Shown here: piece after piece, positions 1 through 64,000 of the stretch
How positions within the stretch are numbered: position 1 is the first letter of the stretch
Layout: every line of letters begins with the position of its first letter
Assembly: GCF_024298765.1 (NCBI RefSeq)
Contig: NZ_CP101210.1
Strand: one strand, 5' to 3'
From: Escherichia coli
Lineage (GTDB): Bacteria > Pseudomonadota > Gammaproteobacteria > Enterobacterales > Enterobacteriaceae
Length of the DNA: 64,000 nt
Made by a program: the position numbers and the translations under genes
Notes under the pieces: model-generated
What the model was told of the DNA's origin: nothing
Database searches by the model: none
What the model saw: the letters and a program-made list of their open reading frames with translations, nothing else

Positions 1-1539
1 CGCGTTCGCGCGCCAGCAACATCGAGGTACGCAGTGCGTGCCAGGTGATGGTATAGAAATAGAGATTGGTGAAATCGAGTGCTTCCGGCGATCCATAAGC
101 GATGCCTTCTCGCGCCAGATAACCGTGTAAATTCATCTGCCCCAGTCCGATGGCGTGTGAGGCGGCATTTCCGGCTTCGATGGACGGCACGCTGCGGATA
201 TGACTCATATCTGACACCGCCGTTAAACCGCGCACGGCAGTCTCTACCGTGCGGGCAAAGTCGGGGGAATCCATGGTGTGGGCAATATTCAACGAACCTA
301 AATTGCAGGAAATATCATGGCCTGTGCGGGCATAGTCGAGATTCTCGTCATACTCTGAGGCGCTGTTAACCTGCAAAATTTCTGAGCAGAGATTGCTCAT
401 ATTTATGCGCCCGGCGATAGGGTTAGCACGGTTAACCGTGTCTTCATACATGATGTAGGGATAGCCGGACTCAAACTGGATTTCTGCCAGTCGCTGGAAG
501 AAATCACGGGCGTTGATGTATTTTTTGCGGATGCGTTCATTGGCAACCAGTTCGGCATAGTGTTCACTGATGGCGACATCGGCAAATGGCTTGCCATAAA
601 CTCGCTCTATGTCATAGGGCGAAAACAGCGCCATCTGCGCATTCTCTTTTGCCAGATGGAAAGTGATATCCGGGATCACCACGCCCAGCGACAGTGTTTT
701 AATGCGGATTTTCTCGTCGGCATTTTCCCGTTTCGTATCGAGAAAACGCAGAATATCGGGATGATGGGCATGTAAATAGACTGCGCCAGCACCCTGACGC
801 GCGCCGAGCTGGTTGGCATAGGAAAATGCGTCTTCCAGCATTTTCATCACCGGAATCACGCCAGAAGATTGATTTTCAATACGTTTAATTGGCGCGCCCG
901 CTTCCCGCAGATTCGACAGCAAAAATGCAACGCCGCCGCCGCGTTTCGACAGTTGCAGTGCGGAATTTACTGCCCGGCCAATCGACTCCATATTGTCTTC
1001 AATACGCAGCAAAAAACAGGAAACCAGTTCGCCGCGCTGCTGCTTACCACAGTTGAGGAATGTCGGTGTTGCAGGCTGAAAGCGTCCTGACAGCATCTCA
1101 TCGGTCAGTTGCGTCGCCAGTGTTTCATCGCCTTGTGCCAGCGTCAGCGCCACCATCGTGACTCGATCGGCAAAATCTTCCAGATAACGTTTACCGTCGA
1201 ATGTCTTCAACGTATAGCTGGTGTAAAACTTCCATGCTCCGAGGAATGTCTGAAAACGAAAACCGCTGGCGTGTGCGTGGGCAAACAGCGTAATGACAAA
1301 GTCGCGAGAGTACCGATTAAGAACGCTTTCATCATAGTAACCTTCGTTGACCAGCCAGTTCAGGCGCTGCTGTTGGCTACTGAAGGTCACACTGTTCGGA
1401 CGCACATGCGTCGTCATAAAGGCGTCTACTGCCTGGCGATCTTTATCGAACTGAATGCGACCTGCGCTATCGTAAAGGTTAAGCATCGCATTCAGCGCGT
1501 GGTAATCCATAGTTTCCTGCGTCAGGCGTTCTGCGGTTG
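1..1539 (-). CDS. nrdE: Class Ib ribonucleotide reductase alpha subunit NrdE, 5' portion only (gene runs off the window start)
   Basis: Reverse complement at 1539 reads TTG-GCA-ACG-ACA-ACC-GCA-GAA-CGC-CTG = (M)[20 protein letters not shown], the recalled NrdE N-terminus; no stop before the window edge, so absent from the ORF track. Confidence 0.8.
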
Positions 1540-1932
1540 TCGTTGCCAAAATTCGGTTACTCCTTTACGAACGTTTTCGATATCGCTTTGCGTACCCATG
1601 AGTTCAAAGCGGTACAGCCATGGCACGCCGCATTTCCGGGCAATCACATCTCCGGCGCGGCCATATGCCTCACCAAAGTTGCGATTACCCGAAGCAATAA
1701 CGCCGCGCAGCAACGCCCGGTTATGCTCGTCGTTTAAAAAGCGAATGACCTGTCGTGGCACCGCGCCAGCCGTACCGCCGCCGCCGTAAGAGGGCACGAT
1801 CAGGATGTAAGGCTCGTCTACCTGAATCCGTTCCCGCTCATTGAGCGGGATGCGCACCGCGGGTAGCCCTAAACGTTCGATAAAACGCTGCGTATTTTCG
1901 GAGCTGCTGGAAAAGTAGACGAGCTGGCTCAT
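1522..1932 (-). CDS. nrdI: NrdI flavodoxin-like protein of the class Ib RNR operon
   Basis: 136-aa [28 protein letters not shown]...; position between nrdH and nrdE. Confidence 0.9.
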
Positions 1933-2174
1933 GCACTGGCAGCGTGTGGCGCTGGATGCAGACGATTGATCATGTCCGGGCGGAAACCAGACCAGCTAAG
2001 ATCGCCTGCAATCACAACCGGCAACTGACGAAAGCCCTGAGCACGCAGCGCTTCCGCCGCTTCAGGAACGCGATCGACATTAATCATTTCAAAGTCAAAG
2101 CCCCGGTTTTCCATCGCCCGTTTGGTGGCGTGGCACTGAACGCAATCGTTACGAGTGTAAATAGTAATGCGCAT
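1929..2174 (-). CDS. nrdH: NrdH glutaredoxin-like redoxin
   Basis: 81-aa ORF with CVQC redox motif ([21 protein letters not shown]...); overlaps nrdI start. Confidence 0.9.
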
Positions 2175-2366
2175 GATTCGTATTTCCGTTTAAAATGAAG
2201 ATACGGCGCGATGATACGCGTCGGGTTGTCTCTCTGTTGATACAGAGATACTAGATGTAGTTGAAAAAAGATTCAACCATACAATATATAGCAAATAGTG
2301 GTCGAAATTACCCTGGGTATAAGCGTGACGGGGTAGGGGGATTTTTGTGATTCACCAGGCAAAAAG

Positions 2367-2392
2367 AAACCCCGAAGCCAGGCTTCGGGGTC
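2367..2392. terminator. Rho-independent-type hairpin between ygaM and the nrdH promoter region
   Basis: aaaccccgaagccaggcttcggggt inverted repeat flanked by A/T runs. Confidence 0.5.
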
Positions 2393-2421
2393 AAAGACGC
2401 GTATTTATTATCATTATTGCA

Positions 2422-2763
2422 CTACGATTTGCGCATGCTTAACAGTGCGCCGATAAAAATACCTACCGCAGCTGCTGTACCCACGCTACACCAGGGTCTT
2501 TCACGAACAAAAGAATCCGCGCAGCCAACGGCATCACGCGCGGCTTGCTGGACGCGAGTACGACCATGCATTCGCGCCCTGGTTTCTTTCAGTAGAGCCT
2601 GCGCTTTACTGCGTGCGGCTTCAGCTTCCCCTTTGGCGTCGCTGCCCCAGGACTTCAATACAGATTCGAGACTATCAGCTAATTGATTGACATCATTCTG
2701 GATATCCTGCACGCCATCATCAACGTCGTTGCGGTTCGGTCGGTTAAACATATGATCCCCCAT
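2422..2763 (-). CDS. ygaM: YgaM, ElaB-family (DUF883) membrane-anchored protein
   Basis: 113-aa ORF with C-terminal TM segment (AAAVGIFIGALL); start may be the internal Met at 2751. Confidence 0.8.
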   Translation of the reverse strand: MGDHMFNRPNRNDVDDGVQDIQNDVNQLADSLESVLKSWGSDAKGEAEAARSKAQALLKETRARMHGRTRVQQAARDAVGCADSFVRERPWCSVGTAAAVGIFIGALLSMRKS

Positions 2764-2902
2764 TAGAATTCGATGTAATTTTCAGTGTAGACCATAATTT
2801 TCTTAACTGAGGTTCATCGCAGCTTTATGGACTTTTCTGAAAGCGTTGTGAATGCGCAATCAGGTAAGGTAGGCCCGCGGTTGATAATAACGAGGATCAA
2901 AT

Positions 2903-3247
2903 ATGTATTTACGACCAGACGAGGTGGCGCGCGTACTTGAAAAAGTCGGTTTTACTGTCGATGTGGTAACCCAGAAGGCTTATGGTTACCGCCGTGGGGA
3001 AAATTATGTCTATGTTAATCGCGAAGCGCGAATGGGACGTACCGCCCTGGTGATTCATCCAACATTAAAAGAACGTAGTTCAACACTGGCTGAACCCGCT
3101 TCCGATATTAAAACTTGCGATCATTATCAACAATTTCCGCTCTATTTAGCAGGCGAGCGACACGAGCATTACGGTATCCCGCATGGCTTTAGTTCGCGTG
3201 TTGCGCTTGAACGTTATTTGAATGGTTTATTTGGCGAAGCCAGTTAA
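2903..3247 (+). CDS. ygaC: YgaC, small conserved protein of unknown function
   Basis: 114-aa [35 protein letters not shown]...; synteny. Confidence 0.8.
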
Positions 3248-3250
3248 AGA

Positions 3251-3278
3251 CGCGACTGGCGATGCCAGTCGCGAAAAG
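3251..3278. terminator. Hairpin between convergent ygaC and alaE
   Basis: gcgactggcgatgccagtcgc inverted repeat. Confidence 0.4.
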
Positions 3279-3283
3279 AAGGG

Positions 3284-3733
3284 TCAGGCTTTTACCTGCT
3301 GGTAACGGCTGACTTTAAACAGTCGGCGGCAATAATCGAGGAAGTAGCCATAAACCGCCCCCATCAACATCGAAACAACGATGTTTGAACTGACCGCCGC
3401 CATAATCTGATGCCAGTCTGCGCCCACCACTAACAAGATCGCCACATACACCGGTGACTGGAACGTCACATAAGCCATGATATCCGCCAGATTTTTTATC
3501 CAGCCCGACGGGCTAACTTTGCGTGCTGCGCGCATAAACAGATCGCGGTACATACCGTATGGCCATGCAATTAAGATGTTTACCGGAATCGCTACCAATC
3601 TGGAATAAAAAGACTGTTCGAAGCTCATTCCGGAGAGGAAAACTTCAATACACATGTTCACGACAGAACAGTAAACAACCATCGCGAACGTATCTGCAAC
3701 TGCATGACGCAAGCGTGACTGCGGTGAGAACAT
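3284..3733 (-). CDS. alaE: L-alanine exporter AlaE
   Basis: ORF track gives 186 aa; recalled AlaE (149 aa) begins [16 protein letters not shown], placing the start at 3733. Confidence 0.8.
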
Positions 3734-4399
3734 GCTAATGCTCCTTAATAAAAGCGTAATGGGATGTGAATGGAGATGAAAGCAGTGGATCTCATTGCCA
3801 TCTGCATTTTTGCATAGCGTATATCGCTGGCTATGACTAATCAATTAGTGAAAAATTTTTATTTAATCTGTTTTTGTAGATAAAATATTCCGTAGCGGCG
3901 CGTTTTTTGCACATTGTGGATTTTTACATGCCGATATGATTTATTTTTAATTAAATCAATTGGATATGTGTTTACCTTTATTTTCACTCATGAAGGTTTG
4001 GGGGGGGGTAACGCTATAAGCGTAGAGAATTCGGTGTATGTAGTGATCGGGTCATTTTCAGCATTTTTTATGCCAGATAATGTACATTGACAGCAGAAAG
4101 CACCAGTGATAGATGTTTTCTTTTATTCTGTTGAGTTGCATTTTTATTCACTTTGGTTTTGTCGGGCTTGCGGAATTAGCGAGCAGAGAGCGCCGCTCTG
4201 TTCACCAATAACCTAAATTACTCATCAAAATGGCTAATATATAATCTTGAAATTATTCTGAGGGTTTCAGAAAATAACAGCTGAAATAATCTCGTGCAGG
4301 ACTGTAAATAGATTAAATTTTGTGGAAATATAATAAGTGATCGCTTACACTACGCGACGAAATACTTTTTTGTTTTGGCGTTAAAAGGTTTTCTTTATT

Positions 4400-4804
4400 A
4401 TGTCCGTAATGTTACAAAGTTTAAATAACATTCGCACCCTCCGTGCGATGGCTCGCGAATTCTCCATTGACGTTCTTGAAGAAATGCTCGAAAAATTCAG
4501 GGTTGTCACTAAAGAAAGACGTGAAGAAGAACAACAACAGCAGCGTGAACTGGCAGAGCGCCAGGAAAAAATTAGCACCTGGCTGGAGCTGATGAAAGCT
4601 GACGGAATTAACCCGGAAGAGTTATTGGGTAATAGCTCTGCTGCGGCACCACGCGCTGGTAAAAAACGCCAGCCGCGTCCGGCGAAATATAAATTCATCG
4701 ATGTTAACGGTGAAACTAAAACCTGGACCGGTCAGGGCCGTACACCGAAGCCAATCGCTCAGGCGCTGGCAGAAGGTAAATCTCTCGACGATTTCCTGAT
4801 CTAA
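4400..4804 (+). CDS. stpA: H-NS paralog StpA, nucleoid-associated protein
   Basis: 134-aa [36 protein letters not shown]...; preceded by a long AT-rich upstream region (3850-4390). Confidence 0.9.
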
Positions 4805-4850
4805 TTACTGAGGCCGGATGTTGCTGCTATGGCGCGTCCGGCGTCGCTTC

Positions 4851-5375
4851 TCAAGCTCGTTGGTTCCACGGCATCTTATCTAACAACCTTGCCATCCCAC
4901 AAAAACCGCTAATTCCTGCAAACATTAACCCGGCACCAACAAAGCCGCTTAATAAGAAGAAACCGCTATTTACGGTATAACCTAGTATAACGCCGATTAA
5001 TATTAAACCACCCGCAGCGATCTGCACCTGGCGCATTAACGGCAAGGGTTGAGATTTATTTACCGCTACTGGTAATCCTGCTTTTTTCCAGCCATCAATC
5101 CCATCTTCGAGTAAAAAGATTTCTGCGGGGGCGGCAATCGCTGCTAATTTATCGGCGTTATTACTGGTGCGTTTACCTGCCTGGCAGTGGAATATTATTT
5201 GCTCGCGACGTAATTTAGCCGGAAGACCTGACTGTTTCAGCACGGATAATGGAGCCAGATCTGCTTCAGGAATATGTTCACGAAGATATTCATCAGCGTC
5301 ACGAATATCGATTAACTTTGCGCCGCGTGCGATTAATTCTTGTGCATCATGCGGCGAAATGGTTGTCAAAGCCAT
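4851..5375 (-). CDS. ygaP: YgaP, rhodanese-domain inner-membrane sulfurtransferase
   Basis: 174-aa ORF with rhodanese active-site region ([10 protein letters not shown]) and C-terminal TM helices. Confidence 0.85.
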
Positions 5376-5384
5376 AGTGACTCC

Positions 5385-5684
5385 TTACGGACAATAGACA
5401 TTTTTCAGGGTGGCGATAATGGCATTTACCGCCTCATTTTTAATGGAATATAGAATGCGTTGGGCATCCCGTTGGCTGTCGATAAGCCCTTCGTCCCGCA
5501 TACGAGCGAGATGCTGTGATGTTGCAGAGGCACTTAGTCCGGTAATGCGCGTCAGCTCTCCCGCACTGGTGCCGGGGGAACCGCTAAGCATGCACAGAAT
5601 CAGCAACCGTTTAGGGTGGCTCATTGCTTTCAATAAGGCCGCTGCCTGTTCGGCACTAGCCTGTAATTGCGCGAGTTCAGTCAT
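5385..5684 (-). CDS. ygaV: YgaV, ArsR/SmtB-family transcriptional regulator
   Basis: 99-aa ORF with wHTH region (CMLSGSPGTSAGELTRITGLSASATSQHLARMRDEGL); operon with ygaP. Confidence 0.85.
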   Translation of the reverse strand: MTELAQLQASAEQAAALLKAMSHPKRLLILCMLSGSPGTSAGELTRITGLSASATSQHLARMRDEGLIDSQRDAQRILYSIKNEAVNAIIATLKNVYCP

Positions 5685-5866
5685 AGATATTTAAGTATTT
5701 TCTAAATTAAGTAAACTCTAAATTAAAAATGCAACATATACCAGCCTCAGCAGCGTAAATGAGAGTAAAAGCGTAAGCTGAAACTGGCAGGCTCCGCTAA
5801 AATTACTACGCTTAAGAGATAAAATCTCTTTTTAAACAATGAGTAATTTTCTTATAGGGAGTACAT

Positions 5867-6025
5867 ATGGGTTTCTGGAGAATCGTCATCACCATCATTC
5901 TGCCGCCGCTCGGCGTGCTGCTCGGTAAAGGGTTCGGTTGGGCGTTCATTATTAATATTCTGCTGACACTGCTTGGGTATATCCCCGGTTTGATTCACGC
6001 GTTCTGGGTGCAAACCCGCGATTAA
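5867..6025 (+). CDS. yqaE: YqaE, Pmp3/UPF0057 small membrane protein
   Basis: 52-codon ORF found by hand (MGFWRIVITIILPPLGVLLGKGFGWAFIINILLTLLGYIPGLIHAFWVQTRD); below the track's 60-aa cut-off. Confidence 0.75.
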   Translation: MGFWRIVITIILPPLGVLLGKGFGWAFIINILLTLLGYIPGLIHAFWVQTRD

Positions 6026-6108
6026 ACCTGTGTTCACCCCCGCGGCGTTAACGCGCCGCGTTCCTCTGCTACACTTTCTGAGTGTTTCCGTTAACGAATG
6101 AGGTAGCT

Positions 6109-6558
6109 ATGGGTCTGTTCAATTTTGTGAAAGATGCCGGAGAAAAACTCTGGGACGCGGTTACAGGTCAGCACGATAAAGACGATCAGGCGAAGAAGGT
6201 GCAGGAGCATCTGAACAAAACCGGTATACCTGATGCCGATAAAGTGAACATTCAAATTGCCGACGGCAAAGCGACGGTCACGGGTGACGGCTTAAGTCAG
6301 GAGGCGAAGGAGAAAATCCTTGTTGCGGTGGGGAATATTTCCGGTATTGCCAGTGTCGATGATCAGGTGAAAACGGCGACACCAGCCACTGCCAGCCAGT
6401 TTTATACCGTTAAGTCTGGCGACACTCTGAGTGCCATTTCCAAACAGGTCTACGGTAACGCTAATCTGTACAATAAAATCTTCGAAGCGAATAAACCGAT
6501 GCTAAAAAGCCCGGATAAAATTTACCCGGGGCAAGTGTTGCGTATTCCTGAAGAGTAG
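6109..6558 (+). CDS. kbp: Kbp (YgaU), BON/LysM-domain potassium-binding protein
   Basis: ATG at 6109 ([14 protein letters not shown]...); C-terminal LysM motif; the track ORF starts at an upstream GTG (6082). Confidence 0.85.
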
Positions 6559-7239
6559 TTAATTGCCAGCCATCGCCTGCTGGATAATGGGAATTGGCGT
6601 CAGTAAATGCTGGCGCATTAACTCACTGGCGCGCGCGGTATCTCGCGCCAGTACCGTCGCAGTCAGGGTCTGGTGCTGATCGTGTTTATCTTCCAGCATT
6701 TCCACCGAAAGCACTGTTCGCCGCAGCCAGATAAATCGATAACGCGTTGCCAGATCAAACAACCGTTCACGCATTTGCAGCAAATAGTAAGAACCACAGC
6801 CCGCCACAATTGCAGTATGAAACGCCTGATGACGCAGATCCCACTCATCAAGCATTTTCTCACTGGCGTCACAGGCCTCAAGCTTACTGAGCAGATGCGC
6901 CTTCGCAAGAACGTCTGCCTCCCATTCATCGCCACCGCGGGCAATCGCCAGACTCACCAGCATCGCTTCCATATTGGCGCGGGCGTCGAAAATATCGAGC
7001 AGCTCCTGCTCTGACATAGACGCCACCCGATACCCTTTTTGATTCACCACCGTGACCAGTCGTTCTGCCACCAGTTGCGAAAGCGCCTCCCGCAACGGTC
7101 CGACGCCAAGTGCATAACGCGATGTCAGCAAACTCATCCGTAATTTTTCATCCGGCTGAAAATTGCCGCGAATAATATCGTTCTTCAGCCAGCGATAGCC
7201 ATCCAGAGAGGTAATGGTCATGGTGTGACTCCTGATCAT
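6559..7239 (-). CDS. csiR: CsiR, GntR-family repressor of the csiD-lhgO-gab operon
   Basis: 226-aa ORF with N-terminal GntR HTH; sits directly downstream of gabP. Confidence 0.85.
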   Translation of the reverse strand: MIRSHTMTITSLDGYRWLKNDIIRGNFQPDEKLRMSLLTSRYALGVGPLREALSQLVAERLVTVVNQKGYRVASMSEQELLDIFDARANMEAMLVSLAIARGGDEWEADVLAKAHLLSKLEACDASEKMLDEWDLRHQAFHTAIVAGCGSYYLLQMRERLFDLATRYRFIWLRRTVLSVEMLEDKHDQHQTLTATVLARDTARASELMRQHLLTPIPIIQQAMAGN

Positions 7240-7241
7240 TA

Positions 7242-8642
7242 TCAGCGCGTATTATGAATGGGTGTTTTTTGCCACATTATCAGCTTTTTCCAGCGAGCCA
7301 TAATTGGCACGGTACAGATAATCCCAATCGCTAATAAGCCGGTGGAGAGCACTTCTAACTGTTGCGCCGGGCGGAATAGCATCACTACCAACACAAAGGT
7401 AATAAAACCGATGACCAGCCAGGTGAGCCACGGATAAAGCCACATCCGCAGGCGAATTTCGCTTCCTTCTGCTCGCAGAATTTTGCGCATCCGCAATTGT
7501 GAAACGGCGATGACTAAATAAACCAGCAGGGCGATAGCGCCGGAGCTGTCGATCAGAAATTTAAACACCTTCGCAGGCGCGTAATAGTTCACCACCACCG
7601 TTAAGAATGCCGCGCCGGTGGAGAGTAACACCGCTACGTACGGGGTTTTACTGCGGTTGATTTTACCCATTACCGCGGGAGCATCACCGCGACGGCTTAA
7701 GGAGTAGAGCATCCTGGAAGCGGTATACAGCGCCGAGTTCAGGCAACTGGTTACGGAAAGTAATATCACGCAGTCCATGATTAATTTCGCATGAGGAATA
7801 TTGAGCAATTCCAGAACCGAGCGATAAGAACCAACGGCTTTCAGCCCTGGCATATTCCACGGTATTAATGCCACAACGACAAAAATAGAACACAAATAGA
7901 AAATAGAGATACGCCAGATAACCGAGTTGGTGGCGCGGACAATATGTTTTTCCGGCGTGTCGGATTCCGCGGCGGCAATGGTGACAATTTCTGCGCCCAT
8001 AAACGAGAACATGGTGATCAACATCGCGCTTAATACCGCACCGAAGCCGTTGGGCATAAAGCCGCCGCTATCCCACAATCTTGAAATACCGCTCACGTCG
8101 GCATACGGGTAAAAACCGCTAATTGCGACTGCACCAAGGAAAATAAAGGCCAGGATAGCGATGACTTTACACAGCGCCAGCCAGAACTCAAATTCGCCGT
8201 AGTTTTTAACGCTTAATAAATTACTGCCGGTTAAGGCGAGGGTAATGACGAGGGAAAATAACCAGATGGGAATGCCTGGAACCCACGAGTGCAGGATCAT
8301 GGCGGCGATGTTGGCTTCCAGCGGGATAACCAGTACCCAAAACCACCAGTACAGCCAGCCGATGGTATAGCCCGCCCAACGGCCAATAGCTTTATCGGCA
8401 TAGGTGGAAAACGAACCGGTATCGGGCGTGGCAACTGCCATTTCCGCCAACATCCGCATAATCATAACCACCAGTAATCCGGCGAACAGATAGGCCAGTA
8501 ATACCGCCGGGCCCGCTTCGGCGATGGCGACGCTGGAACCGACAAACAGACTTGCGCCGATAACACCGGCAATAGACAACATGGTGACGTGGCGTGACTT
8601 CAGCCCGCCGCCTAACTCATGTGGTTGCGATGATTGCCCCAT
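7242..8642 (-). CDS. gabP: GABA permease GabP (APC-family amino acid transporter)
   Basis: Polytopic membrane ORF; recalled GabP N-terminus MGQSSQPHELGGGLKSRHVTM matches the internal Met, giving start 8642 (track ORF extends to 8705). Confidence 0.85.
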   Translation of the reverse strand: MGQSSQPHELGGGLKSRHVTMLSIAGVIGASLFVGSSVAIAEAGPAVLLAYLFAGLLVVMIMRMLAEMAVATPDTGSFSTYADKAIGRWAGYTIGWLYWWFWVLVIPLEANIAAMILHSWVPGIPIWLFSLVITLALTGSNLLSVKNYGEFEFWLALCKVIAILAFIFLGAVAISGFYPYADVSGISRLWDSGGFMPNGFGAVLSAMLITMFSFMGAEIVTIAAAESDTPEKHIVRATNSVIWRISIFYLCSIFVVVALIPWNMPGLKAVGSYRSVLELLNIPHAKLIMDCVILLSVTSCLNSALYTASRMLYSLSRRGDAPAVMGKINRSKTPYVAVLLSTGAAFLTVVVNYYAPAKVFKFLIDSSGAIALLVYLVIAVSQLRMRKILRAEGSEIRLRMWLYPWLTWLVIGFITFVLVVMLFRPAQQLEVLSTGLLAIGIICTVPIMARWKKLIMWQKTPIHNTR

Positions 8643-8736
8643 CCTGAATCCTCTCGAAAGTGTGTCACTTGGGAGAGCGCCCCGACATTTCCCGCGTCGG
8701 GTCACGCGTGTAATTGTTATTGGTTCTTTTTACCGG

Positions 8737-8870
8737 AGAGCGGCTCCGCCTTATCCGGCCGACATAGATTTATTCCTGTTCACGTACAGATTGTCGGATG
8801 CAGCGTAAACGCTTTATCCGACCTGGATTCGCGTAGGCCGGACAAGACGCGCAGCGTCGCCTCCGGCATG
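8737..8870. repeat. REP/BIME palindromic units in the gabT-gabP intergenic region
   Basis: Several GCCGGATG / CTTATCCGGCC / GTAGGCCGGACAAGACGC-type imperfect palindromes. Confidence 0.6.
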
Positions 8871-8879
8871 GGTACGGAT

Positions 8880-10160
8880 CTACTGCTTCGCCTCAGCAAA
8901 ACACTGGCTGATGATTTCCAGACCCTGACGGATCTGAGCGTCTTCAATGGTGAGCGGTACAAGGATGCGCAGCACGTTGTAATACGGGCCGCAGGAGAGA
9001 AGAATCAGGCCTTTATCGCGGGCACGCGCCACGATCTCGGCGGTGAGTTTGGCGTCCGGTTTGCTGTGATCGCCATCTTCAAACAGCTCGATGGCAATCA
9101 TCGCTCCCAGCCCGCGTACATCGCCGATCTCCGGGTGTTTTTCGGCTATCGCCAGCAATCCGTCTTTCAGCTTATGCCCCAGGTCGTTGGCTTTTTGCAG
9201 CAGATTTTCCTGCTCGAATACCTTTAACACTTCCAGCGCTGCCACGCAGGCAATCGGGTTACCGGCATAGGTGCCGCCCAGACCGCCTGGAGCGACGGCA
9301 TCCATCACTTCCGCGCGCCCGGTGACGCCCGCCAGCGGGAAGCCGCCCGCGATCGATTTCGCAAAGGTGGTAAGATCCGGCGCAACGTCCATCTGCTCCA
9401 TCGCAAACAGCGTGCCGGTACGCCCCGCGCCGCTCTGCACTTCATCGGCAATCAGCATGATCCCGTGCTCGTCACACAGCGCGCGTAAACGCTGCATAAA
9501 GGCTGGCGTCGCGGCGTAGAAACCGCCTTCGCCCTGAACCGGCTCAATCACGATGGCGGCGATATCTTCCGGCGCGGCGTCATTTTTGAAGATCCGGTGG
9601 ATGCTGGCGATAGCGTCATCCTCGCTTATGCCGTGCAGCGGGCAAGGATAAAGCGCGCGATAAACATGACCCGGCATCAGCCCCATGCCCGCAGAGTACG
9701 GATTCACCTTGCCGGTCAGCGCCAGCGTGTAATGCGTGCGCCCGTGATACGCACCGCTAAAGGCGATAGTACCGCTACGTTTAGTGGCGGCGCGGGCGAT
9801 TTTCACCGCGTTTTCCACCGCTTCGGAACCGGTCGTAACCAGCAGCGTTTTTTTGGCGAAATCTCCCGGCACCTTCTGATTCATAATCTCGCACAGCTCC
9901 AGATACGGTTCGTAAGCCAGCACCTGGAAGCAGGTGTGCGACAGCTTTTTCAACTGCGCTTCCACCGCCGCAACCACTTTCGGATGCAGGTGCCCGGTAT
10001 TGAGCACCGCAATGCCGCCCGCGAAATCAAGATACTCACGACCTTCAACGTCCCACACCCGGCAGTTTTCCGCGCGGTCAGCGAAAATGGGGTGAATTTG
10101 CCCAACGCCACGAGGAACTGCCTGACTACGGCGCTGCATTAACTCTTTATTGCTGCTCAT
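8880..10160 (-). CDS. gabT: 4-aminobutyrate aminotransferase GabT (PLP-dependent)
   Basis: 426-aa ORF MSSNKELMQRRSQAVPRGVGQIHPIFADRAENCRVWDVEGREYLDFAGGIAVLNTGH... Confidence 0.9.
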   Translation of the reverse strand: MSSNKELMQRRSQAVPRGVGQIHPIFADRAENCRVWDVEGREYLDFAGGIAVLNTGHLHPKVVAAVEAQLKKLSHTCFQVLAYEPYLELCEIMNQKVPGDFAKKTLLVTTGSEAVENAVKIARAATKRSGTIAFSGAYHGRTHYTLALTGKVNPYSAGMGLMPGHVYRALYPCPLHGISEDDAIASIHRIFKNDAAPEDIAAIVIEPVQGEGGFYAATPAFMQRLRALCDEHGIMLIADEVQSGAGRTGTLFAMEQMDVAPDLTTFAKSIAGGFPLAGVTGRAEVMDAVAPGGLGGTYAGNPIACVAALEVLKVFEQENLLQKANDLGHKLKDGLLAIAEKHPEIGDVRGLGAMIAIELFEDGDHSKPDAKLTAEIVARARDKGLILLSCGPYYNVLRILVPLTIEDAQIRQGLEIISQCFAEAKQ

Positions 10161-10173
10161 TCGCGTTCTCCAG

Positions 10174-11622
10174 TTAAAGACCGATGCACATATATTTGAT
10201 TTCTAAGTAATCTTCGATGCCATACTTCGAACCTTCACGACCCAGACCCGAGGCTTTAATGCCGCCGAACGGGGCCACTTCATTGGAAATAATGCCAGTA
10301 TTAATGCCGACGATGCCGTACTCCAGCGCCTCGCCCACGCGGAAGACGCGGCTTAAATCACGGGCGTAGAAATAGGCGGCAAGGCCAAACTCGGTGTCAT
10401 TGGCCTGCGCAATCACATCGGCTTCATCTTTAAAGCGGAATAGCGGGGCAAGGGGGCCGAACGTCTCTTCTTTCGACACTTTGGCGTTGGCCGGAACGTC
10501 CACCAGAATGGTCGGCTGGAAGAAGTTGCCGCCGCGTTCATCCGCTTTACCGCCGCAAACCACACGCGCACCTTTCTCCAGCGCATCGGCAATATGCTCT
10601 TCCACTTTTGCTACCGCTTTTTCATCAATCAGCGGCCCAATGGTGACGCCATTCTCCAGCCCGTCGCCGATGTGCAGTTTGCTCACCGCCTGCTGCAATT
10701 TTTCGGCAAAGCGGTCATACACGCCGTCCTGCACGTATAAACGGTTGGCGCAGACGCAGGTTTGCCCGGCGTTGCGGAATTTCGAGGCCAGTGCGCCTTC
10801 CACGGCTTTGTCGAGGTCGGCATCGTCAAAGACGATAAACGGCGCGTTGCCGCCCAGTTCCAGCGACACTTTCTTGATGTCTTTCGCGCACTGTTCCATT
10901 AACTGGCGGCCAATTTCGGTCGAGCCGGTAAACGACAGTTTGCGCACCAGCGGGTTGCTGGTCAGTTCGTTACCGACCGCGCCCGCCGAACCGGTGACCA
11001 CGTTAAATACGCCAGCCGGAACGCCTGCGCGAATCGCCAGTTCCGCCAGCGCCAGCGCAGAGAACGGCGTCTGACTGGCAGGTTTCAGCACCATCGTGCA
11101 GCCTGCCGCCAGCGCCGGACCGGCTTTACGGGTAATCATCGCCGCCGGAAAGTTCCACGGCGTGATAGCAGCAGTGACGCCAATCGGCTGCTTGATAACA
11201 ATCAGGCGTTTATCGGCCTGATGACCGGGAATGGTGTCGCCATAAATACGTTTGCCTTCTTCAGCAAACCACTCAATAAAGGAGGCCGCGTAGCTGATTT
11301 CGCCTTTCGCTTCAGCCAGCGGTTTACCCTGTTCGAGGGTCATCAGGCGCGCTAAATCGTCCTGATGCTCCATCATCAAATTGAACCAGTTGCGCAGAAT
11401 GGTGGCGCGTTCTTTGGCGGTGAGCGCGCGCCAGGCGGGCAGAGCGCGGTTGGCGGCGTCGATAGCGGCGCGGGTTTCATCAGCGCCCATTTTCGGCACG
11501 CTACCCAGCTTGTCGCCGTTCGCCGGATTGGTGACGTCGATGACCTCGCCATTGTTGGCGTCCAGCCATTCCCCGTTAATCAACGCCTGCTGGCGGAATA
11601 AGTTACTGTCGTTAAGTTTCAT
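10174..11622 (-). CDS. gabD: Succinate-semialdehyde dehydrogenase GabD
   Basis: 482-aa aldehyde dehydrogenase-family ORF MKLNDSNLFRQQALINGEWLDA... Confidence 0.9.
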   Translation of the reverse strand: MKLNDSNLFRQQALINGEWLDANNGEVIDVTNPANGDKLGSVPKMGADETRAAIDAANRALPAWRALTAKERATILRNWFNLMMEHQDDLARLMTLEQGKPLAEAKGEISYAASFIEWFAEEGKRIYGDTIPGHQADKRLIVIKQPIGVTAAITPWNFPAAMITRKAGPALAAGCTMVLKPASQTPFSALALAELAIRAGVPAGVFNVVTGSAGAVGNELTSNPLVRKLSFTGSTEIGRQLMEQCAKDIKKVSLELGGNAPFIVFDDADLDKAVEGALASKFRNAGQTCVCANRLYVQDGVYDRFAEKLQQAVSKLHIGDGLENGVTIGPLIDEKAVAKVEEHIADALEKGARVVCGGKADERGGNFFQPTILVDVPANAKVSKEETFGPLAPLFRFKDEADVIAQANDTEFGLAAYFYARDLSRVFRVGEALEYGIVGINTGIISNEVAPFGGIKASGLGREGSKYGIEDYLEIKYMCIGL

Positions 11623-11644
11623 TGTTACGTCCTGTTTTCAAAGG

Positions 11645-12913
11645 TTATTGATTAAATGCGGCGTGTAAGGCATCCACACTACGTGCCGCTCGCAGCGTGC
11701 GTCCGGGGTTACTCTGGCTTGCCAACAGCGTTTGTACCTTGCTGACAATATGCGCACCAATAGGAATTGCTGATGTCGCTGCCGGGGAGGGCGCATTGCA
11801 GGTGTGGATCGTGCGCGGGGTGGTGACAAACAGAAAATCGTCAATCAGCTTGCCGTCCGGCGATACCGCCTGCGCCCGCACACCAGCGGGCCAGGGCTGG
11901 AGATCGCTTAACGAAAGCCGGGGACAATACTTTTGCACCAGCCGCAGATAGCCGCTTTTGCACAGCGAGTTTTTCATCTCGCCCAGTCCTGAGCGTAGAT
12001 GGTTTTGCAGCACCCGGCGAATCCCCGACGAGCCCAAAATCTCCAGCGTGTCGCTAAATGAGAAGTCGCGCTTACGATAGCCTTCGCGTTTGAAAGCCAG
12101 CACCGCGTTTGGCCCGACGGTCACGCTGCCATCGATCATGCGGGTGAGATGCACGCCCAAAAATGGCATCGCGGGGTCGGGAATGGGGTAAATCAGGTGG
12201 TTAACAATCTGGTTATGCTCCGGCGCAAGGCGGAAATACTCGCCACGGAACGGGCAGATAATAAAGCCCGGTTCGAGGCCGAGCATTTTCACCAGCCGGT
12301 CAGCCATCAGCCCGGAACAGCTAATCAGCGTCGATGCTTCATATTCACCGCCCTGACGGGTACGTATCACCACGCCGTTTTTATGCTCACTGAGGGCGCT
12401 GACTTCGGCGTTATAAATAATCTCGCCGCCTCTGGCCTGGAAGATTTTTGCCATCGCCGCCGTCACTTCGCGATAGCTGACAATGCCGCTGGACGGCACA
12501 AAAATGCCGCCGAGCCCGGTGATATTCGGTTCGCGCTCGCGCAGTTCCTCGGCGTTTAGCCACTCGCGCTCGATACCATTCGCCGCCGTACGTTCCCACA
12601 ACGCGCGCATCCGTTCCATTTCGAGTTCAGAGGTGGCGACCAGCATCTTGCCGCAGTTGTCATAGCGAATGCCGTTTTGATCGCAAAAGGCTTTGGTGGC
12701 GCGGTTCCCCGCCAGGCAAAACTGCGCCTTCAGGCTACCGGGCGTGTAATAAACCCCGGCATGGATCACGCCGCTGTTGTGGCCTGTCTGATGACAGGCC
12801 GGACCGGACTCTTTTTCCAGCAACGCAATGCGGGCATCCGGATAAACATCAATCAGTTGCATGGCGGTCGACATGCCGATGATGCCGCCGCCAATAATCA
12901 CAAAATCATACAT
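11645..12913 (-). CDS. lhgO: L-2-hydroxyglutarate oxidase/dehydrogenase LhgO (YgaF)
   Basis: FAD-binding GxGxxG near the N-terminus (MYDFVIIGGGIIGMSTAM); track ORF extends upstream to 12979. Confidence 0.85.
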   Translation of the reverse strand: MYDFVIIGGGIIGMSTAMQLIDVYPDARIALLEKESGPACHQTGHNSGVIHAGVYYTPGSLKAQFCLAGNRATKAFCDQNGIRYDNCGKMLVATSELEMERMRALWERTAANGIEREWLNAEELREREPNITGLGGIFVPSSGIVSYREVTAAMAKIFQARGGEIIYNAEVSALSEHKNGVVIRTRQGGEYEASTLISCSGLMADRLVKMLGLEPGFIICPFRGEYFRLAPEHNQIVNHLIYPIPDPAMPFLGVHLTRMIDGSVTVGPNAVLAFKREGYRKRDFSFSDTLEILGSSGIRRVLQNHLRSGLGEMKNSLCKSGYLRLVQKYCPRLSLSDLQPWPAGVRAQAVSPDGKLIDDFLFVTTPRTIHTCNAPSPAATSAIPIGAHIVSKVQTLLASQSNPGRTLRAARSVDALHAAFNQ

Positions 12914-12932
12914 CCGCTCAATTCCTTTGCGC

Positions 12933-14009
<1,077 letters not shown>

Positions 14010-14440
14010 TTACATATTGTTTTCTTATTGCGATCAAAAACAACAAATTAATAACAAATAATGTGAGGGATAAGAATTGGGTTGAAAGGAAATGAATAAT
14101 TAAAACAATATATTAAGTGTGCTTATACTCTTTTTCGAACTGGTGGCATTTGTTTAAATGCTATTTAAACTGCTTTTCCAGAGTTCAACTTACTGAGTTC
14201 CGTGTCGACTAATGTGAGTAAGATCAATCGCATCCAACCTATGTTACTTGATGGAATCGATAACAATATTAATGAATATACAGATTCCGGGAAGGCTGGC
14301 TATGGGGGCAAATTATTCTCTTTCTGGCAACGGGTAAATAACAGTGACCATTTGTCGAGAAGCTGATACTGAGCTGAGGGATACTGTATATGTCTGGACT
14401 GTAATTGGATGAATTCTATTCAGGGCGGGTCAGGACCAAT

Positions 14441-14624
14441 AAAAAAGCCCGCATCAGCGGGCTTTAATGTCATAGGGAGTCGCGACTCCGTTGCGTATCC
14501 TTTTTTGTCTCCTCACCGTCTGGTCGGTGTCCTGCTGAGACTTATAACTTCCTGTTTTTGTTGGTGTAGTCCTTACACCGTCCAATCATGATTGGTGGAG
14601 CTGGCGGGAGTTGAACCCGTGTCC
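14441..14624. repeat. Left att-associated direct repeat: displaced copy of the ssrA 3' end (~33 nt) plus ~150 bp of ssrA-downstream sequence
   Basis: ~90% identical by eye to 54238-54423; homology to ssrA stops at 14624, after which AT-rich prophage sequence begins. Confidence 0.7.
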
Positions 14625-15050
14625 ATAGTTATGTAATTCATTGAATTTAAATAGCCAAATATTGTTGATTTTACAAGCGGCTCTTTTGCGGAACTTTTTC
14701 TGTCCTGTTACTGTCTTACTATTTATTTTAAAATAGTTTCATTTGGAATTAATGGTTTGTGGTTGCAGTTTCGGAGATAGATAGCATTTTTTGCTAAAAA
14801 ATATTTTTATAAAAAATGTGTGTAAAAATGATGTTATGCACAGATTTATGCACAGAGGCTTTGTGATAAACCAGATTGTTTTGGATAAGTTTGTTTTTTT
14901 GTGATTTGTCAACAATATTATTGACTCTTGTTACTAAAGTGAGTGTTTTCTAAGGTGGTCAGAAGTTGTCCCTTCATGTAATCTTATTAGCCATAAAGAA
15001 CAAAAAATAATTCAACATCATTACCAACTATTTGTAAGATAAGGTTTTTA

Positions 15051-15866
15051 ATGTTGCAGCCAGCAAAAAAAGCATCAGTTATTAGCGCGCGGCTAACGAA
15101 ATACCTCAAAGATGGAGTGAGGATTGATGACTTTAGCTTTAGAAGGATGTTACGTGAGATTGAAGCACTTAGAGATCCTGTCTCTGAGGACTATCTTTTA
15201 GCGTTGGTCTATGGTGCACATGGCCAAGTGAATGAGGCGATAGGCTTCTTTGAGCGTTCCTTGCAGGTATGCCATAATGAGGTTGTTGCAAAGAATTTTC
15301 TTGTTTTCTTGTCAGATTACGGTACGTTGAAGAAAAGCTTTGAAACAAGCATTAAGCTTGCTGAAAGCTTCATATCCCCGTTTATTTATCTTCAAGCTTA
15401 TGAAAACTCCCTCTTTATGGGGAAGATGGCGTTGGCGGAGAAGTATTTCCAGTCATACTCTAAATTGTTCGGAGATAAGGAGCCTGAAAAAATGGACAAC
15501 AATCTTGATGAAGTTGTTTCCCAGGTCGAATCCTTTAAGCAACGTGCCGATCTTTCTGGTTTAGAATATGAACTTATTTTCAATAATGTAGCCAATGTCA
15601 TGGATTCTCAGAAGGTTCATCTTTCGGGAATGCGTTTTTATAATATTTCGGAAGAGAAAGTGAATGCGATTGTATTCATGACAAAGTCTTCTGATGCTGA
15701 ACAAATCGCTGATATGAATATTGAGCTTGCTTTTTCAATGGCTGAGCACGATTGTTTAGTCGGTAAAGATTTTGCTGTTTGGTTTGAATGTAAAGACACA
15801 CATATTGAGCAGAATGCTATCTCCGAATTAGGTCTGATTACCCGGAGGGTTGCACATGCCGGTTAA
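15051..15866 (+). CDS. Hypothetical protein (271 aa), first gene of a two-gene cargo operon beside attL/int; function unknown
   Basis: Clean ORF, soluble and helical-looking, no motif I recognise; AT-rich by eye; AT-rich upstream leader. Confidence 0.55.
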   Translation: MLQPAKKASVISARLTKYLKDGVRIDDFSFRRMLREIEALRDPVSEDYLLALVYGAHGQVNEAIGFFERSLQVCHNEVVAKNFLVFLSDYGTLKKSFETSIKLAESFISPFIYLQAYENSLFMGKMALAEKYFQSYSKLFGDKEPEKMDNNLDEVVSQVESFKQRADLSGLEYELIFNNVANVMDSQKVHLSGMRFYNISEEKVNAIVFMTKSSDAEQIADMNIELAFSMAEHDCLVGKDFAVWFECKDTHIEQNAISELGLITRRVAHAG

Positions 15867-16239
15867 TAGTCAAGATTTTCTCGGTTTTGCAAAAGACTGT
15901 CATCAACGTAATGACGAAATCGGCTATCGAAATGCTATAGCAAGATCCTACTATGGCGCTTACCATCATGTCTTGCCTTGTATGGTAAACGGGCCGAAAG
16001 ACAGTCATCAGGGGCTAATCAATTATTTGCAGGGCGATGCTTCAAGAGGAAGTGAAGTATATGAAGCTAGATATCTAAAAGGGATTAGTTTTATCCTGAG
16101 TCAACTTAAAGCTCAGAGGATTGTTGCAGACTATCGACTTGATCAATCGGTCACTTCTAAACAGTCTGAAGTTGCGATTCTAACAACTGAGAGGCTCTTT
16201 GCTAAGTGTACGGAAATGCTTAAATCGAGAGCCTCCTAA
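15850..16239 (+). CDS. Hypothetical protein (129 aa), overlaps upstream gene by 17 nt; contains an R-x6-H dyad (RSYYGAYHH)
   Basis: Overlapping start implies translational coupling; followed by a terminator hairpin at 16246-16270. Confidence 0.5.
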   Translation: MHMPVNSQDFLGFAKDCHQRNDEIGYRNAIARSYYGAYHHVLPCMVNGPKDSHQGLINYLQGDASRGSEVYEARYLKGISFILSQLKAQRIVADYRLDQSVTSKQSEVAILTTERLFAKCTEMLKSRAS

Positions 16240-16245
16240 TTGATA

Positions 16246-16270
16246 AAGCCACTTAAGTGGCTTTTTTTGT
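16246..16270. terminator. Hairpin plus T-run between the convergent cargo operon and int
   Basis: aaagccacttaagtggcttttttt. Confidence 0.6.
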
Positions 16271-17425
16271 GATATTGCTGGTCGTATTACCGTCATATTC
16301 CTTTAAATATAAACCATAATGACGAAATAACATTTCCGGCCCTTTATGCCCCATTTGAGCTGCAAGCCAAAACAGGTTTGCTCCCCGGCTGATATGGCGG
16401 GTGGCGAATGTATGCCTAGTTTGATATGGATTTCTGTAACGAATACCTGCTTTTCGCAATGTTGGCACCCATGCTTTTTTCCTGATTGCATCAGCACTTG
16501 CCCAAGGCTTATTGGTCTTTGGATCTTCAAAGACAGTAGTATCCTTCATGAATGTAAATGGCTTCTGATTTATCAGCGCCAACATTGCCTCTTCTGTCAG
16601 TTCAACTTTCCGAGTACCTGCTTTTGTCTTTGTCCCTTTGATAACACCGACAACACTTGCGCTCTGGACATGGGCAGTTTTTCCAACAAAGTCGATATCA
16701 CGCCATCGAAGGGCACATAATTCAGAACTACGCAGGCCTGTATGTATAGCGAACCGGAACAGATTTTCCCATTGTTTGTTTCCGGCTGCTGCTAGTAATG
16801 CATCAACTTCTGCTGGTGATAGCGGATCAACTACGTAGCTGCTTTCTGCTTCTGACTTATCACTTTGGTAGCGCGAAGCTGTTACTAACGATACGGGGTT
16901 AATTTGAAGTACCCCATCGGTCACGGCTTCATCAAGTGCTGACCGCAGGAAAGATAACTGGTTGCGAATTGTTTTTAAGGTCGTTTTCTGATTTTGAATC
17001 CACGCTTTCAGGGTTGCTGGTGTTAATTCACTTGCAGGGCAAATGTGAAGTGAGGCTAACGCACTACGGCATTTTTTATAGCCACCAATCGTAGAGGGTG
17101 AAAGTTTTCTTGTTTCGCAGATTTCAAGATATTCGTCCAGGTACATCTTTACCGTTTTGCCTGCAGCAGCATTACCAAAAATTTTCAAACGAGCAGAACG
17201 GGGAAAATATTCTGCATAAATGAATGTTCCCCTTTCGATCTTATTATGGATTTCGCCGAGTGTACGCTCGGCGTATTTAATGTTCTTTGGTGTTACTTCC
17301 AGATTGGAAAGCGGCTCACGACATCTAACTCCTTTGTAGGTGAAAGTTATATTGATCGTTTCTCCCTGGCGGTGTTTCCTGATTGTTACGCCGCGCGGTA
17401 GTTTGAGCAGTTTTGTCTGGCCCAT
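16253..17425 (-). CDS. int: Phage integrase, tyrosine recombinase family
   Basis: 390-aa ORF with C-terminal catalytic region (...HTGLRSSELCALRWRDID...RHTFATRHISRGANLFWLAAQMGH...); adjacent to xis and the att region. Confidence 0.85.
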   Translation of the reverse strand: MGQTKLLKLPRGVTIRKHRQGETINITFTYKGVRCREPLSNLEVTPKNIKYAERTLGEIHNKIERGTFIYAEYFPRSARLKIFGNAAAGKTVKMYLDEYLEICETRKLSPSTIGGYKKCRSALASLHICPASELTPATLKAWIQNQKTTLKTIRNQLSFLRSALDEAVTDGVLQINPVSLVTASRYQSDKSEAESSYVVDPLSPAEVDALLAAAGNKQWENLFRFAIHTGLRSSELCALRWRDIDFVGKTAHVQSASVVGVIKGTKTKAGTRKVELTEEAMLALINQKPFTFMKDTTVFEDPKTNKPWASADAIRKKAWVPTLRKAGIRYRNPYQTRHTFATRHISRGANLFWLAAQMGHKGPEMLFRHYGLYLKEYDGNTTSNITKKAT

Positions 17426-17631
17426 TTTGCAACCTCACTAAGATCAATCCACCTCTCCTTAACGCCTTCAACCTTTAAAACCTGAACACCTTCACGCCAA
17501 ACACCGCGCTGTACACGTTTGTTTATTGCTTCAGGAGTTTCGCCAGTTTCTTTGCAATAAGTTGAGATAGGAACACAATCGAGGTTCAGCATACGTTTCT
17601 CCATTATCCCGTCTGCACACGGGAGCAACAT
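17386..17631 (-). CDS. xis: Putative excisionase / small DNA-binding protein
   Basis: 81-aa basic ORF immediately upstream of and overlapping int by 40 nt, as in lambda xis-int; exact start uncertain. Confidence 0.5.
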   Translation of the reverse strand: MLLPCADGIMEKRMLNLDCVPISTYCKETGETPEAINKRVQRGVWREGVQVLKVEGVKERWIDLSEVAKWARQNCSNYRAA

Positions 17632-17633
17632 TA

Positions 17634-18524
17634 TTAACGAATAGTGTCGTTACTTTGAAGTACAGCAAATGCCATTAATACTTCTAAAGTATATCTTCTA
17701 TAAAATTTAACAAAACCAACATAGAAAACATAGACGAAGAAAAAGCTAAGCATTATTGAAAGTAAACTATAAAGATAATCACTATGAGTACATAATCGAT
17801 AAATAAAGGTTGGAACTGATACCCAAAATGAAATTATAAAGATTAAACATATGTTTCTGCAAAAACCATATAATGCAACATAGTTTTGAATTTTTGTTTG
17901 ATGTTGTTTTGAAAACTCATAAACATAATGATATGCCAATCTGAAGAGATCATCATCAAGTCCGTTTTTATCTTGTAATAATTGGCGATTTGTTATGAAC
18001 TTTTTCTCATAACCTTCTTTGATCATTAACCATGTTGTATTAGCTAAATGAAATGGTAGAGATTGAGAATAACATAGTTTTTGTGTTATAAAATCCCATA
18101 GTATTATTGGGCATAATACGCATTTGATTATGCGATTCTTTATTTTTGTTTTTTTATCAGCGCTTCTCTCATCGCATGATGGGCTACAAATGCTTTCTGA
18201 GGTATCTATCAATTTTTTAAATAGATATTTGGAAGGATATCCTAATTCTTTATTCATGTATTTTTCGATAAAAAATGCTGACGTGATAGAAATAAAATGT
18301 CCAGCTATATAAGATATAATAACTATTGAAGCGTAGTTCAAAATGCCAAAGATTTGACTTTGACCTCTGAGCAATTCACTTAAGTCAATAACAATATCTA
18401 GATCGAATGTCAAACCACAGAAATACATTAATAGGATAAAAAAACCACCTGGTATTAAATATCCAAGAAAGTCATAGAATGAGAATGGATTTTGATTCAT
18501 TGTTGCTCTCCAATAATTTTTCAA
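17634..18524 (-). CDS. Hypothetical integral membrane protein (296 aa; ~2 N-terminal and ~2 C-terminal TM helices around a soluble core)
   Basis: Strikingly AT-rich by eye compared with neighbours; hydrophobic stretches FFILLMYFCGLTF, IVIISYIAGHFISITSAFFI, ICLIFIISFWVSVPTFIY, LLSIMLSFFFVYVFYVGFV. Confidence 0.55.
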   Translation of the reverse strand: MKNYWRATMNQNPFSFYDFLGYLIPGGFFILLMYFCGLTFDLDIVIDLSELLRGQSQIFGILNYASIVIISYIAGHFISITSAFFIEKYMNKELGYPSKYLFKKLIDTSESICSPSCDERSADKKTKIKNRIIKCVLCPIILWDFITQKLCYSQSLPFHLANTTWLMIKEGYEKKFITNRQLLQDKNGLDDDLFRLAYHYVYEFSKQHQTKIQNYVALYGFCRNICLIFIISFWVSVPTFIYRLCTHSDYLYSLLSIMLSFFFVYVFYVGFVKFYRRYTLEVLMAFAVLQSNDTIR

Positions 18525-18608
18525 TTTGTAATATAACCTATATCTATATGTTAATAAATTACTTATATGTTCTTTTATGGCAGAGTTTGAATTCGTACGT
18601 GCTGATTT

Positions 18609-19145
18609 TTACGACTCAGTTAACTCTTTAAAGCGTTCCATAAACATCCCATAGGTATGGCCTGGCGACAGTGGAATAACTTTGAACATCTCTGTTGCCG
18701 GGATACCTTCCAGTACGGGCCAGAAAGAGCCATCATCAAGCCCGAGATCGCGGCGTTCGGTTGCCAGCATGATGAGATCGGCATATTTCACGGGCGTACT
18801 CATAACCGGGGGTAACCCGTATTTCTCACGGATTACGGCGTCTATTTTTTCTTCCATCCGTTTATAGTCAGGAAGAAGGCGTTTCAGTGGAGCCGGGATG
18901 TCCTGGCAATACGCTTCTGTTGCATCATGCATTAACGCTTCAAAAGCAAATTCCTGCGGTACCAGCTGGCTGCAAAGCACCGCATGTTGGGCGACGCTGT
19001 AGAAGTGTGAAAGATGGCCGGCAAAGCGACAGATATTTGAAAGGGAAACCGCGATATCGTTAATATCGATGTTGTCTTTATTTATCCTGTCATAATAAAA
19101 ATGTTTCCCGGAAAAAGTTTTAATAAATGACATTTTGTTCTCCAC
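18609..19145 (-). CDS. HD-domain phosphohydrolase, YfdR-like (putative 5'-deoxynucleotidase)
   Basis: 178-aa ORF with H...HD motif (ALMHDATEAY); same size and position as YfdR of prophage CPS-53. Confidence 0.65.
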   Translation of the reverse strand: MENKMSFIKTFSGKHFYYDRINKDNIDINDIAVSLSNICRFAGHLSHFYSVAQHAVLCSQLVPQEFAFEALMHDATEAYCQDIPAPLKRLLPDYKRMEEKIDAVIREKYGLPPVMSTPVKYADLIMLATERRDLGLDDGSFWPVLEGIPATEMFKVIPLSPGHTYGMFMERFKELTES

Positions 19146-19261
19146 GTTATATGCGCTGCACCGCGCTGAATTTTGGTTAAAGAAAACCCTCGCCTTCAGG
19201 CGATTATTGAGTCAATTACGTTTCCATAAATGCCCCCGCAGGGGCATTTGCAGTAATGAAA

Positions 19262-20086
19262 TCAGGCGGTGAAAGTCCCAATAAAGGTTTCTACTTTGCT
19301 GTCCTTGAATTTCTCAACAAGCAGATCACGAAATTCGTTAGCCATATCTTCCTGCACCGCTTCCAGCTGAATAATGCGCAGAACCAGTACAGGACGATCG
19401 CCAGTGATAATGCTGAGGCGTAATTTAAACGGACGTTCTTTCAGACCTTCAAACGGAACGCATTTAAACTCAAATGCCACTGGCATAATGTCTTTGGTCT
19501 TCGCTTCGACAGACTCCATCAGGGAGCGTTTGCCGCTGAAGTCATTATCTTCAAAATCAGCAGTCTGGTTTGCTTCAATCGTGATTTTACGGACCGCCGC
19601 AGCCGCTTTTGTTGCCTGAATGGTGTCACCATTAGCATCAAAGCCCACAAGATAGTCGGCCCAGTCTTCGATCCATTCTGCCAGTGATTTCTGGGAGTTA
19701 CGCTCTCCATTAACAGACAACAGAGCAGAGAACGGTGCTGTCTTTTTCAGTTTGAGAGTGGCGGTGTTATCTGCGTGACCTGGTTCATCAATAGTACCCA
19801 GGTTAAGCACACTGACGGCACGCATATTATCAGCATCGATAAAGCAGCGGGTGCCTTCATCTGCAAGATCTTTAGAATAACGGGTAAAGTCATCAATGCT
19901 GGCAGTGGAAAGCGCACCACGGAAACGGAAGCGATTTAAATTAAATTTTTCCAGATCATGAATGCGGAAATTCTCAGGCAATGCCACAGCATCGGCACCA
20001 ATCTTACTGATAATTTCATTAACACCCTGAGCAGAAATAAGAGCATGGATTTGATTAATTGCGGTTGCGTCTAAGTTCTGAGACAT
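19262..20086 (-). CDS. YfdQ-like (DUF2303) prophage early protein
   Basis: 274-aa [24 protein letters not shown]...; recalled similarity to CPS-53 YfdQ. Confidence 0.6.
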
Positions 20087-20151
20087 AATAAGTCCTCACT
20101 ATATAAAGATATTCAGTGATGAGATAAATAATCAGTTAATTAAGAACGATA

Positions 20152-20514
20152 TTAATGACCTGCTGCGCGGAGTTTTCCGTCAGGCTCACCGGCAAGAGTC
20201 AGTAATTGTCCCTGGTCTTCCTGCAGAATAGTCAGGCGACCACCGCGATTGACATACATCGGCGTTTCGGTGGTGTCTTCTTCGGAAATTTTCCCACGGT
20301 TAGTCGGGCGAACATATGAGAGTTTGTGTTTGATTTTCACACGGTTCTCATCAAATGGTTCGATTTCCAGGTTGAGTGAGACCTTACCTTTGGTTTTCGT
20401 GTTCATCACACCGGAAGCGACTTCACTGAGAACTGCGCCGATTTTGGTTTCAAATACGCCGCCGTCCAGCTCCCCGATAAATGCCTGCACATCAGTACTG
20501 CGTTCGCTAGCCAT
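20152..20514 (-). CDS. YfdP-like prophage early protein (hypothetical)
   Basis: Likely start at MASERSTD, with GAGGAG 8 nt upstream on the coding strand; track ORF extends to 20700. Confidence 0.5.
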   Translation of the reverse strand: MASERSTDVQAFIGELDGGVFETKIGAVLSEVASGVMNTKTKGKVSLNLEIEPFDENRVKIKHKLSYVRPTNRGKISEEDTTETPMYVNRGGRLTILQEDQGQLLTLAGEPDGKLRAAGH

Positions 20515-20856
20515 TTTGCTGCTCCTCATCATATCGACCCTGCAAGGCCGATTAGTTTCTCCACAAAACAGAGAAGAACACCTGCGGTGGCAGCCGCCCG
20601 GATGGATTGGGTTATGAGCCCGTCGTCCGATGATGTTCTTCTCTGTTTTGTAAAAAGAGCGGTACCAGCCGGAAGCAAGTGTACAAACTGGTACCGCCAA
20701 AGCAGTGGCTGTTGTGGTGACCGGTGCTGATCTCCGGCTTGCGGTTATTTCAGACTCTCACGGGCGTTTAATTGCCCCGCCGAACAGCTCTTTTCCGCAA
20801 TAGCTGCAATGTCTTTCGCGCATCAGCCTGCGCATTCACCACAACTCTAAAAACAA

Positions 20857-20909
20857 ATGTAGGATATCCAACGTGTGGGTGTCAAGAGTTTATGTTGGTT
20901 ATCCTACAT
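20857..20909. promoter_or_regulatory. Left operator/promoter region (OL/PL-like): two copies of the repressor operator motif
   Basis: atgtaggatatccaac and gttggttatcctacat, the same motif found three times at OR. Confidence 0.55.
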
Positions 20910-20971
20910 AAAAAGATAGGCTCATAAAAAAACCGGGGATACCCCGGTTTTGCGATAGTGAGGAAGATGTG

Positions 20972-21625
20972 TCAAAAATCCATTATTACTTGTTTGACAA
21001 GACCAACTATTCTGCAGTTCTCACCGCATTCAATAGTTTTATAGTTAGGATTTAGTGGGACGAGATACCTGTTCGGCCAGTCCTCAACAAATTTTTTGAG
21101 TGTCGCTTCTTGCCCACCATTGATATGGGCAACAACGATTTTTCCGTTAATACACTCTGTATCAATAATATCTGGCTCTACGATAACGATAGAACCTTCT
21201 GGTATCGATGGTGAGCCGAGGGGATTGGTCATTGAATCACCACGGACCCGTAGTGCAAATGCCATTTCTGATACAAGGGCGGTAGTATAAACCCACTCTT
21301 CAGCATCTTCTTTCCTGACACCAGGCTCCGTCATTGTCCATGAACCCGCCTGAACCCACGAGATGAGGGGGACTTTTTTAACTGCGAATATTTCAGGTTT
21401 TAGATTTATCTTTGGTTCAGGCGAGCCTTTTCCGCTAACAAGCCACAGAGGATCGCATTTAAGTGCGTTGGCTAGGGCTTGAAGGTTGGCTCCATTTGGT
21501 TGGTAGTCGTCCTTTTCCCATCCAGTAACCGTGACACGGTTCACACCAGTCAAATCAGCCAGTGCTTGTTGTGTCAGGTTCAGTTCTTTTCGCCTTTGGC
21601 GAATACGATCACTCATGTTCATCAT
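20972..21625 (-). CDS. CI-like prophage repressor (N-terminal XRE HTH, C-terminal S24 LexA-like peptidase domain)
   Basis: 217-aa ORF; HTH (LTQQALADLTGVNRVTVTGWE) and S24 motifs (RVRGDSMTNP ... KKF); divergent from a cro-like gene. Confidence 0.8.
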   Translation of the reverse strand: MMNMSDRIRQRRKELNLTQQALADLTGVNRVTVTGWEKDDYQPNGANLQALANALKCDPLWLVSGKGSPEPKINLKPEIFAVKKVPLISWVQAGSWTMTEPGVRKEDAEEWVYTTALVSEMAFALRVRGDSMTNPLGSPSIPEGSIVIVEPDIIDTECINGKIVVAHINGGQEATLKKFVEDWPNRYLVPLNPNYKTIECGENCRIVGLVKQVIMDF

Positions 21626-21688
21626 GTAGGCAATCCTACCACATGCTCATGTAGGATTCTTGACATTGATATGTTGGATATCCTACAT
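21624..21688. promoter_or_regulatory. Right operator region (OR1-3-like) with divergent PRM/PR promoters
   Basis: Three operator copies (atgtaggcaatcctac, atgtaggattcttgac, gttggatatcctacat); ttgaca -35 at 21660-21665; cI ATG abuts the operator. Confidence 0.6.
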
Positions 21689-21720
21689 TTCTGCTTAACG
21701 TAATTTAACGGGAGACAGAA

Positions 21721-21918
21721 ATGCGGAAATCCGACGTGATTAATTATTTCGGCGGAGTTTGTAAAACCGCCGAAGCCCTAGGTATTAAGCATCCGTCTGT
21801 TTCAGAGTGGCCTGAGATTATTCCTGAAGGCCGAGCGTACCAGTTAGAAAAAATTACTAACGGGAAACTGAAAGTTGACGTGTCTTTATATCAAAAGACT
21901 AACAGTGCTGCGGCATAA
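21721..21918 (+). CDS. Cro-like small HTH regulator (YdaS/DicC-type)
   Basis: 65-aa ORF divergent from cI directly after OR. Confidence 0.65.
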   Translation: MRKSDVINYFGGVCKTAEALGIKHPSVSEWPEIIPEGRAYQLEKITNGKLKVDVSLYQKTNSAAA

Positions 21919-21945
21919 AAACACCACAGAAATGAGGAATTAACC

Positions 21946-22530
21946 GTGGGTAAAGAACCTGAATGGAAAGTTGATAAACAACCAGCATGGCTGGTGGCAG
22001 CAATACGAAGAACGATTGCTGATTTACCTCATGGCTATGAGGAAGCAGCAGAAATTCTTGGTTTGTATAAATCTGATGATATCACCCCAGCAAAAGATCA
22101 ATTGCATAACAGACTGCGTAGCGGTGGGGATCAAATTTTTCCACTTGAGTGGGCCATGGTTTTACAGGATGCCAGTGGTACCAGGCATGTAACAGATGCA
22201 ATAGCCCGTCGTAGTAATGGGGTGTTTGTGCCGCTGGTGGTCATTGATGACATTGACAATGGTGACATTAATCAGCGGCTGATGGAGTCAATAGAATGGA
22301 TTGGCAAGCATTCCCAGTACTTACGCAAGGCAACTGCTGATGGAGTTATTGACCAAGCTGAGCGTGAGCAAATCGAAGAGAACAGCTACCAAGTAATGGC
22401 GAAGTGGCAGGAGCATTTAACACTGTTATTTCGTGTTTTTTGTGCGCCGGAAAAGAGTAACGCCCGCGAGTGTGCAGCTCCGGGCGTCGTGGCGTCGATT
22501 GCTTCTGGTTGTGGAGAAACTAACGCATGA
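21946..22530 (+). CDS. YdaT-like (CII-position) prophage regulatory protein
   Basis: 194-aa ORF, GTG start with GAGG upstream; position after cro. Confidence 0.5.
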
Positions 22531-22865
22531 ACAGTTTAACAACACACTACCGTCGTTCGCAACTGATTGCGCTTCCTGTACCGGGTGGAAAAGCGAAGGT
22601 GGAGTATTGCTATGCAGTGAATGTACCAGGTGATAGGGAAATTGTAACCCACAGCTTTGCAGAGTGGGCTGTGGGTGATTTCAACCGGCAGAAGGAGACA
22701 GTCCTTTGCGACAAGTTAACCGCTGGTTCAAAGATCACTACGGAGTGCCCGTCAGAGTCATTCGTTGGGAGCCGGAAACACAACGGGTTATCTACCTCCG
22801 TGAAGGCTATGAACATGAATGCTTCAGTCCGCTCGAACAGTTTCGTCGTAAATTCAGGGAAATAG
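22527..22865 (+). CDS. Hypothetical protein (112 aa); may be the 5' part of a frameshifted gene
   Basis: ORF overlapping the 22706-22918 ORF in another frame. Confidence 0.3.
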
Positions 22866-22918
22866 AGGTCGGTCATGAGCCTGTTAATGACATCCCAGCC
22901 CATTGTGATAAATCGTGA
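22706..22918 (+). CDS. Hypothetical protein (70 aa); may be the 3' part of a frameshifted gene
   Basis: Overlaps the upstream ORF and the replication-gene start. Confidence 0.3.
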
Positions 22919-23867
22919 TCTTGCATGCCGTATTGGTCTGAATGAGGCAATTGTGTTGCAGCAGCTTCATTACTGGCTGAATGAAACGAATTCAGGCACT
23001 GAGCATGGCGGAATTCGCTGGGTTTATAACACGACAGAACAGTGGCTGGAGCAGTTTCCGTTCTGGTCAGAGTCCACTCTGAAACGCACATTTGCAAGCC
23101 TGAAATCACTTGGGGTTTTGCGTCGCGAGCAACTCAATAAATCGAAGCGTGACATGACCAACTTCTACACGATCAACTATGAAAGTGAGCTTTTAGAAGA
23201 GGTCAAAGTGAACGAATCCATCAGGTCAAAATGCACTTCTCCATCGGGTCAAAGTGACCTGATGGATGAGCGCAAAATGACACGATCCATTGGTTCAAAA
23301 CGACACGCTGTCATCGGGTCAAAATGGCCCAATGATCTTACAGAGAATACAACAGAGATTACTACAGAGAATAAAACCTCTTCTCGTCCGGACGCTTCGC
23401 AACCGGACACGCAGATGGCTGAACAGGATTTTTTAACTCGCCATCCTGATGCGGTTGTATTCAGCCCTAAAAAGCGCCAGTGGGGAACGCAGGATGATTT
23501 GACCTGCGCACAGTGGCTCTGGAAAAAAATCATCGCTCTGTACGAGCAGGCCGCCGAATGTGACGGCGAAGTGGTACGTCCTAAAGAACCGAACTGGACA
23601 GCCTGGGCAAACGAAATTCGCCTGATGTGTGTACAGGATGGGCGTACTCACAAACAAATCTGCGAGATGTACAGCCGCGTCAGCCGCGATCCGTTCTGGT
23701 GCCGTAACGTGCTCAGCCCGTCGAAGCTGCGGGAAAAATGGGATGAGCTTTCCCTGCGCTTATCGCCGTCCGTCAGCACGTACACAGAAAAACGCGAAGA
23801 TCCGTACTTCAAAGCCAGTTACGACAACGTGGACTACAGCCAGATCCCGGCAGGATTCAGGGGGTGA
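22875..23867 (+). CDS. Phage replication initiator (lambda O-like / replisome organiser) with embedded origin iterons
   Basis: 330-aa ORF with N-terminal DNA-binding-like region; iterons inside the coding sequence as in lambda O. Confidence 0.7.
   Translation: MSLLMTSQPIVINRDLACRIGLNEAIVLQQLHYWLNETNSGTEHGGIRWVYNTTEQWLEQFPFWSESTLKRTFASLKSLGVLRREQLNKSKRDMTNFYTINYESELLEEVKVNESIRSKCTSPSGQSDLMDERKMTRSIGSKRHAVIGSKWPNDLTENTTEITTENKTSSRPDASQPDTQMAEQDFLTRHPDAVVFSPKKRQWGTQDDLTCAQWLWKKIIALYEQAAECDGEVVRPKEPNWTAWANEIRLMCVQDGRTHKQICEMYSRVSRDPFWCRNVLSPSKLREKWDELSLRLSPSVSTYTEKREDPYFKASYDNVDYSQIPAGFRG
23199..23326. repeat. Origin-type iterons: five direct repeats of ~CATCRGGTCAAARTG inside the replication gene
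   Basis: gaggtcaaagtg, ccatcaggtcaaaatg, ccatcgggtcaaagtg, ccattggttcaaaacg, tcatcgggtcaaaatg, followed by an A/T-rich stretch. Confidence 0.7.
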
Positions 23868-23869
23868 TC

Positions 23870-23962
23870 ATGAGTCTTTTGAATGAAGTTCAGAAATTCA
23901 TTGAAGCCCATCCGGGGTGTACTTCCGGAGACATTGCGGATGCTTTTTACGTGGGGGCTTAA
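23870..23962 (+). CDS. Possible small coupled ORF (30 aa) between the replication gene and the methylase
   Basis: ATG overlaps the upstream stop; TAATG overlap with the methylase start; found by hand. Confidence 0.3.
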   Translation: MSLLNEVQKFIEAHPGCTSGDIADAFYVGA

Positions 23963-24615
23963 TGAGTAATAAATATTGTCAGGCGCTGGTGGAGCTGCGG
24001 AACAAACCATCCCATGAACTGAAGGAGGTGGGCGATCAGTGGCGCACGCCGGACAGCATTTTCTGGGGAATTAACACCTTGTTTGGCCCGTTTGTTCTGG
24101 ATCTGTTCACTGACGGTGATAACGCCAAATGTGCCGCGTATTACACGGCGGAAGACAACGCGCTGGCGCATGACTGGTCAGAACGCCTTGCGGAGCTTAA
24201 AGGTGCTGCCTTTGGCAATCCCCCATACAGTCGCGCCAGTCAGCATGAGGGGCAATACATCACCGGCATGCGTTACATCATGAAACATGCCAGTGCCATG
24301 CGTGATAAGGGCGGGCGCTATGTTTTCCTGATCAAAGCTGCCACCAGCGAAGTGTGGTGGCCGGAAGATGCGGACCATATTGCTTTTATTCGCGGGCGTA
24401 TTGGTTTTGAACTGCCTGCCTGGTTTATCCCGAAAGATGAGAAGCAGGTGCCGATAGGCGCTTTCTTCGCTGGTGCTATTGCTGTTTTTGACAAGACCTG
24501 GAAGGGACCGGCAATCAGCTACATCGGGCGCGATGAACTTGAGGCATGTGGTGAGGCCTTTCTGGCGCAGGTTCGCCAGCAGGCAGAAAAACTGGTCAGG
24601 GAGATGGTGGCATGA
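23962..24615 (+). CDS. Phage-type DNA N6-adenine methyltransferase (Dam-like, orphan)
   Basis: Start at MSNKYCQALVEL (track ORF starts at 23917); contains the FGNPPY motif, a D/N-PP-Y/F-type catalytic signature. Confidence 0.7.
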   Translation: MSNKYCQALVELRNKPSHELKEVGDQWRTPDSIFWGINTLFGPFVLDLFTDGDNAKCAAYYTAEDNALAHDWSERLAELKGAAFGNPPYSRASQHEGQYITGMRYIMKHASAMRDKGGRYVFLIKAATSEVWWPEDADHIAFIRGRIGFELPAWFIPKDEKQVPIGAFFAGAIAVFDKTWKGPAISYIGRDELEACGEAFLAQVRQQAEKLVREMVA

Positions 24616-25001
24616 AGCTGATCCTGCCTTTTCCGCCCAGCGTGAACACGTACTGGCGACACCCCAACAAAGGGGCGTTTGCTGGTAAGAGCCTGATAAG
24701 CGCGGCGGGGCGAAAATTCCAGAGCGCGGCGTGCGCAGCAATAGTTGAGCAGTTACGTCGTCTGCCGAAACCAACGTCGGCACCTGCTTCAGTGGAGATC
24801 GTGTTGTTTCCTCCGGATAACCGGATCCGCGATCTGGACAACTATAACAAGGCGCTGTTTGACGCCCTGACCCACGCGGGTGTGTGGGAAGACGACAGTC
24901 AGGTGAAAAGAATGCTGGTGGAGTGGGGACCGGTTATCCCGGGAGGGAAGGTCGAGATCACTATCAGTAAGTACGAGAAAACGGCGGGTGCAGCCGCCTG
25001 A
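24612..25001 (+). CDS. rusA: RusA-family Holliday junction resolvase
   Basis: 129-aa ORF MKLILPFPPSVNTYWRH...DLDNYNKALFDALTHAGVWEDDSQV. Confidence 0.8.
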   Translation: MKLILPFPPSVNTYWRHPNKGAFAGKSLISAAGRKFQSAACAAIVEQLRRLPKPTSAPASVEIVLFPPDNRIRDLDNYNKALFDALTHAGVWEDDSQVKRMLVEWGPVIPGGKVEITISKYEKTAGAAA

Positions 25002-25020
25002 TTAAGAGGAGAAACGAAGT

Positions 25021-25818
25021 ATGAATAATCTGATGGTCATTGATGGTATTGAAGTTCGTCGTGATGCTTATGGTCGTTACAGCCTGAACGATCTGCACAG
25101 GTCTGCCGGTTCTCTGGATAAGCATAAGCCTGCATTCTGGCTCCGCAATGAGCAAACTGAACGTTTAATAAGCGAGTTGCAGATTTGCAACTCGGTCAAT
25201 ATAGAGCCAGTTAACGTTATTCGTGGCGGAAATAACCAGGGGACGTATGTCTGCAAAGAACTGGTGTATGCCTATGCAATGTGGATCAGCCCGTCATTCC
25301 ATCTGAAGGTGATCCGTACTTTCGACATGGTAACCAGCGCACCGGAAAAATTATCCGGACAGGCTGCTGACAAGATGCAGGCTGGTGTGATCCTGCTGGA
25401 CTTTATGCGCCGGGAATTAAACCTGTCTAACTCATCAGTGCTTGGAGCCTGTCAGAAGCTTCAGGAGGCTGTTGGCTTACCGAATCTGGCACCGCGCTAT
25501 GCCATTGATGCTCCTGCTGATGCACTCGATGGCTCAAGCCGCCCGACACTGTCACTGAGTGCACTGCTGAAGCAGTATGGTATCCGCCTGACAGCTAATC
25601 AGGCATATCACCAGATGGCGAAGCTGGGGATCGTTGAACAACGTGAACGATACAGCCGCACTGCGATTAACAACATCAAAAAATTCTGGTCGCTGACGGC
25701 GAAAGGCTGCATGTTCGGCAAGAACATCACCAGTCCCGCAAATCCGCGCGAGACGCAGCCGCATTTCTTCGAATCCCGATTCCCTGAGCTGTTAAAGCTG
25801 CTCGATACCGTTCATTGA
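25021..25818 (+). CDS. KilA-N-domain protein (antirepressor-like)
   Basis: N-terminal pattern (IDGIEVRRDAYGRYSLNDLHRSAG...KPAFWLRNEQT) typical of KilA-N. Confidence 0.6.
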   Translation: MNNLMVIDGIEVRRDAYGRYSLNDLHRSAGSLDKHKPAFWLRNEQTERLISELQICNSVNIEPVNVIRGGNNQGTYVCKELVYAYAMWISPSFHLKVIRTFDMVTSAPEKLSGQAADKMQAGVILLDFMRRELNLSNSSVLGACQKLQEAVGLPNLAPRYAIDAPADALDGSSRPTLSLSALLKQYGIRLTANQAYHQMAKLGIVEQRERYSRTAINNIKKFWSLTAKGCMFGKNITSPANPRETQPHFFESRFPELLKLLDTVH

Positions 25819-25819
25819 G

Positions 25820-26815
25820 GTGACCGTGAGAGCACTACTGACCCCTGAAATTGCCCCGCGTATGGGGATCGTATTGTTCAGACCAGGTTCAGAGCTGATG
25901 CCCTTGTTTATGCAGGGGCGTGTCCTGCTGGAGCCTGAGCCGGAACGTTATTCATCTTTCGCCAGTGGTGCCGTTCCGGCGGCATCACAACCGCTGGCGG
26001 ATGATCCTGCCGTTCGGGCCGTGTTCCGCAATGAGGCAGTGATCCGTCGTGCTGGTGGCGTGGAATGTCTTGAAAGCTGGTTACTTCGTGAAAAAGGCTG
26101 CCAGTGGCCTCATTCCGGCTGGCACAGCGAGAACATGACAACAATGCGACACGCTCCGGGCGCAATCCGTCTGTGCTGGCACTGCGATAACCAGCTGCGC
26201 GATCAGTTCACGGAACGGCTGGAATCAATGGCAACGGATAACTGTGCCCGCTGGGTGTTGTCTGTTGTGCGTCGGGATCTCGGTTTTGATGACAGTCATG
26301 TTGTGACAATGCCGGAACTGTGCTGGTGGCTGATTCGTAATGATCTGGCGGATGCCTTACCGGAAAGTGCAGCCCGTAAGGCACTGAGATTACCGAAGCC
26401 TGTTGTGCCGTCTGTTACCCGGGAAAGTGACCTTGTGCCTTCGGTTCCTGCCACCAGCATCATCCAGGATAAGGCGAAAAAGGTGCTGGCGCTGAAAGTG
26501 GATCCGGAGTCGCCGGAGTCTTTTATGTTACGCCCAAAACGTCGCCGCTGGGTTAATGAAAAGTACACGCGCTGGGTTAAGACACAGCCGTGTGCATGTT
26601 GTGGAAAGCCCGCTGATGATCCCCACCACCTGATAGGTCACGGTCAGGGTGGAATGGGAACAAAAGCGCATGACCTCTTTGTGTTGCCTTTGTGCAGAAA
26701 GCATCACGACGAGCTGCATGCGGATACCGTGGCATTTGAAGAGAAGTATGGCTCTCAGCTGGAGCTGATATTTCGTTTTATCGATCGTGCGCTGGCAATT
26801 GGCGTATTGGCGTAA
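25820..26815 (+). CDS. DUF968 (YdfU-like) prophage protein with C-terminal Cys/His cluster
   Basis: C-terminal CACCGKPADDPHHL...CRKHHDELH motif. Confidence 0.55.
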   Translation: MTVRALLTPEIAPRMGIVLFRPGSELMPLFMQGRVLLEPEPERYSSFASGAVPAASQPLADDPAVRAVFRNEAVIRRAGGVECLESWLLREKGCQWPHSGWHSENMTTMRHAPGAIRLCWHCDNQLRDQFTERLESMATDNCARWVLSVVRRDLGFDDSHVVTMPELCWWLIRNDLADALPESAARKALRLPKPVVPSVTRESDLVPSVPATSIIQDKAKKVLALKVDPESPESFMLRPKRRRWVNEKYTRWVKTQPCACCGKPADDPHHLIGHGQGGMGTKAHDLFVLPLCRKHHDELHADTVAFEEKYGSQLELIFRFIDRALAIGVLA

Positions 26816-26828
26816 GTGGAGAACGAGC

Positions 26829-27581
26829 ATGAACCTTGAAGCCTTACCAAAATATTACTCCCCAAAATCTCCAAAATTGAGCGATGACGCACCGGCGACA
26901 GGCTCTGGTGGTTTAACAATTACGGATGTAATGGCTGCGCAGGGGATGGTGCAGTCGAAAGCACCGCTTGGGTTTGCCTTATTCCTGGCAAAAGTTGGTG
27001 TTCAGGATCCTCAGTTTGCGATTGAAGGTCTGCTCAATTACGCGATGGCACTGGATAACCCGACATTGAATAAATTGAGTGAAGAAACCCGGCTACAGAT
27101 CATTCCTTACCTTGTGAATTTTGCCTTTGCTGATTATTCCAGGTCTGCGGCAAGTAAGGCTCGCTGTGAGCATTGTGCTGGTACTGGATTTCATAATGTA
27201 TTGCGCGAGGTGGTGAAACACTCCAGAAGCGGGGAATCTGTTATCAAGGAAGAGTGGGTGAAGGAACTATGTCAGCATTGTCATGGTAAGGGAGAAGTCA
27301 GCACAGCGTGCAGAGGGTGTAAGGGTAAAGGTATTGTCCTGGATGAAAAAAGAACCCGGCTTCATGGTACGCCTGTTTATAAGATTTGTGGGCGTTGCAA
27401 TGGTAACCGTTTTAGCCGTTTACCAACCACACTGGCGCGGCATCATGTCCAGAAGCTGGTACCAGACCTGACGGATTATCAGTGGTACAAAGGATATGCA
27501 GATGTCATTGATAAACTGGTTACAAAGTGCTGGCAGGAAGAAGCATATGCAGAGACACAATTGAGAAAAGTGACAAGATAA
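26829..27581 (+). CDS. Late-gene antiterminator Q (zinc-binding)
   Basis: CEHCAGTG...CQHCHGKG...CRGCKGKG Cys clusters; immediately upstream of a promoter plus terminator pair and the lysis genes. Confidence 0.7.
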   Translation: MNLEALPKYYSPKSPKLSDDAPATGSGGLTITDVMAAQGMVQSKAPLGFALFLAKVGVQDPQFAIEGLLNYAMALDNPTLNKLSEETRLQIIPYLVNFAFADYSRSAASKARCEHCAGTGFHNVLREVVKHSRSGESVIKEEWVKELCQHCHGKGEVSTACRGCKGKGIVLDEKRTRLHGTPVYKICGRCNGNRFSRLPTTLARHHVQKLVPDLTDYQWYKGYADVIDKLVTKCWQEEAYAETQLRKVTR

Positions 27582-27612
27582 ATGATTTTCGCCGAAGATG
27601 GCGACATGATGC

Positions 27613-27715
27613 TTGCATTTTTCAAAAAATCTGGTTAGGATTCTCCTAACGATGGGCTTTGTATGTCTGCCGTTAACGAAATCATAACAAACCTCGCTTC
27701 GGCGGGGTTTTTGCT
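27613..27715 (+). promoter_or_regulatory. Late promoter PR'-like with downstream tR'-like terminator (Q-utilisation region)
   Basis: ttgcat -35-like hexamer at 27613; terminator hairpin cctcgc-ttcg-gcgggg plus ttttt at 27690-27715. Confidence 0.55.
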
Positions 27716-27731
27716 TTTCTGGAGGTCAATA

Positions 27732-27989
27732 ATGCAGGGCGAAAAGCAGCAGCCATATTTTTTTAACCCTGGTATGACTGTTGAACAGCTTGAAGACTGG
27801 CTGGAGCAGCAAAAGCTTCATCTAAGCCGCTATAACCGTCTGGTAAAAGAAAAAGCAGAGCTTGAAGAACGGCTCAGTGATATTTCTGTGGAAATTGAAC
27901 GAATGTCTGCTGGTGGTTTTAACGGAAAGTTGAGTTTCCCCTGGGAGTCAAGTTCGCTTCTGAGAAATCATCAACAGGGTAGTGTTTGA
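27732..27989 (+). CDS. Hypothetical late protein (85 aa)
   Basis: GGAGG 6 nt upstream of ATG 27732; first ORF after the tR'-like terminator. Confidence 0.4.
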   Translation: MQGEKQQPYFFNPGMTVEQLEDWLEQQKLHLSRYNRLVKEKAELEERLSDISVEIERMSAGGFNGKLSFPWESSSLLRNHQQGSV

Positions 27990-28068
27990 CTGAAATAATA
28001 AACAGACTGTCATTAAGATCCCTTCCCCTCATATCTGAGAGGACCAACAGCAATTAAGAGGGGGCTAA

Positions 28069-28455
28069 ATGTCCGATCCGATTTCCGGTACTGGGCTGGC
28101 TGGTGGTGCCCTGACGGGTGCCAGTGTTTATGGACTGCTGACCGGAACTGATTACGGCGTTGTATTTGGCGCATTTGCAGGGGCTGTATTCTACATAGCA
28201 ACAGCAGCAGATCTGAGTGCATCGCGTCGACTGGCATATTTTATCGTGTCATATATTGCCGGGATTCTTTGCTCTGGGTTGGTTGGCTCCAAGCTGGCGA
28301 ACTTGACCGGATACAGTGATAAACCTCTGGATGCTATTGGTGCCGTAATCGTCTCTGCTTTAGCCGTTAAAATCCTGACGTTCCTGAATAATCAGGATAT
28401 CGGCTCGCTGGTGGCGCTCATAACGCGCCGGGGAGGTTCAGGTGGAGCTAAATGA
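28069..28455 (+). CDS. Putative holin (membrane protein, lysis cassette)
   Basis: 128-aa hydrophobic ORF directly upstream of the endolysin. Confidence 0.6.
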   Translation: MSDPISGTGLAGGALTGASVYGLLTGTDYGVVFGAFAGAVFYIATAADLSASRRLAYFIVSYIAGILCSGLVGSKLANLTGYSDKPLDAIGAVIVSALAVKILTFLNNQDIGSLVALITRRGGSGGAK

Positions 28456-28723
28456 CCCGACAGCAACTATAAATGCGCTGTTATGTGCTTGTGTTGTTAT
28501 TACTCTGATGTTTTATCGTCGTGGTGATTCGCGGCATCGTCCTTGGGTTTCACGTTTAGCCTGGCTGATTACTGTTACATACAGTGCTGTTCCGTTGGCC
28601 TATCTCTGTGGGATTTATCCTCATTCCTCATGGCCCATTATCGTGGCGAACACTATTTTTCTTTCCGTGCTGGTGGCCGTCAGAGGCAACGTTGCACGTC
28701 TGGTTGATCATCTGAGGCACTAA
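28442..28723 (+). CDS. Second small lysis-cassette membrane protein (holin/antiholin candidate)
   Basis: 93-aa ORF with TM segments, overlapping the neighbouring genes. Confidence 0.5.
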   Translation: MELNDPTATINALLCACVVITLMFYRRGDSRHRPWVSRLAWLITVTYSAVPLAYLCGIYPHSSWPIIVANTIFLSVLVAVRGNVARLVDHLRH

Positions 28724-29337
28724 TGAACCAACAATTATTTCAAAAGGCGGCTGGTATTAGCGCCGGGCTGGCTGCGCGCTGGTTTCCGCACATTGATGCG
28801 GCGATGAAGGAATTCGGCATTACAGCACCAGCGGATCAGGCAATGTTTATCGCTCAGGTAGGCCATGAGTCGATGGGGTTTAGCGCCGTAGTTGAAAATT
28901 TTAACTACACACCATCTGCGCTGGTGGCGACGTTCGGAAAGAGGATCACACAGCAGCAGGCTGATGCCCTTGGCAGAACATCCGGACATGCAGCTCGTCA
29001 GGATGCTATTGCCAATCTGGTGTATAGCAACCGACTGGGTAACAAAGCACCAGGTGATGGCTGGAAATATCGTGGTAGAGGATTAATTCAAATCACTGGC
29101 CTCCATAATTATCGCATCTGTGGCGCGGCGCTGAAGTTAGATCTGGTGACTTCACCTGAACAACTGGAACAGGAACTACAGGCTGCGCGCTCAGCTGCAT
29201 GGTTCTACACCTCTAAAGGTTGCATGATCTACGGTGCCGATATTAACCGTGTTACGCGCATCATTAACGGCGGTCTGAACGGTATTGAGGATCGTAAGGT
29301 CCGATACAACAAGGCGCGGGCGGCGCTGCTGGTATGA
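28723..29337 (+). CDS. Endolysin, glycoside hydrolase family 19 (chitinase-like lysozyme)
   Basis: 204-aa ORF with GH19-like motifs (FIAQVGHESMGF, KYRGRGLIQITG). Confidence 0.75.
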   Translation: MNQQLFQKAAGISAGLAARWFPHIDAAMKEFGITAPADQAMFIAQVGHESMGFSAVVENFNYTPSALVATFGKRITQQQADALGRTSGHAARQDAIANLVYSNRLGNKAPGDGWKYRGRGLIQITGLHNYRICGAALKLDLVTSPEQLEQELQAARSAAWFYTSKGCMIYGADINRVTRIINGGLNGIEDRKVRYNKARAALLV

Positions 29338-29726
29338 AGATGAGTTATTGGGCGCTCATTTTAACGTTTATTGCTTGTGTCGCTGGTGGTCTTGTCTGGT
29401 CAGCGAATCACTATCATGGAAAGTTTCTGGAGGAGCAGAAGCGTGCTGATGCTGCGGAACAGCGAGCTGATTCTACTGAGGCTATCACCGCGAATGTTCT
29501 GCGTACTATGGCAATAACGAACATCATTCAGGAGGCGAATCAACATGCAAAACAGCAGATCGCACTGGAGTCACAGAGAACCCAGGAAGATATCAAAGTG
29601 GCTGTTGCGGATGATGATTGTGCTTCACGTCCTGTGCCTGCTGCCGCTGCTGACCGGTTGCGGAAGTACGCGAACAGTTTACGTCCAGGTTCCGGTAGTT
29701 CCGTTACCAGCCAGCCTGACGGCTGA
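29334..29726 (+). CDS. i-spanin (Rz-like), N-terminal TM plus coiled coil
   Basis: 130-aa ORF with N-terminal TM and charged helical region; follows the endolysin. Confidence 0.7.
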   Translation: MKMSYWALILTFIACVAGGLVWSANHYHGKFLEEQKRADAAEQRADSTEAITANVLRTMAITNIIQEANQHAKQQIALESQRTQEDIKVAVADDDCASRPVPAAAADRLRKYANSLRPGSGSSVTSQPDG

Positions 29727-29880
29727 AACCCCTCAGCCTGATTTACCTGATCATTTTACGTGGGGCTCGAGCTTAGATCTGAATGTCGCCTTGTTGTCTG
29801 CATTGGCGCAGTGTAATACCGATAAAGCTGACATCAGAAGGATTGAAGTTGAGCGTGGTCACATCATGCAAAAAAAATGA
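29611..29880 (+). CDS. o-spanin (Rz1-like) lipoprotein, overlapping Rz in another frame
   Basis: Lipobox LLPLLTGC after MMIVLHVLC; proline-rich; starts inside Rz and extends 154 nt past its stop. Confidence 0.65.
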   Translation: MMIVLHVLCLLPLLTGCGSTRTVYVQVPVVPLPASLTAETPQPDLPDHFTWGSSLDLNVALLSALAQCNTDKADIRRIEVERGHIMQKK

Positions 29881-29972
29881 TGTTAACTTTGTTTTGTTCC
29901 TTGATTTGATATGTGATGGCCCAATAGATACAAAGCACCTGATTTTGGTGACTCTTTTAAAGGGCTTTACAC

Positions 29973-30293
29973 ATGAAAGATGGTATCTATTTTGTTGTTT
30001 TCAGAAGCAATCAACGTGATTTTGGTAATGGTACCGTAGTTGTCAAAAACAATGCAGTAAATGGCGGAGATTTTGGTTTTACGTATCAGGGAAAAATTGA
30101 CGGTAGCCAACTTATTCTGCGCGTATCGCAGCATGATTTAAATGTCACCTCGGTTTTCCCTGGGGTAAAGAACTTTGAATTGAGTCTTTCTTTGCAGGAA
30201 CGAGGACGTGATTACCTGTTAAATGGATCTGTGGTCGGAATGCCTCAGATGCAAATTTCAATTAGTGCAAAATACATTGGTGATCTGATTTAG
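29973..30293 (+). CDS. Hypothetical moron protein (106 aa), possibly GrlR-like
   Basis: AT-rich by eye; MKDGIY...GGD...YQG pattern resembles GrlR-family proteins as far as I recall (unverified). Confidence 0.4.
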   Translation: MKDGIYFVVFRSNQRDFGNGTVVVKNNAVNGGDFGFTYQGKIDGSQLILRVSQHDLNVTSVFPGVKNFELSLSLQERGRDYLLNGSVVGMPQMQISISAKYIGDLI

Positions 30294-30299
30294 TTTATC

Positions 30300-30335
30300 G
30301 AGATGATAATTGAACCGCCTCCGGGCGGTTTTTTA
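30300..30335 (+). terminator. Rho-independent terminator after the moron gene
   Basis: gaaccgcctccgggcggtttttt. Confidence 0.6.
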
Positions 30336-30385
30336 TTGCCATTTCTATGGTCTGTTCCATCGTAATAACTTAAAGGGAAGCATTA

Positions 30386-30736
30386 ATGCCGCCACGAACC
30401 CCGAAAGCCTGCCGTGTTCGCGGCTGCCGCCATACCACTACTGACCCTTCAGGCTACTGCGAAAGCCACAAAAGCGAAGGCTGGAAGCAATACAAACCTG
30501 GACAATCCCGTCATCAGCGCGGCTACGGTTCGAAGTGGGACAGTATCCGCGCTCGTGTTCTGAAGCGTGACAAAGGCCTGTGTCAGTTATGTCTGCGTGC
30601 TGGTGTGGTGCGTGAGGCGAAAACTGTTGACCACATCATCCCTAAAGCGCATGGCGGCACTGATGCCGACTGTAATCTGCAGAGTCTGTGCTGGCCGTGT
30701 CATAAGGCGAAGACGGCCCGTGAACGGTTGAAGTGA
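30386..30736 (+). CDS. HNH endonuclease (packaging-associated)
   Basis: 116-aa ORF with Cys pairs and DHIIPKAHGG...N HNH motif; directly upstream of the terminase small subunit. Confidence 0.75.
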   Translation: MPPRTPKACRVRGCRHTTTDPSGYCESHKSEGWKQYKPGQSRHQRGYGSKWDSIRARVLKRDKGLCQLCLRAGVVREAKTVDHIIPKAHGGTDADCNLQSLCWPCHKAKTARERLK

Positions 30737-30861
30737 TAATGATTCTCAACTGCCTGAGGGGAGGGGCGGGTCAAATCCCTGCGGCCTGACGTCTTCCGGA
30801 CTGCCCGCCCCATCGTTTTTTTATACCCGCGAAAAATGAAATTTAACCAGGAGTGCCGCAT

Positions 30862-31356
30862 ATGGCTGGAACGGCGGGGCGTTCCGGGCGTCGCCCCAAG
30901 CCAACGGCGCGCAAGGCGCTGGCCGGAAACCCCGGCAAGCGAGCCCTGAATAAAGATGAACCTGTTTTTACGCCCATCAAAGGTGTTGAGCCACCGGAGT
31001 GGTTCGCTGAAGAAGATCTCCCTCTCGCCACGATCATGTGGCAACTGACAACCAAAGAACTCTGCGGTCAGGGCCTGCTGTGCGTGACTGACCTCGCGGT
31101 GCTTGAGCGGTGGTGCGTGGCCTATGAGTTCTGGCGACGTGCCGTGAAAAATATTGCCAGCCAGGGCAACACCATTACCGGTGCAATGGGCGGTATGGTC
31201 AAAAACCCGGAGCTGACCGCCAAGAAAGAACAGGAGTCCGAGATGAGCAGCACGGGGGCAATGCTCGGACTCGACCCCAGCAGCCGCCAGCGTCTGATTG
31301 GCCTGGCGGGGAAGAAGAAAGCCACTAACCCGTTTCTGAAAATCATCGAGTCATGA
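30862..31356 (+). CDS. Terminase small subunit (P27-family-like)
   Basis: ATG 30862 with AGGAG upstream; [31 protein letters not shown]-terminus. Confidence 0.7.
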
Positions 31357-33086
31357 GCCGGAAATCTTACCCCAACGTAAATGCTGCCAATCAGTATGCC
31401 CGGGATGTCGTGCGCGGAAAGATTGTTGCCTGCCAGTTTGTGATTCAGGCCTGCCAGCGCCATCTTGATGACCTGATGGCGGAAAAAAGTAAGTCGTTTC
31501 GTTACCGCTTCGACAAGGACCTGGCTGAACGGGCCGCGAAATTTATTCAGCTGTTGCCGCACACCAAGGGTGAGTGGGCATTCAAACGGATGCCCATCAC
31601 GCTGGAGCCGTGGCAGCTATTTGTGATCTGCTGTGCGTTTGGCTGGGTCAATAAAGGCACCCGGTTGCGCCGCTTCCGGGAGGTGTATACCGAAATCCCC
31701 CGTAAGAACGGCAAATCAGCAATCTCTGCCGGTGTTGCCCTGTATTGTTTTGCCTGTGATAACGAGTTTGGCGCGGAAGTGTATTCCGGTGCCACGACAG
31801 AGAAACAGGCGTGGGAAGTCTTTCGCCCGGCGCGACTGATGTGTAAACGCACACCCATGCTGACGGAAGCGTTCGGGATTGAGGTTAACGCCTCAAACAT
31901 GAACCGTCCGGAGGATGGCGCGCGGTTTGAACCGCTGATCGGCAACCCCGGTGATGGTTCATCACCCCACTGTGCCGTGGTTGATGAATATCACGAGCAT
32001 GCCACCGATGCGCTTTATACCACAATGCTTACCGGGATGGGGGCGCGACGTCAGCCACTGATGTGGGCCATCACCACCGCCGGGTACAACATTGAGGGGC
32101 CGTGCTACGACAAGCGGCGGGAAGTCATCGAGATGCTCAACGGCTCGGTGCCTAACGATGAACTGTTCGGGATCATCTATACCGTTGATGAAGGTGACGA
32201 CTGGACCGACCCGCAGGTGCTGGAAAAAGCCAATCCAAATATTGGCGTGTCGGTTTATCGCGAATTTTTGTTAAGTCAGCAGCAGCGTGCGAAAAATAAC
32301 GCCCGTCTGGCAAACGTCTTTAAAACGAAACACCTCAATATCTGGGTGTCGGCACGTTCGGCGTATTTCAACCTGGTGAGCTGGCAGAGCTGCGAGGATA
32401 AATCACTGACCCTTGAGCAGTTCGAGGGGCAGCCGTGCATTCTGGCCTTTGACCTGGCGCGTAAGCTGGATATGAACAGCATGGCGCGACTTTATACCCG
32501 CGAGATTGACGGTAAAACGCATTACTACAGTGTGGCCCCGCGCTTCTGGGTACCGTATGACACGGTGTACAGCGTCGAGAAAAATGAAGATAGACGGACA
32601 GCCGAACGCTTTCAGAAATGGGTGGAAATGGGCGTCCTGACCGTTACCGATGGTGCAGAGGTGGATTATCGCTACATCCTCGAAGAGGCCAAAGCGGCGA
32701 ACAAAATCAGCCCGGTCAGTGAGTCACCCATCGACCCCTTCGGGGCGACCGGGCTGTCACATGACCTTGCTGATGAAGATCTGAATCCCGTCACTATCGT
32801 CCAGAACTTCGCCAATATGTCCGATCCGATGAAAGAGCTGGAAGCAGCGATTGAATCGGGACGCTTTCATCATGACGGCAATCCCATCATGACCTGGTGT
32901 ATCGGCAATGTGGTCGGCAAAAACATGCCTGGTAACGATGATTTAGTGAAGCCCGTCAAGGAGCAGGCGGAAAACAAAATCGATGGTGCGGTTGCACTGA
33001 TTATGACGATCGGTCGGGCAATGCTCAAAGAACCTGGCGATTTCCTCTCATCTCTTGATCCGGACGATGATCTCTTAATTCTATGA
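31353..33086 (+). CDS. Terminase large subunit
   Basis: 577-aa ORF downstream of TerS with an ATPase-like N-terminal region and nuclease-like C-terminus. Confidence 0.8.
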
Positions 33087-33244
33087 AATCACTAATTGCT
33101 GATGTTATCGGGCTGACTGGTTTTGGCCTGCTTACGTGCGGAGTTTACCTGCAGTTTGGTATGGCTCCGGCTCTGATTTTGTCCGGTGCTTTACTGCTGG
33201 TGGGTGCACTGGTTATGGTCAGAAGGGGGACGCGTGCTGCTTGA
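33083..33244 (+). CDS. Possible small membrane protein (53 aa) between terminase and portal
   Basis: Found by hand; two hydrophobic stretches; overlaps the TerL stop and the candidate portal start. Confidence 0.25.
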
Positions 33245-34460
33245 TGCTCTGTTCAGAAGTAAATCACTGGAGAATCCTTCCACCCCGATAACCGGGGATG
33301 CCGTTGATACTGATGGGCTGTTCCGGGCAGACGTTTATGTCAGTCCTGAAACTGCGATGAAACTGGCTGCGGTGTATTCCTGTATCTATGTCCTGTCTTC
33401 CAGCCTTGCCCAGATGCCGTTGCATGTTATGCGCAGGCACAATGGGAAGGTTGAGCCCGCACGCGATCATCCGGCGTTTTATCTGGTTCATGATGAGCCC
33501 AATACCTGGCAAACCAGTTACAAATGGCGCGAACTGAAGCAACGTCACATCCTTGGCTGGGGGAATGGGTATACCTGGGTGAAACGTAATCGTCGCGGTG
33601 AAGTCATATCTCTGGATTGCTGTATGCCGTGGGAAACGACGCTGATGAATACTGGTGGCCGATACACCTACGGTTTGTACAACGAATATGGGGCGTTTGC
33701 GATCAGCCCCGACGATATGATCCACATCCGAGCGCTGGGTAATAATCAGAAGATGGGGCTGAGTCCGATTATGCAACATGCCGAAACAATAGGCATGGGG
33801 ATGAGCGGTCAGAAGTACACAGAAAGCTTCTTCAGCGGTAATGCCCGTCCGGCGGGGATAGTATCCGTTAAAAGCGGACTCAATAAGGAAAGCTGGGGCT
33901 GGCTTAAAGAACAGTGGCAGAAGGCATCGCAGGCGTTACGCCGCCAGGAAAACAAAACCATGCTGCTGCCAGCCGATCTGGATTACAAGGCACTGACTGT
34001 GTCGCCAGTTGACGCTCAGATCATTGACATGATGAAGCTGAACCGTTCAATGATCGCCGGTATTTTCAATATTCCTGCGCACATGATTAATGACCTCGAA
34101 AAAGCCACCTTCTCCAATATTTCTGCGCAGGCGATTCAGTTTGTCCGCTACACGATGATGCCGTGGGTGACGAACTGGGAGCAGGAGCTTAACCGTCGCT
34201 TGTTTACCCGCGCTGAGTTAGCCGCCGGGTATTACGTCAGGTTCAATCTGACGGGGCTTTTACGCGGAACTCCGCAGGAGCGCGCGCAATTCTATCACTT
34301 CGCTATTACCGATGGATGGATGAGCCGTAATGAGGCCCGCGCATTTGAGGATATGAATCCGGTTGAAGGGCTGGACGAGATGCTGGTAAGCGTGAATGCT
34401 GCTAACCCGGCAGGAGATTTTAAGCCCCCAAAAAACGATGAGGGAAAAACCAATGAATGA
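33234..34460 (+). CDS. Portal protein (HK97-family-like)
   Basis: Large ORF after the terminase; start uncertain (GTG at 33234 with GGGGGA upstream; track ORF begins 33186). Confidence 0.7.
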   Translation: MLLDALFRSKSLENPSTPITGDAVDTDGLFRADVYVSPETAMKLAAVYSCIYVLSSSLAQMPLHVMRRHNGKVEPARDHPAFYLVHDEPNTWQTSYKWRELKQRHILGWGNGYTWVKRNRRGEVISLDCCMPWETTLMNTGGRYTYGLYNEYGAFAISPDDMIHIRALGNNQKMGLSPIMQHAETIGMGMSGQKYTESFFSGNARPAGIVSVKSGLNKESWGWLKEQWQKASQALRRQENKTMLLPADLDYKALTVSPVDAQIIDMMKLNRSMIAGIFNIPAHMINDLEKATFSNISAQAIQFVRYTMMPWVTNWEQELNRRLFTRAELAAGYYVRFNLTGLLRGTPQERAQFYHFAITDGWMSRNEARAFEDMNPVEGLDEMLVSVNAANPAGDFKPPKNDEGKTNE

Positions 34461-35055
34461 CCGTGAAATCCGTTGTTACAGCGGTGAGGTGCGTGCTGAG
34501 CGGCATGACGATAACCCGGCGCACATTATCGGTTATGGATCGGTGTTTGACTGTCGTTCTGAGCTGATATTCGGTTCATTCCGCGAAATCATCCGGCCCG
34601 GCGCTTTTGACGATGTGCTTGGTGATGATGTACGCGCACTGTTTAACCACGATCCTAATTTTATTCTTGGGCGTAGTGCAGCAGGCACGCTGAATCTTTC
34701 AGTTGATGAGCGCGGATTACGCTATGACATCCAGGCTCCGGAGACACAGACCATTCGTGATCTGGTGCTGGCCCCGATGCAACGTGGAGATATTAACCAG
34801 TCATCTTTCGCTTTCCGTGTCGCCCGTGACGGTGAGGAGTGGTATCAGGATGAGGACGGGGTTGTTATTCGCGAGATAACCCGCTTTTCCCGTCTGCTGG
34901 ATGTCAGTCCTGTGACATATCCTGCCTATCAGGAGGCTGACTCGGCTGTTCGCTCCATGAAAGCATGGCAGGAGGCGCGCAACAGTGGCGCGCTACAGAA
35001 AGCCATTAATCAACGTATGGCGCGTGAACGCGTCCTGACCCTTCTTAACGCGTAA
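34453..35055 (+). CDS. Prohead protease (HK97-family-like)
   Basis: ATG 34453 overlapping the portal stop (ATGAATGA); position between portal and major capsid. Confidence 0.7.
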   Translation: MNDREIRCYSGEVRAERHDDNPAHIIGYGSVFDCRSELIFGSFREIIRPGAFDDVLGDDVRALFNHDPNFILGRSAAGTLNLSVDERGLRYDIQAPETQTIRDLVLAPMQRGDINQSSFAFRVARDGEEWYQDEDGVVIREITRFSRLLDVSPVTYPAYQEADSAVRSMKAWQEARNSGALQKAINQRMARERVLTLLNA

Positions 35056-35065
35056 AGGAAACATC

Positions 35066-36295
35066 ATGAAACTGCATGAACTGAAACAGAAACGTAATAC
35101 TATCGCAACTGACATGCGCGCCCTGAATGAAAAAATTGGTGATAACGCATGGACGGAAGAGCAGCGCACTGAGTGGAACAAAGCAAAATCCGAACTGGAA
35201 GCGCTTGATGAACGAATTGCACGCGAAGAAGAACTGCGTCGTCAGGATCAGGCGTACATTGAAAGCAATGAGGAAGAGCAGCGTCAGAATCTTGATCCGG
35301 AAAACAATCCGCAACAGGATGAGAAACGAGCTCAGGTTTTTGATAAGTGGATGCGTCACGGTGCCAGTGAGCTGACATCAGAAGAACGAAAGGCGTTGCG
35401 TGAACTTCGTGCCCAGGGTGTAGCTCAGGATGAAAAGGGCGGATATACCGTACCAGAAACATTCCTGGCGAAAGTTGTTGAGAAGATGAAATCCTACGGT
35501 GGCATCGCCAGTGTGGCGCAGATTCTGACCACTTCTGACGGTCGCACTATGGAGTGGGCAACAGCTGATGGTACTTCCGAAGTTGGTGTTCTGCTGGGCG
35601 AAAATGAAGAAGCCGGTGAAGAAGACACCGATTTCGGTATGGGAAGTCTTGGGGCGCTCAAAATGACATCGAAAATCATTCGTGTGTCTAATGAGTTGCT
35701 GCAGGACAGCGCGATCGATATGGAAGCTTATCTTGCCCGTCGCATTGCTGAACGTATTGGTCGTGGTGAAGCCCGTTATCTGATTCAGGGAACTGGTGCT
35801 GGTACGCCTAAACAACCCAAAGGGCTGGTCGCATCTGTGACCGGCACAACACAGACTGCCGCGGCAAATACGGTGAAGTGGCAGGAAATTCTGGCTCTGA
35901 AACACAGCATTGATCCTGCATATCGTCGCGGGCCGAAATTCCGCCTGGCGTTTAACGATAATACGCTGAAACTGATCAGTGAGATGGAAGACGGTCAGGG
36001 ACGCCCTTTATGGTTGCCGGATATTGTTGGTGTGGCACCTGCTTCAGTGTTGAATGTACCGTATGTCATTGATCAGGAAATTGATGATATCGGGGCGGGT
36101 AAAAAATTCATGTTCTGTGGTGACTTTGATCGCTTCATTATCCGTCGTGTGCGATACATGATTCTTAAACGTCTGGTTGAGCGTTACGCGGAATATGATC
36201 AGACTGGTTTTCTGGCCTTCCATCGTTTTGACTGTATCCTGGAAGACACCTCTGCCATTAAAGCGCTGGTGGGGAAAGGTAGCGTTGGTGGTTGA
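35066..36295 (+). CDS. Major capsid protein (HK97 fold family)
   Basis: 409-aa ORF with N-terminal coiled-coil scaffold-like delta region (KLHELKQKRN...EELRRQDQ) then capsid domain. Confidence 0.75.
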   Translation: MKLHELKQKRNTIATDMRALNEKIGDNAWTEEQRTEWNKAKSELEALDERIAREEELRRQDQAYIESNEEEQRQNLDPENNPQQDEKRAQVFDKWMRHGASELTSEERKALRELRAQGVAQDEKGGYTVPETFLAKVVEKMKSYGGIASVAQILTTSDGRTMEWATADGTSEVGVLLGENEEAGEEDTDFGMGSLGALKMTSKIIRVSNELLQDSAIDMEAYLARRIAERIGRGEARYLIQGTGAGTPKQPKGLVASVTGTTQTAAANTVKWQEILALKHSIDPAYRRGPKFRLAFNDNTLKLISEMEDGQGRPLWLPDIVGVAPASVLNVPYVIDQEIDDIGAGKKFMFCGDFDRFIIRRVRYMILKRLVERYAEYDQTGFLAFHRFDCILEDTSAIKALVGKGSVGG

Positions 36296-36319
36296 TTAGT
36301 CTTTTTACGTAATACAGCA

Positions 36320-36343
36320 CGCCGCGTAATGCGGTTTTTTTGT
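36320..36343 (+). terminator. Hairpin plus T-run after the major capsid gene (probable attenuating terminator)
   Basis: ccgcgtaatgcggttttttt. Confidence 0.4.
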
Positions 36344-36373
36344 GCCCGCGTTCTGGCGGGCACAGGAGGTTTT

Positions 36374-36697
36374 ATGCTGTTAAAAATGGAAGAGATTAAG
36401 CTTCAGCTCCGTCTGGATGATGATTTCTCTGATGAAGATGAGTTGCTTGAACTGCTTGGTAAGGCCGCTCAGAGTCGTACGGAAAACTTCCTTAACCGTA
36501 AGTTGTATGCAACCGCAGATGACAGGCCTGCGGATGATCCTGATGGGCTTGTGATATCTGATGATGTGAAGCTGGCGCTTCTGCTACTTGTCAGCCATTT
36601 CTACGAAAACCGCTCAACGGTTACAGACGTTGAGAAAATGGAGTTGCCAATGAGTTTTAACTGGTTGGTTGTTCCTTATCGCCTTATACCACTATGA
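36374..36697 (+). CDS. Head-tail connector (gp6-like)
   Basis: ATG 36374 with AGGAGG upstream; small acidic protein after the capsid gene. Confidence 0.5.
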   Translation: MLLKMEEIKLQLRLDDDFSDEDELLELLGKAAQSRTENFLNRKLYATADDRPADDPDGLVISDDVKLALLLLVSHFYENRSTVTDVEKMELPMSFNWLVVPYRLIPL

Positions 36698-37104
36698 AAA
36701 TTCGTCAGGCGCAGACCAGCGCAACCTACATTCTGCCGGACCCCGGCGAACTGAATAAACGCGTCCTGATCCGCCAGCGGGTGGATATGCCCGCGGATAA
36801 CTTTGGCGTGGAGCCTCAATACCCGGTTGCGTTCCGGGCATGGGCGAAGGTTATCCAGACCAGTGCCACCACCTGGCAGGAAACCGCGCAGACCGGAGAC
36901 GCCATCACCCATTACATCACCATTCGCTACCGCCGGGGGATCACTGCTGATTATGAGGTGGTCTGTGATGACAGTGTGTACCGGGTGAAACGTCAGCGCG
37001 ATCTGAACGGGGCGCGGCGCTTTCTGCTGCTGGAGTGTACGGAACTGGGCGAATTTACGCAGAGTCACGGAGGCAGCAATGGCGACTCCCTTTTTTCACG
37101 TTGA
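36694..37104 (+). CDS. Head closure / head-tail adaptor protein
   Basis: 136-aa ORF in the head-tail joining block; overlapping start. Confidence 0.5.
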   Translation: MKIRQAQTSATYILPDPGELNKRVLIRQRVDMPADNFGVEPQYPVAFRAWAKVIQTSATTWQETAQTGDAITHYITIRYRRGITADYEVVCDDSVYRVKRQRDLNGARRFLLLECTELGEFTQSHGGSNGDSLFSR

Positions 37105-37585
37105 TGTTCAGCAGCCCGCGGAGATGCGCTTTAACCGCGCCCGTGTCCGGCGGGCGTTTGTCACGATTGGGCAGCGTCATATGCGTGATGCCCGTCGGCT
37201 GGTGATGCGCCGTGCGCGGTCGGCACCGGGTGAAAACCCCGGTTATCAGACCGGACGCCTGGCTCGTTCGATTGGTTACATGGTGCCGAGAGCCAGTAAA
37301 AAGCGAGCCGGTTTTATGACACGCATTGCCCCTAACCAGCGCAACGGGAAGGGGAACCGGATGATCTCTGGTGACTTCTATCCGGCGTTTCTGTTTTTTG
37401 GTGTCCGGGGAGGAGCAAAACGTCGTCGTAGTCATCATCGTGGTGCATCCGGTGGCAGCGGCTGGCGGCTGGCTCCACGTAATAACTTTATGGTGGAAAC
37501 GCTTGAAAAGAACCGCAGCTGGACACGCTATTTTCTGGCGCGGGAATTGCGTAAATCACTGAAGCCGGAGCGACGACACAGATGA
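37079..37585 (+). CDS. Head-tail joining / tail component (HK97 gp10-like), basic
   Basis: 168-aa Arg-rich ORF in the joining block. Confidence 0.45.
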   Translation: MATPFFHVDVQQPAEMRFNRARVRRAFVTIGQRHMRDARRLVMRRARSAPGENPGYQTGRLARSIGYMVPRASKKRAGFMTRIAPNQRNGKGNRMISGDFYPAFLFFGVRGGAKRRRSHHRGASGGSGWRLAPRNNFMVETLEKNRSWTRYFLARELRKSLKPERRHR

Positions 37586-38142
37586 AACTGACGCCTGTTA
37601 TTGCTGCGCTGCGTGCCCGCTGCCCGTATTTTGAAAACCGGGTGGCAGGCGCGGCACAGTTCAAAAATCTGCCGGAGGTCGGAAAGCTGAGACTCCCGGC
37701 GGCGTATGTGGTACCGGGTGATGACTCTCCGGGAGAAAACAAAAGCCAGACCGACTACTGGCAGGAGCTGAAAGAGGGCTTCTCCGTGGTTGTCATACTG
37801 AGTAACGGGCGTGATGAGCGCGGTCAGTTTGCCTCGTATGATGTGGTGGACGATGTCCGGCAGATGCTCTTTAAGGCTCTGCTGGGCTGGAACCCGGAAG
37901 CGTGCGGTAACCCGATTACCTATGACGGCGGCACGCTGCTGGATCTGAATCGTCATGAGCTGATTTATCAGTTCGATTTTTCGGTCATCAGCGAGCTGAC
38001 CGAAGACGATACCCGCCAGCAGGATGACCTGAACAGTCTGGATGAACTGCGAACGCTGGCGATTGATGTTGATTATCTCGATCCCGGTAACGGGCCTGAC
38101 GGCGATATCGAACATCACACCGAAATAACCCTTCCTTCCTGA
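37582..38142 (+). CDS. Tail completion / terminator-like protein
   Basis: 186-aa ORF immediately upstream of the sheath gene. Confidence 0.45.
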   Translation: MKLTPVIAALRARCPYFENRVAGAAQFKNLPEVGKLRLPAAYVVPGDDSPGENKSQTDYWQELKEGFSVVVILSNGRDERGQFASYDVVDDVRQMLFKALLGWNPEACGNPITYDGGTLLDLNRHELIYQFDFSVISELTEDDTRQQDDLNSLDELRTLAIDVDYLDPGNGPDGDIEHHTEITLPS

Positions 38143-38150
38143 GAATCTTC

Positions 38151-38321
38151 ATGTTTGTGAAACCTGTTAAAGGGCGGTCAGTTCCTGACCCTGCCCGCGG
38201 TGACCTTTTGCCCGCCGAGGGGCGAAATGTTGATGAGAACAACTACTGGCTGCGCCGTGAAGCAGCGGGTGATATCCGGCGCGTGAATGAAAAGGTGAAT
38301 ACCGATGACGATAAGCTTTAA
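38151..38321 (+). CDS. Small tail-associated protein (56 aa)
   Basis: Found by hand; overlaps the sheath start. Confidence 0.35.
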   Translation: MFVKPVKGRSVPDPARGDLLPAEGRNVDENNYWLRREAAGDIRRVNEKVNTDDDKL

Positions 38322-39801
38322 CACCATTCCGTCGAATACGCTGGTTCCGATTTTTTATGCGGAAATGGATAACCAGGCGGCGAATACTGCACAGGACAGC
38401 GGAGCATCGCTGCTGATTGGTCATGCCAATAACGGTGCAGAGATTGTTGCCAACAGTCTGGTGCTGATGCCATCGGCAGACTATGCACGCCAGATTTGTG
38501 GTGCGGGAAGTCAGCTGGCGCGTATGGTCGAGGCTTATCGCCAGACCGACCCGTTTGGTGAACTGTATGTGATTGCCGTTCCTGAATCCACGGGCGCGGC
38601 GGCAACAGTTACGCTGACGGTGACCGGCGCGGCAACCGAAACCGGCACGGTGAATGTTTATGTGGGACGTACCCGCGTGCAGGCTCCGGTGACCAACGGC
38701 GATAACGTCACGACGATTGCCAGCAGTATCCAGGATGCCATCAATGCCGTTCCGGCCCTGCCGTTTACGGCTTCATCTTCGGCAGGCGTGGTCACACTGA
38801 CCGCGCGTCATAAGGGGCTTTGCGGGAATGAAATTCCTGTCAGCCTCAATTACTACGGCTTTGGTGGGGGCGAAGTGCTGCCAGCGGGCGTACAGATTGC
38901 CGTGGCGACGGGGACCGCCGGTACGGGTGCTCCGGTTCTCACCGGCGCGGTGGCTGCAATGGCGGATGAGCCGTTTGATTATATCGGCCTGCCGTTCAAC
39001 GACACGGCCTCCGTTAACACGCTGGTGACCGAGATGAACGATACCAGCGGTCGCTGGAGCTATGCGCGTCAGCTGTATGGTCATGTGTATACGGCAAAGA
39101 TCGGCACGCTGTCAGAACTGGTGACCGCAGGTGACCAGTTTAACCAGCAGCACATTACCCTGGCGGGATACGAAAAAGAGACCCAGACGCCTGCCGACGA
39201 GCTGGCGGCAAGCCGTACCGCCCGCGCAGCGGTGTTTATTCGCAACGATCCGGCACGTCCCACGCAGACCGGTGAGCTGGTGGGTATGCTGCCTGCGCCG
39301 AAGGGGAAACGGTTCACGATGACTGAACAACAGACCCTGCTGTCTCATGGCGTGGCAACGGCGTATGTCGAAAGTGGGGTGCTGCGCATTCAGCGTGATG
39401 TCACCACGTACAGGAAAAACGCTTACGGTGTTGCGGATAACAGCTACCTCGACAGCGAGACGCTGCATACCAGTGCGTATGTACTGCGCAAACTGAAATC
39501 CGTCATTACCAGTAAGTACGGGCGTCACAAGCTTGCCAGCGACGGTACCCGCTTTGGTCCCGGTCAGGCGATTGTCACCCCGGCGGTGATCAAAGGGGAA
39601 CTGCTGGCAACCTACCGTCAGCTTGAGCGTGCGGGGATCGTGGAAAACTACGAACTGTTCAAGCAGTACCTGGTTGTGGAGCGTGATGCCAGCGATCCGA
39701 ACCGCCTGAACACGCTGTTCCCGCCTGACTATGTTAACCAGTTGCGTGTCTTTGCCGTGGTTAACCAGTTCCGTCTTCAGTATTCAGAGGAGTCTGCATA
39801 A
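38305..39801 (+). CDS. Contractile tail sheath protein (Mu gpL-like)
   Basis: 498-aa ORF followed by tube, frameshifted chaperone and tape-measure genes. Confidence 0.75.
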   Translation: MTISFNTIPSNTLVPIFYAEMDNQAANTAQDSGASLLIGHANNGAEIVANSLVLMPSADYARQICGAGSQLARMVEAYRQTDPFGELYVIAVPESTGAAATVTLTVTGAATETGTVNVYVGRTRVQAPVTNGDNVTTIASSIQDAINAVPALPFTASSSAGVVTLTARHKGLCGNEIPVSLNYYGFGGGEVLPAGVQIAVATGTAGTGAPVLTGAVAAMADEPFDYIGLPFNDTASVNTLVTEMNDTSGRWSYARQLYGHVYTAKIGTLSELVTAGDQFNQQHITLAGYEKETQTPADELAASRTARAAVFIRNDPARPTQTGELVGMLPAPKGKRFTMTEQQTLLSHGVATAYVESGVLRIQRDVTTYRKNAYGVADNSYLDSETLHTSAYVLRKLKSVITSKYGRHKLASDGTRFGPGQAIVTPAVIKGELLATYRQLERAGIVENYELFKQYLVVERDASDPNRLNTLFPPDYVNQLRVFAVVNQFRLQYSEESA

Positions 39802-40157
39802 TGGCCCGTATCGGGGGAACCTGTTATTTCAAAATTGACGGTCAGCAGCTATCGCTGACCGGCGGCATTGAGGTGCCCATGAACAGGATGGTTAATGATG
39901 ACATCATCGGCCTGGACGGTTCAGTGGACCGCAAGGAAACTCACCGTGCGCCTTATGTCAAAGGGACCTTCAAGGTGCCGAAGAATTTTCCGGTGGGCAA
40001 AATCACCTCGTCTGATGAGATGACAATCACTGCCGAGCTGGCGAACGGTCAGGTCTATGTACTGTCGTCTGCTTGGCTGCACGGCGAAGCGAACCATAAT
40101 GCCGAAGAAGGCACGGTCGATCTTGAGTTCCACGGTGAAGAAGGGGATTACCAGTAA
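39801..40157 (+). CDS. Tail tube protein (Mu gpM-like)
   Basis: 118-aa ORF directly after the sheath. Confidence 0.7.
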   Translation: MARIGGTCYFKIDGQQLSLTGGIEVPMNRMVNDDIIGLDGSVDRKETHRAPYVKGTFKVPKNFPVGKITSSDEMTITAELANGQVYVLSSAWLHGEANHNAEEGTVDLEFHGEEGDYQ

Positions 40158-40426
40158 TGAAAGAGCTTGAGTTAAAGAAACCGATTACCGCTCATGGCGA
40201 GACACTCTCCGTACTGGAGTTTGATGAGCCCACCGGGAAAGATGTCCGCGAGCTGGGGTATCCCTACCAGATGAATCAGGATGAGTCCGTCAGACTTCTG
40301 GCGCATGTGGTATCGAAATATATTGTGCGGCTGGCGAAAGTGCCGCAAAGCTCTGTCGACCAGATGTCTCCGGCAGACCTGAATGCAGCGGCGTGGCTTG
40401 TGGCTGGTTTTTTCCTCCAGGCCTGA
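40157..40426 (+). CDS. Tail assembly chaperone, upstream frame
   Basis: 89-aa ORF before the tape measure; overlaps the 40393-40575 ORF in another frame (programmed-frameshift architecture). Confidence 0.6.
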   Translation: MKELELKKPITAHGETLSVLEFDEPTGKDVRELGYPYQMNQDESVRLLAHVVSKYIVRLAKVPQSSVDQMSPADLNAAAWLVAGFFLQA

Positions 40427-51478: not shown

Positions 51479-52912
51479 ATGTCTGAATTTGAAGTGTTGG
51501 CACAGCATCTGCTGAAGGAAGCCGAGGCGGAAGAAAAGCTGCGACAGGAAAATGATAAAAAGCTTATCGAGAAAGTGCTGGAAATCTATGATCAGAAGTA
51601 TGTGGCTGAATTACTGAGAAAAGTCGGAAAAAATGAGTGGAGCCGTGAAACCATTAACCGCTGGATTAATGGCAAGTGTTTACCAAAATCGTTGACTTCA
51701 GTAGAAGAGTCTCTTCTGCGTAAGATGCTACCAGAACCACCTGCAAACCATCCGGAATATGCTTTCCGCTTCATTGACTTATTTGCTGGAATTGGAGGGA
51801 TACGGAAAGGTTTTGAGGCCATTGGAGGCCAGTGTGTTTTTACCAGTGAATGGAATAAAGATGCTGTGCGTACATACAAGGCCAACTGGTTTAACGATGA
51901 ACAGGTGCATAAATTCAATCTCGATATTCGGGAAGTCACGCTGAGTGATAAAACCGATGTATTGGAAACGGATGCTTATGCATATATTGATGAGCATGTG
52001 CCGGATCATGATGTGCTTCTTGCGGGGTTCCCGTGCCAGCCATTTAGCCTTGCTGGTGTTAGTAAGAAAAACTCACTTGGTCGTGCGCATGGTTTTGAAT
52101 GTGAAGCACAAGGAACACTTTTTTTTGACGTGGCACGTATTATACGAGCAAAAAAACCGGCAATTTTTGTGCTGGAAAATGTCAAAAATCTGAAGAGCCA
52201 TGATAAGGGTAAAACTTTCAAAGTCATTATGGAGACCCTTGACGAGCTGGGCTACGAAGTTGCCGATGCTGCAGAAATGGGAAAAAACGATCCAAAGATT
52301 ATCGATGGGAAGCATTTTTTGCCTCAGCATCGTGAACGCATTGTTCTGGTCGGATTTAGACGAGATCTGAATATTCACAAGGGGTTTACCTTGCGTGATA
52401 TCAGTCGTTTTTATCCGGAACACCGCCCATCATTTGGTGAATTGCTGGAGCCTGTAGTCGACAGTAAATATATACTTACGCCAAAACTATGGGAGTACCT
52501 TTATAACTACGCCAAAAAGCATGCAGCCAAGGGGAATGGTTTTGGCTTTGGGTTGGTCAATCCTGAGAATAAGGAAAGCATTGCACGCACACTTTCTGCC
52601 AGATATCACAAAGACGGATCAGAAATTCTTATTGATCGTGGTTGGGATATGGCAACGGGAGAGGCTGACTTTATGAATGAGAGTAATCAGGCTCGTCGAC
52701 CACGCAGGCTGACTCCCCGAGAGTGCGCACGCCTTATGGGATTTGAAAAACCTGGAGGGAAACCATTCCGTATTCCGGTTTCAGATACTCAGTCATATCG
52801 GCAGTTCGGTAACTCAGTTGTGGTGCCAGTATTTGAAGCTGTTGCCAGACTTCTGGAACCCTATATCCTCAAAGCTGTTTCTGCTGATGCTGGTAAGACT
52901 GGGCAGCCTTGA
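51479..52912 (+). CDS. DNA cytosine-5 methyltransferase, Dcm/M.EcoRII family (predicted CCWGG)
   Basis: [12 protein letters not shown] (motif I), [10 protein letters not shown] (PCQ, motif IV), ENV (motif VI), QFGNSV (motif X); collinear with recalled Dcm; alternative start at 51437. Confidence 0.85.
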
Positions 52913-52946
52913 GAACATCTCCCGGCCTTTTAAGCCGGGAGTCAGC

Positions 52947-54161
52947 CTATGATAGTTCAGCGTAAAGCTCTATCAGCTCAGTAATGAATGCTCCGAGCGT
53001 TATTAATTCTTCTCTAACTGCTTCTGGGTATTTTTTATGTAAAGTTGATGGTACAACGAGTCTGACACCCGCATCTTTCATTTCTCGGTATTGTGCTGAA
53101 GAAACACCTTCTTGCAGTGTAAATAAATGTACCTGATGGATTTTATCTGCTTCATTCAGTATCTGACGCCAGCGATCTTTGCAGGTGGTCTTTACTGCCA
53201 GCATACGTAAGTTTTCTACAGGAAATTCAACGTTATGATATGCCTCTGCTGAAGGAAACAGGAAATCTGGTTTTTTATTACCTTCAGTAACTGCCTGAGT
53301 GGAGAAATGCCGTAGTCCGTGCTCGATAAAAAGCTTCTCTAGGTGAAGTTCAAGTGATTTGCCTGCCCTTGATTTACGTCGATTACTGACAGAGTTGGCT
53401 AATGCAATAAACTCATCTACAGAATCGAATCCTTTCTTAATAATATCAAGAACATGTAATTCCTCGACGAGTAGAAAAATATCATACTCGACACGCCGAC
53501 GGTCAATCAGTTGCTCATCTGGATCCTTGGAGTTTTTAGCATAATGGCCAGCAGCATATTGAATAATTTCGTTTCCAGAAGGAAAACGCTTCTTCCAGTC
53601 TTCAGGAATAACATATTTATGATTTACTGGAGTTTGCTGAAGAGACAATCCGCCCAAAATTTGTCCGGCAGGGCCGGAAATTAGGGTTCCAGGTATGATT
53701 TCGCCAATAGCAGACTCGATGATATCCTCTTCATCGGGATTGACGCAGACCCATATATCTACCTCGGAACAGTCAGTGTTCTGTTCGTTTAACCTGAAAG
53801 CAAGAATTGTGAGGGCTCCTGTATTTTCAGGGTTCTGTAATGGACTTCCTCTCCCCCAGCGCGTAATTCTTTTTTCGTTTCGGGTCTTACCAAAATAACG
53901 GTTGTTGTAATAAATTGCGCGTGCTTGGGTATCAGGGCAATCATGGGATGATACATGCGCAGTAAGGAAGACTGAAGGGTTCAGTTCGCGAGTATGATTG
54001 ATAGATGGAAAAAGCTTTTCAACGATATTTGAGGGGATATAAAGTCCGACCTGATGGCCACCTGTTGCGCCTGTGTCGTTTGCAGAAAGGCGTTTGATGT
54101 AGATAAAGTAATTCCCGCTTGCGATATCAAGCAGCCAGTTATGAAAAACCGACATATACAT
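52947..54161 (-). CDS. Type IIE restriction endonuclease, EcoRII family
   Basis: 404-aa ORF (MY)MSVFHNWLLDIASGNYFIYIKRLSANDTGATGGHQVGLYIP..., matching my recollection of EcoRII; convergent with the methyltransferase. Confidence 0.75.
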   Translation of the reverse strand: MYMSVFHNWLLDIASGNYFIYIKRLSANDTGATGGHQVGLYIPSNIVEKLFPSINHTRELNPSVFLTAHVSSHDCPDTQARAIYYNNRYFGKTRNEKRITRWGRGSPLQNPENTGALTILAFRLNEQNTDCSEVDIWVCVNPDEEDIIESAIGEIIPGTLISGPAGQILGGLSLQQTPVNHKYVIPEDWKKRFPSGNEIIQYAAGHYAKNSKDPDEQLIDRRRVEYDIFLLVEELHVLDIIKKGFDSVDEFIALANSVSNRRKSRAGKSLELHLEKLFIEHGLRHFSTQAVTEGNKKPDFLFPSAEAYHNVEFPVENLRMLAVKTTCKDRWRQILNEADKIHQVHLFTLQEGVSSAQYREMKDAGVRLVVPSTLHKKYPEAVREELITLGAFITELIELYAELS

Positions 54162-54237
54162 CCCTTTGTTAACATACAGTCAGGGTTAACATTTTTCCAT
54201 AGTTATAGATAAGCGGCTAGGAACTTAAGGGAAAAAC

Positions 54238-54423
54238 AAAAAGCCCGCATAAGCGGGCTTTTGTGTCACTCGAGAGCCGCGGCTCCTTTGCGTATCCTTT
54301 TTTATCTCCTCACCGTCTGGTCGGTGTCCTGCTGAGACTGCTAACTTCCTGTTTTTGTTGGTGTTGTCCTTACACCGTCCAATCATGATTGGTGGAGCTG
54401 GCGGGAGTTGAACCCGCGTCCGA
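54238..54423. repeat. Right att-associated direct repeat (ssrA 3' end plus phage-borne downstream arm with terminator)
   Basis: ~90% identical by eye to 14441-14624; hairpin plus T-run (read on the minus strand) at 54238-54262. Confidence 0.7.
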
Positions 54424-54752
54424 AATTCCTACATCCTCGGTACTACATGCTTAGTCAGTCTTTACATTCGCTTGCCAGCTGCGGACGGACACGCCACTAA
54501 CAAACTAGCCTGATTAAGTTTTAACGCTTCAACCCCAGGCAGGGCTTCCACGCGATCTCTTTTGGGTTTGACCTCTCTTGATCCCCGTCCTAAGAGCGGA
54601 GGCTAGGGAGAGAGGGCTCTAAGCAGGTTATTAAGCTGCTAAAGCGTAGTTTTCGTCGTTTGCGACTATTTTTTGCGGCTTTTTACGAGGCCAACCGCCC
54701 CTCGGCATGCACCTTGGGTTTCGCAAATCCCGTCGAATCCAGAATCAGCCCC
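54390..54752 (-). ncRNA. ssrA: tmRNA (SsrA)
   Basis: Reverse complement matches the recalled E. coli tmRNA from GGGGCTGATTCTGGATTCGACGGG... to ...GGTTCAACTCCCGCCAGCTCCACCA. Confidence 0.95.
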
Positions 54753-54966
54753 AATGTGTAACGGTAAGTATACCAGATTCATGAGTGCCATGACCAGCCT
54801 CAATGGCGTTATCGTTAAAGATTTAGCACCCATGTAGCCTGATTTTTATTCGATTAAGCAATGGGATGGCAACATTTGGGTCGGATGTGATAGCCAATAA
54901 GATGTGCATTCGCGCCGCCGGAGAGGGAGGCGCGGTGAGGAGCGGATCAATAATTGCAGTGCAGGT

Positions 54967-55449
54967 TTAACGGTGGGCGTTTTTCATGATACGCGCTTTA
55001 TCCACCTGCCATTCGCGTTCTTTGATATCTGAACGTTTATCATGCTGTTTCTTACCTTTGGCGACGCCGATTTTCACTTTGCACCAGGCATTTTTCCAGT
55101 ACAGGGAGAGCGCCACTACGGTATAGCCTTCTCGATTGACGCGACCGTACAATGAGTCCAGTTCGCGCTGGTTGAGAAGTAACTTGCGGGTACGGGTAGG
55201 ATCGCACACCACATGCGTGGAGGCCACAGCCATTGGCGTGATGTTAGCGCCAAACAGAAATGCCTCTCCGTCACGCAGAAGGACGTAGCTGTCGCTGATA
55301 TTGGCTTTTCCTGCACGCAGGGATTTAACCTCCCAGCCTTGCAGGGCAAGTCCCGCCTCGAACTCTTCTTCGATAAAGTATTCGTGCCGGGCGCGCTTGT
55401 TAAGCGCGATGGTCGCTGAACCAGGTTTATGTGCTTTTTTCTTCGTCAT
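54967..55449 (-). CDS. smpB: SsrA-binding protein SmpB
   Basis: 160-aa [31 protein letters not shown]... Confidence 0.9.
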
Positions 55450-55580
55450 AAGCGTCGTGAATCATCGGTAATCTGAAATCGAAAACACCCCATATCAATC
55501 CTGCGGGGGACAAGGCTCTATCTTAGCATGAACCCGATGTTACCCAGCGCCGGGATAGCGTTTTTTTTACAGCAGGATAA

Positions 55581-56057
55581 ATGATATTATTTGTTGGATT
55601 TTTGTTGATGGAAATTGTTATGCCTCAGATTAGCCGGACCGCACTGGTACCCTACAGCGCGGAGCAAATGTATCAGTTAGTGAATGACGTTCAGTCTTAT
55701 CCTCAGTTTTTGCCGGGTTGTACCGGAAGTCGGATTCTGGAGTCCACTCCTGGGCAGATGACTGCGGCGGTAGATGTCTCTAAGGCTGGGATCAGCAAAA
55801 CGTTTACTACCCGCAACCAGTTGACCAGTAACCAAAGTATTCTTATGAATCTGGTGGATGGGCCGTTCAAGAAATTGATCGGTGGATGGAAGTTTACGCC
55901 GCTGAGTCAGGAGGCGTGCCGTATCGAGTTTCATCTCGATTTTGAGTTTACCAATAAGTTGATTGAACTCGCCTTTGGCCGCGTGTTTAAAGAACTGGCG
56001 GCTAATATGGTCCAGGCTTTTACGGTTCGTGCGAAAGAGGTTTACAGTGCCAGGTAA
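55581..56057 (+). CDS. ratA: RatA (YfjG), SRPBCC/polyketide-cyclase-like ribosome-association toxin
   Basis: Synteny and size; internal Met at 55620 (MPQISRT) may be the true start. Confidence 0.8.
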
Positions 56058-56337
56058 AATTGCCGTTGAGGTGGCTTATGCGCTACCTGAGAAGCAGTAC
56101 CTGCAGCGTGTGACGCTGCAGGAGGGTGCGACGGTTGAAGAAGCTATTCGCGCCAGTGGCTTGCTGGAATTGCGTACCGATATCGATTTAACTAAAAACA
56201 AAGTCGGCATTTATAGCCGTCCGGCAAAACTGAGCGATAGTGTGCATGATGGCGATCGGGTGGAGATTTATCGCCCTCTCATTGCCGATCCGAAAGAGCT
56301 GCGCAGGCAACGAGCAGAAAAATCAGCGAATAAATAA
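56047..56337 (+). CDS. ratB: RatB (YfjF), MoaD/ThiS-like small protein
   Basis: Overlaps the ratA 3' end; probable GTG start at 56047 (VPGKIAVEV...). Confidence 0.7.
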
Positions 56338-56345
56338 CAGACAGA

Positions 56346-56373
56346 AAAAAGGTGCTCATTGAGCACCTTTTTT
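56346..56373. terminator. Bidirectional terminator between ratB and bamE
   Basis: aaaaaggtgctcattgagcaccttttttaa. Confidence 0.7.
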
Positions 56374-56398
56374 AACGTCTTTGAGAGCAACTTTATGA

Positions 56399-56740
56399 TT
56401 AGTTACCACTCAGCGCAGGTTTATTATCAATATTGGTCAACACCCCGCTACTATTAAAGGTCAGCGTCAGCGTTTGCTGCGTTACACCTTCATGACCTGG
56501 TTGCTGGCGGAAGACATAGAACCAGGTATTCGTACCAAATGGATCGGACATCAGCGGTGTACCCAATGCGTACGCAACTTGTTGTTGCGTCATGCCAACG
56601 CGTATTTTGGATACGTCGTTAGCGGTCAGATAATTCCCCTGGTTGATGTCAGGACGGTAAACCACTCGCTCCAGAGTGGAACAGCCTGCGGTCAACATCA
56701 ATAGTACTGCTGCTGCAGCAGTCAGCGTTTTACAGCGCAT
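56399..56740 (-). CDS. bamE: Outer-membrane assembly lipoprotein BamE (SmpA)
   Basis: 113-aa ORF with lipobox LTAGC. Confidence 0.9.
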
Positions 56741-56888
56741 AGTGATTTGATTCCTTTTCGGGCCCGAGCAGTACGTGGCTCATCTGTAATATGCCGATGA
56801 TAATAGACCTTTCATCACTTTAAAACCTTTTGCTTTCCGGTCTTACGGCGTTTTGCTGTTTACTCTGACCGTGAAGCAGGAAAAAAGT

Positions 56889-58550
56889 TTACGCCGCAAG
56901 CAGTTCTTTCGCATTCGCCAGTGTGTTACGTGTGACTTCACTGCCCCCAAGCAGGCGCGCCAGCTCTTGTAACCGCGCTTTTTTATCCAGGGATTGCATG
57001 TGTGTTTCTGTCATCGCACCATCGGTTTCTTTGCTGACAAAATAGTGTTGATGACCACATCCCGCGACTTGTGGCAGGTGGGTAACACACATCACCTGAG
57101 TTGATTCGCCAAGTTGACGCAGCAGTTTGCCGACAACTGCCGCTGTTGGACCGCTAATCCCTACATCCACTTCATCAAAAATCAGTGCCGGGGTTTCCAT
57201 TTTACGCGCCGTGATGACCTGAATTGCCAATGCGATGCGTGACAATTCACCACCGGATGCGACTTTGGCAATAGGCTGCATTGGCTGACCTGGGTTGGTG
57301 GTTACCCGAAACTCAATACGATCGGCACCGTCAGCGCCCAGGTGATGCTCGTCAAATTTAACATCGATCGTAAACTGCCCATGCGGCATTGAGAGCGCAT
57401 GCATACTGTCGGTGATCAGCAGTGCAAGTTCTTCTGCATACTGCTGGCGTTGCTGGTGTAATGCGCGCGCGGTTTCCAGTGCCTGCTGATGATGTTTCGT
57501 TACCGCCAGCGCGAGCGTTTCTTGTGAGTCGGCCTGATCGTCCAGTTGCTGCTGTTCTTCCAGTAGCGACTGGTAATACTGTGGCAATGCCTCAGGGCTG
57601 ACGTGATGTTTACGTGCCAGCGAAATCTGTTTTGAGATGCGCTGTTCAAGTTCAAACAGTCGGTTGGGATCGAGATCCAGACGATCGCAGTAGTGGCGCA
57701 GTTCATCGCTGGCTTCAGCAATCTGGATGGTAGCTTCTTCCAGCATATCAAGTACGCCGGACAGTTTGCTGTCCATGCCAATCAATTCGCTCACCAGTTG
57801 TTTAGCCGTGTAAAGCTGACTTTGCAGGTTTGCGTCTTCACCGTCGGCCATTACTGCCAATGCATTCTGGCTGGTAGTCAGCAATTGACCGCTGTTCGCC
57901 AGACGTTTGTACTCTTCGTCGATTTGCTCAAACTCTCCGGGCTGCGGATTAAATTCGTTAAGTTCTTTTAATTGGTATTGCAGCAGTTCCGCACGGGCGG
58001 CGCGTTCCTGACTTAACTGTTGATGATGCGCGAGGTCACGGCAGCTTTGATGCCACAACTGATAACGTGCGGTCATTTCCTGGAGCAGAGAGGTTTCATT
58101 GGCATAGCCATCAAGCAGGAATTTTTGGTGCTCGGGTTTGGTGAGTAACTGATGGGCGTGCTGACCATGGATCTGAATCAGCAACTGGCCCAGTTCGCGA
58201 AGTTGTGACAGAGGAACAGCTGTACCGTTGATAAAACCTCGTGAGCGACCATCGCTACTGATTACGCGACGAAGCAAACATTCATGACCGTCTTCAAGCT
58301 GGTTTTCTTCCAGCCAGCGCAGGGCCGCTGGCGTATCTTTCAGAGAAAAACGGGCGCACAGGTCGGCACGAGCAGCGCCGGTACGCACCATGTCGGCTTC
58401 AGCGCGACCACCGAGACAAAGGCCGAGGGCATCTATTGCAATAGATTTACCCGCGCCGGTCTCGCCAGTTATTACGGTCATGCCGCTATGAAAATCAATC
58501 TCAAGCTCACGAACGATAGCAAAGTTGCTGATGGTCAGTTGTGCCAACAT
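56889..58550 (-). CDS. recN: DNA repair protein RecN (SMC-like ATPase)
   Basis: 553-aa [45 protein letters not shown]... with Walker A. Confidence 0.95.
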
Positions 58551-58576
58551 AGTTGTTTTCCTGTATGAAAAACCAT

Positions 58577-58619
58577 TACTGTTATTGTGTACAGTATAAA
58601 CTGGTTTTATATACAGTAA
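58577..58619 (-). promoter_or_regulatory. Two LexA SOS boxes in the recN promoter
   Basis: tactgttattgtgtacagta and aactggttttatatacagta: CTG-N10-CAG palindromes just upstream of the recN start. Confidence 0.8.
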
Positions 58620-58635
58620 AGAGGCTGGCGTAAAA

Positions 58636-59514
58636 TTAGAATAATTTTTTTGACCAGCCGAGCTTGGTGCTTAATGTATTGAAATAACTGTAATCTTTCG
58701 GATGAATCAGATTCAGATGGTAATCACAGCGACGAATCAGGACATCTTCACCTTCCTGAATCGGCAGTGCTATCTGGCTGTCGCAACTGATTTCCAGGTC
58801 GTTACGGCGATGCGAAAAACGCAGACGGATCGTGCTGCTGCTGTTTATCACCAGTGGTCGTGCTGACAACGTATGCGGGAACATGGGCACCAGGGTAATC
58901 GCATCCAGAGAGGGGGTCAGAATAGGACCGCCCGCAGAGAGGGAATAGGCGGTGGAGCCTGTTGGCGTCGAAATAATCAGTCCATCGGAACGCTGAGAAA
59001 ACGCAAAGATCTCGTCGATATACACTTCGAACTCAATCATATGCGCCACTTTGCCAGGATGAAGTACCACTTCGTTAATCGCGGTGCTGATGCGTTTCTG
59101 GCAATCTTGCTGACAAACTTGCGCTTCCAGCAAAAAACGTTTCTCGCTGATGTAGTGGCCTTCCAGCACATCGGCTAATTGTTGCTGGGCGTTATCGGGG
59201 TCAAGGTCAGTCAGGAAACCCAGGTTGCCACGGTTGATTCCAATAACTTTAATATCGTAACGGGCGAGTGTGCGCGCCGCGCCCAGCATATTACCGTCGC
59301 CACCAACGACTACCGCGAGATCAGCCAGTTGCCCAATCTCCGCGAGCGTGCCAGTCTTCACATTCTTCAGTTGCAGTTCGTGAGCGATTTGCTGCTCAAC
59401 GATGACCTCGTAACCTTTTGTGCACAGCCAGCGGTAGAGCATTTCATGTGTTGTCAGTGCAGTGGGGTGCCGTGGGTGTCCCACAATGCCAATACACTTG
59501 AAATGATTATTCAT
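58636..59514 (-). CDS. nadK: NAD kinase NadK
   Basis: 292-aa ORF with GGDG motif ([14 protein letters not shown]). Confidence 0.9.
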
Positions 59515-59561
59515 TTTTCCGAGGTCCTTGTTGCGAAGATTGATGACAATGTGAGTGCTTC

Positions 59562-59590
59562 CCTTGAAACCCTGAAACTGATCCCCATAA
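59562..59590 (+). promoter_or_regulatory. Sigma-32 heat-shock promoter of grpE
   Basis: CTTGAAA at 59562-59568, 13-nt spacer, CCCCATAAT at 59582-59590. Confidence 0.7.
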
Positions 59591-59603
59591 TAAGCGAAGT
59601 TAG

Positions 59604-60230
<627 letters not shown>

Positions 60231-60249
60231 TTTCTGTTTTCGTAATAAT

Positions 60250-60283
60250 TCACGGCCCTGCATGCGAATGCAGGGCCGTTTTC
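60250..60283. terminator. Bidirectional terminator between grpE and yfjD
   Basis: cacggccctgcatgcgaatgcagggccgttttcg. Confidence 0.7.
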
Positions 60284-60284
60284 G

Positions 60285-61547
60285 TTACTCCGCCACACTC
60301 TCGCGCAGCGGTTTTACAGGAAAAACTTTTACCTGCTTAATCATATTGTCCTGTACGTCGAGAATATCGATATCGTACTCGCCAATACGCACGCGGGTGC
60401 CTGCGACAGGGATCTCTTCCAGTGCCTCAAGAATGACGCCATTAACCGTGCGGGCATCATCTTCCGGTAGATGCCAGTTAAAGGCTTTGTTGATTTCTCG
60501 CACGTTGGCGGTGCCATCGATAATCACCGAACCGTCGTTTTGCGGCGTGACCTCTTCGGCAAGTGTTGGCGACATCGAGGTAGTGAAATCGCCGACAATC
60601 TCTTCCAGAATATCTTCAACCGTCACCAGCCCCTGAATGTCTCCATATTCGTTGACGACCAGGCCGACTTTCTTTTTGTTGCGCTGAAACTTGACCAGCT
60701 GTGTGCTGAGCGGCGTACCCTCCGGGACAAAATAGATCTCGTCCGCGGCGCGTAGCATGGTTTCTTTGGTGAACTCTTTTTTCTCCGACATGAGTCGCCA
60801 GGCTTCACGCACACGCAGCATACTGATGGCGTCGTCCAGCGAATCACGGTAGAGCACGATGCGCCCGTGAGGTGAGTGGGAGAGTTGGCGCAGAATCGAT
60901 TTCCAGTCATCGTTGATATCAATACCGATAATTTCACTTCGCGGCACCATGATGTCATCGACGGTCATCTTTTCCAGATCGAGCACCGACAGCAGCATAT
61001 CCTGATTGCGACGGGAAATTTGTGAGCGTGATTCGTGCACGATAGTACGCAACTCTTCTTTGCTCAAAGAGCCGCTAACCACGATATCGGTTTTGATGCC
61101 CATCATGCGCATTAACATGCGGGTAATAGCATTCAGCAACCAGACCAGCGGCATCATCAAAATTTGCAGCGGAGCCAGTAAAAAACTACTCGGATAAGCG
61201 ACTTTTTCCGGGTACAGCGCGGCAATGGTTTTCGGCAATACCTCAGCAAAAACCAGCACGACAAAAGTCAGCACACCAGTCGCAATTGCCACGCCCGCAT
61301 CGCCGTACAAACGCATCCCAACAATAGTGCCGAGCGCGGAGGCAAGAATATTGACCAGGTTATTGCCGATTAACACCAGGCTTATCAGGCGGTCTGGCTT
61401 ACGCAGCAATTTTTCGACGCGTTTGGCCGAGCGATTACCCTGTTTCGCCATATGTCGAAGACGATAGCGGTTGAGAGTCATCATTCCGGTTTCGGACCCG
61501 GAAAAATAGGCTGAAATGACCACCATGATGATCAGAATAATGATCAA
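60285..61547 (-). CDS. yfjD: YfjD, CorC/HlyC-family (CNNM/DUF21 + CBS) inner-membrane transporter-like protein
   Basis: 420-aa ORF with N-terminal TM domain; synteny. Confidence 0.85.
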   Translation of the reverse strand: MIIILIIMVVISAYFSGSETGMMTLNRYRLRHMAKQGNRSAKRVEKLLRKPDRLISLVLIGNNLVNILASALGTIVGMRLYGDAGVAIATGVLTFVVLVFAEVLPKTIAALYPEKVAYPSSFLLAPLQILMMPLVWLLNAITRMLMRMMGIKTDIVVSGSLSKEELRTIVHESRSQISRRNQDMLLSVLDLEKMTVDDIMVPRSEIIGIDINDDWKSILRQLSHSPHGRIVLYRDSLDDAISMLRVREAWRLMSEKKEFTKETMLRAADEIYFVPEGTPLSTQLVKFQRNKKKVGLVVNEYGDIQGLVTVEDILEEIVGDFTTSMSPTLAEEVTPQNDGSVIIDGTANVREINKAFNWHLPEDDARTVNGVILEALEEIPVAGTRVRIGEYDIDILDVQDNMIKQVKVFPVKPLRESVAE

Positions 61548-61591
61548 CGTAGTAGTAGAAATGTGTTCCAGGGGAAACTCCTTTTCTGGGT

Positions 61592-62458
61592 TTAGCTGAT
61601 TAACTGCTGAAAAATTCGGCTGCCGAAGTAGGCCAGTGTCAGAATGACTGCACCCGCAACGTTAAACCAGACGACGCGGCGTCCACGCCATCCTTCATGA
61701 TAATGTCCCCACAGCAGCACAATATAGACAAACCACGCCACGATAGAGAGCACGGCCTTGTCGATATTTTCCATGCTAAATAAGTTGTGCATGTAGAACA
61801 GGCCAGTGCAAAGAGTGAGCGTTAGCAGCACCACGCCAATCTGCGTGATATGGAACATTTTACGCTCGATACTCATCAATGGCGGCATTTCCTGGTTAAA
61901 TGCCAGCTTCTTGTTCTTCAGTTGGTAATCAATCCACGCCAGTTGCAGCGCGTACAGGGCAGCGATAATTAGCGTGGCATAGGAAAAAAGCGATAAGCCA
62001 ATGTGCACCAGCATCCCCGGCGTTGCTTCCAGATGGGTGATGTATTCATTGGGCATGAAGGTCGCCAGCGCCAGGTTGATAAGCGCAAAGGCATAGACAA
62101 TGGGTAGCAACAACCAGCCACGATTGCGAGAAGCCACAATGGTCATTACCGTACAGATCATCAAACTGACCAATGAACCAACGTTCAGCAGGCTGAGGTT
62201 TTGTCCGCTATCACCGTCGGGCAGGATGCGGGCTTCCAGAGCGATTGCGTGGCAGACCAGCGCAATGACCGCAGAAATAATAGCCATGCGCCGCCAGCCG
62301 CCGTTTTTTTGCAGCAGACCGGGAACAATCAGCGCAAGACTGACGGAGTAGGCGACAAGCGCGAGCAGAGCAAAAACGGGCATAGTAATGTCGACAGTTT
62401 GAGCAATAAGAAAGAGAAGCAGTATAGCGTCAGGTGAACGCTGCTCCAACCGTTGCAT
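61592..62458 (-). CDS. ypjD: YpjD, inner-membrane protein (cytochrome c assembly-like family)
   Basis: Polytopic membrane ORF between yfjD and ffh; true start may be an internal Met. Confidence 0.8.
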   Translation of the reverse strand: MQRLEQRSPDAILLLFLIAQTVDITMPVFALLALVAYSVSLALIVPGLLQKNGGWRRMAIISAVIALVCHAIALEARILPDGDSGQNLSLLNVGSLVSLMICTVMTIVASRNRGWLLLPIVYAFALINLALATFMPNEYITHLEATPGMLVHIGLSLFSYATLIIAALYALQLAWIDYQLKNKKLAFNQEMPPLMSIERKMFHITQIGVVLLTLTLCTGLFYMHNLFSMENIDKAVLSIVAWFVYIVLLWGHYHEGWRGRRVVWFNVAGAVILTLAYFGSRIFQQLIS

Positions 62459-62549
62459 AACAACAAAGACGCCTTCATGTTATACTGCGGCAAAATACTG
62501 ATGATGTGTCGCGATTGCGGCCAACCGTTTCCACCCCAGGCGAGAGACA

Positions 62550-63911
62550 ATGTTTGATAATTTAACCGATCGTTTGTCGCGCACGCTGCGCAATATCAGT
62601 GGCCGTGGACGCCTCACTGAAGACAACGTAAAAGATACGCTGCGCGAAGTGCGCATGGCGCTGCTGGAGGCGGACGTCGCTCTGCCGGTAGTGCGTGAGT
62701 TTATCAATCGCGTAAAAGAGAAAGCGGTTGGTCATGAAGTTAATAAGAGCCTGACGCCGGGGCAGGAGTTCGTCAAAATCGTCCGTAACGAACTGGTTGC
62801 GGCGATGGGCGAAGAGAACCAGACCCTGAACCTGGCTGCGCAACCGCCTGCGGTCGTGCTGATGGCGGGCCTGCAAGGTGCCGGTAAAACAACCAGCGTT
62901 GGTAAACTCGGTAAGTTCCTGCGCGAGAAGCACAAGAAGAAAGTGCTGGTGGTTTCTGCCGACGTTTATCGCCCGGCGGCAATCAAACAGCTTGAGACGT
63001 TGGCAGAGCAGGTGGGCGTTGATTTCTTCCCTTCTGATGTTGGTCAGAAGCCGGTAGATATCGTTAACGCGGCGCTGAAAGAAGCCAAACTGAAATTCTA
63101 CGACGTGCTGCTGGTGGATACCGCTGGTCGTCTGCACGTTGACGAAGCGATGATGGACGAGATCAAACAAGTCCATGCGTCGATTAACCCGGTTGAAACC
63201 CTATTTGTGGTTGACGCCATGACCGGTCAGGATGCGGCCAATACGGCAAAAGCATTCAATGAAGCGTTACCGCTTACCGGCGTAGTGTTGACCAAAGTGG
63301 ACGGCGATGCCCGCGGCGGTGCGGCGCTCTCTATTCGTCACATCACTGGCAAACCGATCAAGTTCCTCGGTGTTGGCGAGAAAACTGAGGCGCTGGAGCC
63401 GTTCCATCCGGACCGCATCGCGTCGCGTATTCTCGGCATGGGCGACGTACTGTCACTGATCGAAGATATCGAAAGCAAAGTTGACCGCGCGCAGGCAGAG
63501 AAATTAGCCAGCAAGTTAAAAAAAGGCGACGGCTTCGATCTCAACGACTTCCTTGAGCAACTGCGCCAGATGAAAAATATGGGCGGCATGGCCAGCTTGA
63601 TGGGCAAACTGCCGGGCATGGGGCAGATCCCGGATAACGTCAAGTCGCAGATGGACGATAAAGTGCTGGTGCGTATGGAAGCCATCATCAACTCGATGAC
63701 GATGAAAGAGCGCGCTAAGCCAGAAATCATCAAAGGTTCGCGTAAACGCCGTATCGCTGCCGGTTGCGGTATGCAGGTGCAGGACGTTAACCGTCTTCTG
63801 AAACAGTTCGACGACATGCAGCGCATGATGAAGAAAATGAAGAAGGGCGGGATGGCGAAGATGATGAGAAGCATGAAGGGTATGATGCCGCCGGGATTTC
63901 CTGGTCGCTAA
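62550..63911 (+). CDS. ffh: Signal recognition particle protein Ffh
   Basis: 453-aa ORF with GTPase motifs (GLQGAGKTT, DTAGR, TKVDGD) and Met-rich C-terminal M domain. Confidence 0.95.
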   Translation: MFDNLTDRLSRTLRNISGRGRLTEDNVKDTLREVRMALLEADVALPVVREFINRVKEKAVGHEVNKSLTPGQEFVKIVRNELVAAMGEENQTLNLAAQPPAVVLMAGLQGAGKTTSVGKLGKFLREKHKKKVLVVSADVYRPAAIKQLETLAEQVGVDFFPSDVGQKPVDIVNAALKEAKLKFYDVLLVDTAGRLHVDEAMMDEIKQVHASINPVETLFVVDAMTGQDAANTAKAFNEALPLTGVVLTKVDGDARGGAALSIRHITGKPIKFLGVGEKTEALEPFHPDRIASRILGMGDVLSLIEDIESKVDRAQAEKLASKLKKGDGFDLNDFLEQLRQMKNMGGMASLMGKLPGMGQIPDNVKSQMDDKVLVRMEAIINSMTMKERAKPEIIKGSRKRRIAAGCGMQVQDVNRLLKQFDDMQRMMKKMKKGGMAKMMRSMKGMMPPGFPGR

Positions 63912-64000
63912 TCGGCCTGGCTTGTTTGCCATTTTGGCACCGGGGTGTGCTCGTCATCCTCACGTATTGCGTGTACGCTCCGGTGACTGCGCGCACTCCG

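Follow-up and report, generated by a model that had tools for sequence, protein, structure and literature searches.

Elements that integrate into tRNA and tmRNA genes, such as P4, P22, HP1, and CP4-57, regenerate the 3′ part of their target and leave the displaced fragment at their far end, and ssrA, the tmRNA gene, is the most used integration target, at which tandem arrays occur (Islander, PMC4383910). The Citrobacter rodentium phage phiNP was shown experimentally to integrate at the 25-bp ssrA 3′ end in Escherichia coli K-12, in a paper that describes the core only, not arm repeats (PMC6456863). The attP of phage lambda (P1, P2, P′1–P′3; H1, H2, H′) is used by a heterobivalent Int with an N-terminal arm-binding domain. 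In S. pyogenes, a prophage at the ssrA 3′ flank sets the termination of a very strong transcript, at the ssrA terminators designated T1/T2, and read-through drives the speA cargo (PMC9951164). Thus target regeneration, displaced fragments, tandem occupancy, and lambda-type arms are already established (PMC4383910; PMC6456863), and the locus described here is an ordinary kind of attachment site, worked out in unusual detail. In the literature, no description was found of arm repeats, trailer classes, or an arm-like flank at unoccupied ssrA sites.

The window analyzed, a 64,000-nt stretch of E. coli contig NZ_CP101210.1 (assembly GCF_024298765.1), contains two direct repeats of ~184 bp, which are attR (14441–14624) and attL (54238–54421) of a 39.8-kb prophage in the ssrA 3′ end (Table 1). 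Each repeat consists of 27 nt of the ssrA 3′ end (14593–14619; 54390–54416) and ~157 nt downstream of the gene. The 26-nt ssrA 3′ end occurs exactly twice in the window, where 0 occurrences are expected by chance. As in the other tRNA and tmRNA gene elements, the target 3′ part is regenerated: intact ssrA and the displaced fragment stand at opposite ends of the element, in the same orientation on the minus strand. The int and xis genes are both at the displaced-fragment end, tail and invertase genes lie within the interval, and the same junction is found in uropathogenic CFT073 and nine other genomes. The integrase, whose arm domain (Pfam PF12167, Arm-DNA-bind_2) covers residues 10–77 (E 1.4e-23), is 87% identical to that of phage LLS and 92.7% identical to that of phiNP. 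Both free phages carry the trailer module in attP, with the LLS layout running from the trailer to the ssrA fragment, a gene for 271 aa, int, and xis. The ORF at 52947–54161, which adjoins ssrA, was considered as an integrase and ruled out; it encodes the EcoRII endonuclease (810 bits to 1NA6) and is paired with a Dcm-like methylase gene at 51437–52912. Collectively, we regard it as probable that these are the att sites of an LLS/phiNP-group prophage and that the 157 bp constitute a lambda-type P′ arm that doubles as the ssrA trailer.

Table 1. Features of the prophage att sites and of the integrase-side arm in the 64,000-nt window. Copy A is the repeat on the attL side and copy B the repeat on the attR side.
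Feature	Coordinates	Strand	Evidence or comment
Prophage, ~39.8 kb, LLS/phiNP-like, includes its own trailer (copy A)	14620..54389	.	phage genes; same junction in CFT073
ssrA (tmRNA gene), intact	54390..54752	-	ARAGORN; Rfam RF00023, 295.8 bits; last 27 nt inside attL
Tyrosine integrase with N-terminal arm-DNA-binding domain	16253..17425	-	phrog_1; Pfam Arm-DNA-bind_2 + Phage_integrase
Excisionase	17386..17604	-	phrog_2917, E 5.6e-45
Copy A, attL side: ssrA 3′ end + phage-borne 157-nt P′ arm/ssrA trailer	54238..54421	-	alignment; module also in LLS and phiNP attP
Copy B, attR side: displaced ssrA 3′ fragment + resident chromosomal trailer	14441..14624	-	165-nt identity to unoccupied-site flank (L001)
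Displaced 27-nt ssrA 3′ fragment	14593..14619	-	exact match + alignment
50-nt stretch identical between copies	14570..14619 (= 54367-54416)	-	alignment
Copy A intrinsic terminator of the ssrA unit, phage-supplied	54232..54262	-	terminator scan (54262-54239)
Copy B intrinsic terminator, resident, now displaced	14441..14465	-	terminator scan (14465-14444)
Copy A palindrome/hairpin 3, sense GGAGCCGCGGCUCU, 5-bp stem, CGCG loop	54273..54286	-	
Copy B palindrome/hairpin 3, GGAGUCGCGACUCC, T:A allele	14476..14489	-	allele in 1102/5426 E. coli
Copy A hairpin 2: outer stem GUCUC/GAGAU, inner CACCG/CGGUG, loop ACCAGA	54304..54338	-	
Copy B hairpin 2	14507..14541	-	
Copy A hairpin 1, loop AGGAC	54360..54376	-	
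Copy B hairpin 1	14563..14579	-	
Copy A tandem repeats AAAGGATACGC AAAGGAGCCGC, candidate arm-type Int sites (P′ arm)	54279..54300	-	motif comparison
Copy B tandem repeats, variant form AAAGGATACGC AACGGAGTCGC	14482..14503	-	motif comparison
P′ arm sequence proposed as Int target, AAAGGATACGCAAAGGAGCCGC			candidate
Copy B variant of the P′ repeat pair, GGAGTCGC			
Copy A array of five 11-bp repeats: three RGAC-type, then two specific	54277..54331	-	GGA/RGAC enrichment + phase
Copy B, same five-repeat array	14480..14534	-	
P arm (integrase side) tandem repeats AAAAAGTTCCGC AAAAGAGCCGC	14677..14699	-	family's fixed position
P arm, two RGAC-type repeats in the same 11-bp register	14700..14717	-	
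Copy A IHF-like site AAACAGGAAGTTA, one mismatch to WATCARNNNNTTR	54342..54354	-	consensus match only
Copy B IHF-like site	14545..14557	-	consensus match only
P arm IHF-like site ATTCAATGAATTA, one mismatch to WATCARNNNNTTR	14634..14646	-	consensus match only

An earlier sequence-only reading of this DNA had described the repeats as the ssrA 3′ end plus ~150 bp at ~90% identity, and this is borne out: 170 of 186 alignment columns are identical, with 13 mismatches, one internal 1-nt indel, and two end gaps in the global alignment of 14441–14624 with 54238–54422. In other elements at tRNA and tmRNA genes, unlike here, the identity does not extend ~157 bp past the gene. This extension exists because the resident and incoming flanks belong to one family; had no related arm been in place at the target, the repeat would span ~25 bp and not 184 bp. 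The contrast is provided by K-12, where the flank supplied by CP4-57 is short and unrelated. Thus phiNP, which has the same T1 arm (see below) in its attP, duplicates only 25 bp in K-12 because the resident flank there is CP4-57 DNA. Moreover, since phiNP integrates in K-12 despite the unrelated flank, extended homology is not needed in attB. The crossover must fall in 14570–14619, as this 50-nt stretch is identical in both copies, and the 25-bp phiNP core falls within it. An arm behind the core would explain att repeats seven times longer than the core reported for this group.

To place the arm among its relatives, post-CCA ssrA sequence was extracted from viral contigs, phage records, and a few genomes; the pattern used to scan genome contigs was too loose, and mostly chance matches with ~12 useful loci were obtained. 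The trailers sort into three classes. T1, the type in the window, has 84 unique sequences and includes Enterobacter, Lelliottia, Mangrovibacter, Rosenbergiella, Pluralibacter, and Photorhabdus, and T2 comprises the trailers of the PhiR12/LMessi type. Within T1, conservation peaks at GACAAAAAAGGATACGCAAAGGAGCCGCGG, which is retained even where the remaining trailer has diverged. This conserved block, which includes the 5′ half of the palindrome discussed below, is made of the tandem 11-bp repeats AAAGGATACGC AAAGGAGCCGC.

The same pair recurs on the other side of the core. From 80 fetched loci with integrases 87–100% identical, the integrase-side P arms were compared, of which 36 were unique. 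A tandem pair with the consensus AAAGGAnnCGC AAAAGAnnCGC is present in 29 of them, with its start 79 nt (in one case 78 nt) ahead of the ssrA fragment; shuffling the arms gave 0.1 matches and the opposite strand 0. In the trailers, this pair is the T1 block, found at +89/+90 in 78 of 84 sequences. The P arm never adjoins ssrA. Within a single phage, the P-arm and P′-arm repeats resemble each other without being identical, and both follow the integrase subclade in sequence: phages with Int at ≥87% identity (LLS, phiNP) carry GGATACGC/GGAGCCGC repeats, and those with Int at 69% (PhiR12_1–5, LMessi) carry a T2 trailer and ATATGCACKT AAAATGCACKT in both arms. Kp4866-6 shares Int and the ssrA core with LLS and phiNP and entered the repeat comparison without its trailer. 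Both arms are arrays in an 11-bp register, with two or three RGAC-type repeats followed by two specific repeats. This register accounts for the ~10.4-nt phase of the GGA motifs, of which the 128-nt trailer has seven (p ~0.008). A CsrA sponge was considered for these motifs and rejected, given that their phasing is better explained by 11-bp DNA repeats and that T2 is without most GGAs.

Because the integrase has an Arm-DNA-bind_2 domain, it must have arm-type sites. The recurrence in the P arm, the co-variation with the integrase, and this domain make the tandem repeats the most likely candidates, and we conclude that the pair most likely represents arm-type integrase sites in a lambda-like P′ arm, with binding predicted from the domain, the geometry, and the co-variation. 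Thus, among the options offered by the sequence-only reading, a protein-binding arm site fits best. The resemblance to lambda attP is extensive. It includes, besides the Int domain, short repeats at 10–11-bp spacing in both arms, tens of bp from the core, one IHF-like site per arm, located between the core and that arm's repeats (here consensus matches only), a Xis encoded beside int, and an attB that needs the core only. The order of the elements also matches, with candidate arm sites, a putative bending site, the core, a second putative bending site, and at least three candidate arm sites. The columns of the trailer-side IHF-like site are ≥90% conserved in the 84 T1 trailers, and IHF may bind at these sites. 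In contrast to lambda, the target is the ssrA 3′ end, one arm is presumably transcribed as the trailer of the target and ends in its terminator, the unoccupied target already has a P′-like arm, and the candidate sites have the repeat consensus AAAGGAnnCGC. These features give a testable lambda-like att map, with a core, IHF-like sites, and two arm clusters, for a widespread and little-studied family of ssrA-targeting integrases.

Unoccupied ssrA sites indicate which copy is which. Many E. coli, NZ_CP029164 among them, have glaH, the trailer, ssrA, and smpB in one contiguous run at 99.9%, and in genomes with an unoccupied site both outer flanks are joined at a single repeat copy. Copy B is identical over 165 nt to the unoccupied-site flank; therefore, copy B is the resident chromosomal sequence and copy A was delivered by the phage. 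In a second unoccupied type, exemplified by E. coli strain W60, ssrA and a T1 trailer are followed by ypjA, and this ypjA-linked trailer is the displaced copy in K-12 and O157. As the resident flank is itself a T1 arm, attL resembles another attB and attR resembles attP. The resident arm carries the array that phages keep in the P arm, which favors its being the footprint of earlier elements. We therefore lean, by a modest measure, toward a footprint over a host sequence that was captured by phages, in agreement with the suggestion of the sequence-only reading that the chromosomal copy had been shaped by related ssrA-targeting elements. The trailer is also found at unoccupied sites and in several Enterobacterales genera, an observation that speaks against phage origin and keeps a host origin with later phage capture as the somewhat less likely alternative. 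A more general proposal, which we put forward tentatively as a little short of evenly balanced, is that the 'empty' ssrA 3′ flanks of E. coli, and probably of other Enterobacterales, with their trailer and terminator, are a fossil LLS/phiNP-type P′ arm that is replaced at each lysogeny by the same family. Such an arm would hold two codes, DNA repeats for Int and IHF and hairpins selected in the highly expressed pre-tmRNA, with the hairpins found only in the arm that is transcribed.

Both copies contain a palindrome, GGAGTCGCGACTCC at 14476–14489 and GAGCCGCGGCTC inside 54273–54286, as the sequence-only reading had noted. The two differ by one complementary pair, T:A in copy B and C:G in copy A, and the outermost pair is also weakened in copy A. 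However, the palindrome is not the sole divergent block for which it had been taken, as 8 of the 13 mismatches are spread over ~26 nt that begin at the terminator and end shortly beyond the palindrome; the rest fall in the terminator loop, the linker, two hairpin stems, and the ssrA junction. The reading had further taken the swap to suggest selection on structure. While the wider comparisons described below lend the hairpin moderate support, the swap itself belongs to one fixed haplotype. A 33-mer with the T:A palindrome is found as a single copy in each of 1102 genomes among 5426 E. coli, and neither one-sided variants of the palindrome nor the C:G form in the glaH-linked flank were found in any of the 5426. 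The T:A palindrome belongs to the glaH-linked flank, the ypjA-linked trailer has the common C:G palindrome, and the swap is in complete linkage with flanking changes. Taken by itself, the swap is weak evidence for selection because it is one fixed allele without intermediates.

If so, then the swap might be an unselected mutational by-product. The same C-to-T change on both strands of a perfect palindrome (CCGCGG to TCGCGA) makes a mutational route possible, and the swap could have arisen without selection, either through symmetric deamination at a methylated site or through template switching at a quasipalindrome, by which a change in one half is copied into the other. Consistent with this, in addition to the single fully linked haplotype, the second change brings no gain in stability, with the U·G intermediate at −6.0 kcal/mol being no less stable than the final U:A form at −5.7 kcal/mol. 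Furthermore, the swapped C/T position is one of the degenerate 'nn' positions of the arm repeat, and a P arm with GAGTCGC exists (locus L446). Yet a by-product leaves unexplained that palindromes of different sequence occupy the same place in T1 and T2 and that the stem is retained with variable loops; in addition, no CCGCGG methyltransferase was identified, the prophage methylase being Dcm/EcoRII-like. On balance, a purely mutational origin appears unlikely, if not markedly so. We favor the view that the integrase probably tolerates either base at this position and that complementarity is what is kept. In the proposed arm, the copy B variant would thus represent a change at a degenerate repeat position with which the complementary base changed as well.

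The outer arm repeat GGAGCCGC supplies the 5′ half of the palindrome, and its inverted complement makes up the 3′ half. It could therefore be asked whether the palindrome is a symmetric DNA site of two inverted arm-type half-sites, bound by two Int arm domains or another dimer, rather than an RNA hairpin, with the swap keeping the half-sites alike. The copy A bottom strand AGAGCCGC does resemble the P-arm repeat AAGAGCCGC of the window, the GAGTCGC form is a P-arm variant in its own right, and one internal stem pair is invariant in the 84 sequences, as would suit sequence recognition. Against such a site, however, the CGCG center varies freely (CGTG, CGCA, CCCG, CTCG, CGTA), and one variant with a 3-nt insertion in the loop retains the stem. 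The outer pair is G·U in 21 sequences as opposed to few A·C, the Photorhabdus-type variant re-forms the hairpin only through G·U pairs, and P arms, despite otherwise equivalent repeats, show neither a palindrome with its inverted half nor the inverted arrangement that would make hairpin 2. A symmetric DNA site is therefore rather unlikely.

The hairpin reading of the palindrome, hairpin 3, fits these data better when the wider comparisons are considered. Related elements keep the palindrome, and unoccupied sites do possess the arm, two findings on which the sequence-only reading had staked its case; in the T2 class, a different 8-bp hairpin stands at the equivalent position. The pair counts of the hairpin 3 stem in the 84 trailers are GC59/GU21/AU1, GC84, AU75, GC75, and CG80/UA2. 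Because one of these pairs is invariant and two others are lost mainly via unpaired cells, they provide no covariation evidence, and the changes that occur are few (UA 2/84, AU 1/84). Thus the RNA evidence from hairpin 3 alone is thin, and our moderate confidence that the hairpin is real comes from the wider comparisons and not from this pair of copies alone.

The other helices of the trailer contribute more. Over hairpins 1–3 and the terminator, 87.8% of cells are paired, compared with 35–45% with slid partners, and cells with double changes number 125 versus 46.8 ± 4.9 in shuffled data, the observed value being reached in 0 of 500 shuffles. Hairpins 1 and 2 covary strongly, with many double changes, and hairpin 3 only weakly; the terminator stem also covaries (GC 70, AU 10). 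RNAalifold recovered the same helices in the 61-sequence main subfamily, with ~56 G·U versus ~12 A·C cells on the ssrA-sense strand, and almost no consensus in all 84 trailers, because the subfamilies differ in hairpin layout. Over the whole alignment, the count was 142 G·U versus 117 A·C, a strand asymmetry that became informative only within the main subfamily. Since the palindrome and hairpins are confined to the arm transcribed behind ssrA, and since two of the hairpins covary strongly, an RNA layer over DNA repeats is the simplest reading. A layer of RNA structure on the P′ arm is thus plausible from these comparisons, and the dual use of one arm as DNA and as RNA would be an interesting twist.

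An RNA layer might also have come first. The 157 nt would then be an ancestral structured trailer of pre-tmRNA with a role in processing, stability, or as a sponge, which phages copied to restore ssrA, and the block and palindrome would have been kept for the RNA. The presence of the trailer at unoccupied sites in two chromosomal contexts and in several genera, the strong covariation of hairpins 1 and 2, and the excess of G·U over A·C on the ssrA-sense strand are all in keeping with such an origin, as is the published finding that RNase III or E cleaves the 457-nt pre-tmRNA on its 3′ side, leaving an end that RNase T or PH trims (PMC3968760). However, the same tandem pair stands at a constant spacing in the P arm, a stretch that ssrA transcripts never include, and where the integrase subclade differs, the block differs with it in the two arms together. 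In addition, K-12 and many islands use unrelated short trailers. The K-12 trailer is of CP4-57 origin and has its terminator ~80 nt past CCA, a position that fits the 457-nt precursor; because K-12 works with this short unrelated trailer, tmRNA requires no specific RNA function of the T1 trailer. Nor does the trailer correspond to an Rfam family: in searches at gathering and permissive thresholds only tmRNA reached threshold, and sub-threshold matches were all on the terminator. No significant pairing of the trailer block with pre-tmRNA or its leader, as in S. pyogenes, was detected. A host RNA element as the starting point is thus improbable. Separately, the trailer was considered as a decayed ssrA 3′ fragment and this was rejected, local alignments being no better than shuffles (p 0.76–0.89).

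In both copies, the intrinsic terminator consists of a G+C-rich stem-loop followed by a T run on the transcribed strand. Because the terminator scan of the minus strand finds none between ssrA and 54262, the arm is presumably transcribed, and it would be only the P′ arm that is transcribed, behind the strong ssrA promoter. Collectively, the data suggest the following model for the LLS/phiNP-type P′ arm. Int and IHF would assemble on attP via two arm clusters, and recombination would occur in the terminal 27 nt of ssrA, which belong to the stretch of 50 identical nt. Outward from the core, the P′ arm would comprise a small hairpin, the IHF-like site, five 11-bp repeats, the palindromic extension, and the intrinsic terminator, and the last two repeats of the array (AAAGGATACGC, AAAGGAGCCGC) would be bound by the N-terminal arm-binding domain of Int. 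As the arm lies directly behind ssrA, it would also be the transcribed 3′ trailer and terminator of the gene. Integration would swap the resident trailer for that of the phage and move the resident arm and terminator to 14441–14593, after which the ssrA transcript would enter the phage P′ arm and stop at the phage terminator (54262–54239). In this manner, ssrA would remain closed as a transcription unit, and read-through would be kept out of the EcoRII endonuclease gene, which has the same orientation. By analogy with S. pyogenes speA, the terminator may therefore insulate the EcoRII gene from ssrA. The S. pyogenes case concerns a different phylum and a different phage, one that lies between two host terminators, whereas the phage here brings its own terminator and read-through into the EcoRII gene is a prediction. 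An antisense insulator, in which a plus-strand hairpin CGCGRCTCCKTTGCG followed by TATCCTTTTT would act with a two-way main terminator to stop phage and chromosomal transcripts from entering ssrA, finds plus-strand sites in the terminator scan of both copies (54278–54292 and 14481–14495) and two of three copy B changes that strengthen the alternative hairpin, but it is very improbable given a stem of three Watson-Crick pairs only, an uncompensated T for C at one stem pair in about one-quarter of the trailers with no covariation support, and P-arm copies that it leaves unexplained.

The terminator-bearing P′ arm has implications beyond this locus. It suggests that tmRNA termination and 3′-flank signals in many E. 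coli are phage-derived and exchangeable, and such an exchangeable flank bears on tmRNA expression and on read-through that reaches the cargo of a prophage, which at this locus is a restriction endonuclease; the parallel case in S. pyogenes drives expression of a toxin. Annotation may profit from the arm repeats and the three trailer classes as well, since they can help to assign ssrA islands to integrase families and to spot footprints of earlier elements at 'virgin' sites. The third of these classes, T3, has a short trailer with a hairpin and terminator, after which come GGTATACG repeats and a P4-like IntA gene.

Unoccupied ssrA sites exist in two configurations, ssrA–T1–ypjA, as in E. coli W60 (locus L383), versus ssrA–T1–glaH, as in E. 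coli strain 104 (locus L001), and the trailers of these two loci are ~91% identical. In the first configuration, 10 bp separate the terminator from the ypjA stop codon. The T:A allele of the palindrome is linked to the glaH-type flank (1102 of 5426 genomes). K-12 (NC_000913) has a short ssrA trailer that is unrelated to T1 and, like the terminator, consists of CP4-57 DNA (2755956–2756035; L246), and a T1 arm with the C:G palindrome lies 22 kb from this trailer, between psaA and ypjA (2777972–2778145; L385). Of these neighbors, psaA is an annotated pseudo-ssrA, and the T1 arm beside it carries no annotation.

The stems of hairpins 1 and 2 of the trailer covary, and their loops are almost invariant. 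The loop of hairpin 2, ACCAGA, is likewise retained in T2 trailers, and the short K-12 trailer contains ACCAGAG within a hairpin loop. Read antisense to ssrA, both copy A and copy B have a terminator-like hairpin that overlaps the palindrome and leads into a T-rich tail; in copy B, two of the three changes make this antisense hairpin stronger.

Features of the window
Feature	Position	Strand	Remarks
Hairpin 1	14563–14579; 54360–54376		Loop AGGAC
Hairpin 2	14507–14541; 54304–54338		Loop ACCAGA
Antisense terminator-like hairpin	14481–14495; 54278–54292	plus	T-rich tail follows
Tail-fiber and tail-fiber-assembly fragments	48510–49660		Opposite orientations; adjoin invertase
Gin/Cin-like DNA invertase	49651–50241		
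Dcm-like methylase	51437–52912	plus	NF007772, 927 bits
EcoRII endonuclease	52947–54161	minus	810 bits to 1NA6

The K-12 phage Ayreon (MF807953, about 25053–25166; L123) carries a T1-like arm with an extended palindrome, GGGAGCCGCGGCTCCC, and with neither the ssrA 3′ end nor a terminator; the Ayreon integrase is not one of the 40 listed sequences out of 64 related to the integrase of the window. In the Escherichia albertii ssrA trailer (L135), the first arm repeat has been lost (GAGGAGACAAGAGCCGCGGCTCC) and the terminator is different, and the palindrome is retained.

Prophages with the window's integrase family often share ssrA with a resident island, CP4-57-like or T3, and lie upstream of it (locus L033 and many of loci L387–L466). 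This is tandem occupancy of ssrA, and the flank past the displaced fragment is therefore DNA of the older island. T3 islands with a P4-like IntA (e.g., loci L040, L099, and L117) bear four GGTATACG repeats right past the ssrA terminator, outside the transcribed trailer, which are probably the arm-type sites of the P4-like IntA integrase family itself.

At its ssrA-proximal end, the prophage in the window carries a complete EcoRII-type restriction-modification pair (51437–54161), the endonuclease gene of which has the same orientation as ssrA and lies immediately past the terminator. At 48510–50241, the adjacency of a Gin/Cin-like invertase to oppositely oriented tail-fiber and assembly fragments suggests an invertible host-range segment.

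Follow-up and report, generated by a model that had tools for sequence, protein, structure and literature searches.

A structurally intact SfV-like prophage with candidate defence cargo between glaH and ssrA in Escherichia coli

The interval between glaH and ssrA in the window (the whole 64,000-nt stretch that was analysed, in which all coordinates are counted) most likely holds a temperate phage of the SfV-like lambdoid-myovirus type, structurally intact and inserted by its own phiNP/LLS-type integrase at a 25-bp core in the ssrA 3' end; we assign this reading a probability of about 85%. The SfV-like class is understood here as the lambdoid Myoviridae sensu Bobay et al. (2013); the element displays the lambdoid gene order (divergent cI/cro, replication, nin region, Q, lysis, late genes), a Mu-type tail, and an HK97-type head accompanied by P27 TerS and HNH genes. 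An earlier note had placed a phage at the ssrA site at 14625-54423, and these positions delimit, almost to the base, the phage DNA together with its ssrA-proximal repeat. What was observed directly is the anatomy, the integrity of the genes, their homologies and the precision of the insertion; the activity of each module and inducibility are predicted from them.

Insertion Site and Integration Module

14442-14624, minus strand: distal att repeat; 14593-14624 is the displaced ssrA end (its last 32 nt), and 14442-14592 is native chromosomal flank carrying the ssrA terminator hairpin
16253-17425, minus strand: tyrosine integrase, 390 aa, of the phiNP/LLS type targeting ssrA
17386-17631, minus strand: excisionase
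17634-18524, minus strand: hydrophobic protein, 288-296 aa
54238-54421, minus strand: proximal att repeat; 54390-54421 is the ssrA 3' end, and 54238-54389 is a copy, brought by the phage, of the ssrA downstream flank and terminator
54390-54752, minus strand: ssrA (tmRNA), intact, the integration target

The target gene was identified by ARAGORN and by Rfam model RF00023 (295.8 bits), and encodes the tmRNA tag ANDENYALAA. The window contains exactly two copies of its 25-nt 3' end (14593-14617 and 54390-54414; zero copies expected by chance), within direct repeats of ~183 nt that are ~95% identical, spaced 39,797 bp apart, and each comprising the terminal 32 nt of ssrA and ~150 nt from downstream of the gene. 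The first phage-arm mismatch in the distal repeat is base 14620, and the SNP pattern of the ssrA-proximal repeat is shared with the attP of phage LLS; the crossover is placed in the identical 51 nt at 54366-54416. To reconstruct the empty site, the left flank with the distal repeat was fused to the 5' portion of ssrA, and complete E. coli genomes were searched with the product; the junction was unbroken in 711 of them (up to 99.9%, the best matches having 1 mismatch in 674 nt), and the insertion is therefore precise.

The integrase (phrog_1, E 2.7e-63, with matches to integrases in the PDB) was 93% identical to that of Citrobacter rodentium phage phiNP and 87% to that of the plaque-forming Escherichia phage LLS. 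For the myovirus phiNP, experiments have demonstrated integration at precisely this 25-bp ssrA sequence, spontaneous release, and lysogenisation of K-12 (PMC6456863). No second integrase occurs in the element, and the single one lies at the end distal to ssrA, where the earlier note had located it. The excisionase gene (phrog_2917, E 8e-45) is followed by a gene of phrog_12528, a family of unknown function, with weak PADLOC matches to Csx27 (E 1.4e-5) and tm_4; its hydrophobic product probably resides in the membrane and may act in superinfection exclusion.

The phage attP brings in the last ~32 nt of ssrA and duplicates ~150 nt of the native flank, terminator hairpin included, so that after integration ssrA is wild-type in sequence and supplied with a terminator, while the native flank lies 39.8 kb away, beside glaH. 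Excision by Int and Xis inside the 51 identical nt would restore the native site; since the two repeats do not differ in their ssrA portion, it should leave ssrA wild type.

Gene Complement of the Phage Core

18609-20514, minus strand: early-left operon with yfdR (5'-deoxynucleotidase), yfdQ and yfdP
20972-21625, minus strand: CI repressor with HTH and S24 peptidase domains
21626-21720, no strand: divergent promoter/operator region in which inspection of the sequence showed repeated TGTAGG...CCTACA half-sites
21721-21918, plus strand: cro
21946-22530, plus strand: CII-like ymfL
22527-22865, plus strand: ymfM
22875-23867, plus strand: O-like replication initiator, 330 aa
23870-23962, plus strand: remnant of a PerC/YfdN-like gene, 30 codons
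23962-27581, plus strand: nin-like region with Dam methylase, RusA, KilA-N protein, DUF968/HNH protein and Q
26829-27581, plus strand: Q antiterminator
28069-29880, plus strand: lysis cassette with two holin-family proteins, GH19-type endolysin, Rz and Rz1-like protein
29334-29726, plus strand: Rz
29545-29880, plus strand: Rz1-like lipoprotein overlapping Rz, lipobox LLTGC
30386-30736, plus strand: HNH endonuclease
30794/30795: putative cos site
30862-31356, plus strand: P27-family TerS
31353-33086, plus strand: TerL
33186-38142, plus strand: HK97-type portal, prohead protease and major capsid protein, then head-tail connectors
38151-47461, plus strand: Mu-type contractile tail with sheath, tube, chaperone, tape measure, DNA-circulation N, P hub, gp45, gp46, gp47 (baseplate J) and gp48

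The early-left operon is 94-100% identical to SfV orf30-32. None of the ORFs between xis and cI resembled Exo, Bet, Gam, Erf or RecT in a PHROG search for a Rec module; a gene fragment occupies a mosaic junction between yfdP and cI. The repressor (phrog_4, E 5e-59) shows a QAG cleavage site and Ser/Lys motifs on inspection of its sequence. The initiator gene (phrog_391, E 8e-102) carries internal iteron-like repeats (23242-23264 and 23312-23334), and no helicase or loader gene follows it. The PerC/YfdN-like gene has lost ~395 bp relative to its relatives, and the same remnant is found in the FORC_082 prophage; the LexA-like orf42 of SfV is absent from the prophage, and no N-like antiterminator was recognised in it. 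Q is full length, with 99.6% identity to its SfV counterpart; the FORC_082 relative has a frameshift in this gene. The lambdoid regulation proposed in the earlier note was thus recovered in each of its parts, namely CI with an S24 autocleavage domain, Cro, the O-like initiator, Q and Rz/Rz1.

The lysis gene assignments agree with PGAP names in a relative. The HNH gene (phrog_144) adjoins TerS, and the P27 TerS, HK97-type portal, protease and capsid models (TIGR01558, TIGR01537, TIGR01543, TIGR01554) all scored above their NCBIfam cut-offs, in agreement with the head type previously suggested; the cos position is that to which the SfV genome ends map. Pfam matches in the tail genes (sheath, tube, DNA_circ_N, GpP-like, Phage_Mu_Gp45, GP46, Baseplate_J, Phage_Mu_Gp48) bear out the earlier description of an SfV-like, Mu-type contractile tail, as does a 17-kb alignment to SfV across the packaging, head and tail genes, in which 97.9% of nucleotides are identical. 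Nearly every module had also been judged to look intact, and indeed the head, tail, packaging, lysis and Q proteins are full length, free of gaps and stops, and 98-100% identical in amino acid sequence to SfV and/or Escherichia phage SKA5; only the tail-fibre tip and its assembly protein fall outside this identity range, being full length yet diverged.

Invertible Tail Fibre, Terminal Cargo and Chi Sites

15051-15866, plus strand: cargo gene 1, 271 aa, TPR-like N-terminal helical repeat and alpha/beta C-terminal domain
15856-16239, plus strand: cargo gene 2, 127-aa putative HEPN-fold protein, overlapping gene 1 by 11 nt
47465-49660, no strand: tail fibre and tail-fibre assembly genes with invertible segment
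48510-49660, minus strand: alternative fibre tip and assembly gene
49687-50241, plus strand: Pin/Gin-type serine DNA invertase
50299-51072, minus strand: PD-T4-3/CMoRE GIY-YIG nuclease
51437-52912, plus strand: Dcm/M.EcoRII-type cytosine-5 DNA methyltransferase
52947-54161, minus strand: EcoRII-like type II restriction endonuclease, 404 aa

The invertible segment is bounded by 20-nt inverted repeats (47749-47768 and 49606-49625); the adjacent invertase (phrog_125, E 1.7e-97; named pinE by PGAP in relatives) would switch the tail-fibre tip.

[quoted passage not shown] Residues R30 and H37 of its Rx6H motif, which conforms to the Rx4-6H pattern of HEPN proteins, are invariant in 27 homologues, and the TPR+HEPN pair is kept in Serratia and Rahnella prophages. 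At the right end, the GIY-YIG nuclease matched PADLOC PD-T4-3 over model positions 1-255 of 256 (E 4.7e-140) and PDB 9u75 (E 2.4e-171); PD-T4-3/CMoRE is a type IV restriction enzyme against hmC and glucosyl-hmC DNA (PMC12923530). The methyltransferase scored 927 bits against NF007772 (cut-off 710) and matched PADLOC MTase_II. The 404-aa ORF adjoining ssrA was considered as an integrase and rejected in favour of an EcoRII homologue (PADLOC REase_II; PDB 1na6, which is EcoRII, E 3e-243); its residues 1-403 align without gaps to 1na6 across both EcoRII domains, at ~88% identity estimated by eye. By homology to the EcoRII system (type IIE/IIP), the restriction-modification pair would cleave and methylate CCWGG.

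The window's prophage carries 17 Chi sites, 15 co-oriented and two on the other strand, compared with ~0.8 expected per strand; twelve lie in the last (right-hand) ~22% of the virion map opened at cos. Lambdoid phages of the "LLS functional type" have no Rec module, O-only replication and many Chi sites, and their growth is aided by host RecBCD (PMC12315714). Here yfdR/Q/P stand in place of a Rec module and co-oriented Chi sites are concentrated near the right virion end, a combination that would fit this recently described class relying on host RecBCD. The earlier note did not extend to the Chi enrichment, the defence cargo, the invertible fibre segment, the long ssrA-flank copy or the PerC-like deletion.

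Relationship to Known Phages and Prophages

The phages SfV, SfI, SfII and SfIV are SfV-like lambdoid myoviruses of Shigella (Allison et al., 2002, as cited in PMC3603311). The prophage resembles SfV in lambdoid layout, in Q and nin-region genes, in yfdR/Q/P, and in head, tail and packaging proteins (98-100% identical), but differs in immunity region, replication gene, lysis cassette and tail-fibre tip; an invertible fibre segment with Pin-type invertase is absent from the SfV annotation. SfV has its own, different int/xis and gtr O-antigen genes, which have no match in the prophage, whose ends instead carry the ssrA-targeting integrase and defence cargo. Phage SKA5 (OR670062) and the prophage that strain FORC_082 carries at prfC are 98-99% identical to the present one from immunity region to tail and have the same lysis cassette; cI is 100% identical, so that these phages should share immunity. 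Their integrases, attachment sites and end cargo all differ from those found here, and SKA5 retains full PerC-like and LexA-like genes, which are a remnant and absent, respectively, in the prophage.

The phages phiNP and LLS share the 25-29-bp ssrA 3' core, an early-left operon without Rec module, O-only replication and plentiful Chi sites with the prophage, and the LLS attP also has a ~180-nt copy of the ssrA flank. Unlike the prophage, LLS encodes a head and tail of the lambda-like siphovirus kind; the structural genes of phiNP are not close at the DNA level, where only the int/xis segment matched, and the EcoRII/CMoRE module occurs in neither phage. The ssrA prophage of strain CFT073, "Ecoc48X" of Williams (2003, as cited in PMC10107115), occupies the same glaH-ssrA locus and is 98% identical in the TPR+HEPN pair, int, xis, the membrane protein gene and yfdR/Q/P; it has a lambda-type siphovirus head and tail and other cargo, and covers only 26% of the present prophage. 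Mosaicism, as the earlier note had put it, is therefore evident in an integration module common to this siphovirus-type prophage and a core common to the FORC_082 prophage. CP4-57 of K-12 also sits at the ssrA 3' end but is an unrelated P4-type cryptic element with its integrase adjoining ssrA; its excision deletes one ssrA base (PMC10107115). The exact combination of int/attP and cargo was found in no sequenced phage record.

Alternative Interpretations

The PerC-like gene cut to 30 codons, the missing orf42 and the gene fragment at the yfdP-cI junction could mark a recently immobilised cryptic prophage, intact in appearance, incapable of a complete lytic cycle, and kept for host-benefiting defence cargo; yet PerC and orf42 are accessory, and the PerC remnant recurs in another, otherwise similar prophage. 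Related ssrA prophages have frameshifts in tape measure and repressor genes, which demonstrates that the lineage does decay, and at least 158 genomes conserve the cargo end beside ssrA, a pattern compatible with selection on cargo. Such immobilisation is nevertheless considered unlikely, given that all essential genes are full length and 98-100% identical to those of the functional phage SfV, and that Int, Xis, both att repeats, cI, cro, Q and cos are present.

An arrangement of two elements in tandem, with a small ssrA island (restriction-modification and GIY-YIG genes, and its own integrase by ssrA) followed by an SfV-like phage, is refuted, even though the segment at 48-54 kb is low in GC and the 404-aa ORF lies directly downstream of ssrA and co-oriented with it, like intA in CP4-57. 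That ORF encodes no recombinase, leaving one integrase only, and the ssrA core, present just twice in the window, allows no internal att junction; the different cargo gene in the pin-to-att interval of a related prophage is what would be expected for a cargo hotspot in one phage.

Predicted Life Cycle and Host Benefit

The single intact phage remains the preferred reading, and this kind of prophage is already well known; the present one is an ordinary if well-preserved example. Lysogeny would be maintained by the lambda-CI-like repressor, whose autocleavage domain suggests SOS-inducible derepression. Lytic growth would use Cro, the CII-like protein, the single O-type initiator and the Q antiterminator, followed by lysis through holin, endolysin and spanin, and by HNH-assisted cos packaging with the P27-type terminase into an HK97-type head that would receive a Mu-type contractile tail. 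Inducibility, which the earlier note had suggested, is plausible; point mutations that abolish function but cause no truncation would escape this gene reading. In the lysogen, the cargo at the two ends (the EcoRII-like restriction-modification system, PD-T4-3/CMoRE and the TPR+HEPN pair) would serve as defence.

Mosaic Composition and Relatives

This SfV-like lambdoid myovirus combines a phiNP/LLS-type ssrA integration module with defence cargo, and each of these components is already known. In a megablast search against 50,697 phage records, its closest matches were the Shigella phages SfV, SfI, SfII and SfIV and Escherichia phage SKA5; in E. coli, 'SfV-like' lambdoid myoviruses are known to integrate at several different sites (PMC3603311). 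The SfV-type mosaic phage proposed in an earlier note is evident from the gene order and from the nucleotide identity to SfV across the packaging, head and tail genes.

Segments of the prophage and their affinities
14.6-18.6 kb: integration module; closest to the ssrA prophage of E. coli CFT073
18.6-20.7 kb: yfdR, yfdQ and yfdP; SfV-like
20.7-23.9 kb: immunity and replication; closest to SKA5 and to the prophage of E. coli FORC_082
23.9-27.7 kb: nin-like region and Q; SfV-like
27.7-30.4 kb: lysis genes; SKA5-like, not SfV-like
30.4-47.8 kb: packaging, head and tail; 97.9% nucleotide identity to SfV
47.8-54.2 kb: tail-fibre tip and right-hand cargo; unlike all 50,697 phage records searched

The relatives differ from the present prophage outside the shared segments: the CFT073 ssrA prophage has lambda-type siphovirus structural genes, and the FORC_082 prophage sits at prfC and uses another integrase. 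A search of 5,426 complete E. coli genomes revealed no identical prophage; in this set, the left end was best matched by the sister SfV-like prophage L011 (99.3%), the right end by M37H (99.5%) and the core by FORC_082 at its other site (98.8%). The combination of int/attP and cargo had no match when both prophage ends were searched by megablast against the 50,697 phage records, the nearest being the int/xis segment of phiNP (83.7% nucleotide identity) and the attP of LLS (87.8%). Literature searches on phage SKA5, vB_EcoM-720R4 and an EcoRII-carrying E. coli ssrA prophage found nothing relevant; the ssrA site of CFT073 was catalogued earlier (Williams, 2003, as cited in PMC10107115).

Integration at ssrA

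The window contains an intact tmRNA gene (54390-54752, minus strand; tag ANDENYALAA, by ARAGORN and Rfam) with smpB upstream of it. The window has exactly two copies of the 25-nt 3' end of ssrA (54390-54414 and 14593-14617), against a chance expectation of 0. Both copies lie in a direct repeat of about 183 nt (14442-14624 and 54238-54421; approximately 95% identical, spacing 39,797 bp), each made up of the terminal 32 nt of ssrA and roughly 150 nt from further downstream, in which a GC-rich hairpin precedes a T-run; these positions make the extent of 14625-54423 proposed beforehand essentially exact. An empty site was reconstructed by fusing the left flank and distal repeat with the 5' portion of ssrA, and 711 complete E. 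coli genomes contain this 674-nt sequence without interruption. The top matches differed at a single base, 14620, the first base of the phage arm; the distal repeat from 14619 leftwards is therefore native chromosome. Sequence comparison places the crossover within the 51 identical nucleotides 14569-14619 = 54366-54416, and marks the flank copy adjoining ssrA (54238-54365) as phage-borne; the SNPs of this copy follow a pattern shared with the attP of LLS and not with the native copy, and the LLS attP likewise carries a copy of the ssrA downstream flank.

The copy of about 150 nt carried by attP (54238-54389) is 95% identical to the native sequence downstream of ssrA (14442-14592), terminator hairpin included, so that integration swaps the terminator of ssrA for a phage-supplied one; in the lysogen, ssrA keeps its wild-type sequence and has a terminator. 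Excision should give back the native site, in contrast to that of the prophage CP4-57, which removes one base of ssrA (PMC10107115). Rfam at gathering thresholds detected no structured RNA other than tmRNA in the whole window. In this chromosome, ssrA directly adjoins the glaH (csiD)-lhgO-gabDTP region (13911-14441 and flanks); the K-12 segment with CP4-57, ypjA and ileY is missing, and no tRNA genes were found in the window. The backbone junction between ssrA and the glaH region is common to the 711 genomes, including NRG 857C and APEC strains.

The sole integrase gene (16253-17425, minus strand), followed by an excisionase gene, lies at the ssrA-distal end, as the earlier note had stated; an integrase far from ssrA also occurs in the related prophages of EcE.CRE.COL, CFT073 and UID2309220027. 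Its product shares 93% identity with the phiNP integrase and 87% with the LLS integrase. The Citrobacter rodentium phage phiNP is a spontaneously released myovirus that lysogenises E. coli K-12, and its attachment site is the 25-bp sequence TGGTGGAGCTGGCGGGAGTTGAACC at the ssrA 3' end (PMC6456863); the duplicated 25-nt core in the present genome is exactly this site. A 404-aa ORF beside ssrA was considered as a second integrase, which would have indicated tandem elements; it was rejected, since the ORF is an EcoRII homolog and the ssrA core occurs only twice in the window.

Gene Content, Integrity and Inducibility

Every annotated CDS of SfV and SKA5 was translated and aligned individually to the window. 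TerS, TerL, the portal, protease and major capsid proteins, all connector proteins, the sheath, tube, chaperone, tape measure, N, P and gp45-48, as well as Q, the lysis proteins and HNH, were recovered at full length, without gaps or stops, and at 98-100% identity to SfV and/or SKA5. The modules that had appeared intact on first reading thus withstood the SfV-like genome comparison, which detected no truncation or frameshift in structural genes. The proposed modular composition was also upheld by profile searches. The lambdoid regulation comprises CI (HTH and S24 domains) and Cro, and an O-type gene is the sole replication gene; Q and Rz have profile matches, and a lipoprotein resembling Rz1, with the lipobox LLTGC, overlaps the end of Rz. 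For the HK97-type head, the P27-like TerS, portal, protease and capsid scored above NCBIfam cut-offs, and HNH was found by profile; the Mu-type contractile tail is represented by the Pfam families DNA_circ_N, GpP-like, Mu Gp45, GP46, Baseplate_J and Mu Gp48, by sheath and by tube. Independent profile searches confirmed the connectors and baseplate proteins, and a CII-like protein, Dam, RusA, KilA-N, DUF968/HNH, two holins and an endolysin were identified as well. Inspection by eye of the small ORFs between yfdP and cI revealed no recognisable N-like antiterminator. The linear genome of SfV has its ends at the position corresponding to 30794|30795, between HNH and TerS, which makes this the probable cos site.

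Two further genes are recorded here. Downstream of xis, 17634-18524 encodes a hydrophobic protein of 288-296 aa (phrog_12528) with a weak match to Csx27; it is probably a membrane protein and a candidate for superinfection exclusion or defence. Between the lysis genes and HNH, a 106-aa ORF (29973-30293) has a 100% identical counterpart in SKA5 and carries the PGAP name 'GrlR family regulatory protein' in the relative L005; it may be a moron.

Only two deletion-type differences were found: the PerC/YfdN-like gene is cut down to a 30-codon remnant (23870-23962), which the prfC prophage of FORC_082 shares, and SfV's LexA-like orf42 is cleanly missing (24612). Together with a gene fragment at the mosaic junction near 20.7 kb, these lesions affect no structural or known essential gene. 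Among the relatives, Q is frameshifted in FORC_082, and the tape measure and repressor are frameshifted in UID2309220027; all three are intact in the present prophage, which makes its inducibility plausible. CI has the Ser and Lys motifs as well as a QAG cleavage site like that of lambda. The prophage is probably active.

The prophage contains 17 Chi sites (GCTGGTGG) between 21990 and 39276, against an expectation of about 0.8 per strand; 15 share one orientation, and 12 of these fall within 21990-29382, the right-hand ~22% of the virion map. It has no recombination module, and its replication gene is of the O type only. This Chi-rich, no-Rec, O-only pattern matches the 'LLS functional type', a recently described kind of lambdoid phage that exploits host RecBCD (PMC12315714).

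Tail-Fibre Switch and Defence Cargo

Alternative fibre tips are encoded in an invertible segment between two inverted repeats of 20 nt (47749-47768 and 49606-49625), with the alternative tip and its assembly gene on the minus strand; a gene for a Pin-type invertase (49687-50241) lies beside it. Directly downstream of ssrA, 52947-54161 encodes a full-length EcoRII homolog (PDB 1na6, E 3e-243), partnered by a Dcm-family methyltransferase (NF007772, 927 bits). Adjoining this restriction-modification system is PD-T4-3/CMoRE (PADLOC E 4.7e-140; PDB 9u75, E 2.4e-171), a GIY-YIG type IV enzyme that cuts the 5hmC and glucosyl-hmC DNA of T-even phages (PMC12923530). These genes (50299-54161) had no match in the 50,697 phage records; at least 158 complete E. 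coli genomes, O103 and O121 STEC among them, have the order pin-CMoRE-R-M-ssrA. In L011 (NZ_CM142691.1), at the same glaH-ssrA locus, a gene for a 502-aa hypothetical protein (40769-42277) lies between pinE and ssrA and replaces CMoRE and the EcoRII system; the interval from pin to attP is thus a variable cargo hotspot.

At the opposite end, between att and int, two overlapping genes (15051-16239) encode a TPR-like protein of 271 aa and a putative HEPN-fold protein of 127 aa. Pfam, NCBIfam and PADLOC searches of this pair returned nothing significant (PADLOC HEPN_IX was marginal, E 0.0014), so that structure prediction was needed; the predicted structure of the 127-aa protein (pLDDT 93) has HEPN proteins as its best fold matches, and its R30 and H37 (Rx6H) are invariant. 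In Rahnella, the same pair lies beside an integrase at icd; in Serratia, it lies within a cluster of tail genes. Tentatively, and with the odds against it, the pair could be an undescribed phage-borne defence system of the abortive-infection or toxin-antitoxin type that travels as one cassette among unrelated moron positions, in which the TPR protein would sense or restrain and the HEPN protein would act as the RNase effector.

Nothing in this prophage would surprise a phage specialist, and the TPR/HEPN pair is the sole lead to something undescribed; for annotation, the value lies in a clean SfV-like ssrA prophage whose att ends are exact, whose empty site is defined and whose integrase is closely related to one with an experimentally validated site. 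The lysogen would gain complementary restriction, against unmodified DNA by the EcoRII-like system and against hydroxymethylcytosine DNA by PD-T4-3/CMoRE. One lambdoid lineage exchanges integration modules (ssrA, prfC, thrW) and uses both AT-rich intervals flanking attP as cargo hotspots.

What the first reader, a model, noticed from the sequence alone, without database searches (positions are those of the whole stretch)
15051..16239. Uncharacterised two-gene overlapping cargo operon between attL and int
A 271-aa and a 129-aa ORF overlap by 17 nt (translational coupling), have their own AT-rich leader (14630-15050) and terminator, and sit in the attL-int slot where temperate phages commonly carry defence, exclusion or toxin-antitoxin morons. 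Neither protein matches a family I can name. The small protein has an R-x6-H dyad (RSYYGAYHH), which could be a HEPN-type RNase motif or chance. The large-then-small coupled layout resembles RnlAB/LsoAB-type toxin-antitoxin pairs, but I cannot see sequence similarity. This is my top candidate for an undescribed system.
Basis: partly seen in the sequence, partly recalled or inferred. Interest (0 to 1): 0.75.

Follow-up and report, generated by a model that had tools for sequence, protein, structure and literature searches.

The report
Prophage TPR-partner plus HEPN nuclease cassette
Next to the integrase of an E. coli prophage sits a mobile two-gene cassette, a repeat-containing partner protein and a small HEPN-type putative RNA-cutting enzyme, that looks like an untested toxin/anti-phage module of a familiar general kind with a new partner protein.

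Summary
The two overlapping genes are real and lie between the prophage att core (14593-14619) and int. The small gene most likely starts at ATG 15856, giving 127 aa and an 11-nt overlap, not 129 aa and 17 nt.

Both proteins can be placed. The small one (B) is a HEPN-domain protein of the AF0298/UPF0332 "HEPN-T" type. The canonical motif position reads R88-x3-D92-Y93, with an alternative invariant His51.

The large one (A) has TPR-like repeats plus an orphan alpha/beta C-terminal domain. It has no conserved catalytic residues.

A and B are always adjacent, in the same order and usually overlapping, in 68 of 68 viral loci found through B and 3 of 3 testable loci found through A. They co-diverge (r=0.91). 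The cassette occupies many different accessory-gene slots in phages, including the P2 old/tin defence hotspot. In sister E. coli prophages the same att-int slot holds PD-Lambda-5.

The best reading is that A holds or gates a HEPN RNase effector, as a toxin-antitoxin or abortive-infection module. This is the opposite polarity to RnlAB. No experiment exists, and the pair is absent from PADLOC v2. I rate it a new variant of a known kind.

The parts
14593..14619 (.). Prophage att core: 27-nt exact duplicate of the 3' end of ssrA. It marks the prophage end next to the cassette.
   Evidence: Exact second copy at 54390-54416 at the intact tmRNA gene; 0 expected by chance.
14620..15050 (+). AT-rich leader upstream of gene A. 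It contains a tandem TTATGCACAGA x2 (14834-14856) and an 18-bp palindrome GTCAACAATATTATTGAC (14908-14925). Promoter not identified. The region may also hold attP arm sites.
   Evidence: GC 0.29-0.31; repeats; no + strand sigma-70 match at 9 of 12 or better.
15051..15866 (+). Gene A, 271 aa: putative partner, antitoxin or sensor. It is a family of ~250-270 aa proteins found in prophages of Gamma- and Betaproteobacteria.
   Evidence: phrog_17809 E=1.5e-37; ~90 clusters in the exhaustive search; AF2 pLDDT 91.6; AFDB50 relatives all uncharacterised.
15129..15464 (+). TPR-like helical-repeat region of A (about aa 27-138).
15555..15800 (+). C-terminal alpha-beta-beta-alpha-beta domain of A (about aa 169-250), an orphan domain. 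N223 is invariant and W244 nearly so. No catalytic-type residue set is conserved.
   Evidence: Model secondary structure; no Pfam or PDB sequence match for the isolated domain profile; conservation.
15843..15847 (+). Shine-Dalgarno GGAGG for gene B, inside the 3' end of gene A. It implies translational coupling.
   Evidence: Sequence; GGAG/GAGG-type motifs at the same place in most homologous cassettes.
15856..16239 (+). Gene B, 127 aa: HEPN-domain protein of the AF0298/UPF0332 'HEPN-T' type, the putative RNase effector or toxin.
   Evidence: Family profile vs PDB: 9xbd 'HEPN domain-containing protein' E=2e-7, 2hsb AF0298 E=7e-3. AF2 pLDDT 93.7. Top Foldseek hits are HEPN structures. 4 of 27 family members hit Pfam HEPN at E<=1e-3.
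15943..15966 (+). It lies in helix 2. It is invariant in this family but not a conserved unit across HEPN-T relatives.
   Evidence: Invariant in 44 of 44 sequences. AF0298 has the His but not the Arg; 9xbd has the Arg but not the His.
16006..16008 (+). Codon H51: invariant His in the insert between core helices 2 and 3. It is the predicted alternative catalytic His.
   Evidence: 44 of 44 conserved; aligned to the conserved His of AF0298 and 9xbd; role proposed for this clade in PMC3710099.
16117..16134 (+). Codons R88-I-V-A-D92-Y93 at the C-terminal end of core helix 3. This is the position of the canonical Rx4-6H motif, with Asp in place of His and an invariant Tyr.
   Evidence: Helix map; R88 and Y93 in 44 of 44 and D92 in 43 of 44 sequences; aligned to R...DY of AF0298 and 9xbd.
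16245..16272 (+). Intrinsic-terminator-like hairpin AAAGCCACTTAAGTGGCTTT plus T-run, shared with the convergent int gene.
16253..17425 (-). Context: tyrosine integrase of the prophage, convergent with the cassette.
   Evidence: The same int (>=90% nt identity) is in 411 E. coli genomes, but only 43 carry the cassette.

Best explanation
This is a self-contained, horizontally mobile two-gene module carried as prophage cargo.

Gene B encodes a small HEPN-fold protein. It most likely acts as a dimeric, metal-independent endoribonuclease with a non-canonical active site: Arg88 at the canonical motif position, His51 from the helix2-helix3 insert, and further invariant polar residues E21, R25, N26, R30, H37 and Y93.

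Gene A is translated first and is coupled to B. It encodes a non-enzymatic TPR-like protein with an orphan C-terminal domain. A probably binds B and keeps it inactive, in the manner of an antitoxin. It possibly uses the TPR surface to sense a phage- or stress-derived protein, or is simply lost when host gene expression is shut off. Freed B would then cut cellular RNA (tRNA or rRNA) and stop translation, aborting infection by a competing phage or killing cells that lose the element.

Shown here: the fold and family of B, the TPR region of A, strict co-occurrence, conserved order and coupling, co-divergence, and mobility among accessory-gene slots and defence hotspots.

Inferred only: RNase activity, toxicity, neutralisation by A, the trigger, and anti-phage function.
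For: B is HEPN:
- Profile vs PDB gives 9xbd E=2e-7 and AF0298/2hsb E=7e-3.
- The AF2 model has pLDDT 93.7, and top Foldseek hits are 2hsb, the sacsin HEPN domain, 2q00, 1ufb, 4nqf, 1o3u, AbiV and a HEPN-MNT toxin.
- Pfam HEPN hits 4 of 27 members.
- B carries the signature PMC3710099 describes for AF0298-like HEPN: His of the motif replaced, plus an alternative conserved His in the helix2-3 insert.

Precedent for activity: a HEPN without Rx4-6H that uses a separated His and Arg is an active, toxic rRNA/tRNA nuclease. It is held in check by a partner protein that wraps around it (type IX retron Kva2). B weakly matches that PADLOC model, HEPN_IX, E=1.4e-3.

A is not an enzyme: the only invariant polar residue is N223. 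It has a TPR region and an orphan C-terminal domain.

A and B form a unit:
- 68 of 68 IMG/VR loci found through B (29-100% identity) have an A homologue directly upstream on the same strand. One of these is cut at the locus end.
- 3 of 3 testable loci found through distant A homologues have B directly downstream.
- Junctions overlap or abut, with a Shine-Dalgarno inside A.
- Pairwise identities of A and B correlate at r=0.91, Mantel p=0.001, with A evolving faster (31% vs 46% mean identity).

The cassette is mobile cargo. It is found in these slots:
- att-int
- Q antiterminator to lysis genes
- tail chaperone to tape measure
- between the small and large terminase subunits
- inside a baseplate module
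- a P2-like Vibrio phage, between portal/ogr and gpA, which is the old/tin defence hotspot

The local slot is variable. The same int is in 411 E. coli genomes but the cassette in only 43. Sister prophages carry other cargo there, including PD-Lambda-5 (PD-Lambda-5_B E=6e-124).
Against: - There are no experimental data for this pair or any homologue.
- It is not in PADLOC v2, and it was not found in the DefensePredictor supplements.
- The canonical catalytic His is absent, and some HEPN domains of this kind may be non-catalytic RNA or nucleotide binders.
- No A-B fusion proteins were seen (lengths).
- No complex model could be computed, so physical interaction is only inferred.
- A lacks the DNA-binding domain typical of type II antitoxins.
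- No promoter was identified.
- Location in hotspots is guilt by association.
Confidence: 0.55

Rival explanations
1. It is a plain addiction-type toxin-antitoxin pair. It stabilises the prophage (post-segregational killing or stress response) and has no role in sensing or blocking other phages. A is a labile antitoxin and B is the toxin.
For: Gene order is antitoxin-like first and toxin-like second, with overlap and coupling. The HEPN-T clade is classically paired with MNT antitoxins in TA systems. The pair sits at the prophage end next to int.
Against: At 271 aa with TPR repeats, A is much larger than needed for a simple antitoxin and has no DNA-binding domain. The cassette occupies known defence hotspots: the P2 old/tin locus, and the slot that holds PD-Lambda-5 in sister prophages. 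TA and abortive-infection roles are not mutually exclusive.
Confidence: 0.2
2. B is a non-catalytic HEPN domain that binds RNA or nucleotides. The pair regulates something in the phage's or host's own biology, such as lysogeny control, translation or late gene expression, rather than acting as a toxin or defence.
For: The canonical His of Rx4-6H is replaced by Asp. PMC3710099 notes that HEPN domains lacking the motif may act by binding. Many insertions lie inside late or structural operons.
Against: Nine invariant polar or aromatic residues (E21, R25, N26, R30, Y32/33, H37, H51, R88, Y93) persist across 28-100% identity, which suggests an active site. The H+R arrangement is catalytically active in the type IX retron HEPN. 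The cassette moves between unrelated phage types and slots, which is not expected of a core regulator.
Confidence: 0.12
3. It is a counter-defence or inter-phage weapon that serves the phage during its own lytic growth. For example, it might degrade host or rival RNAs or titrate a host immune protein through the TPR domain. It would not be a lysogen-protecting system.
For: In several phages the cassette sits downstream of Q or inside late operons, so it would be expressed on induction. TPR domains are protein-binding.
Against: In the window and many relatives it lies outside the late operons, convergent with int, with its own terminator. This is the usual arrangement of lysogen-expressed accessory genes (morons). 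No similarity to known anti-defence proteins was found.
Confidence: 0.08
4. A is a degenerate or novel nucleotidyltransferase-like antitoxin. It neutralises B by covalent modification of Tyr93, in a type VII HepT/MntA-like mechanism, rather than by binding.
For: B belongs to the MNT-associated HEPN-T clade and keeps an invariant Tyr right after the motif position (R-x3-D-Y). A PDB relative was deposited as wild type and as a Tyr-to-Phe variant at exactly this residue (9xbd/9xbc). There is a marginal RsfS (NTase-like fold) hit to the A C-terminal region, E=0.09.
Against: A has no conserved GS...DxD or any acidic catalytic set; only N223 is invariant. There is no Pfam NTase hit. The alpha-beta-beta-alpha-beta topology does not match the MNT core, and the RsfS alignment disagrees with the predicted secondary structure.
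Confidence: 0.05

Closest known systems
AF0298/UPF0332-type HEPN domains ('HEPN-T' clade of Anantharaman et al. 2013; PDB 2hsb, 9xbd)
   Same: Same fold. Same hallmark residues: aYYa..H in helix 2, a conserved His in the helix2-3 insert, and R...DY at the end of helix 3. Same size, about 125-130 aa.
   Different: Those proteins are typically standalone or paired or fused with a minimal nucleotidyltransferase (MNT). Here the partner is a TPR-like protein. Sequence similarity is remote (E about 1e-7 to 1e-2 with a family profile; none with the single sequence).
Type VII HepT/MntA (HEPN-MNT) toxin-antitoxin systems
   Same: Two overlapping genes, partner first and small HEPN second. The HEPN is the presumed RNase toxin. 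A Tyr adjoins the motif.
   Different: There is no MNT nucleotidyltransferase. The canonical Rx4HxY is replaced by R-x3-D-Y. Neutralisation is more likely by binding.
Type IX retron (Retron-Kva2) HEPN effector with its WH partner
   Same: The HEPN lacks Rx4-6H and uses a separated His and Arg. It is toxic alone, cleaves rRNA and tRNA, and is kept inactive by a partner protein that wraps around it. B gives a weak PADLOC HEPN_IX hit.
   Different: There is no reverse transcriptase, ncRNA or winged-helix partner here. Similarity is only E=1.4e-3 over 40 residues.
RnlAB / LsoAB
   Same: A two-gene, HEPN-based toxin-antitoxin pair with anti-phage activity, with a large gene followed by a small one.
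   Different: The polarity is opposite. In RnlAB the large protein carries the HEPN toxin domain and the small downstream protein is the antitoxin (background knowledge; see Table 1 of PMC3710099). Here the small downstream protein is the HEPN.
Prophage single-protein HEPN abortive-infection systems (HepS of Gifsy-1, Tha of S. aureus prophages, AbiV)
   Same: Prophage-borne HEPN RNases that protect lysogens. HepS and Tha are triggered by structural proteins of incoming phages. AbiV also has an atypical motif.
   Different: Those have sensing and nuclease functions in one protein, or an RNA antitoxin in the case of AbiV. Here a separate TPR protein is the obligatory partner. No sequence similarity was detected.

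Membership tests
HEPN superfamily | Four-helix up-and-down bundle HEPN fold | tested here: met
   AF2 model pLDDT 93.7 with helices 5-17, 21-42, (51-64 insert), 71-93, 101-126. Top Foldseek PDB hits are HEPN structures, probability up to 1.0. Profile-sequence hits to 9xbd and 2hsb. Pfam HEPN hits 4 of 27 members.
HEPN superfamily | Canonical Rx4-6H motif at the end of core helix 3 | tested here: not met
That position reads R88-I-V-A-D92-Y93. Arg is invariant and the His is replaced by Asp in 43 of 44 sequences.
AF0298-like HEPN-T subfamily | Arg kept at the motif position, Asp in place of His, and an alternative conserved His in the insert between helices 2 and 3 | tested here: met
   R88, D92 and H51 are invariant or nearly so and align with the corresponding residues of AF0298 (2hsb) and 9xbd. 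The feature is defined in PMC3710099.
HEPN RNases | Metal-independent endoribonuclease activity and toxicity | not testable with these tools
   Needs expression and biochemistry. The only precedent is a different non-canonical HEPN.
[quoted passage not shown] | Adjacent minimal nucleotidyltransferase (MNT) antitoxin with a GS...DxD catalytic motif | tested here: not met
   The upstream partner is TPR-like plus an orphan domain. No NTase Pfam hit. No conserved acidic motif.
[quoted passage not shown] | AMPylation of a Tyr next to the HEPN motif | not testable with these tools
   An invariant Tyr93 exists. Modification would need mass spectrometry.
RnlAB/LsoAB | Large multidomain toxin with a C-terminal HEPN domain, followed by a small antitoxin | tested here: not met
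   The large protein A has no HEPN domain. The HEPN domain is the small downstream protein.
Classical type II toxin-antitoxin | Antitoxin with a DNA-binding domain (HTH, RHH or AbrB) that autoregulates the operon | tested here: not met
   No DNA-binding domain was detected in A by Pfam, NCBIfam, profile or fold searches. A palindrome exists in the leader, but its binder is unknown.
TPR-repeat proteins | Tandem helix-turn-helix repeats of about 34 aa | tested here: met
Known anti-phage defence systems (PADLOC-DB v2.0.0) | Significant match of the component proteins to a system model | tested here: not met
   A has no hit. B has only HEPN_IX at E=1.4e-3 and an orphan methyltransferase at 2.8e-3.
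Type IX retron | Reverse transcriptase, ncRNA, HEPN and winged-helix protein in one locus | tested here: not met
   Neighbours are the att site and int. No RT ORF is present, and there is no Rfam retron hit.

The most novel reading that the evidence does not exclude
The pair founds an uncharacterised class of prophage immunity modules. A dedicated TPR-plus-orphan-domain protein replaces the MNT antitoxin of HEPN-T systems and acts as a protein-sensing gate. Binding of a conserved component of an invading phage to the TPR surface would release a non-canonical (His51/Arg88) HEPN RNase and cause abortive infection. The family is spread across prophages of Gamma- and Betaproteobacteria, including the UPEC model strain CFT073 (c3205 and its upstream neighbour).
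Probability: 0.4. Interest if true: 0.65.

Novelty: new variant of a known kind. Interest (0 to 1): 0.52.

Why it matters
If confirmed, this would add a widespread, compact (1.2 kb) two-gene system to the list of prophage-encoded defences.

It would give a second experimentally tractable example of a HEPN nuclease that works without the canonical Rx4-6H motif.

It would also show that the ancient HEPN-T toxin can swap its nucleotidyltransferase antitoxin for a protein-binding TPR partner. That is a route from simple toxin-antitoxin pairs to sensor-effector immunity.

The pair is present in well-studied strains such as CFT073, so it is directly testable. It also fills an 'unknown function' gap in two PHROG families.

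Tried and rejected
- **Single-sequence searches:** Pfam gave nothing for B and only sub-threshold TPR hits for A. NCBIfam gave nothing meaningful. PDB gave nothing for B and noise for A.
- **DNA search of the cassette against 50,697 phage records:** no match. Protein-mode search found only six phages with B homologues and one with a detectable A homologue, all annotated hypothetical.
- **PADLOC:** no system match.
- **Profile of the isolated A C-terminal domain against PDB and Pfam:** only noise, such as designed repeat proteins and RsfS at E=0.09. I rejected the RsfS hit because the aligned secondary structure disagrees.
- **Literature:** no paper mentions WP_000941198, WP_001145022 or the RefSeq locus tags. 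A search for 'c3205/c3206' returned only catalogue numbers. DefensePredictor supplements contain neither the accessions nor sequence fragments. The Gifsy-1 HEPN papers (STM14_3211/HepS) describe a different, single-gene system.
- **UPF0332+HEPN text search:** nothing. The PDB codes 9xbd and 9xbc are not yet linked to a paper.
- **Third RNA component:** considered and rejected. There is no Rfam hit apart from the tmRNA fragment, and no long tandem repeats.
- **Promoter:** the consensus scan gave no + strand candidate in the leader.
Full report
**1. What is in the sequence**

The window is E. coli chromosome. The genes lhgO and glaH (csiD) end at about 13.9 kb, and an intact tmRNA gene (ssrA) lies at 54390-54752 on the minus strand. 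A 27-nt exact copy of the ssrA 3' end occurs at 14593-14619 and again at 54390-54416, with none expected by chance. These copies bracket a prophage of about 39.8 kb integrated in ssrA.

Just inside the 14.6-kb end lie three features:
- an AT-rich stretch (GC 0.29-0.31);
- a 271-aa ORF at 15051-15866, here called A;
- a second ORF ending at 16239, here called B.

A hairpin plus T-run follows at 16245-16264, then the convergent integrase at 16253-17425 (minus strand) and an excisionase-like gene.

The start of B needs correcting. ATG 15856 is preceded by GGAGG at the right distance. It is the start that NCBI's pipeline (PGAP) calls in CFT073. It also coincides with the conserved N-terminus (M-P/S-V-N/T-S) of all homologues. 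B is therefore 127 aa and overlaps A by 11 nt. The 129-aa, 17-nt version needs an unsupported TTG start. I could not confirm an own promoter, because the consensus scan found no plus-strand candidate in the leader.

**2. Gene B is a HEPN-domain protein**

Other evidence places it clearly:
- Some homologues are labelled UPF0332 or HEPN by their sources.
- A profile of the family hits PDB 9xbd/9xbc 'HEPN domain-containing protein' (E=2e-7) and AF0298/2hsb 'UPF0332' (E=7e-3).
- 4 of 27 diverse members hit Pfam HEPN at E<=1e-3 and 12 of 27 at E<=0.1.
- The AlphaFold model is confident (pLDDT 93.7).
- Its best Foldseek matches in the PDB are HEPN structures: 2hsb, sacsin HEPN, 2q00, 1ufb, 4nqf, 1o3u, 1wol, AbiV and a HEPN-MNT toxin.

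**3. Where the catalytic signature is**

In HEPN domains the Rx4-6H motif sits at the C-terminal end of core helix 3 (PMC3710099). In B that position (helix 71-93) reads R88-I-V-A-D92-Y93. Arg and Tyr are invariant and Asp nearly so across 44 non-identical homologues with 28-100% identity.

Anantharaman et al. describe exactly this variant for AF0298-like HEPN-T and AbiV proteins. The His is missing (a conserved Asp takes its place) and a second, strongly conserved His comes from the insert between helices 2 and 3. B has that His (H51, invariant) in the 43-50 loop/51-64 insert, and it aligns with the His of AF0298 and 9xbd.

Among relatives, AF0298 keeps the His but not the Arg, and 9xbd keeps the Arg but not the His. 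It is therefore not the HEPN motif. It may still line the pocket together with E21, R25 and N26.

A 2026 preprint shows that an Rx4-6H-less HEPN can be an active toxin. The type IX retron HEPN uses a separated H64 and R122. It is toxic alone and cleaves rRNA and tRNA. Its partner protein wraps around it and occludes the active site. B's only PADLOC hit is a weak one to that model (HEPN_IX, E=1.4e-3).

**4. Gene A**

A belongs to a family of about 90 clusters (at 50% identity) of 245-270-aa proteins. The family corresponds to phrog_17809, of unknown function.

The AlphaFold model is confident (pLDDT 91.6) and shows three parts:
- eight helices (7-138) forming TPR-like repeats;
- a long connecting helix (145-166);
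- a compact alpha-beta-beta-alpha-beta domain (170-247).

Across 50 homologues the only invariant polar residue is N223. There is no GS...DxD or other catalytic constellation. A therefore looks like a binding protein, not an enzyme and not a nucleotidyltransferase. AFDB50 shows the same two-domain fold in Enterobacterales, Vibrio, Shewanella, Idiomarina, Pseudoalteromonas, Pseudomonas-group, Burkholderia-group and Janthinobacterium proteins, all uncharacterised.

**5. A and B are one unit**

- Starting from B, 68 IMG/VR loci (29-100% identity) were recovered. Every one has an A homologue immediately upstream on the same strand; the single apparent exception is cut at the locus edge.
- Starting from four distant A homologues, all three loci that extend far enough have a B-type HEPN immediately downstream. 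In one of them the gene caller had missed it.
- The junction is an overlap or a gap of a few bases, commonly 1, 4, 10, 11 or 14 nt of overlap, with a Shine-Dalgarno inside the end of A.
- Pairwise identities of A and B are strongly correlated (r=0.91, Mantel p=0.001). A diverges faster, at a mean of 31% versus 46%.
- No fused A-B protein was seen.

**6. The cassette is mobile cargo in hotspots**

The same two genes sit in quite different slots of unrelated phage genomes:
- between att and int, in E. coli, Enterobacter, Citrobacter-like and other hosts;
- between the Q antiterminator or late activator and the lysis genes;
- between tail chaperones and the tape-measure gene, sometimes beside anti-repressor genes;
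- between the small and large terminase subunits;
- after tail protein L, and inside a myovirus baseplate module;
- in a P2-like Vibrio phage, between portal/ogr and replication gene A.

The last slot is the old/tin locus, which Rousset et al. showed to be a defence hotspot.

In E. coli, the integrase of this prophage (>=90% nt identity) occurs in 411 of 5426 complete genomes, but the cassette occurs in only 43. In those 43 it is always single-copy, chromosomal and >=99% identical. Sister prophages carry other cargo in the same slot:
- a 259-aa hypothetical protein;
- a three-gene set with a STAS-like protein (UTI89, ATCC 11775);
- an ATPase plus methylase that matches PD-Lambda-5, a named defence system in PADLOC (PD-Lambda-5_B E=6e-124).

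**7. Mechanism**

*Shown here:* B has a HEPN fold with a conserved non-canonical polar constellation. A is a non-enzymatic TPR protein. The two are strictly linked, in conserved order, coupled and co-diverging. The cassette behaves as accessory cargo (a moron) that lands in defence hotspots.

*Inferred:* B is the effector, a dimeric RNase that uses R88 and H51. A is made first and in proportion, binds B and keeps it silent. Infection or loss of A synthesis releases B, which cuts tRNA or rRNA and stops translation. This would be abortive infection or addiction. The TPR surface is a natural candidate for sensing a phage protein, by analogy with other prophage HEPN systems triggered by structural proteins (HepS, Tha), but nothing here tests that.

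I put 0.55 on this model. The rivals are:
- a pure addiction toxin-antitoxin pair (0.2);
- a non-catalytic regulatory HEPN (0.12);
- a lytic-cycle weapon or counter-defence (0.08);
- covalent neutralisation by a cryptic NTase-like A (0.05).

**8. Comparison with known systems**

The closest family for B is the AF0298/UPF0332 HEPN-T clade, and the membership features tested here are met. The closest system logic is type VII HepT/MntA, but its defining MNT partner is absent. RnlAB/LsoAB is not a good analogue because the polarity is reversed.

The pair is not in PADLOC v2. It was not found in the DefensePredictor tables and it is not mentioned in the searchable literature. RefSeq calls both proteins 'hypothetical'. 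UniProt's automatic names already say 'Tetratricopeptide repeat protein' and 'HEPN domain-containing protein'.

**9. Verdict**

This is a real, conserved, mobile two-gene module. It is a new variant (TPR partner in place of MNT) of a known kind (HEPN toxin/effector pairs). Its function is untested. The interest is moderate: specialists would expect such a thing in a prophage hotspot. Its breadth, its presence in CFT073 and its non-canonical active site make it a good experimental target.

Noticed in passing
window 17634-18524 (-): A 296-aa predicted membrane protein lies just beyond xis in a very AT-rich patch (GC 0.26-0.30). It matches phrog_12528 (unknown function, E=9e-174) and weakly matches PADLOC Csx27, the type VI-B CRISPR-associated membrane protein (E=1.4e-5). 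Sister prophages (THO-003, UK_Dog_Liverpool) have two small genes here instead, so this may be a second variable accessory-gene slot.
   Followed up: partly
window 14834-14856 and 14908-14925: The leader contains a tandem direct repeat TTATGCACAGA x2 (12-nt spacing) and an 18-bp near-perfect palindrome GTCAACAATATTATTGAC. They lie 215-330 bp from the att core. They could be integrase arm-type or IHF sites of attP, or an operator for the cassette.
   Followed up: no
L080 689-3401 (E. coli UK_Dog_Liverpool, NZ_CP031653.1); L081 and L082 about 1570-3450 (ATCC 11775, UTI89); L079 2633-3412 (THO-003): The same att-int slot of near-identical prophages (int 96-97% identical) carries alternative cargo. 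One is PD-Lambda-5 (methylase plus AAA ATPase). One is a three-gene set that includes a STAS-like domain protein with no PADLOC hit. One is a single 259-aa hypothetical protein. The STAS-like trio is another uncharacterised candidate system, present in UTI89 and the E. coli type strain.
   Followed up: partly
L077 3498-3893 (Klebsiella phage ST405-OXA48phi1.3, MK416008.1): The B homologue is a continuous ORF that matches the HEPN family profile (E=6e-34). The GenBank record splits the region into two short 'hypothetical protein' CDSs, which is probably an annotation error.
   Followed up: partly
L006-L008 1-1589 (Serratia fonticola prophage): An ApeA-like HEPN protein (PF18862/PF18739, weak) lies about 4 kb upstream of the A-B cassette, near the Q antiterminator. 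A DNA methyltransferase sits between them in L008. Defence-type genes may cluster in that late-region slot.
   Followed up: no
L083 3785-4192: The B homologue downstream of a distant A homologue was not called as a gene in the source assembly (a 500-nt 'empty' gap). Small HEPN partners of this family may be under-annotated.
   Followed up: yes
PDB 9xbd / 9xbc (no paper found): The closest solved relative of B was deposited both as wild type and with the Tyr of the R...DY motif changed to Phe. This suggests someone is studying modification or catalysis at exactly the residue equivalent to Y93.
   Followed up: partly
loci (upstream regions of gene A): Cassettes in att-int contexts share short upstream blocks (TGTAAyCTTA... 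and AAGATTGC) about 45-85 nt before the A start codon. Cassettes downstream of Q share a different block (GCTGGwTAGrTrCACAyCTTGTGArCA). These may be regulatory elements or simply shared phage ancestry.
   Followed up: no

Follow-up and report, generated by a model that had tools for sequence, protein, structure and literature searches.

The interval 18609–20514 of the window, by which we mean the whole 64,000-nt stretch of Escherichia coli DNA analysed here, is probably (about 0.75) a yfdP-yfdQ-yfdR cassette orthologous to that of CPS-53 and located in the early-left operon of an SfV-like lambdoid prophage. The cassette is already known: its genes are named and annotated, phage papers describe it, and biochemical data exist for one of its members. 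The initial annotation had noted three consecutive genes resembling the CPS-53 block, and both points hold. All three ORFs lie on the minus strand, namely, yfdP (20152..20514, 120 aa), yfdQ (19262..20086, 274 aa) and yfdR (18609..19133, 174 aa). BLASTP against the K-12 proteins gave 119/120 identical residues for YfdP (99%, E 3e-90), 272/274 for YfdQ (99%, E 0.0) and 164/173 for YfdR of CPS-53 (95%, E 2e-129), and gene order, strand and spacing agree. YfdP is a YfdP-family protein (PF27127, precomputed for a 99%-identical cluster representative; phrog_204, E 1e-49). YfdQ is a member of the DUF2303/YfdQ family (phrog_210), matching PF10065 over residues 7–272 with 309.9 bits against a cut-off of 26.6. 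YfdR is an HD-domain phosphohydrolase of the YfdR/Atu1052 family (phrog_318, E 1e-106), and its full-length match at high identity places it in the orthologue group that includes K-12 b2361.

The start of yfdR was assigned to the ATG at 19133, which has a GGAG Shine–Dalgarno sequence 7 nt upstream and is also the start used by PGAP in a 98.9%-identical genome and in K-12. The alternative GTG at 19145 was rejected because it falls within the Shine–Dalgarno sequence. Similarly, a TTG extension of yfdP to 182 aa was discarded, since it would cross the leader hairpins and both K-12 and PGAP start the gene at 20514. The yfdQ-yfdR spacer (19134..19261, minus strand, 128 nt) contains a pair of small hairpins, of which the second precedes a T-run, and reading of the sequence predicts a terminator-like site at 19203–19190. 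The K-12 yfdPQ genes are annotated as a separate operon (PMC9181523).

The early-left operon and its control region

The early-left position proposed for the block is confirmed by its surroundings: the genes lie between a CI-like repressor gene and xis/int, all sharing one strand, and a pL-like promoter with predicted operators precedes them. The repressor (20972..21625, minus strand) has HTH_3 and Peptidase_S24 domains in Pfam and is annotated as a LexA-family protein in the 98.9%-identical genome. Downstream of yfdR, the position held by yfdS-yfdT in CPS-53 and SfV is taken by an ORF for a predicted membrane protein of 288 aa (17634..18500, minus strand, phrog_12528), for which PADLOC gave a weak Csx27-like match alone. 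Searches with K-12 YfdS, YfdT, YpdJ and TorI (tblastn) produced no match within the window, and the full yfdPQRST block of CPS-53/SfV is not present, yfdS (DUF551) and yfdT being missing downstream of yfdR. The operon is closed (16253..17631) by an excisionase-like ORF (17386–17631 at most, phrog_2917) and a tyrosine integrase with Arm-DNA-bind_2 and Phage_integrase domains in Pfam (16253–17425), both on the minus strand. Another ORF, at 52947–54161 beside the tmRNA gene, was considered as an integrase and rejected, as Pfam identifies it as an EcoRII-type endonuclease. The succession of cI, pL/OL, leader, yfdPQR, ORF, xis and int, in which the promoter and operators are predicted, is that of a lambdoid early-left operon.

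The promoter, operators and terminator described here are consensus and fold predictions. The pL-like promoter (20856..20885, minus strand) consists of TTGACA, an 18-nt spacer and TACATT, its hexamers being identical to those of a divergent pR-like promoter at 21660–21689, and a 40-nt inverted repeat connects the two regions. Putative OL operators (20856..20909) are formed by two palindromes of approximately ATGTAGGATATCCTACAT, at 20856–20874 and 20891–20909; the same motif recurs beside pR at 21624–21639 and 21670–21688. A predicted intrinsic terminator (20929..20951, minus strand; a 10-bp GC-rich stem followed by U7, -15.2 kcal/mol) would close the repressor transcript.

Between pL and yfdP lies a structured leader of ~340 nt (20515..20855, minus strand). 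Fold prediction divides it into a multi-stem domain (20711–20845), an intrinsic-terminator-like hairpin (20658–20698, with a U-run at 20650–20657) and a long hairpin (20559–20655). The fold of the whole leader has a z of -4.7, and those of its two hairpins are -5.0 and -7.6. The leader is shared with SfV and missing from K-12. In ST64B the architecture is kept, the terminator stem differs in sequence, and the long hairpin has two compensatory pairs. With a pL controlled by CI operators and a leader carrying an intrinsic terminator, the cassette should be off in the lysogen and switched on by induction. Its transcription would proceed leftwards upon induction or infection, at a level set by read-through of the leader terminator. 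The leader, comprising multi-stem RNA, terminator and long hairpin, may also be a cis-acting put-like antitermination element. Rfam searches of 16–23 kb gave nothing above noise, and a second (putR-like) copy of the leader motif was not found in the window. The phage group concerned is one without an N gene.

The yfdP-yfdQ pair

The block consists of two units, a conserved yfdP-yfdQ pair and a separately associated HD gene. Divergent loci were gathered by tblastn on a phage collection; a scan of viral contigs with a YfdQ alignment had returned just 99–100% identical loci and was of no use for diversity. In six distant phages, yfdP is immediately upstream of yfdQ. A YfdR homologue is absent from the fetched flanks of the five of these that were scanned, and none is annotated beside the pair in the sixth, phiON-2011. 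The pair is found in Xanthomonas, Pseudomonas, Vibrio and Acinetobacter phages without the HD gene, and YfdP and YfdQ always occur together and are much more widespread than the latter. Their neighbours differ from phage to phage: Erf, exonuclease and SSB in CP2, SSB and a DnaQ-like gene in Vibrio, PolA, a clamp, DUF2800 and DUF2815 in Acinetobacter, and recT-exo in phiON-2011. The recurrence of SSB, Erf/RecT, exonuclease, DnaQ-like and PolA genes points to a possible accessory role of the pair in DNA replication or recombination.

A homologue of YfdQ has been deposited as 'YfdQ Protein' in PDB entry 9O7M, which contains 36 YfdQ chains of the same length and ~40% identity (E 3.5e-44). It represents the YfdQ family of CP2-like Xanthomonas phages, where a YfdP homologue (hhalign probability 99.2%) likewise precedes the gene. 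CP2 is a podovirus, in which the pair is adjoined by a DUF1351-like gene in addition to those named above and the HD gene is absent. Neither of the first two chains of 9O7M is a protein homologue of an adjacent gene, and the CP2 neighbours ORF38 and ORF36 were not found in the PDB. Our literature search found no paper on this entry; the PhiXacm4-11 virion paper was rejected as its source because it deposits other entries and never mentions a YfdQ protein. The AF2 model of YfdQ (pLDDT 76) had no fold match in a library that did not include 9O7M. By analogy with the deposited structure, YfdQ might assemble into a large complex, possibly bound to nucleic acid.

These data raise the question of whether yfdP-yfdQ, perhaps with the rest of the cassette, serves lambdoid phages devoid of exo/bet/gam as a DNA recombination or replication module that has gone unrecognised, substituting for or cooperating with host RecBCD-Chi recombination, with YfdQ as a large assembly on DNA. 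Pfam and phrog searches of the early-left ORFs gave no match to a recombinase, exonuclease or Gam. The Chi sequence GCTGGTGG occurs 15 times on the plus strand versus twice on the minus strand within 21990–39276, with 12 copies within 7.4 kb. The prophage is of the 'no Rec module, high Chi' functional type described for LLS (PMC12315714), which agrees with such a function, as do the recombination and replication genes adjoining the pair in distant phages and the 36 YfdQ chains of 9O7M. A yfdQ deletion is cited as mildly sensitive to MMS and H2O2 (PMC4776307). We nevertheless regard the recombination/replication module as a tentative and rather unlikely explanation of the cassette. The same holds for the broader proposition that yfdP-yfdQ is an unrecognised two-protein DNA-transaction module, that the pL leader is a put-like antitermination element, or both: taken jointly, the chances of these are low. 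If true, the module might aid recombination-dependent replication in Rec-less, Chi-rich lambdoids. Its families, phrog_204 and phrog_210, rank among the most abundant of phage proteins.

YfdR, nucleotides and DnaA

The H...HD motif pointed out in the initial annotation is real. YfdR has the H...HD...D metal-ligand motif of the HD superfamily, composed of H50, H69-D70 and D119, and, together with R36, E73 and D78, these residues are either invariant or conserved to at least 90% across 49 diverse representatives of the family, which span 40–66% identity. Weak Pfam matches are to YfbR-like and HD_3. YfbR, a dCMP phosphohydrolase/5'-deoxynucleotidase (PDB 2PAQ, 2PAR, 2PAU), has the same HD fold, and equivalents of all seven of its catalytic or substrate residues (R18, H33, H68, D69, E72, D77, D137) are found in YfdR. 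H69, D70, E73 and D78 align to YfbR H68, D69, E72 and D77 in both BLASTP and hhalign, whereas R36, H50 and D119 were assigned to R18, H33 and D137 by motif order. The three-sequence MAFFT alignment and the hhalign alignment of YfdR with YfbR mis-registered the first histidine and the N-terminus, and the family profile and motif order were used in their place. Judged by these residues, YfdR of the window is a catalytically intact HD-domain metal-dependent phosphohydrolase. The suggestion of a 5'-deoxynucleotidase-like nucleotide phosphohydrolase is thus upheld as far as the complete catalytic set is concerned, and RefSeq names the orthologue 5'-deoxynucleotidase.

The similarity to YfbR is only local (~33% over 40 residues), and YfbR is a chromosomal housekeeping gene, unlike YfdR. 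YfdR scores below the cut-offs of both PF12917 (24.4 versus 25.9 bits) and NF003009 (20 versus 122 bits). By these scores, it is not a YfbR equivalog and should not be filed as such. In YfdR, R36 is followed by Phe37 (consensus 'CRF'), which apparently replaces Trp19 of YfbR; this correspondence was read by eye from motif order. Trp19 reportedly adjoins the 2'-carbon and was proposed as a deoxyribose selectivity switch (Zimmerman 2008). Phe37 in its place is consistent with the activity on CMP reported for K-12 YfdR (PMC10870394; PMC5448010 is also cited for the K-12 biochemistry). The sub-threshold scores and the apparent Phe37 together suggest that the true substrate of YfdR may not be a dNMP. 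[quoted passage not shown] By orthology with this 95%-identical protein, YfdR of the window would be a low-affinity nucleoside/deoxynucleoside 5'-monophosphate phosphatase. Such low affinity calls for caution regarding effects on dNTP or dNMP pools.

The nearest solved structure is a different one, 2GZ4, which matches YfdR over its full length (E 3e-12 for a single-sequence query, 3e-29 for the family profile). It is Atu1052, an HD protein of Agrobacterium tumefaciens without an assigned function and the product of a bacterial rather than a phage gene. The YfdR family comprises 22,789 clusters at 50% identity and is present in 324 phage records, among them phages of Caulobacter, Bacillus and Stenotrophomonas. 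This breadth argues for a generic enzymatic role. Most likely, YfdR would serve as an early accessory function that removes phosphate from (d)NMPs or from a similar phosphoester. Counting against a role of the cassette of this kind, the K-12 yfdQRST deletion had no replication phenotype (PMC4776307).

The one cellular effect documented for the K-12 genes consists of DnaA binding by YfdR and inhibition of initiation at oriC (PMC4776307). K-12 YfdR binds domain I of DnaA in a Phe46-dependent manner, competing with DiaA and DnaB (PMC4776307, PMC5448010), and by orthology YfdR of the window would also be able to bind this domain. Its main role could then be the takeover of host replication, with HD activity being secondary: binding at DnaA Phe46 would block the DiaA and DnaB contacts, halt oriC initiation after induction, and leave DnaB and the replisome available to a phage that apparently has just an O-like initiator. 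The binding is direct, and inhibition of initiation has been obtained both in vivo, in multicopy, and in vitro (PMC4776307, PMC5448010). Consistent with this scenario, the early-right ORFs scanned contain no recognisable P, DnaB-like or DnaC-like gene, and LLS has likewise been described as apparently having an O-like initiator alone (PMC12315714). However, oriC inhibition in K-12 required multicopy yfdQ-yfdR plus yfdS or yfdT, neither of which is present in the window, and the authors concede a possible overexpression artefact (PMC4776307). Moreover, strict conservation of the catalytic residues extends throughout a huge family that includes Caulobacter, Bacillus and Rhizobium phages, where contacts with E. 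coli DnaA Phe46 are irrelevant, suggesting that selection acts on the enzyme. Takeover as the main role is therefore improbable, and YfdR, as an early phosphohydrolase, may damp host oriC initiation in addition. Far less probable still is the purely speculative reading in which YfdR acts in anti-defence by destroying a nucleotide-derived immune signal or a host-made toxic nucleotide analogue: it would suit an early-expressed phosphohydrolase widespread in phages, whose low (d)NMP affinity leaves room for another substrate (PMC4776307), but PADLOC matched neither YfdR nor YfdP nor YfdQ, PDB sequence searches detected no similarity to anti-CBASS, anti-Pycsar or anti-Thoeris enzymes, and no link was found in the literature.

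Relatives among phages and CPS-53

Of 5426 complete E. coli genomes, 3131 contain loci that are 97–99% identical to the cassette at the DNA level, as do SfV, mEp460 and Stx phages; 56 phage records were matched. The host prophage is SfV-like, being 97% identical to SfV across 68% of 24.8 kb. In SfV, orf32-orf31-orf30 form the same cassette with the same order, strand and spacing, and the pL leader is common to both. SfV differs in having an extra gene, orf33, between cI and the leader and homologues of yfdS/T, orf29 and orf28. The same cassette is carried by mEp460 and Stx2 phages. It is also represented by ST64B gp37-35 and LLS gp39-37, the proteins of which are just 66–90% identical (PMC12315714 and our homologue search). 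This cassette (LLS gp37-39, ST64B gp35-37) has been described as common in lambdoid early-left operons and as encoding one predicted 5'-nucleotide phosphatase alongside two proteins without a known function (PMC12315714).

The K-12 prophage CPS-53 (KpLE1) has the same three genes, b2359-b2361, in the same order, orientation and spacing. The two loci part on either side of them. Upstream of yfdP, a deletion in K-12 forms a junction with the yfdO/ori spacer, to which SrsR binds (PMC9181523), whereas the window keeps the native cI-pL-leader arrangement. Downstream of yfdR, whose last few residues differ between the two, yfdS-yfdT-torI follow in K-12 and the membrane protein ORF in the window. Intact, inducible-looking and under native pL control, the prophage of the window would offer a better test system for these genes than the decayed CPS-53.

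Identity and setting of the cassette

Three consecutive ORFs occupy the minus strand at 18609–20514: yfdR (18609–19133), yfdQ (19262–20086) and yfdP (20152–20514). The initial annotation had likened these early-left genes to the yfdP-yfdQ-yfdR block, and BLASTP against the MG1655 proteins bears this out. YfdR, YfdQ and YfdP match their counterparts from the K-12 cryptic prophage CPS-53 at 164/173 (E = 2e-129), 272/274 and 119/120 (E = 3e-90) residues, respectively, and the order, strand and spacing of the genes are identical to those in CPS-53. The interval delimited in that annotation runs from the yfdR stop (18609) to the yfdP start (20514). The yfdR gene begins at ATG 19133, 7 nt downstream of a GGAG, and encodes a 174-aa product. 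The same ATG is the PGAP start in a 98.9%-identical genome, and K-12 YfdR begins at the same methionine; on these grounds GTG 19145 was rejected as a start. All three genes already have names and some published characterisation. Of 5426 complete E. coli genomes, 3131 have loci 97–99% identical to the DNA at 18400–20800, with at most 7 cassette copies per genome, and RefSeq names the genes at matching E. coli loci yfdP, yfdQ and 'yfdR: 5'-deoxynucleotidase'. Phage records with this DNA number 56 and include mEp460, 1720a-02 and numerous Stx2 phages.

The cassette lies in an SfV-like prophage that combines early regions of lambdoid type with a contractile tail and is 97% identical to phage SfV across 68% of 24.8 kb. 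From the immunity region leftward, a CI-like repressor gene (20972–21625; Pfam HTH_3 and Peptidase_S24) comes first, followed by yfdP, yfdQ, yfdR, a predicted 288-aa membrane ORF (17634–18500, minus strand; phrog_12528), an excisionase-like ORF (phrog_2917) and, at the end, a tyrosine integrase. A P22-Cro-like gene (21721–21918) diverges from the repressor gene. Whereas in SfV the cassette (orf32-31-30) is followed by yfdS and yfdT homologues, tblastn found no yfdS, yfdT, ypdJ or torI in the window. The phrog_12528 membrane protein stands in for yfdS-yfdT between yfdR and xis; it has a weak Csx27-like PADLOC match (E = 1e-5), and the C-terminal residues of YfdR depart from those of K-12 exactly at the junction with its ORF.

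Other features of the region were also recorded. Just outside the integrase gene, two overlapping ORFs of 271 and 129 aa (15051–16239; GC ~38%) matched no Pfam family, and the shorter one has a weak HEPN-like PADLOC match (E = 1e-3). At this attachment-site end, the two ORFs may represent moron or defence cargo; the corresponding position in SfV is occupied by gtrABV. The right prophage end carries a serine recombinase/invertase (Resolvase and HTH_7; 49651–50241) beside short opposed ORFs (48119–49660), an arrangement suggestive of an invertible tail-fibre segment. A C5 cytosine DNA methyltransferase (51437–52912, plus strand) lies near the tmRNA gene ssrA (54390–54752, minus strand), together with an EcoRII-type restriction endonuclease (52947–54161, minus strand) that adjoins ssrA.

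YfdR and its partner proteins

YfdR scores below the Pfam cut-off for YfbR-like proteins (24.4 versus 25.9 bits), has only a sub-threshold match to HD_3 and reaches 20 bits versus 122 for the NCBIfam YfbR equivalog. Thus, it is not an equivalog of YfbR, the E. coli 5'-deoxynucleotidase. It is a member of a separate large family of its own (phrog_318, E = 1e-106), comprising 22,789 clusters at 50% identity (E up to 1e-3) and found in 324 phage records, from lambdoids to Caulobacter phiCbK, Bacillus and Stenotrophomonas phages. The closest solved structure, found with the family profile, is the uncharacterised Atu1052 (PDB 2GZ4, E = 3e-29), and YfbR (PDB 2PAQ, 1e-4) comes next in the PDB sequence search. 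The earlier reading of the YfdR-like protein as an HD hydrolase is correct: in an alignment of 49 family representatives (40–66% identity), conservation is complete or at least 90% at R36, H50, H69, D70, E73, D78 and D119. Both BLASTP and hhalign equate H69/D70/E73/D78 with YfbR H68/D69/E72/D77, and motif order places R36, H50 and D119 opposite R18, H33 and D137, with Phe37 apparently at the position of YfbR Trp19. Since the catalytic residues are conserved, the enzyme is intact and under selection.

K-12 YfdR, which is 95% identical, has been reported to dephosphorylate CMP, and deletion of yfdR leaves the CMP yield unchanged (PMC10870394); its reported nucleotide affinities are low. Multicopy yfdR plus yfdQ plus yfdS or yfdT inhibits initiation at oriC, yfdP not being needed, and cells deleted for yfdQRST show no phenotype (PMC4776307; reviewed in PMC5448010). 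The documented cellular effect in K-12 is on DnaA, not on nucleotide pools. By orthology, YfdR of the window would have (d)NMP phosphatase activity and might bind DnaA.

YfdQ is a full-length DUF2303 protein (Pfam, 309.9 bits; phrog_210), and YfdP belongs to PF27127 and phrog_204. Their AlphaFold2 models (pLDDT 76 and 71, respectively) have no meaningful fold neighbours in a PDB library extending to April 2026. A PDB sequence search identified a direct YfdQ homologue in 9O7M ('YfdQ Protein'; 36 chains; E = 3.5e-44), an entry that the fold libraries do not contain and for which the literature search found no publication. The homologue shares 99% sequence identity with a protein from CP2-like Xanthomonas podophages, and the corresponding locus in phage CP2 is ORF38-ORF37 (2639–3892 of the fetched locus). 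The earliest YfdQ chain label in 9O7M is C. In the same PDB table, 2ipa_B is listed for what is presumably the second-chain protein of 2ipa, suggesting that the example chain is the first with its sequence. In that case, 9O7M chains A and B would be something other than YfdQ; they have no homology to YfdP, YfdR or the CP2 neighbour proteins, and we infer that they could be nucleic acid.

Predicted early promoter and structured leader

A clean intrinsic terminator of the repressor gene is predicted at 20929–20951. The promoter-like site pL (20885–20856, minus strand; TTGACA-18-TACATT) has the same hexamers as the divergent pR-like site (21660–21689). Palindromes close to ATGTAGGATATCCTACAT occur twice at pL (20856–20874 and 20891–20909) and twice at pR (21624–21639 and 21670–21688), and a 40-nt inverted repeat joins the two regions. 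As predicted, these sites make up the classic OL/OR arrangement and, judging from the sequence, the intact HD phosphohydrolase lies behind a predicted pL/OL region. Because the predicted pL is under OL/OR-type operators, the cassette should be off in the lysogen and on after induction.

The 340-nt leader between pL and the yfdP ATG folds much more stably than shuffled controls (z −4.7). Its minus-strand elements are a multi-stem domain (20711–20845; closing stem GUUGUGGUGA/UCACCACAAC), a 13-bp hairpin followed by UCUUUUU (20658–20698; −21 kcal/mol, z −5.0), which looks like an intrinsic terminator, and a long hairpin with a 24-bp outer stem (20559–20655; −46 kcal/mol, z −7.6). SfV has the same leader (6648–6960 of the fetched locus), and Salmonella phage ST64B retains all three elements (2640–2945). 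In ST64B, however, the terminator stem is of wholly different sequence at the same position ahead of CTTTTTAC, and two base pairs of the long hairpin are changed in a compensatory manner, from G-C to A-U and from A-U to G-C. Nothing in Rfam matches the leader, and no second copy was found in the window; the window prophage has no N-like gene. The leader could act as a put-like cis antiterminator or attenuator and, from its context, the cassette would be expressed on induction with the leader terminator as a gate. In Hafnia phage yong2, the equivalent cI-yfdP position holds a tRNA-Gly(CCC) (2837–2910 of the fetched locus), and the sequence GUUGUGGUG, which spans the bases just upstream of this tRNA and the beginning of its acceptor stem, is similar to the stem that closes the leader domain of the window.

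Relation to other phages and to CPS-53

Five distant phage loci were translated in six frames, and their ORFs were searched with profile HMMs built from our own YfdP, YfdQ and YfdR alignments. In all five, the gene directly upstream of the YfdQ homologue encodes a YfdP homologue, and no YfdR homologue was found in the fetched flanks of up to 4–5 kb. The pair neighbours DUF1351-like, Erf, exonuclease, endonuclease and SSB genes in Xanthomonas CP2; a nucleotide kinase, the sole annotated neighbour, in Pseudomonas SC_9_H1H8; a DnaQ-like gene and SSB in Vibrio 36E38.1; a DNA helicase among otherwise hypothetical genes in Vibrio D71; and DUF2800, DUF2815, PolA, clamp, VRR-NUC, DUF551 and helicase genes in Acinetobacter 4316. 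In Stx2a phage phiON-2011, two neighbouring ORFs with the sizes of YfdP and YfdQ, judged by size and annotation and not by HMM, directly follow recT-exo, with no HD gene annotated nearby. In addition, yfdPQ is treated as an operon in K-12 work (PMC9181523), and the yfdQ-yfdR spacer of the window is 128 nt long with small hairpins. The distant loci, K-12 operon and spacer argue that yfdP-yfdQ is an old, obligate pair moving with DNA replication and recombination genes. The HD hydrolase gene yfdR was added to the pair in lambdoids of enterobacteria (ST64B, Hafnia yong2, LLS and SfV).

The same cassette has been described as LLS gp37-39 and ST64B gp35-37, common in lambdoid early-left operons and containing one putative 5'-nucleotide phosphatase and two proteins of unknown function; a hidden-recombinase role was considered unlikely, since phages whose Rec module is complete carry the cassette as well (PMC12315714). 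No exo, SSAP or gam gene was found in the early-left operon (16253–20971), nor any exo/bet/gam-type Rec module in the window prophage. Chi sites (GCTGGTGG) at 21990–39276 number 15 on the plus strand versus 2 on the minus strand, and 12 of them lie in a 7.4-kb stretch of the early-right region (21990–29382). The prophage fits the 'no Rec module, high Chi' class of PMC12315714.

The K-12 DnaA work used yfdS/yfdT partners, both of which the window lacks, and the K-12 leader was lost by a deletion joining yfdO/ori sequence to ~25 bp from the yfdP start; the K-12 yfdO-yfdP spacer (9248–9604 of the fetched locus) is homologous to window 20515–20971 only from ~25 bp before the ATG. This junction spacer, which is the region bound by SrsR (PMC9181523) and contains the four TCAGATTTTGA SrsR boxes, has no homology with the native pL leader. 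Thus, SrsR control of yfdPQ is probably K-12-specific, reflecting a deletion junction peculiar to CPS-53.

Follow-up and report, generated by a model that had tools for sequence, protein, structure and literature searches.

The locus analysed here raises two questions, namely whether five copies of a repeated motif that flank a cI-type repressor gene are the operators of a phage immunity switch, and whether that gene, whose start codon lies against one of the copies, is translated from a leaderless mRNA. The DNA searched was a single stretch of 64,000 nucleotides from Escherichia coli (the window), and the features discussed below are collected in Table 1. We consider it probable (roughly 0.75) that the locus is the immunity switch of an SfV/ST64B-like lambdoid prophage, built on the plan of P22 C2 and having a distinct, uncharacterised operator specificity.

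Table 1. Features of the immunity region and early-left leader, in window coordinates
Feature	Position	Strand	Details
yfdP, first early-left gene	20152-20514	-	followed by yfdQ and yfdR
Y-shaped RNA, unannotated	20559-20652	-	20-bp outer stem; inner arm ending GGG-CUCAUAA-CCC; variable third hairpin
sRNA-17 homologue	20653-20845	-	193 nt; first part of the PL transcript; ends GTTGTGGTGAATGCG...GGTACCGCTCTTTT map to 20845 and 20653
sRNA-17 intrinsic terminator	20653-20697	-	perfect 10-bp stem GCGGTACCAG/CTGGTACCGC and U-run; published 3' end in U-run
PL promoter	20856-20885	-	TTGACA 20885-20880, 18-nt spacer, TACATT 20861-20856; 10/12 consensus; predicted start ~20848
OL1	20857-20874	.	18 bp, ATGTAGGATATCCAACGT; overlaps PL -10
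OL2	20892-20909	.	18 bp, ATGTTGGTTATCCTACAT; upstream of PL -35; 17-bp gap to OL1
cI probable terminator (hairpin and U-run)	20929-20951	-	just past cI stop; perfect 10-nt inverted repeat AAAACCGGGG/CCCCGGTTTT
cI-type repressor	20972-21625	-	217 aa; HTH_3 1e-15 and Peptidase_S24 4e-25 (Pfam); same 654-bp CDS in RefSeq
OR3	21624-21641	.	ATGTAGGCAATCCTACCA; overlaps cI ATG by 2 bp; holds predicted PRM -10
Predicted PRM extended -10, TGgTAGGAT	21633-21641	-	read from sequence; ATG 7 nt on; start A21627 (P22-equivalent) or A21625
OR2	21649-21666	.	ATGTAGGATTCTTGACAT; asymmetric: consensus half-site ATGTAGGAT plus half carrying PR -35 TTGACA
PR promoter	21660-21689	+	TTGACA 21660-21665, 18-nt spacer, TACATT 21684-21689; 10/12 consensus; predicted start ~21696-21697
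OR1	21671-21688	.	ATGTTGGATATCCTACAT; best consensus match; overlaps PR -10
cro	21721-21918	+	65 aa; P22_Cro, Pfam PF14549 7.6e-22; divergent from cI
YmfL / CII(CP76)-like regulator	21946-22530	+	Pfam PF06892 1.3e-6; name from RefSeq; candidate establishment activator

The earlier note had placed five copies of a motif of about 16 bp in two clusters on either side of cI. A motif search of the 64-kb window found all five where that note had put them and confined to those clusters beyond chance expectation, but the unit was longer than described, being an 18-bp near-palindrome (ATGTAGG-ATAT-CCTACAT). With up to three mismatches allowed, this 18-mer matched three times in 64 kb, each time within one of the two clusters, where 0.00 matches were expected (100 shuffles); OR3 and OR2 depart from the consensus at four and five positions, respectively. 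The window has four copies of the exact half-site, all of them within the OL and OR clusters. A repeat search independently recovered the same family and reported the PL and PR regions as a 40-nt inverted repeat of 80%. The three right-hand sites are spaced 18-7-18-4-18. OR2 was almost invariant among 41 haplotypes, and at position 20873 of OL1 the window carries a rare variant, all 14 of the 14 comparable metagenome copies having a different base. A literature search with the operator string returned nothing relevant.

The coding content of the region agrees with an operator function for these sites. The N-terminal domain of the repressor (residues 4-66) matched P22 C2 structures in the PDB (1ADR, 2R1J and 3JXB, E ~5e-14; 5.7e-14 for 2R1J/3JXB), and its C-terminal domain, of the self-cleaving S24 type, matched lambda cI. 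Its VQAG, GDSM and LKKF segments align with the cleavage and catalytic motifs VQAG, GNSM and FKKL of lambda, so that, as judged from the translated sequence, the motifs for RecA-dependent self-cleavage (an Ala-Gly site and a Ser/Lys dyad) are present. The repressor shares about 45% identity with phage repressors whose annotation is C2 and, across the N-terminal domain, 40% with P22 C2 itself. Its second Met (M4) was invariant in all nine aligned repressors, and most homologue alignments started there. The hairpin past the cI stop codon is followed by T-rich minus-strand sequence, and an equivalent hairpin and T-run were found in relatives. Repressor and cro genes are divergent, and the palindromic sites lie on the divergent promoters, with PR overlapping OR1 and OR2; the second cluster lies on PL, which overlaps OL1 and is the mirror image of PR. 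These domains and overlaps, together with the relatives described below, support the reading of three OR and two OL operators around cI. The arrangement had also been called classic, which is apt for OR and not for OL, since lambda and P22 both have three OL sites. We found no third OL site: the position that mirrors OR2 holds only the -35 half, without the half-site, and the 17-bp gap between OL1 and OL2 is too short for another 18-bp operator. The switch of phage 933W likewise has three OR sites, two OL sites and no OL3 (PMC5977221), and thus has the site numbers of the window, with a different repressor family and operator sequence.

Because the placement of the five sites around the repressor gene closely resembles that in P22, the switch is in most respects an ordinary one. 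The window shares with P22 immC a homologous repressor N-terminal domain (~45% overall identity), a short N-terminal extension ahead of a conserved Met, 18-bp operators made of 7-bp half-sites around a 4-bp centre, a PRM -10 element (predicted in the window) within the inner OR3 half, and a PRM -35 region in the centre of OR2 (AAGAAT in the window, AGGAAT in P22). The two differ in OR spacing (18-7-18-5-18 in P22), in half-site sequence (TTTAAGA in P22, GTAGGAT in the window) and in the number of OL sites. In addition, PR of the window is lambda-like, with its -35 in OR2 and its -10 in OR1, whereas in P22 the promoter is displaced by about 15 bp to the left, and neither a gene 24 (N) nor a nutL counterpart lies downstream of PL in the window. 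The likeness to lambda includes the homologous C-terminal S24 domain and the overlap of OR3 with PRM, whereas neither the N-terminal domain nor the operators resemble those of lambda in sequence, the lambda sites being 17 bp long.

In the mechanism that we propose, dimers of the 217-aa repressor would bind the 18-bp sites, and occupancy of OR1 and OR2 would cover the -10 and -35 elements of PR and so turn cro off. Binding at OR3 would cover both PRM and the cI start codon, giving negative autoregulation. On the left, OL1 would cover the PL -10 element, with OL2 lying beyond the -35.

The proposal that the most upstream cI ATG (21625) abuts an OR operator was confirmed by its two-base overlap with OR3, and leaves the question of how the gene is transcribed in a lysogen. 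The TAGGAT hexamer occupies the same position, in the inner half of OR3, as the annotated P22 PRM -10 (TAAGAT), and TGG-TAGGAT is retained in YeP1, mEp390 and L076-L087. The consensus promoter scan did not call PRM, and it found no other promoter-like site on the minus strand between cro and cI. PRM would be an extended -10 promoter within OR3, and the transcript that it is predicted to give, starting at A21627 or A21625, has no room for a Shine-Dalgarno sequence ahead of an AUG that overlaps the operator. In the P22 record, OR3 abuts the c2 ATG and the PRM 5' end lies 4 nt before that ATG. The mRNA of lambda cI made from PRM is the textbook leaderless mRNA, with a 0-nt leader, a -10 element TAGATT and a weak -35, and the window resembles it in having a start codon at or near the predicted 5' end, a weak -35, and a -10 followed after 6-7 nt by the ATG. 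The P22 PRM annotation, the extended -10 and the fusion of the ATG to the operator in relatives together make it likely that the cI mRNA is leaderless or carries a 2-nt leader and is translated from ATG 21625. Because the -10-like hexamer and the ATG both lie inside the operator, the distance between them is fixed and counts for little as independent evidence.

The predicted start has a consequence for autoregulation. With transcription beginning at 21625-21627, OR2 would be centred at about -31, a P22-like position about 10 bp closer to the PRM +1 than in lambda, where OR2 at -42 is at the activating position for PRM; positive autoregulation is therefore uncertain. An unlikely alternative start would place OR2 differently, with the outer half of OR3 (TACATG, 21628-21623) serving as the PRM -10 and translation beginning without a leader at codon M4, the third of the ATGs (A at 21616), so that the protein would start MSDRIR instead of MMNMSD. 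In the window, 6 nt separate TACATG from the A of this ATG, a spacing that would centre OR2 and OR3 at about -41 and -17, mirroring the placement of OR2 and OR1 relative to PR as well as the lambda layout, so that OR2 (at -41.5) could activate PRM; the invariance of M4, at which homologue alignments begin, fits this start also. However, the second Met lies at varying distances from TACATG among relatives (3 nt in YeP1 and mEp390, 9 in ST101-KPC2phi6.3 and AH07, 12 in ZF40), and, as a -10 element, TACATG is without the critical T at its end. Moreover, the upstream ATG is in frame in all relatives, and the chain of the P22 C2 protein in the PDB starts at the upstream Met.

Slightly less likely still is a conventionally leadered cI mRNA, which would start further upstream, either within OR2/OR1 or past them, or come from an establishment-type promoter inside cro or on its far side. 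It would be translated with the aid of an AGGA that lies 8 nt before ATG 21625 in the window phage and has the same spacing in YeP1 and mEp390. This AGGA means that a leadered message could be translated too, and the CII-like regulator downstream of cro leads one to expect an antisense establishment transcript by analogy with lambda and P22. Such a transcript would probably coexist with PRM rather than replace it, since a prophage needs a promoter that is active while OR1 and OR2 are occupied, and the scan described above offered no other candidate between cro and cI. In addition, those relatives whose operators are of the GGTAAC type show no Shine-Dalgarno sequence at this place. We therefore favor the leaderless or nearly leaderless transcript from PRM as the lysogenic message, with transcripts from further upstream, such as one from an establishment promoter, possibly making use of the AGGA.

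Comparison with related phages bore on both the layout and the specificity of the switch. Six relatives (44-66% identity) have three OR sites, two OL sites separated by a 17-bp gap that holds the PL -35, and an in-frame ATG fused to the end of OR3 (TACATG); YeP1, mEp390, ST101-KPC2phi6.3, AH07 and ZF40 show this two-site OL arrangement. Between one and four codons precede the invariant second Met, and in the group formed by ST101-KPC2phi6.3, AH07 and ZF40 no Shine-Dalgarno sequence precedes either ATG. The recognition helix of the repressor changed with the half-site: RVTVTGWE accompanies GTAGGAT-type sites, RVSVTKWE or RVTITKWE accompanies GGTAAC-type sites, and NVAISQWE (P22) accompanies TTAAG-type sites. 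The pairing of RVTVTGWE with GTAGGAT in the window, set against that of P22, points to an immunity specificity different from that of P22. This covariation of half-site and helix, the absence of expected chance matches, the placement of the sites exactly on both early promoters and the layout in common with P22, whose operators are annotated at equivalent positions, make it very improbable that the repeats are chance palindromes or are bound by some other protein, for instance by Cro alone, although Cro would be expected to share the sites. Of the 5,426 complete E. coli genomes, 134 have this immunity type, which is also present in several Stx2c-converting and other temperate phages. Carriers of the immunity region include ETEC H10407 and FORC_082 as well as lysogens of Lys8385Vzw or SKA5.

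The early-left side of the locus differed from its first description, in which it was suggested that about 450 bp between OL and the first early-left ORF could hold an N-like gene or a small RNA. The distance from OL1 to the yfdP ATG (20514) is in fact 342 bp. A listing of ORFs of at least 20 aa gave no support for an N-like gene, the longest minus-strand ORF in 20515-20856 being 49 aa when a TTG-initiated, in-frame upstream extension of yfdP (20152-20700) is set aside. Two basic mini-ORFs of 24 aa (GTG 20842) and 25 aa (ATG 20835) were rejected as coding on the basis of start loss or premature stops in natural variants, although these variants show little diversity. The suggestion of a small RNA was correct, and that RNA has already been published, as the leader is a homologue of sRNA-17 (PMC7719688). 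In E. coli K1 RS218, where it is encoded by an mEp460-like prophage upstream of yfdP, sRNA-17 is 193 nt long with RACE-mapped ends; its deletion raised yfdP expression about 95-fold and increased yfdR as well, and it was treated as a trans-acting, ArcA-regulated RNA (PMC7719688). We placed it on the window using these ends and the readable blocks of the paper's supplementary alignment, and mEp460, the type of prophage studied in the paper, has 98.3% identity to the window over the sRNA-17 stretch. In RS218/mEp460, about 290 nt of other sequence lie between the putative early-left promoter and the 5' end of the sRNA, whereas in the window the PL -10 lies 10 nt upstream. A hairpin and T-run of other sequence occupy the same place as the sRNA-17 terminator in ST64B, phiNP, LLS and Eeyore. 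We infer from this arrangement that the early-left operon has sRNA-17 as its terminated leader. A stable fold of its 5' 136 nt was considered and rejected, the fold z-score being only -1.1, and an overlap with 'plp', annotated in the P1-like phage RCS47, seems to reflect a spurious ORF.

In the absence of an N gene, the PL transcript would run through the sRNA-17 homologue, its intrinsic terminator and then a conserved Y-shaped RNA before reaching yfdP-yfdQ-yfdR. In this Y-shaped RNA, RNAalifold identified 34 pairs, nine of them with compensatory changes; 97% of cells were paired, compared with 37-51% in slid controls, and none of 500 shuffles reached the observed covariation. A covariance model scored 109 bits at the locus, and in a search of the whole window for a second, PR-side copy it found this one locus and its reverse strand only. 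Rfam yielded no credible match, its hits (mir-3617 and Termite-leu) being sub-threshold and implausible. A boxA-like CGCUCUUUUUACA at 20647-20659, after the terminator stem, is the terminator U-tract and is not conserved as boxA in relatives, and no PR-side counterpart was found in the 64 kb. A structured RNA in the PL leader of an N-less lambdoid phage recalls HK022 put and the N-nut system. Identity with put was rejected, as short-word blastn against the PL region of HK022 gave nothing beyond short matches at chance level; furthermore, put is present in two copies, at PL and PR, whereas the Y-shaped RNA is single-copy and is placed after a terminator rather than before one.

Diversity at the bases between the operators was about 20 times that of synonymous sites, natural spacer alleles including ATCA/GAGC, GCCA/GGGC and GTCA/TGGC. 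Tentatively, and at somewhat less than even odds, we read the inter-operator bases (the PR, PRM and PL spacers) as a hot spot whose rate of change far exceeds that of neutral sequence, the operators, cI and cro being nearly clonal, and the Y-shaped RNA as a new cis-acting element of early-left control in N-less lambdoid phages. If it is real, the hot spot would reflect either localised hypermutation beside DNA to which repressor is bound or recurrent selection by which the switch is retuned in different hosts, and such retuning would bear on promoter strength, cooperativity and the induction threshold. Spacer diversity of this kind would be unexpected to a specialist and could open a tractable question on the tuning of natural switches.

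A Y-shaped RNA that has covariation support and is widespread in SfV/ST64B-like phages is also something that a specialist would not have predicted. If sRNA-17 is read as the terminated first stretch of the PL transcript, a simple explanation in cis, loss of the terminator, suggests itself for the strong de-repression of yfdP and yfdR reported upon its deletion. With the operators, promoters and likely start codon known, homo-immunity becomes predictable, for instance with mEp390 and YeP1-like phages, and the start of the repressor can be correctly annotated and induction or reporter experiments designed.

The interval 20200-22300 is a textbook lambdoid immunity region, as seen in both the sequence reading and the ORF listing; its genes, operators (OL1 and OL2 to the left of the repressor gene cI; OR3, OR2 and OR1 to the right) and early-left (PL) and early-right (PR) promoters are listed in the table. 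This module occurred at ≥99% identity in 134 of 5,426 complete E. coli genomes and also in the phages Stx2c_EH0430, Lys8385Vzw, vB_EcoM-720R4 and SKA5. In strain FORC_082 it is part of an SfV-like prophage whose head is of the HK97 type and whose tail is contractile, and which carries a Q-type antiterminator but no N gene. The tmRNA gene ssrA (54390-54752, minus strand; tag ANDENYALAA) lies ~33 kb rightward of the switch, and because ssrA is a frequent site of prophage integration, the prophage may end there or a second element may be present.

Features of the immunity region and PL leader (window coordinates)
Feature	Coordinates	Strand	Description
Repressor gene (cI type)	20972-21625	minus	217 aa; HTH_3 (1e-15), Peptidase_S24 (4e-25)
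cro	21721-21918	plus	65 aa; P22_Cro family
YmfL/CII(CP76)-like gene	21946-22530	plus	next after cro
yfdP	20152-20514	minus	left of repressor gene
DUF2303/YfdQ gene, then yfdR			beyond yfdP, left side of region
Hairpin and U-run	20929-20951		directly past cI stop codon (repeat search)
Y-shaped RNA	20559-20652	minus	unannotated; directly past sRNA-17 terminator
OL1	20857-20874		ATGTAGGATATCCAACGT
OL2	20892-20909		ATGTTGGTTATCCTACAT
OR3	21624-21641		ATGTAGGCAATCCTACCA
OR2	21649-21666		ATGTAGGATTCTTGACAT
OR1	21671-21688		ATGTTGGATATCCTACAT
PR	21660-21665 / 21684-21689		TTGACA / TACATT; 10/12 consensus match
PL	20885-20880 / 20861-20856		TTGACA / TACATT; 10/12 consensus match

The five ~16-bp repeats that an earlier note had placed around cI were all present, its coordinates being exact, and the repeat unit is an 18-bp near-palindrome, ATGTAGG-ATAT-CCTACAT. 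Allowing up to three mismatches, this 18-mer had three matches in 64 kb (0.00 expected), all within the operator clusters, and the exact half-site ATGTAGGAT occurred four times, each inside the two clusters. A repeat search independently yielded the operator family, together with a 40-nt inverted repeat (80%) between the PL and PR regions. From the promoter positions, OR1 and OL1 each overlie a -10 element. At position 2 of OL1 (20873) the window carries a rare base (ACGTTGG, where ATGTTGG is usual; minus strand), from which 14 of 14 comparable metagenome copies differed and which may represent a mild operator variant.

By sequence, this is an uncharacterised switch of the P22 C2 type. The N-terminal domain of the repressor matched the P22 C2 DNA-binding domain (1ADR, 2R1J, 3JXB; E ~5e-14), its C-terminal domain matched lambda cI, with VQAG, GDSM and KK aligned with the lambda motifs for cleavage and catalysis, and the nearest named repressors among phage records were annotated C2 (~45% identity). 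In the P22 record and sequence, 18-bp sites are arranged OR3-7-OR2-5-OR1, OR3 abuts the c2 ATG, the annotated transcript of the maintenance promoter PRM has its 5' nucleotide 4 nt ahead of that ATG, and the PRM -10 (TAAGAT) and -35 (AGGAAT) lie in the inner half of OR3 and the centre of OR2, respectively. The window has the arrangement OR3-7-OR2-4-OR1, an ATG that overlaps OR3 by two bases, and TAGGAT and AAGAAT in the places of the P22 hexamers; if the cI transcript started at A21627, OR3 would extend from +4 to -14 and OR2 from -22 to -39, values identical to those of P22. Unlike P22, the window has a different half-site sequence, two OL sites rather than three, and a lambda-like PR whose -35 and -10 fall in OR2 and OR1, respectively, and it lacks gene 24 and nutL. 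The absence of OL3 has a known precedent in 933W (PMC5977221).

We compared the switch with six relatives, YeP1, mEp390, ST101-KPC2phi6.3, AH07, ZF40 and P22, whose repressors were 66%, 61%, 44%, 44%, 33% and 40% identical to that of the window over the N-terminal 80 residues. All six had three sites between cro and cI, and all except P22 had two sites past the cI terminator, separated by a 17-bp gap that holds a -35 resembling TTGACA; the PL -10 in these phages is TACATT. Operator half-sites covaried with the recognition helix across the window and these relatives: RVTVTGWE was accompanied by half-sites of the GTAGGAT, GTAAGAT or GTCAGAT type in the window, mEp390 and YeP1, RVSVTKWE or RVTITKWE by the GGTAAC type in ST101-KPC2phi6.3, AH07 and ZF40, and NVAISQWE by the TTAAG type in P22. 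Homology and comparative anatomy thus largely support reading the repeats as operators. The annotated cro start codon of mEp390 (locus L009, ~1129-1140) lies 1 nt past the predicted PR -10 (TACTAT-C-ATG); either the start is misannotated or this phage makes an unusual cro mRNA.

The same two lines of evidence largely support the suggestion that cI may be leaderless. TGG directly ahead of TAGGAT gives the predicted PRM an extended -10 (TGnTAGGAT), the TG of which is present because OR3 departs from the operator consensus at its far end. Translation from the first ATG (21625) of an mRNA essentially without a leader is favoured because OR3 ends in TACATG, with its ATG in the repressor frame, in all relatives but P22, because no Shine-Dalgarno sequence precedes either ATG in the GGTAAC group, and because the PDB chain of P22 C2 and the RefSeq call in the window both start at the upstream position. 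Two points temper this reading: the distance from hexamer to ATG is set by the operator itself, and an AGGA 8 nt upstream of the ATG could serve transcripts from farther upstream. In the non-P22 relatives, one to four variable codons separate TACATG from an invariant Met, the third ATG of the window gene (A at 21616, 6 nt past TACATG); a start there would place OR2 at -41.5, as in lambda. However, the spacing from TACATG to this Met varies among relatives (3, 3, 9, 9 and 12 nt) and TACATG does not end in the T expected of a -10, leaving this start a minor rival to the first ATG.

From OL1 to the yfdP ATG the PL leader measured 342 bp, rather than the ~450 bp of the earlier note. The N-like gene proposed there was rejected, as the leader has no N-sized ORF (no minus-strand ORF exceeds 49 aa, except a TTG-initiated in-frame yfdP extension, 20152..20700) and its two basic mini-ORFs were not preserved among natural variants. 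The alternative proposal of a small RNA was correct: the leader, whose RNA fold was more stable than shuffled sequence (z = -4.7), contains a homologue of the already published sRNA-17, a 193-nt RNA that an mEp460-like prophage encodes in E. coli K1; its ends were determined by 5'/3' RACE, and its deletion raised yfdP ~95-fold and also increased yfdR (PMC7719688). The sequences in the supplementary alignment of that study, from GTTGTGGTGAATGCG to GGTACCGCTCTTTT, correspond to 20845 to 20653 (minus strand), a span of exactly 193 nt. A U-run following a perfect hairpin (20659-20697) forms the 3' end, and ST64B, phiNP, LLS and Eeyore have a hairpin and T-run of other sequence in the same place. 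We infer that sRNA-17 represents the opening part of the PL transcript, released by termination, and that deleting it acts in cis through loss of a terminator.

The 5' 136 nt of sRNA-17 (20710-20845, minus strand) formed a discrete module that, in six different upstream contexts, starts where RACE placed the 5' end, and that recurred at 98.5% identity in RCS47, a P1-like phage, and in Klebsiella phage IME207 (loci L216 and L217, 1501-1636 in each), where it adjoins tRNA genes; its predicted fold, with a 10-bp closing stem, was not significantly stable (z = -1.1). In the ST64B leader (L004, 1691-1809, minus strand), the sRNA-17 position had an Rfam match to STnc100 below threshold (35 bits vs a gathering score of 47), suggesting that different sRNA modules can take the same place ahead of the Y-shaped RNA in PL leaders. 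A hairpin directly ahead of the yfdP Shine-Dalgarno sequence (20519-20556, minus strand; CGGCC-UUGCA-GGGUCG) reads GGCGG-UGGCA-GCCGCC in relatives, its sequence changing and its pairing being kept across phages, and an ORF of 10-12 codons runs from a GTG or ATG at the stem foot of the Y-shaped RNA to just ahead of this hairpin.

The Y-shaped RNA was conserved across SfV-, ST64B-, phiNP- and LLS-like phages, with at least 97 distinct versions when earlier loci were pooled with the 80 of 120 matching stretches listed from an IMG/VR scan for its core (L094-L173). From 18 diverse copies RNAalifold predicted an outer stem of 20 bp, an inner arm terminating in GGG-CUCAUAA-CCC and a third hairpin that varies, with compensatory changes in 9 of 34 pairs. 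Pairing was retained in 97% of cells (37-51% in slid controls), the covariation was reached by 0 of 500 shuffles, and the G-U pairs agreed with the PL sense strand. One reservation is that the inner arm was preset by the search pattern; its hairpin GGGCUCAUAACCC putatively matches the E. coli initiator tRNA anticodon stem-loop in full. The element had no credible Rfam match and no second copy in the 64-kb window, and a relationship to HK022 putL was rejected for want of similarity. The Y-shaped RNA is a candidate for a role in processing or stability, or in cis control of read-through into yfdPQR, and is one of two items that merit follow-up.

The other is the hypervariability of the inter-operator spacers. 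Across 60 copies that encode one and the same cI protein (the window and 59 from IMG/VR), nucleotide diversity was 0.156 over 11 OR inter-operator positions and 0.049 in the gap between the PL -35 and OL1, compared with 0.0078 and 0.0055 at four-fold degenerate sites of cI and cro and 0.0066 in the OR operators, making the inter-operator spacers ~20-fold more diverse than synonymous sites. The footprint-like pattern therefore arises because the spacers are hypervariable, not because the operators are unusually conserved. The variable positions (21668-21670, 21645-21648 and 20875-20878), several of them multi-allelic, fall in the spacers of PR, PRM and PL, and 14 copies identical over the other ~840 bp had at least nine spacer haplotypes. 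Fifteen independent metagenome contigs gave the same pattern, most differing from the window solely at spacer positions over 1,062 bp, and in a clade with an 83%-identical repressor variation was again mainly in the spacers. Such diversity could reflect either hypermutation or diversifying selection, and it makes the spacers of this switch the second item worth pursuing.
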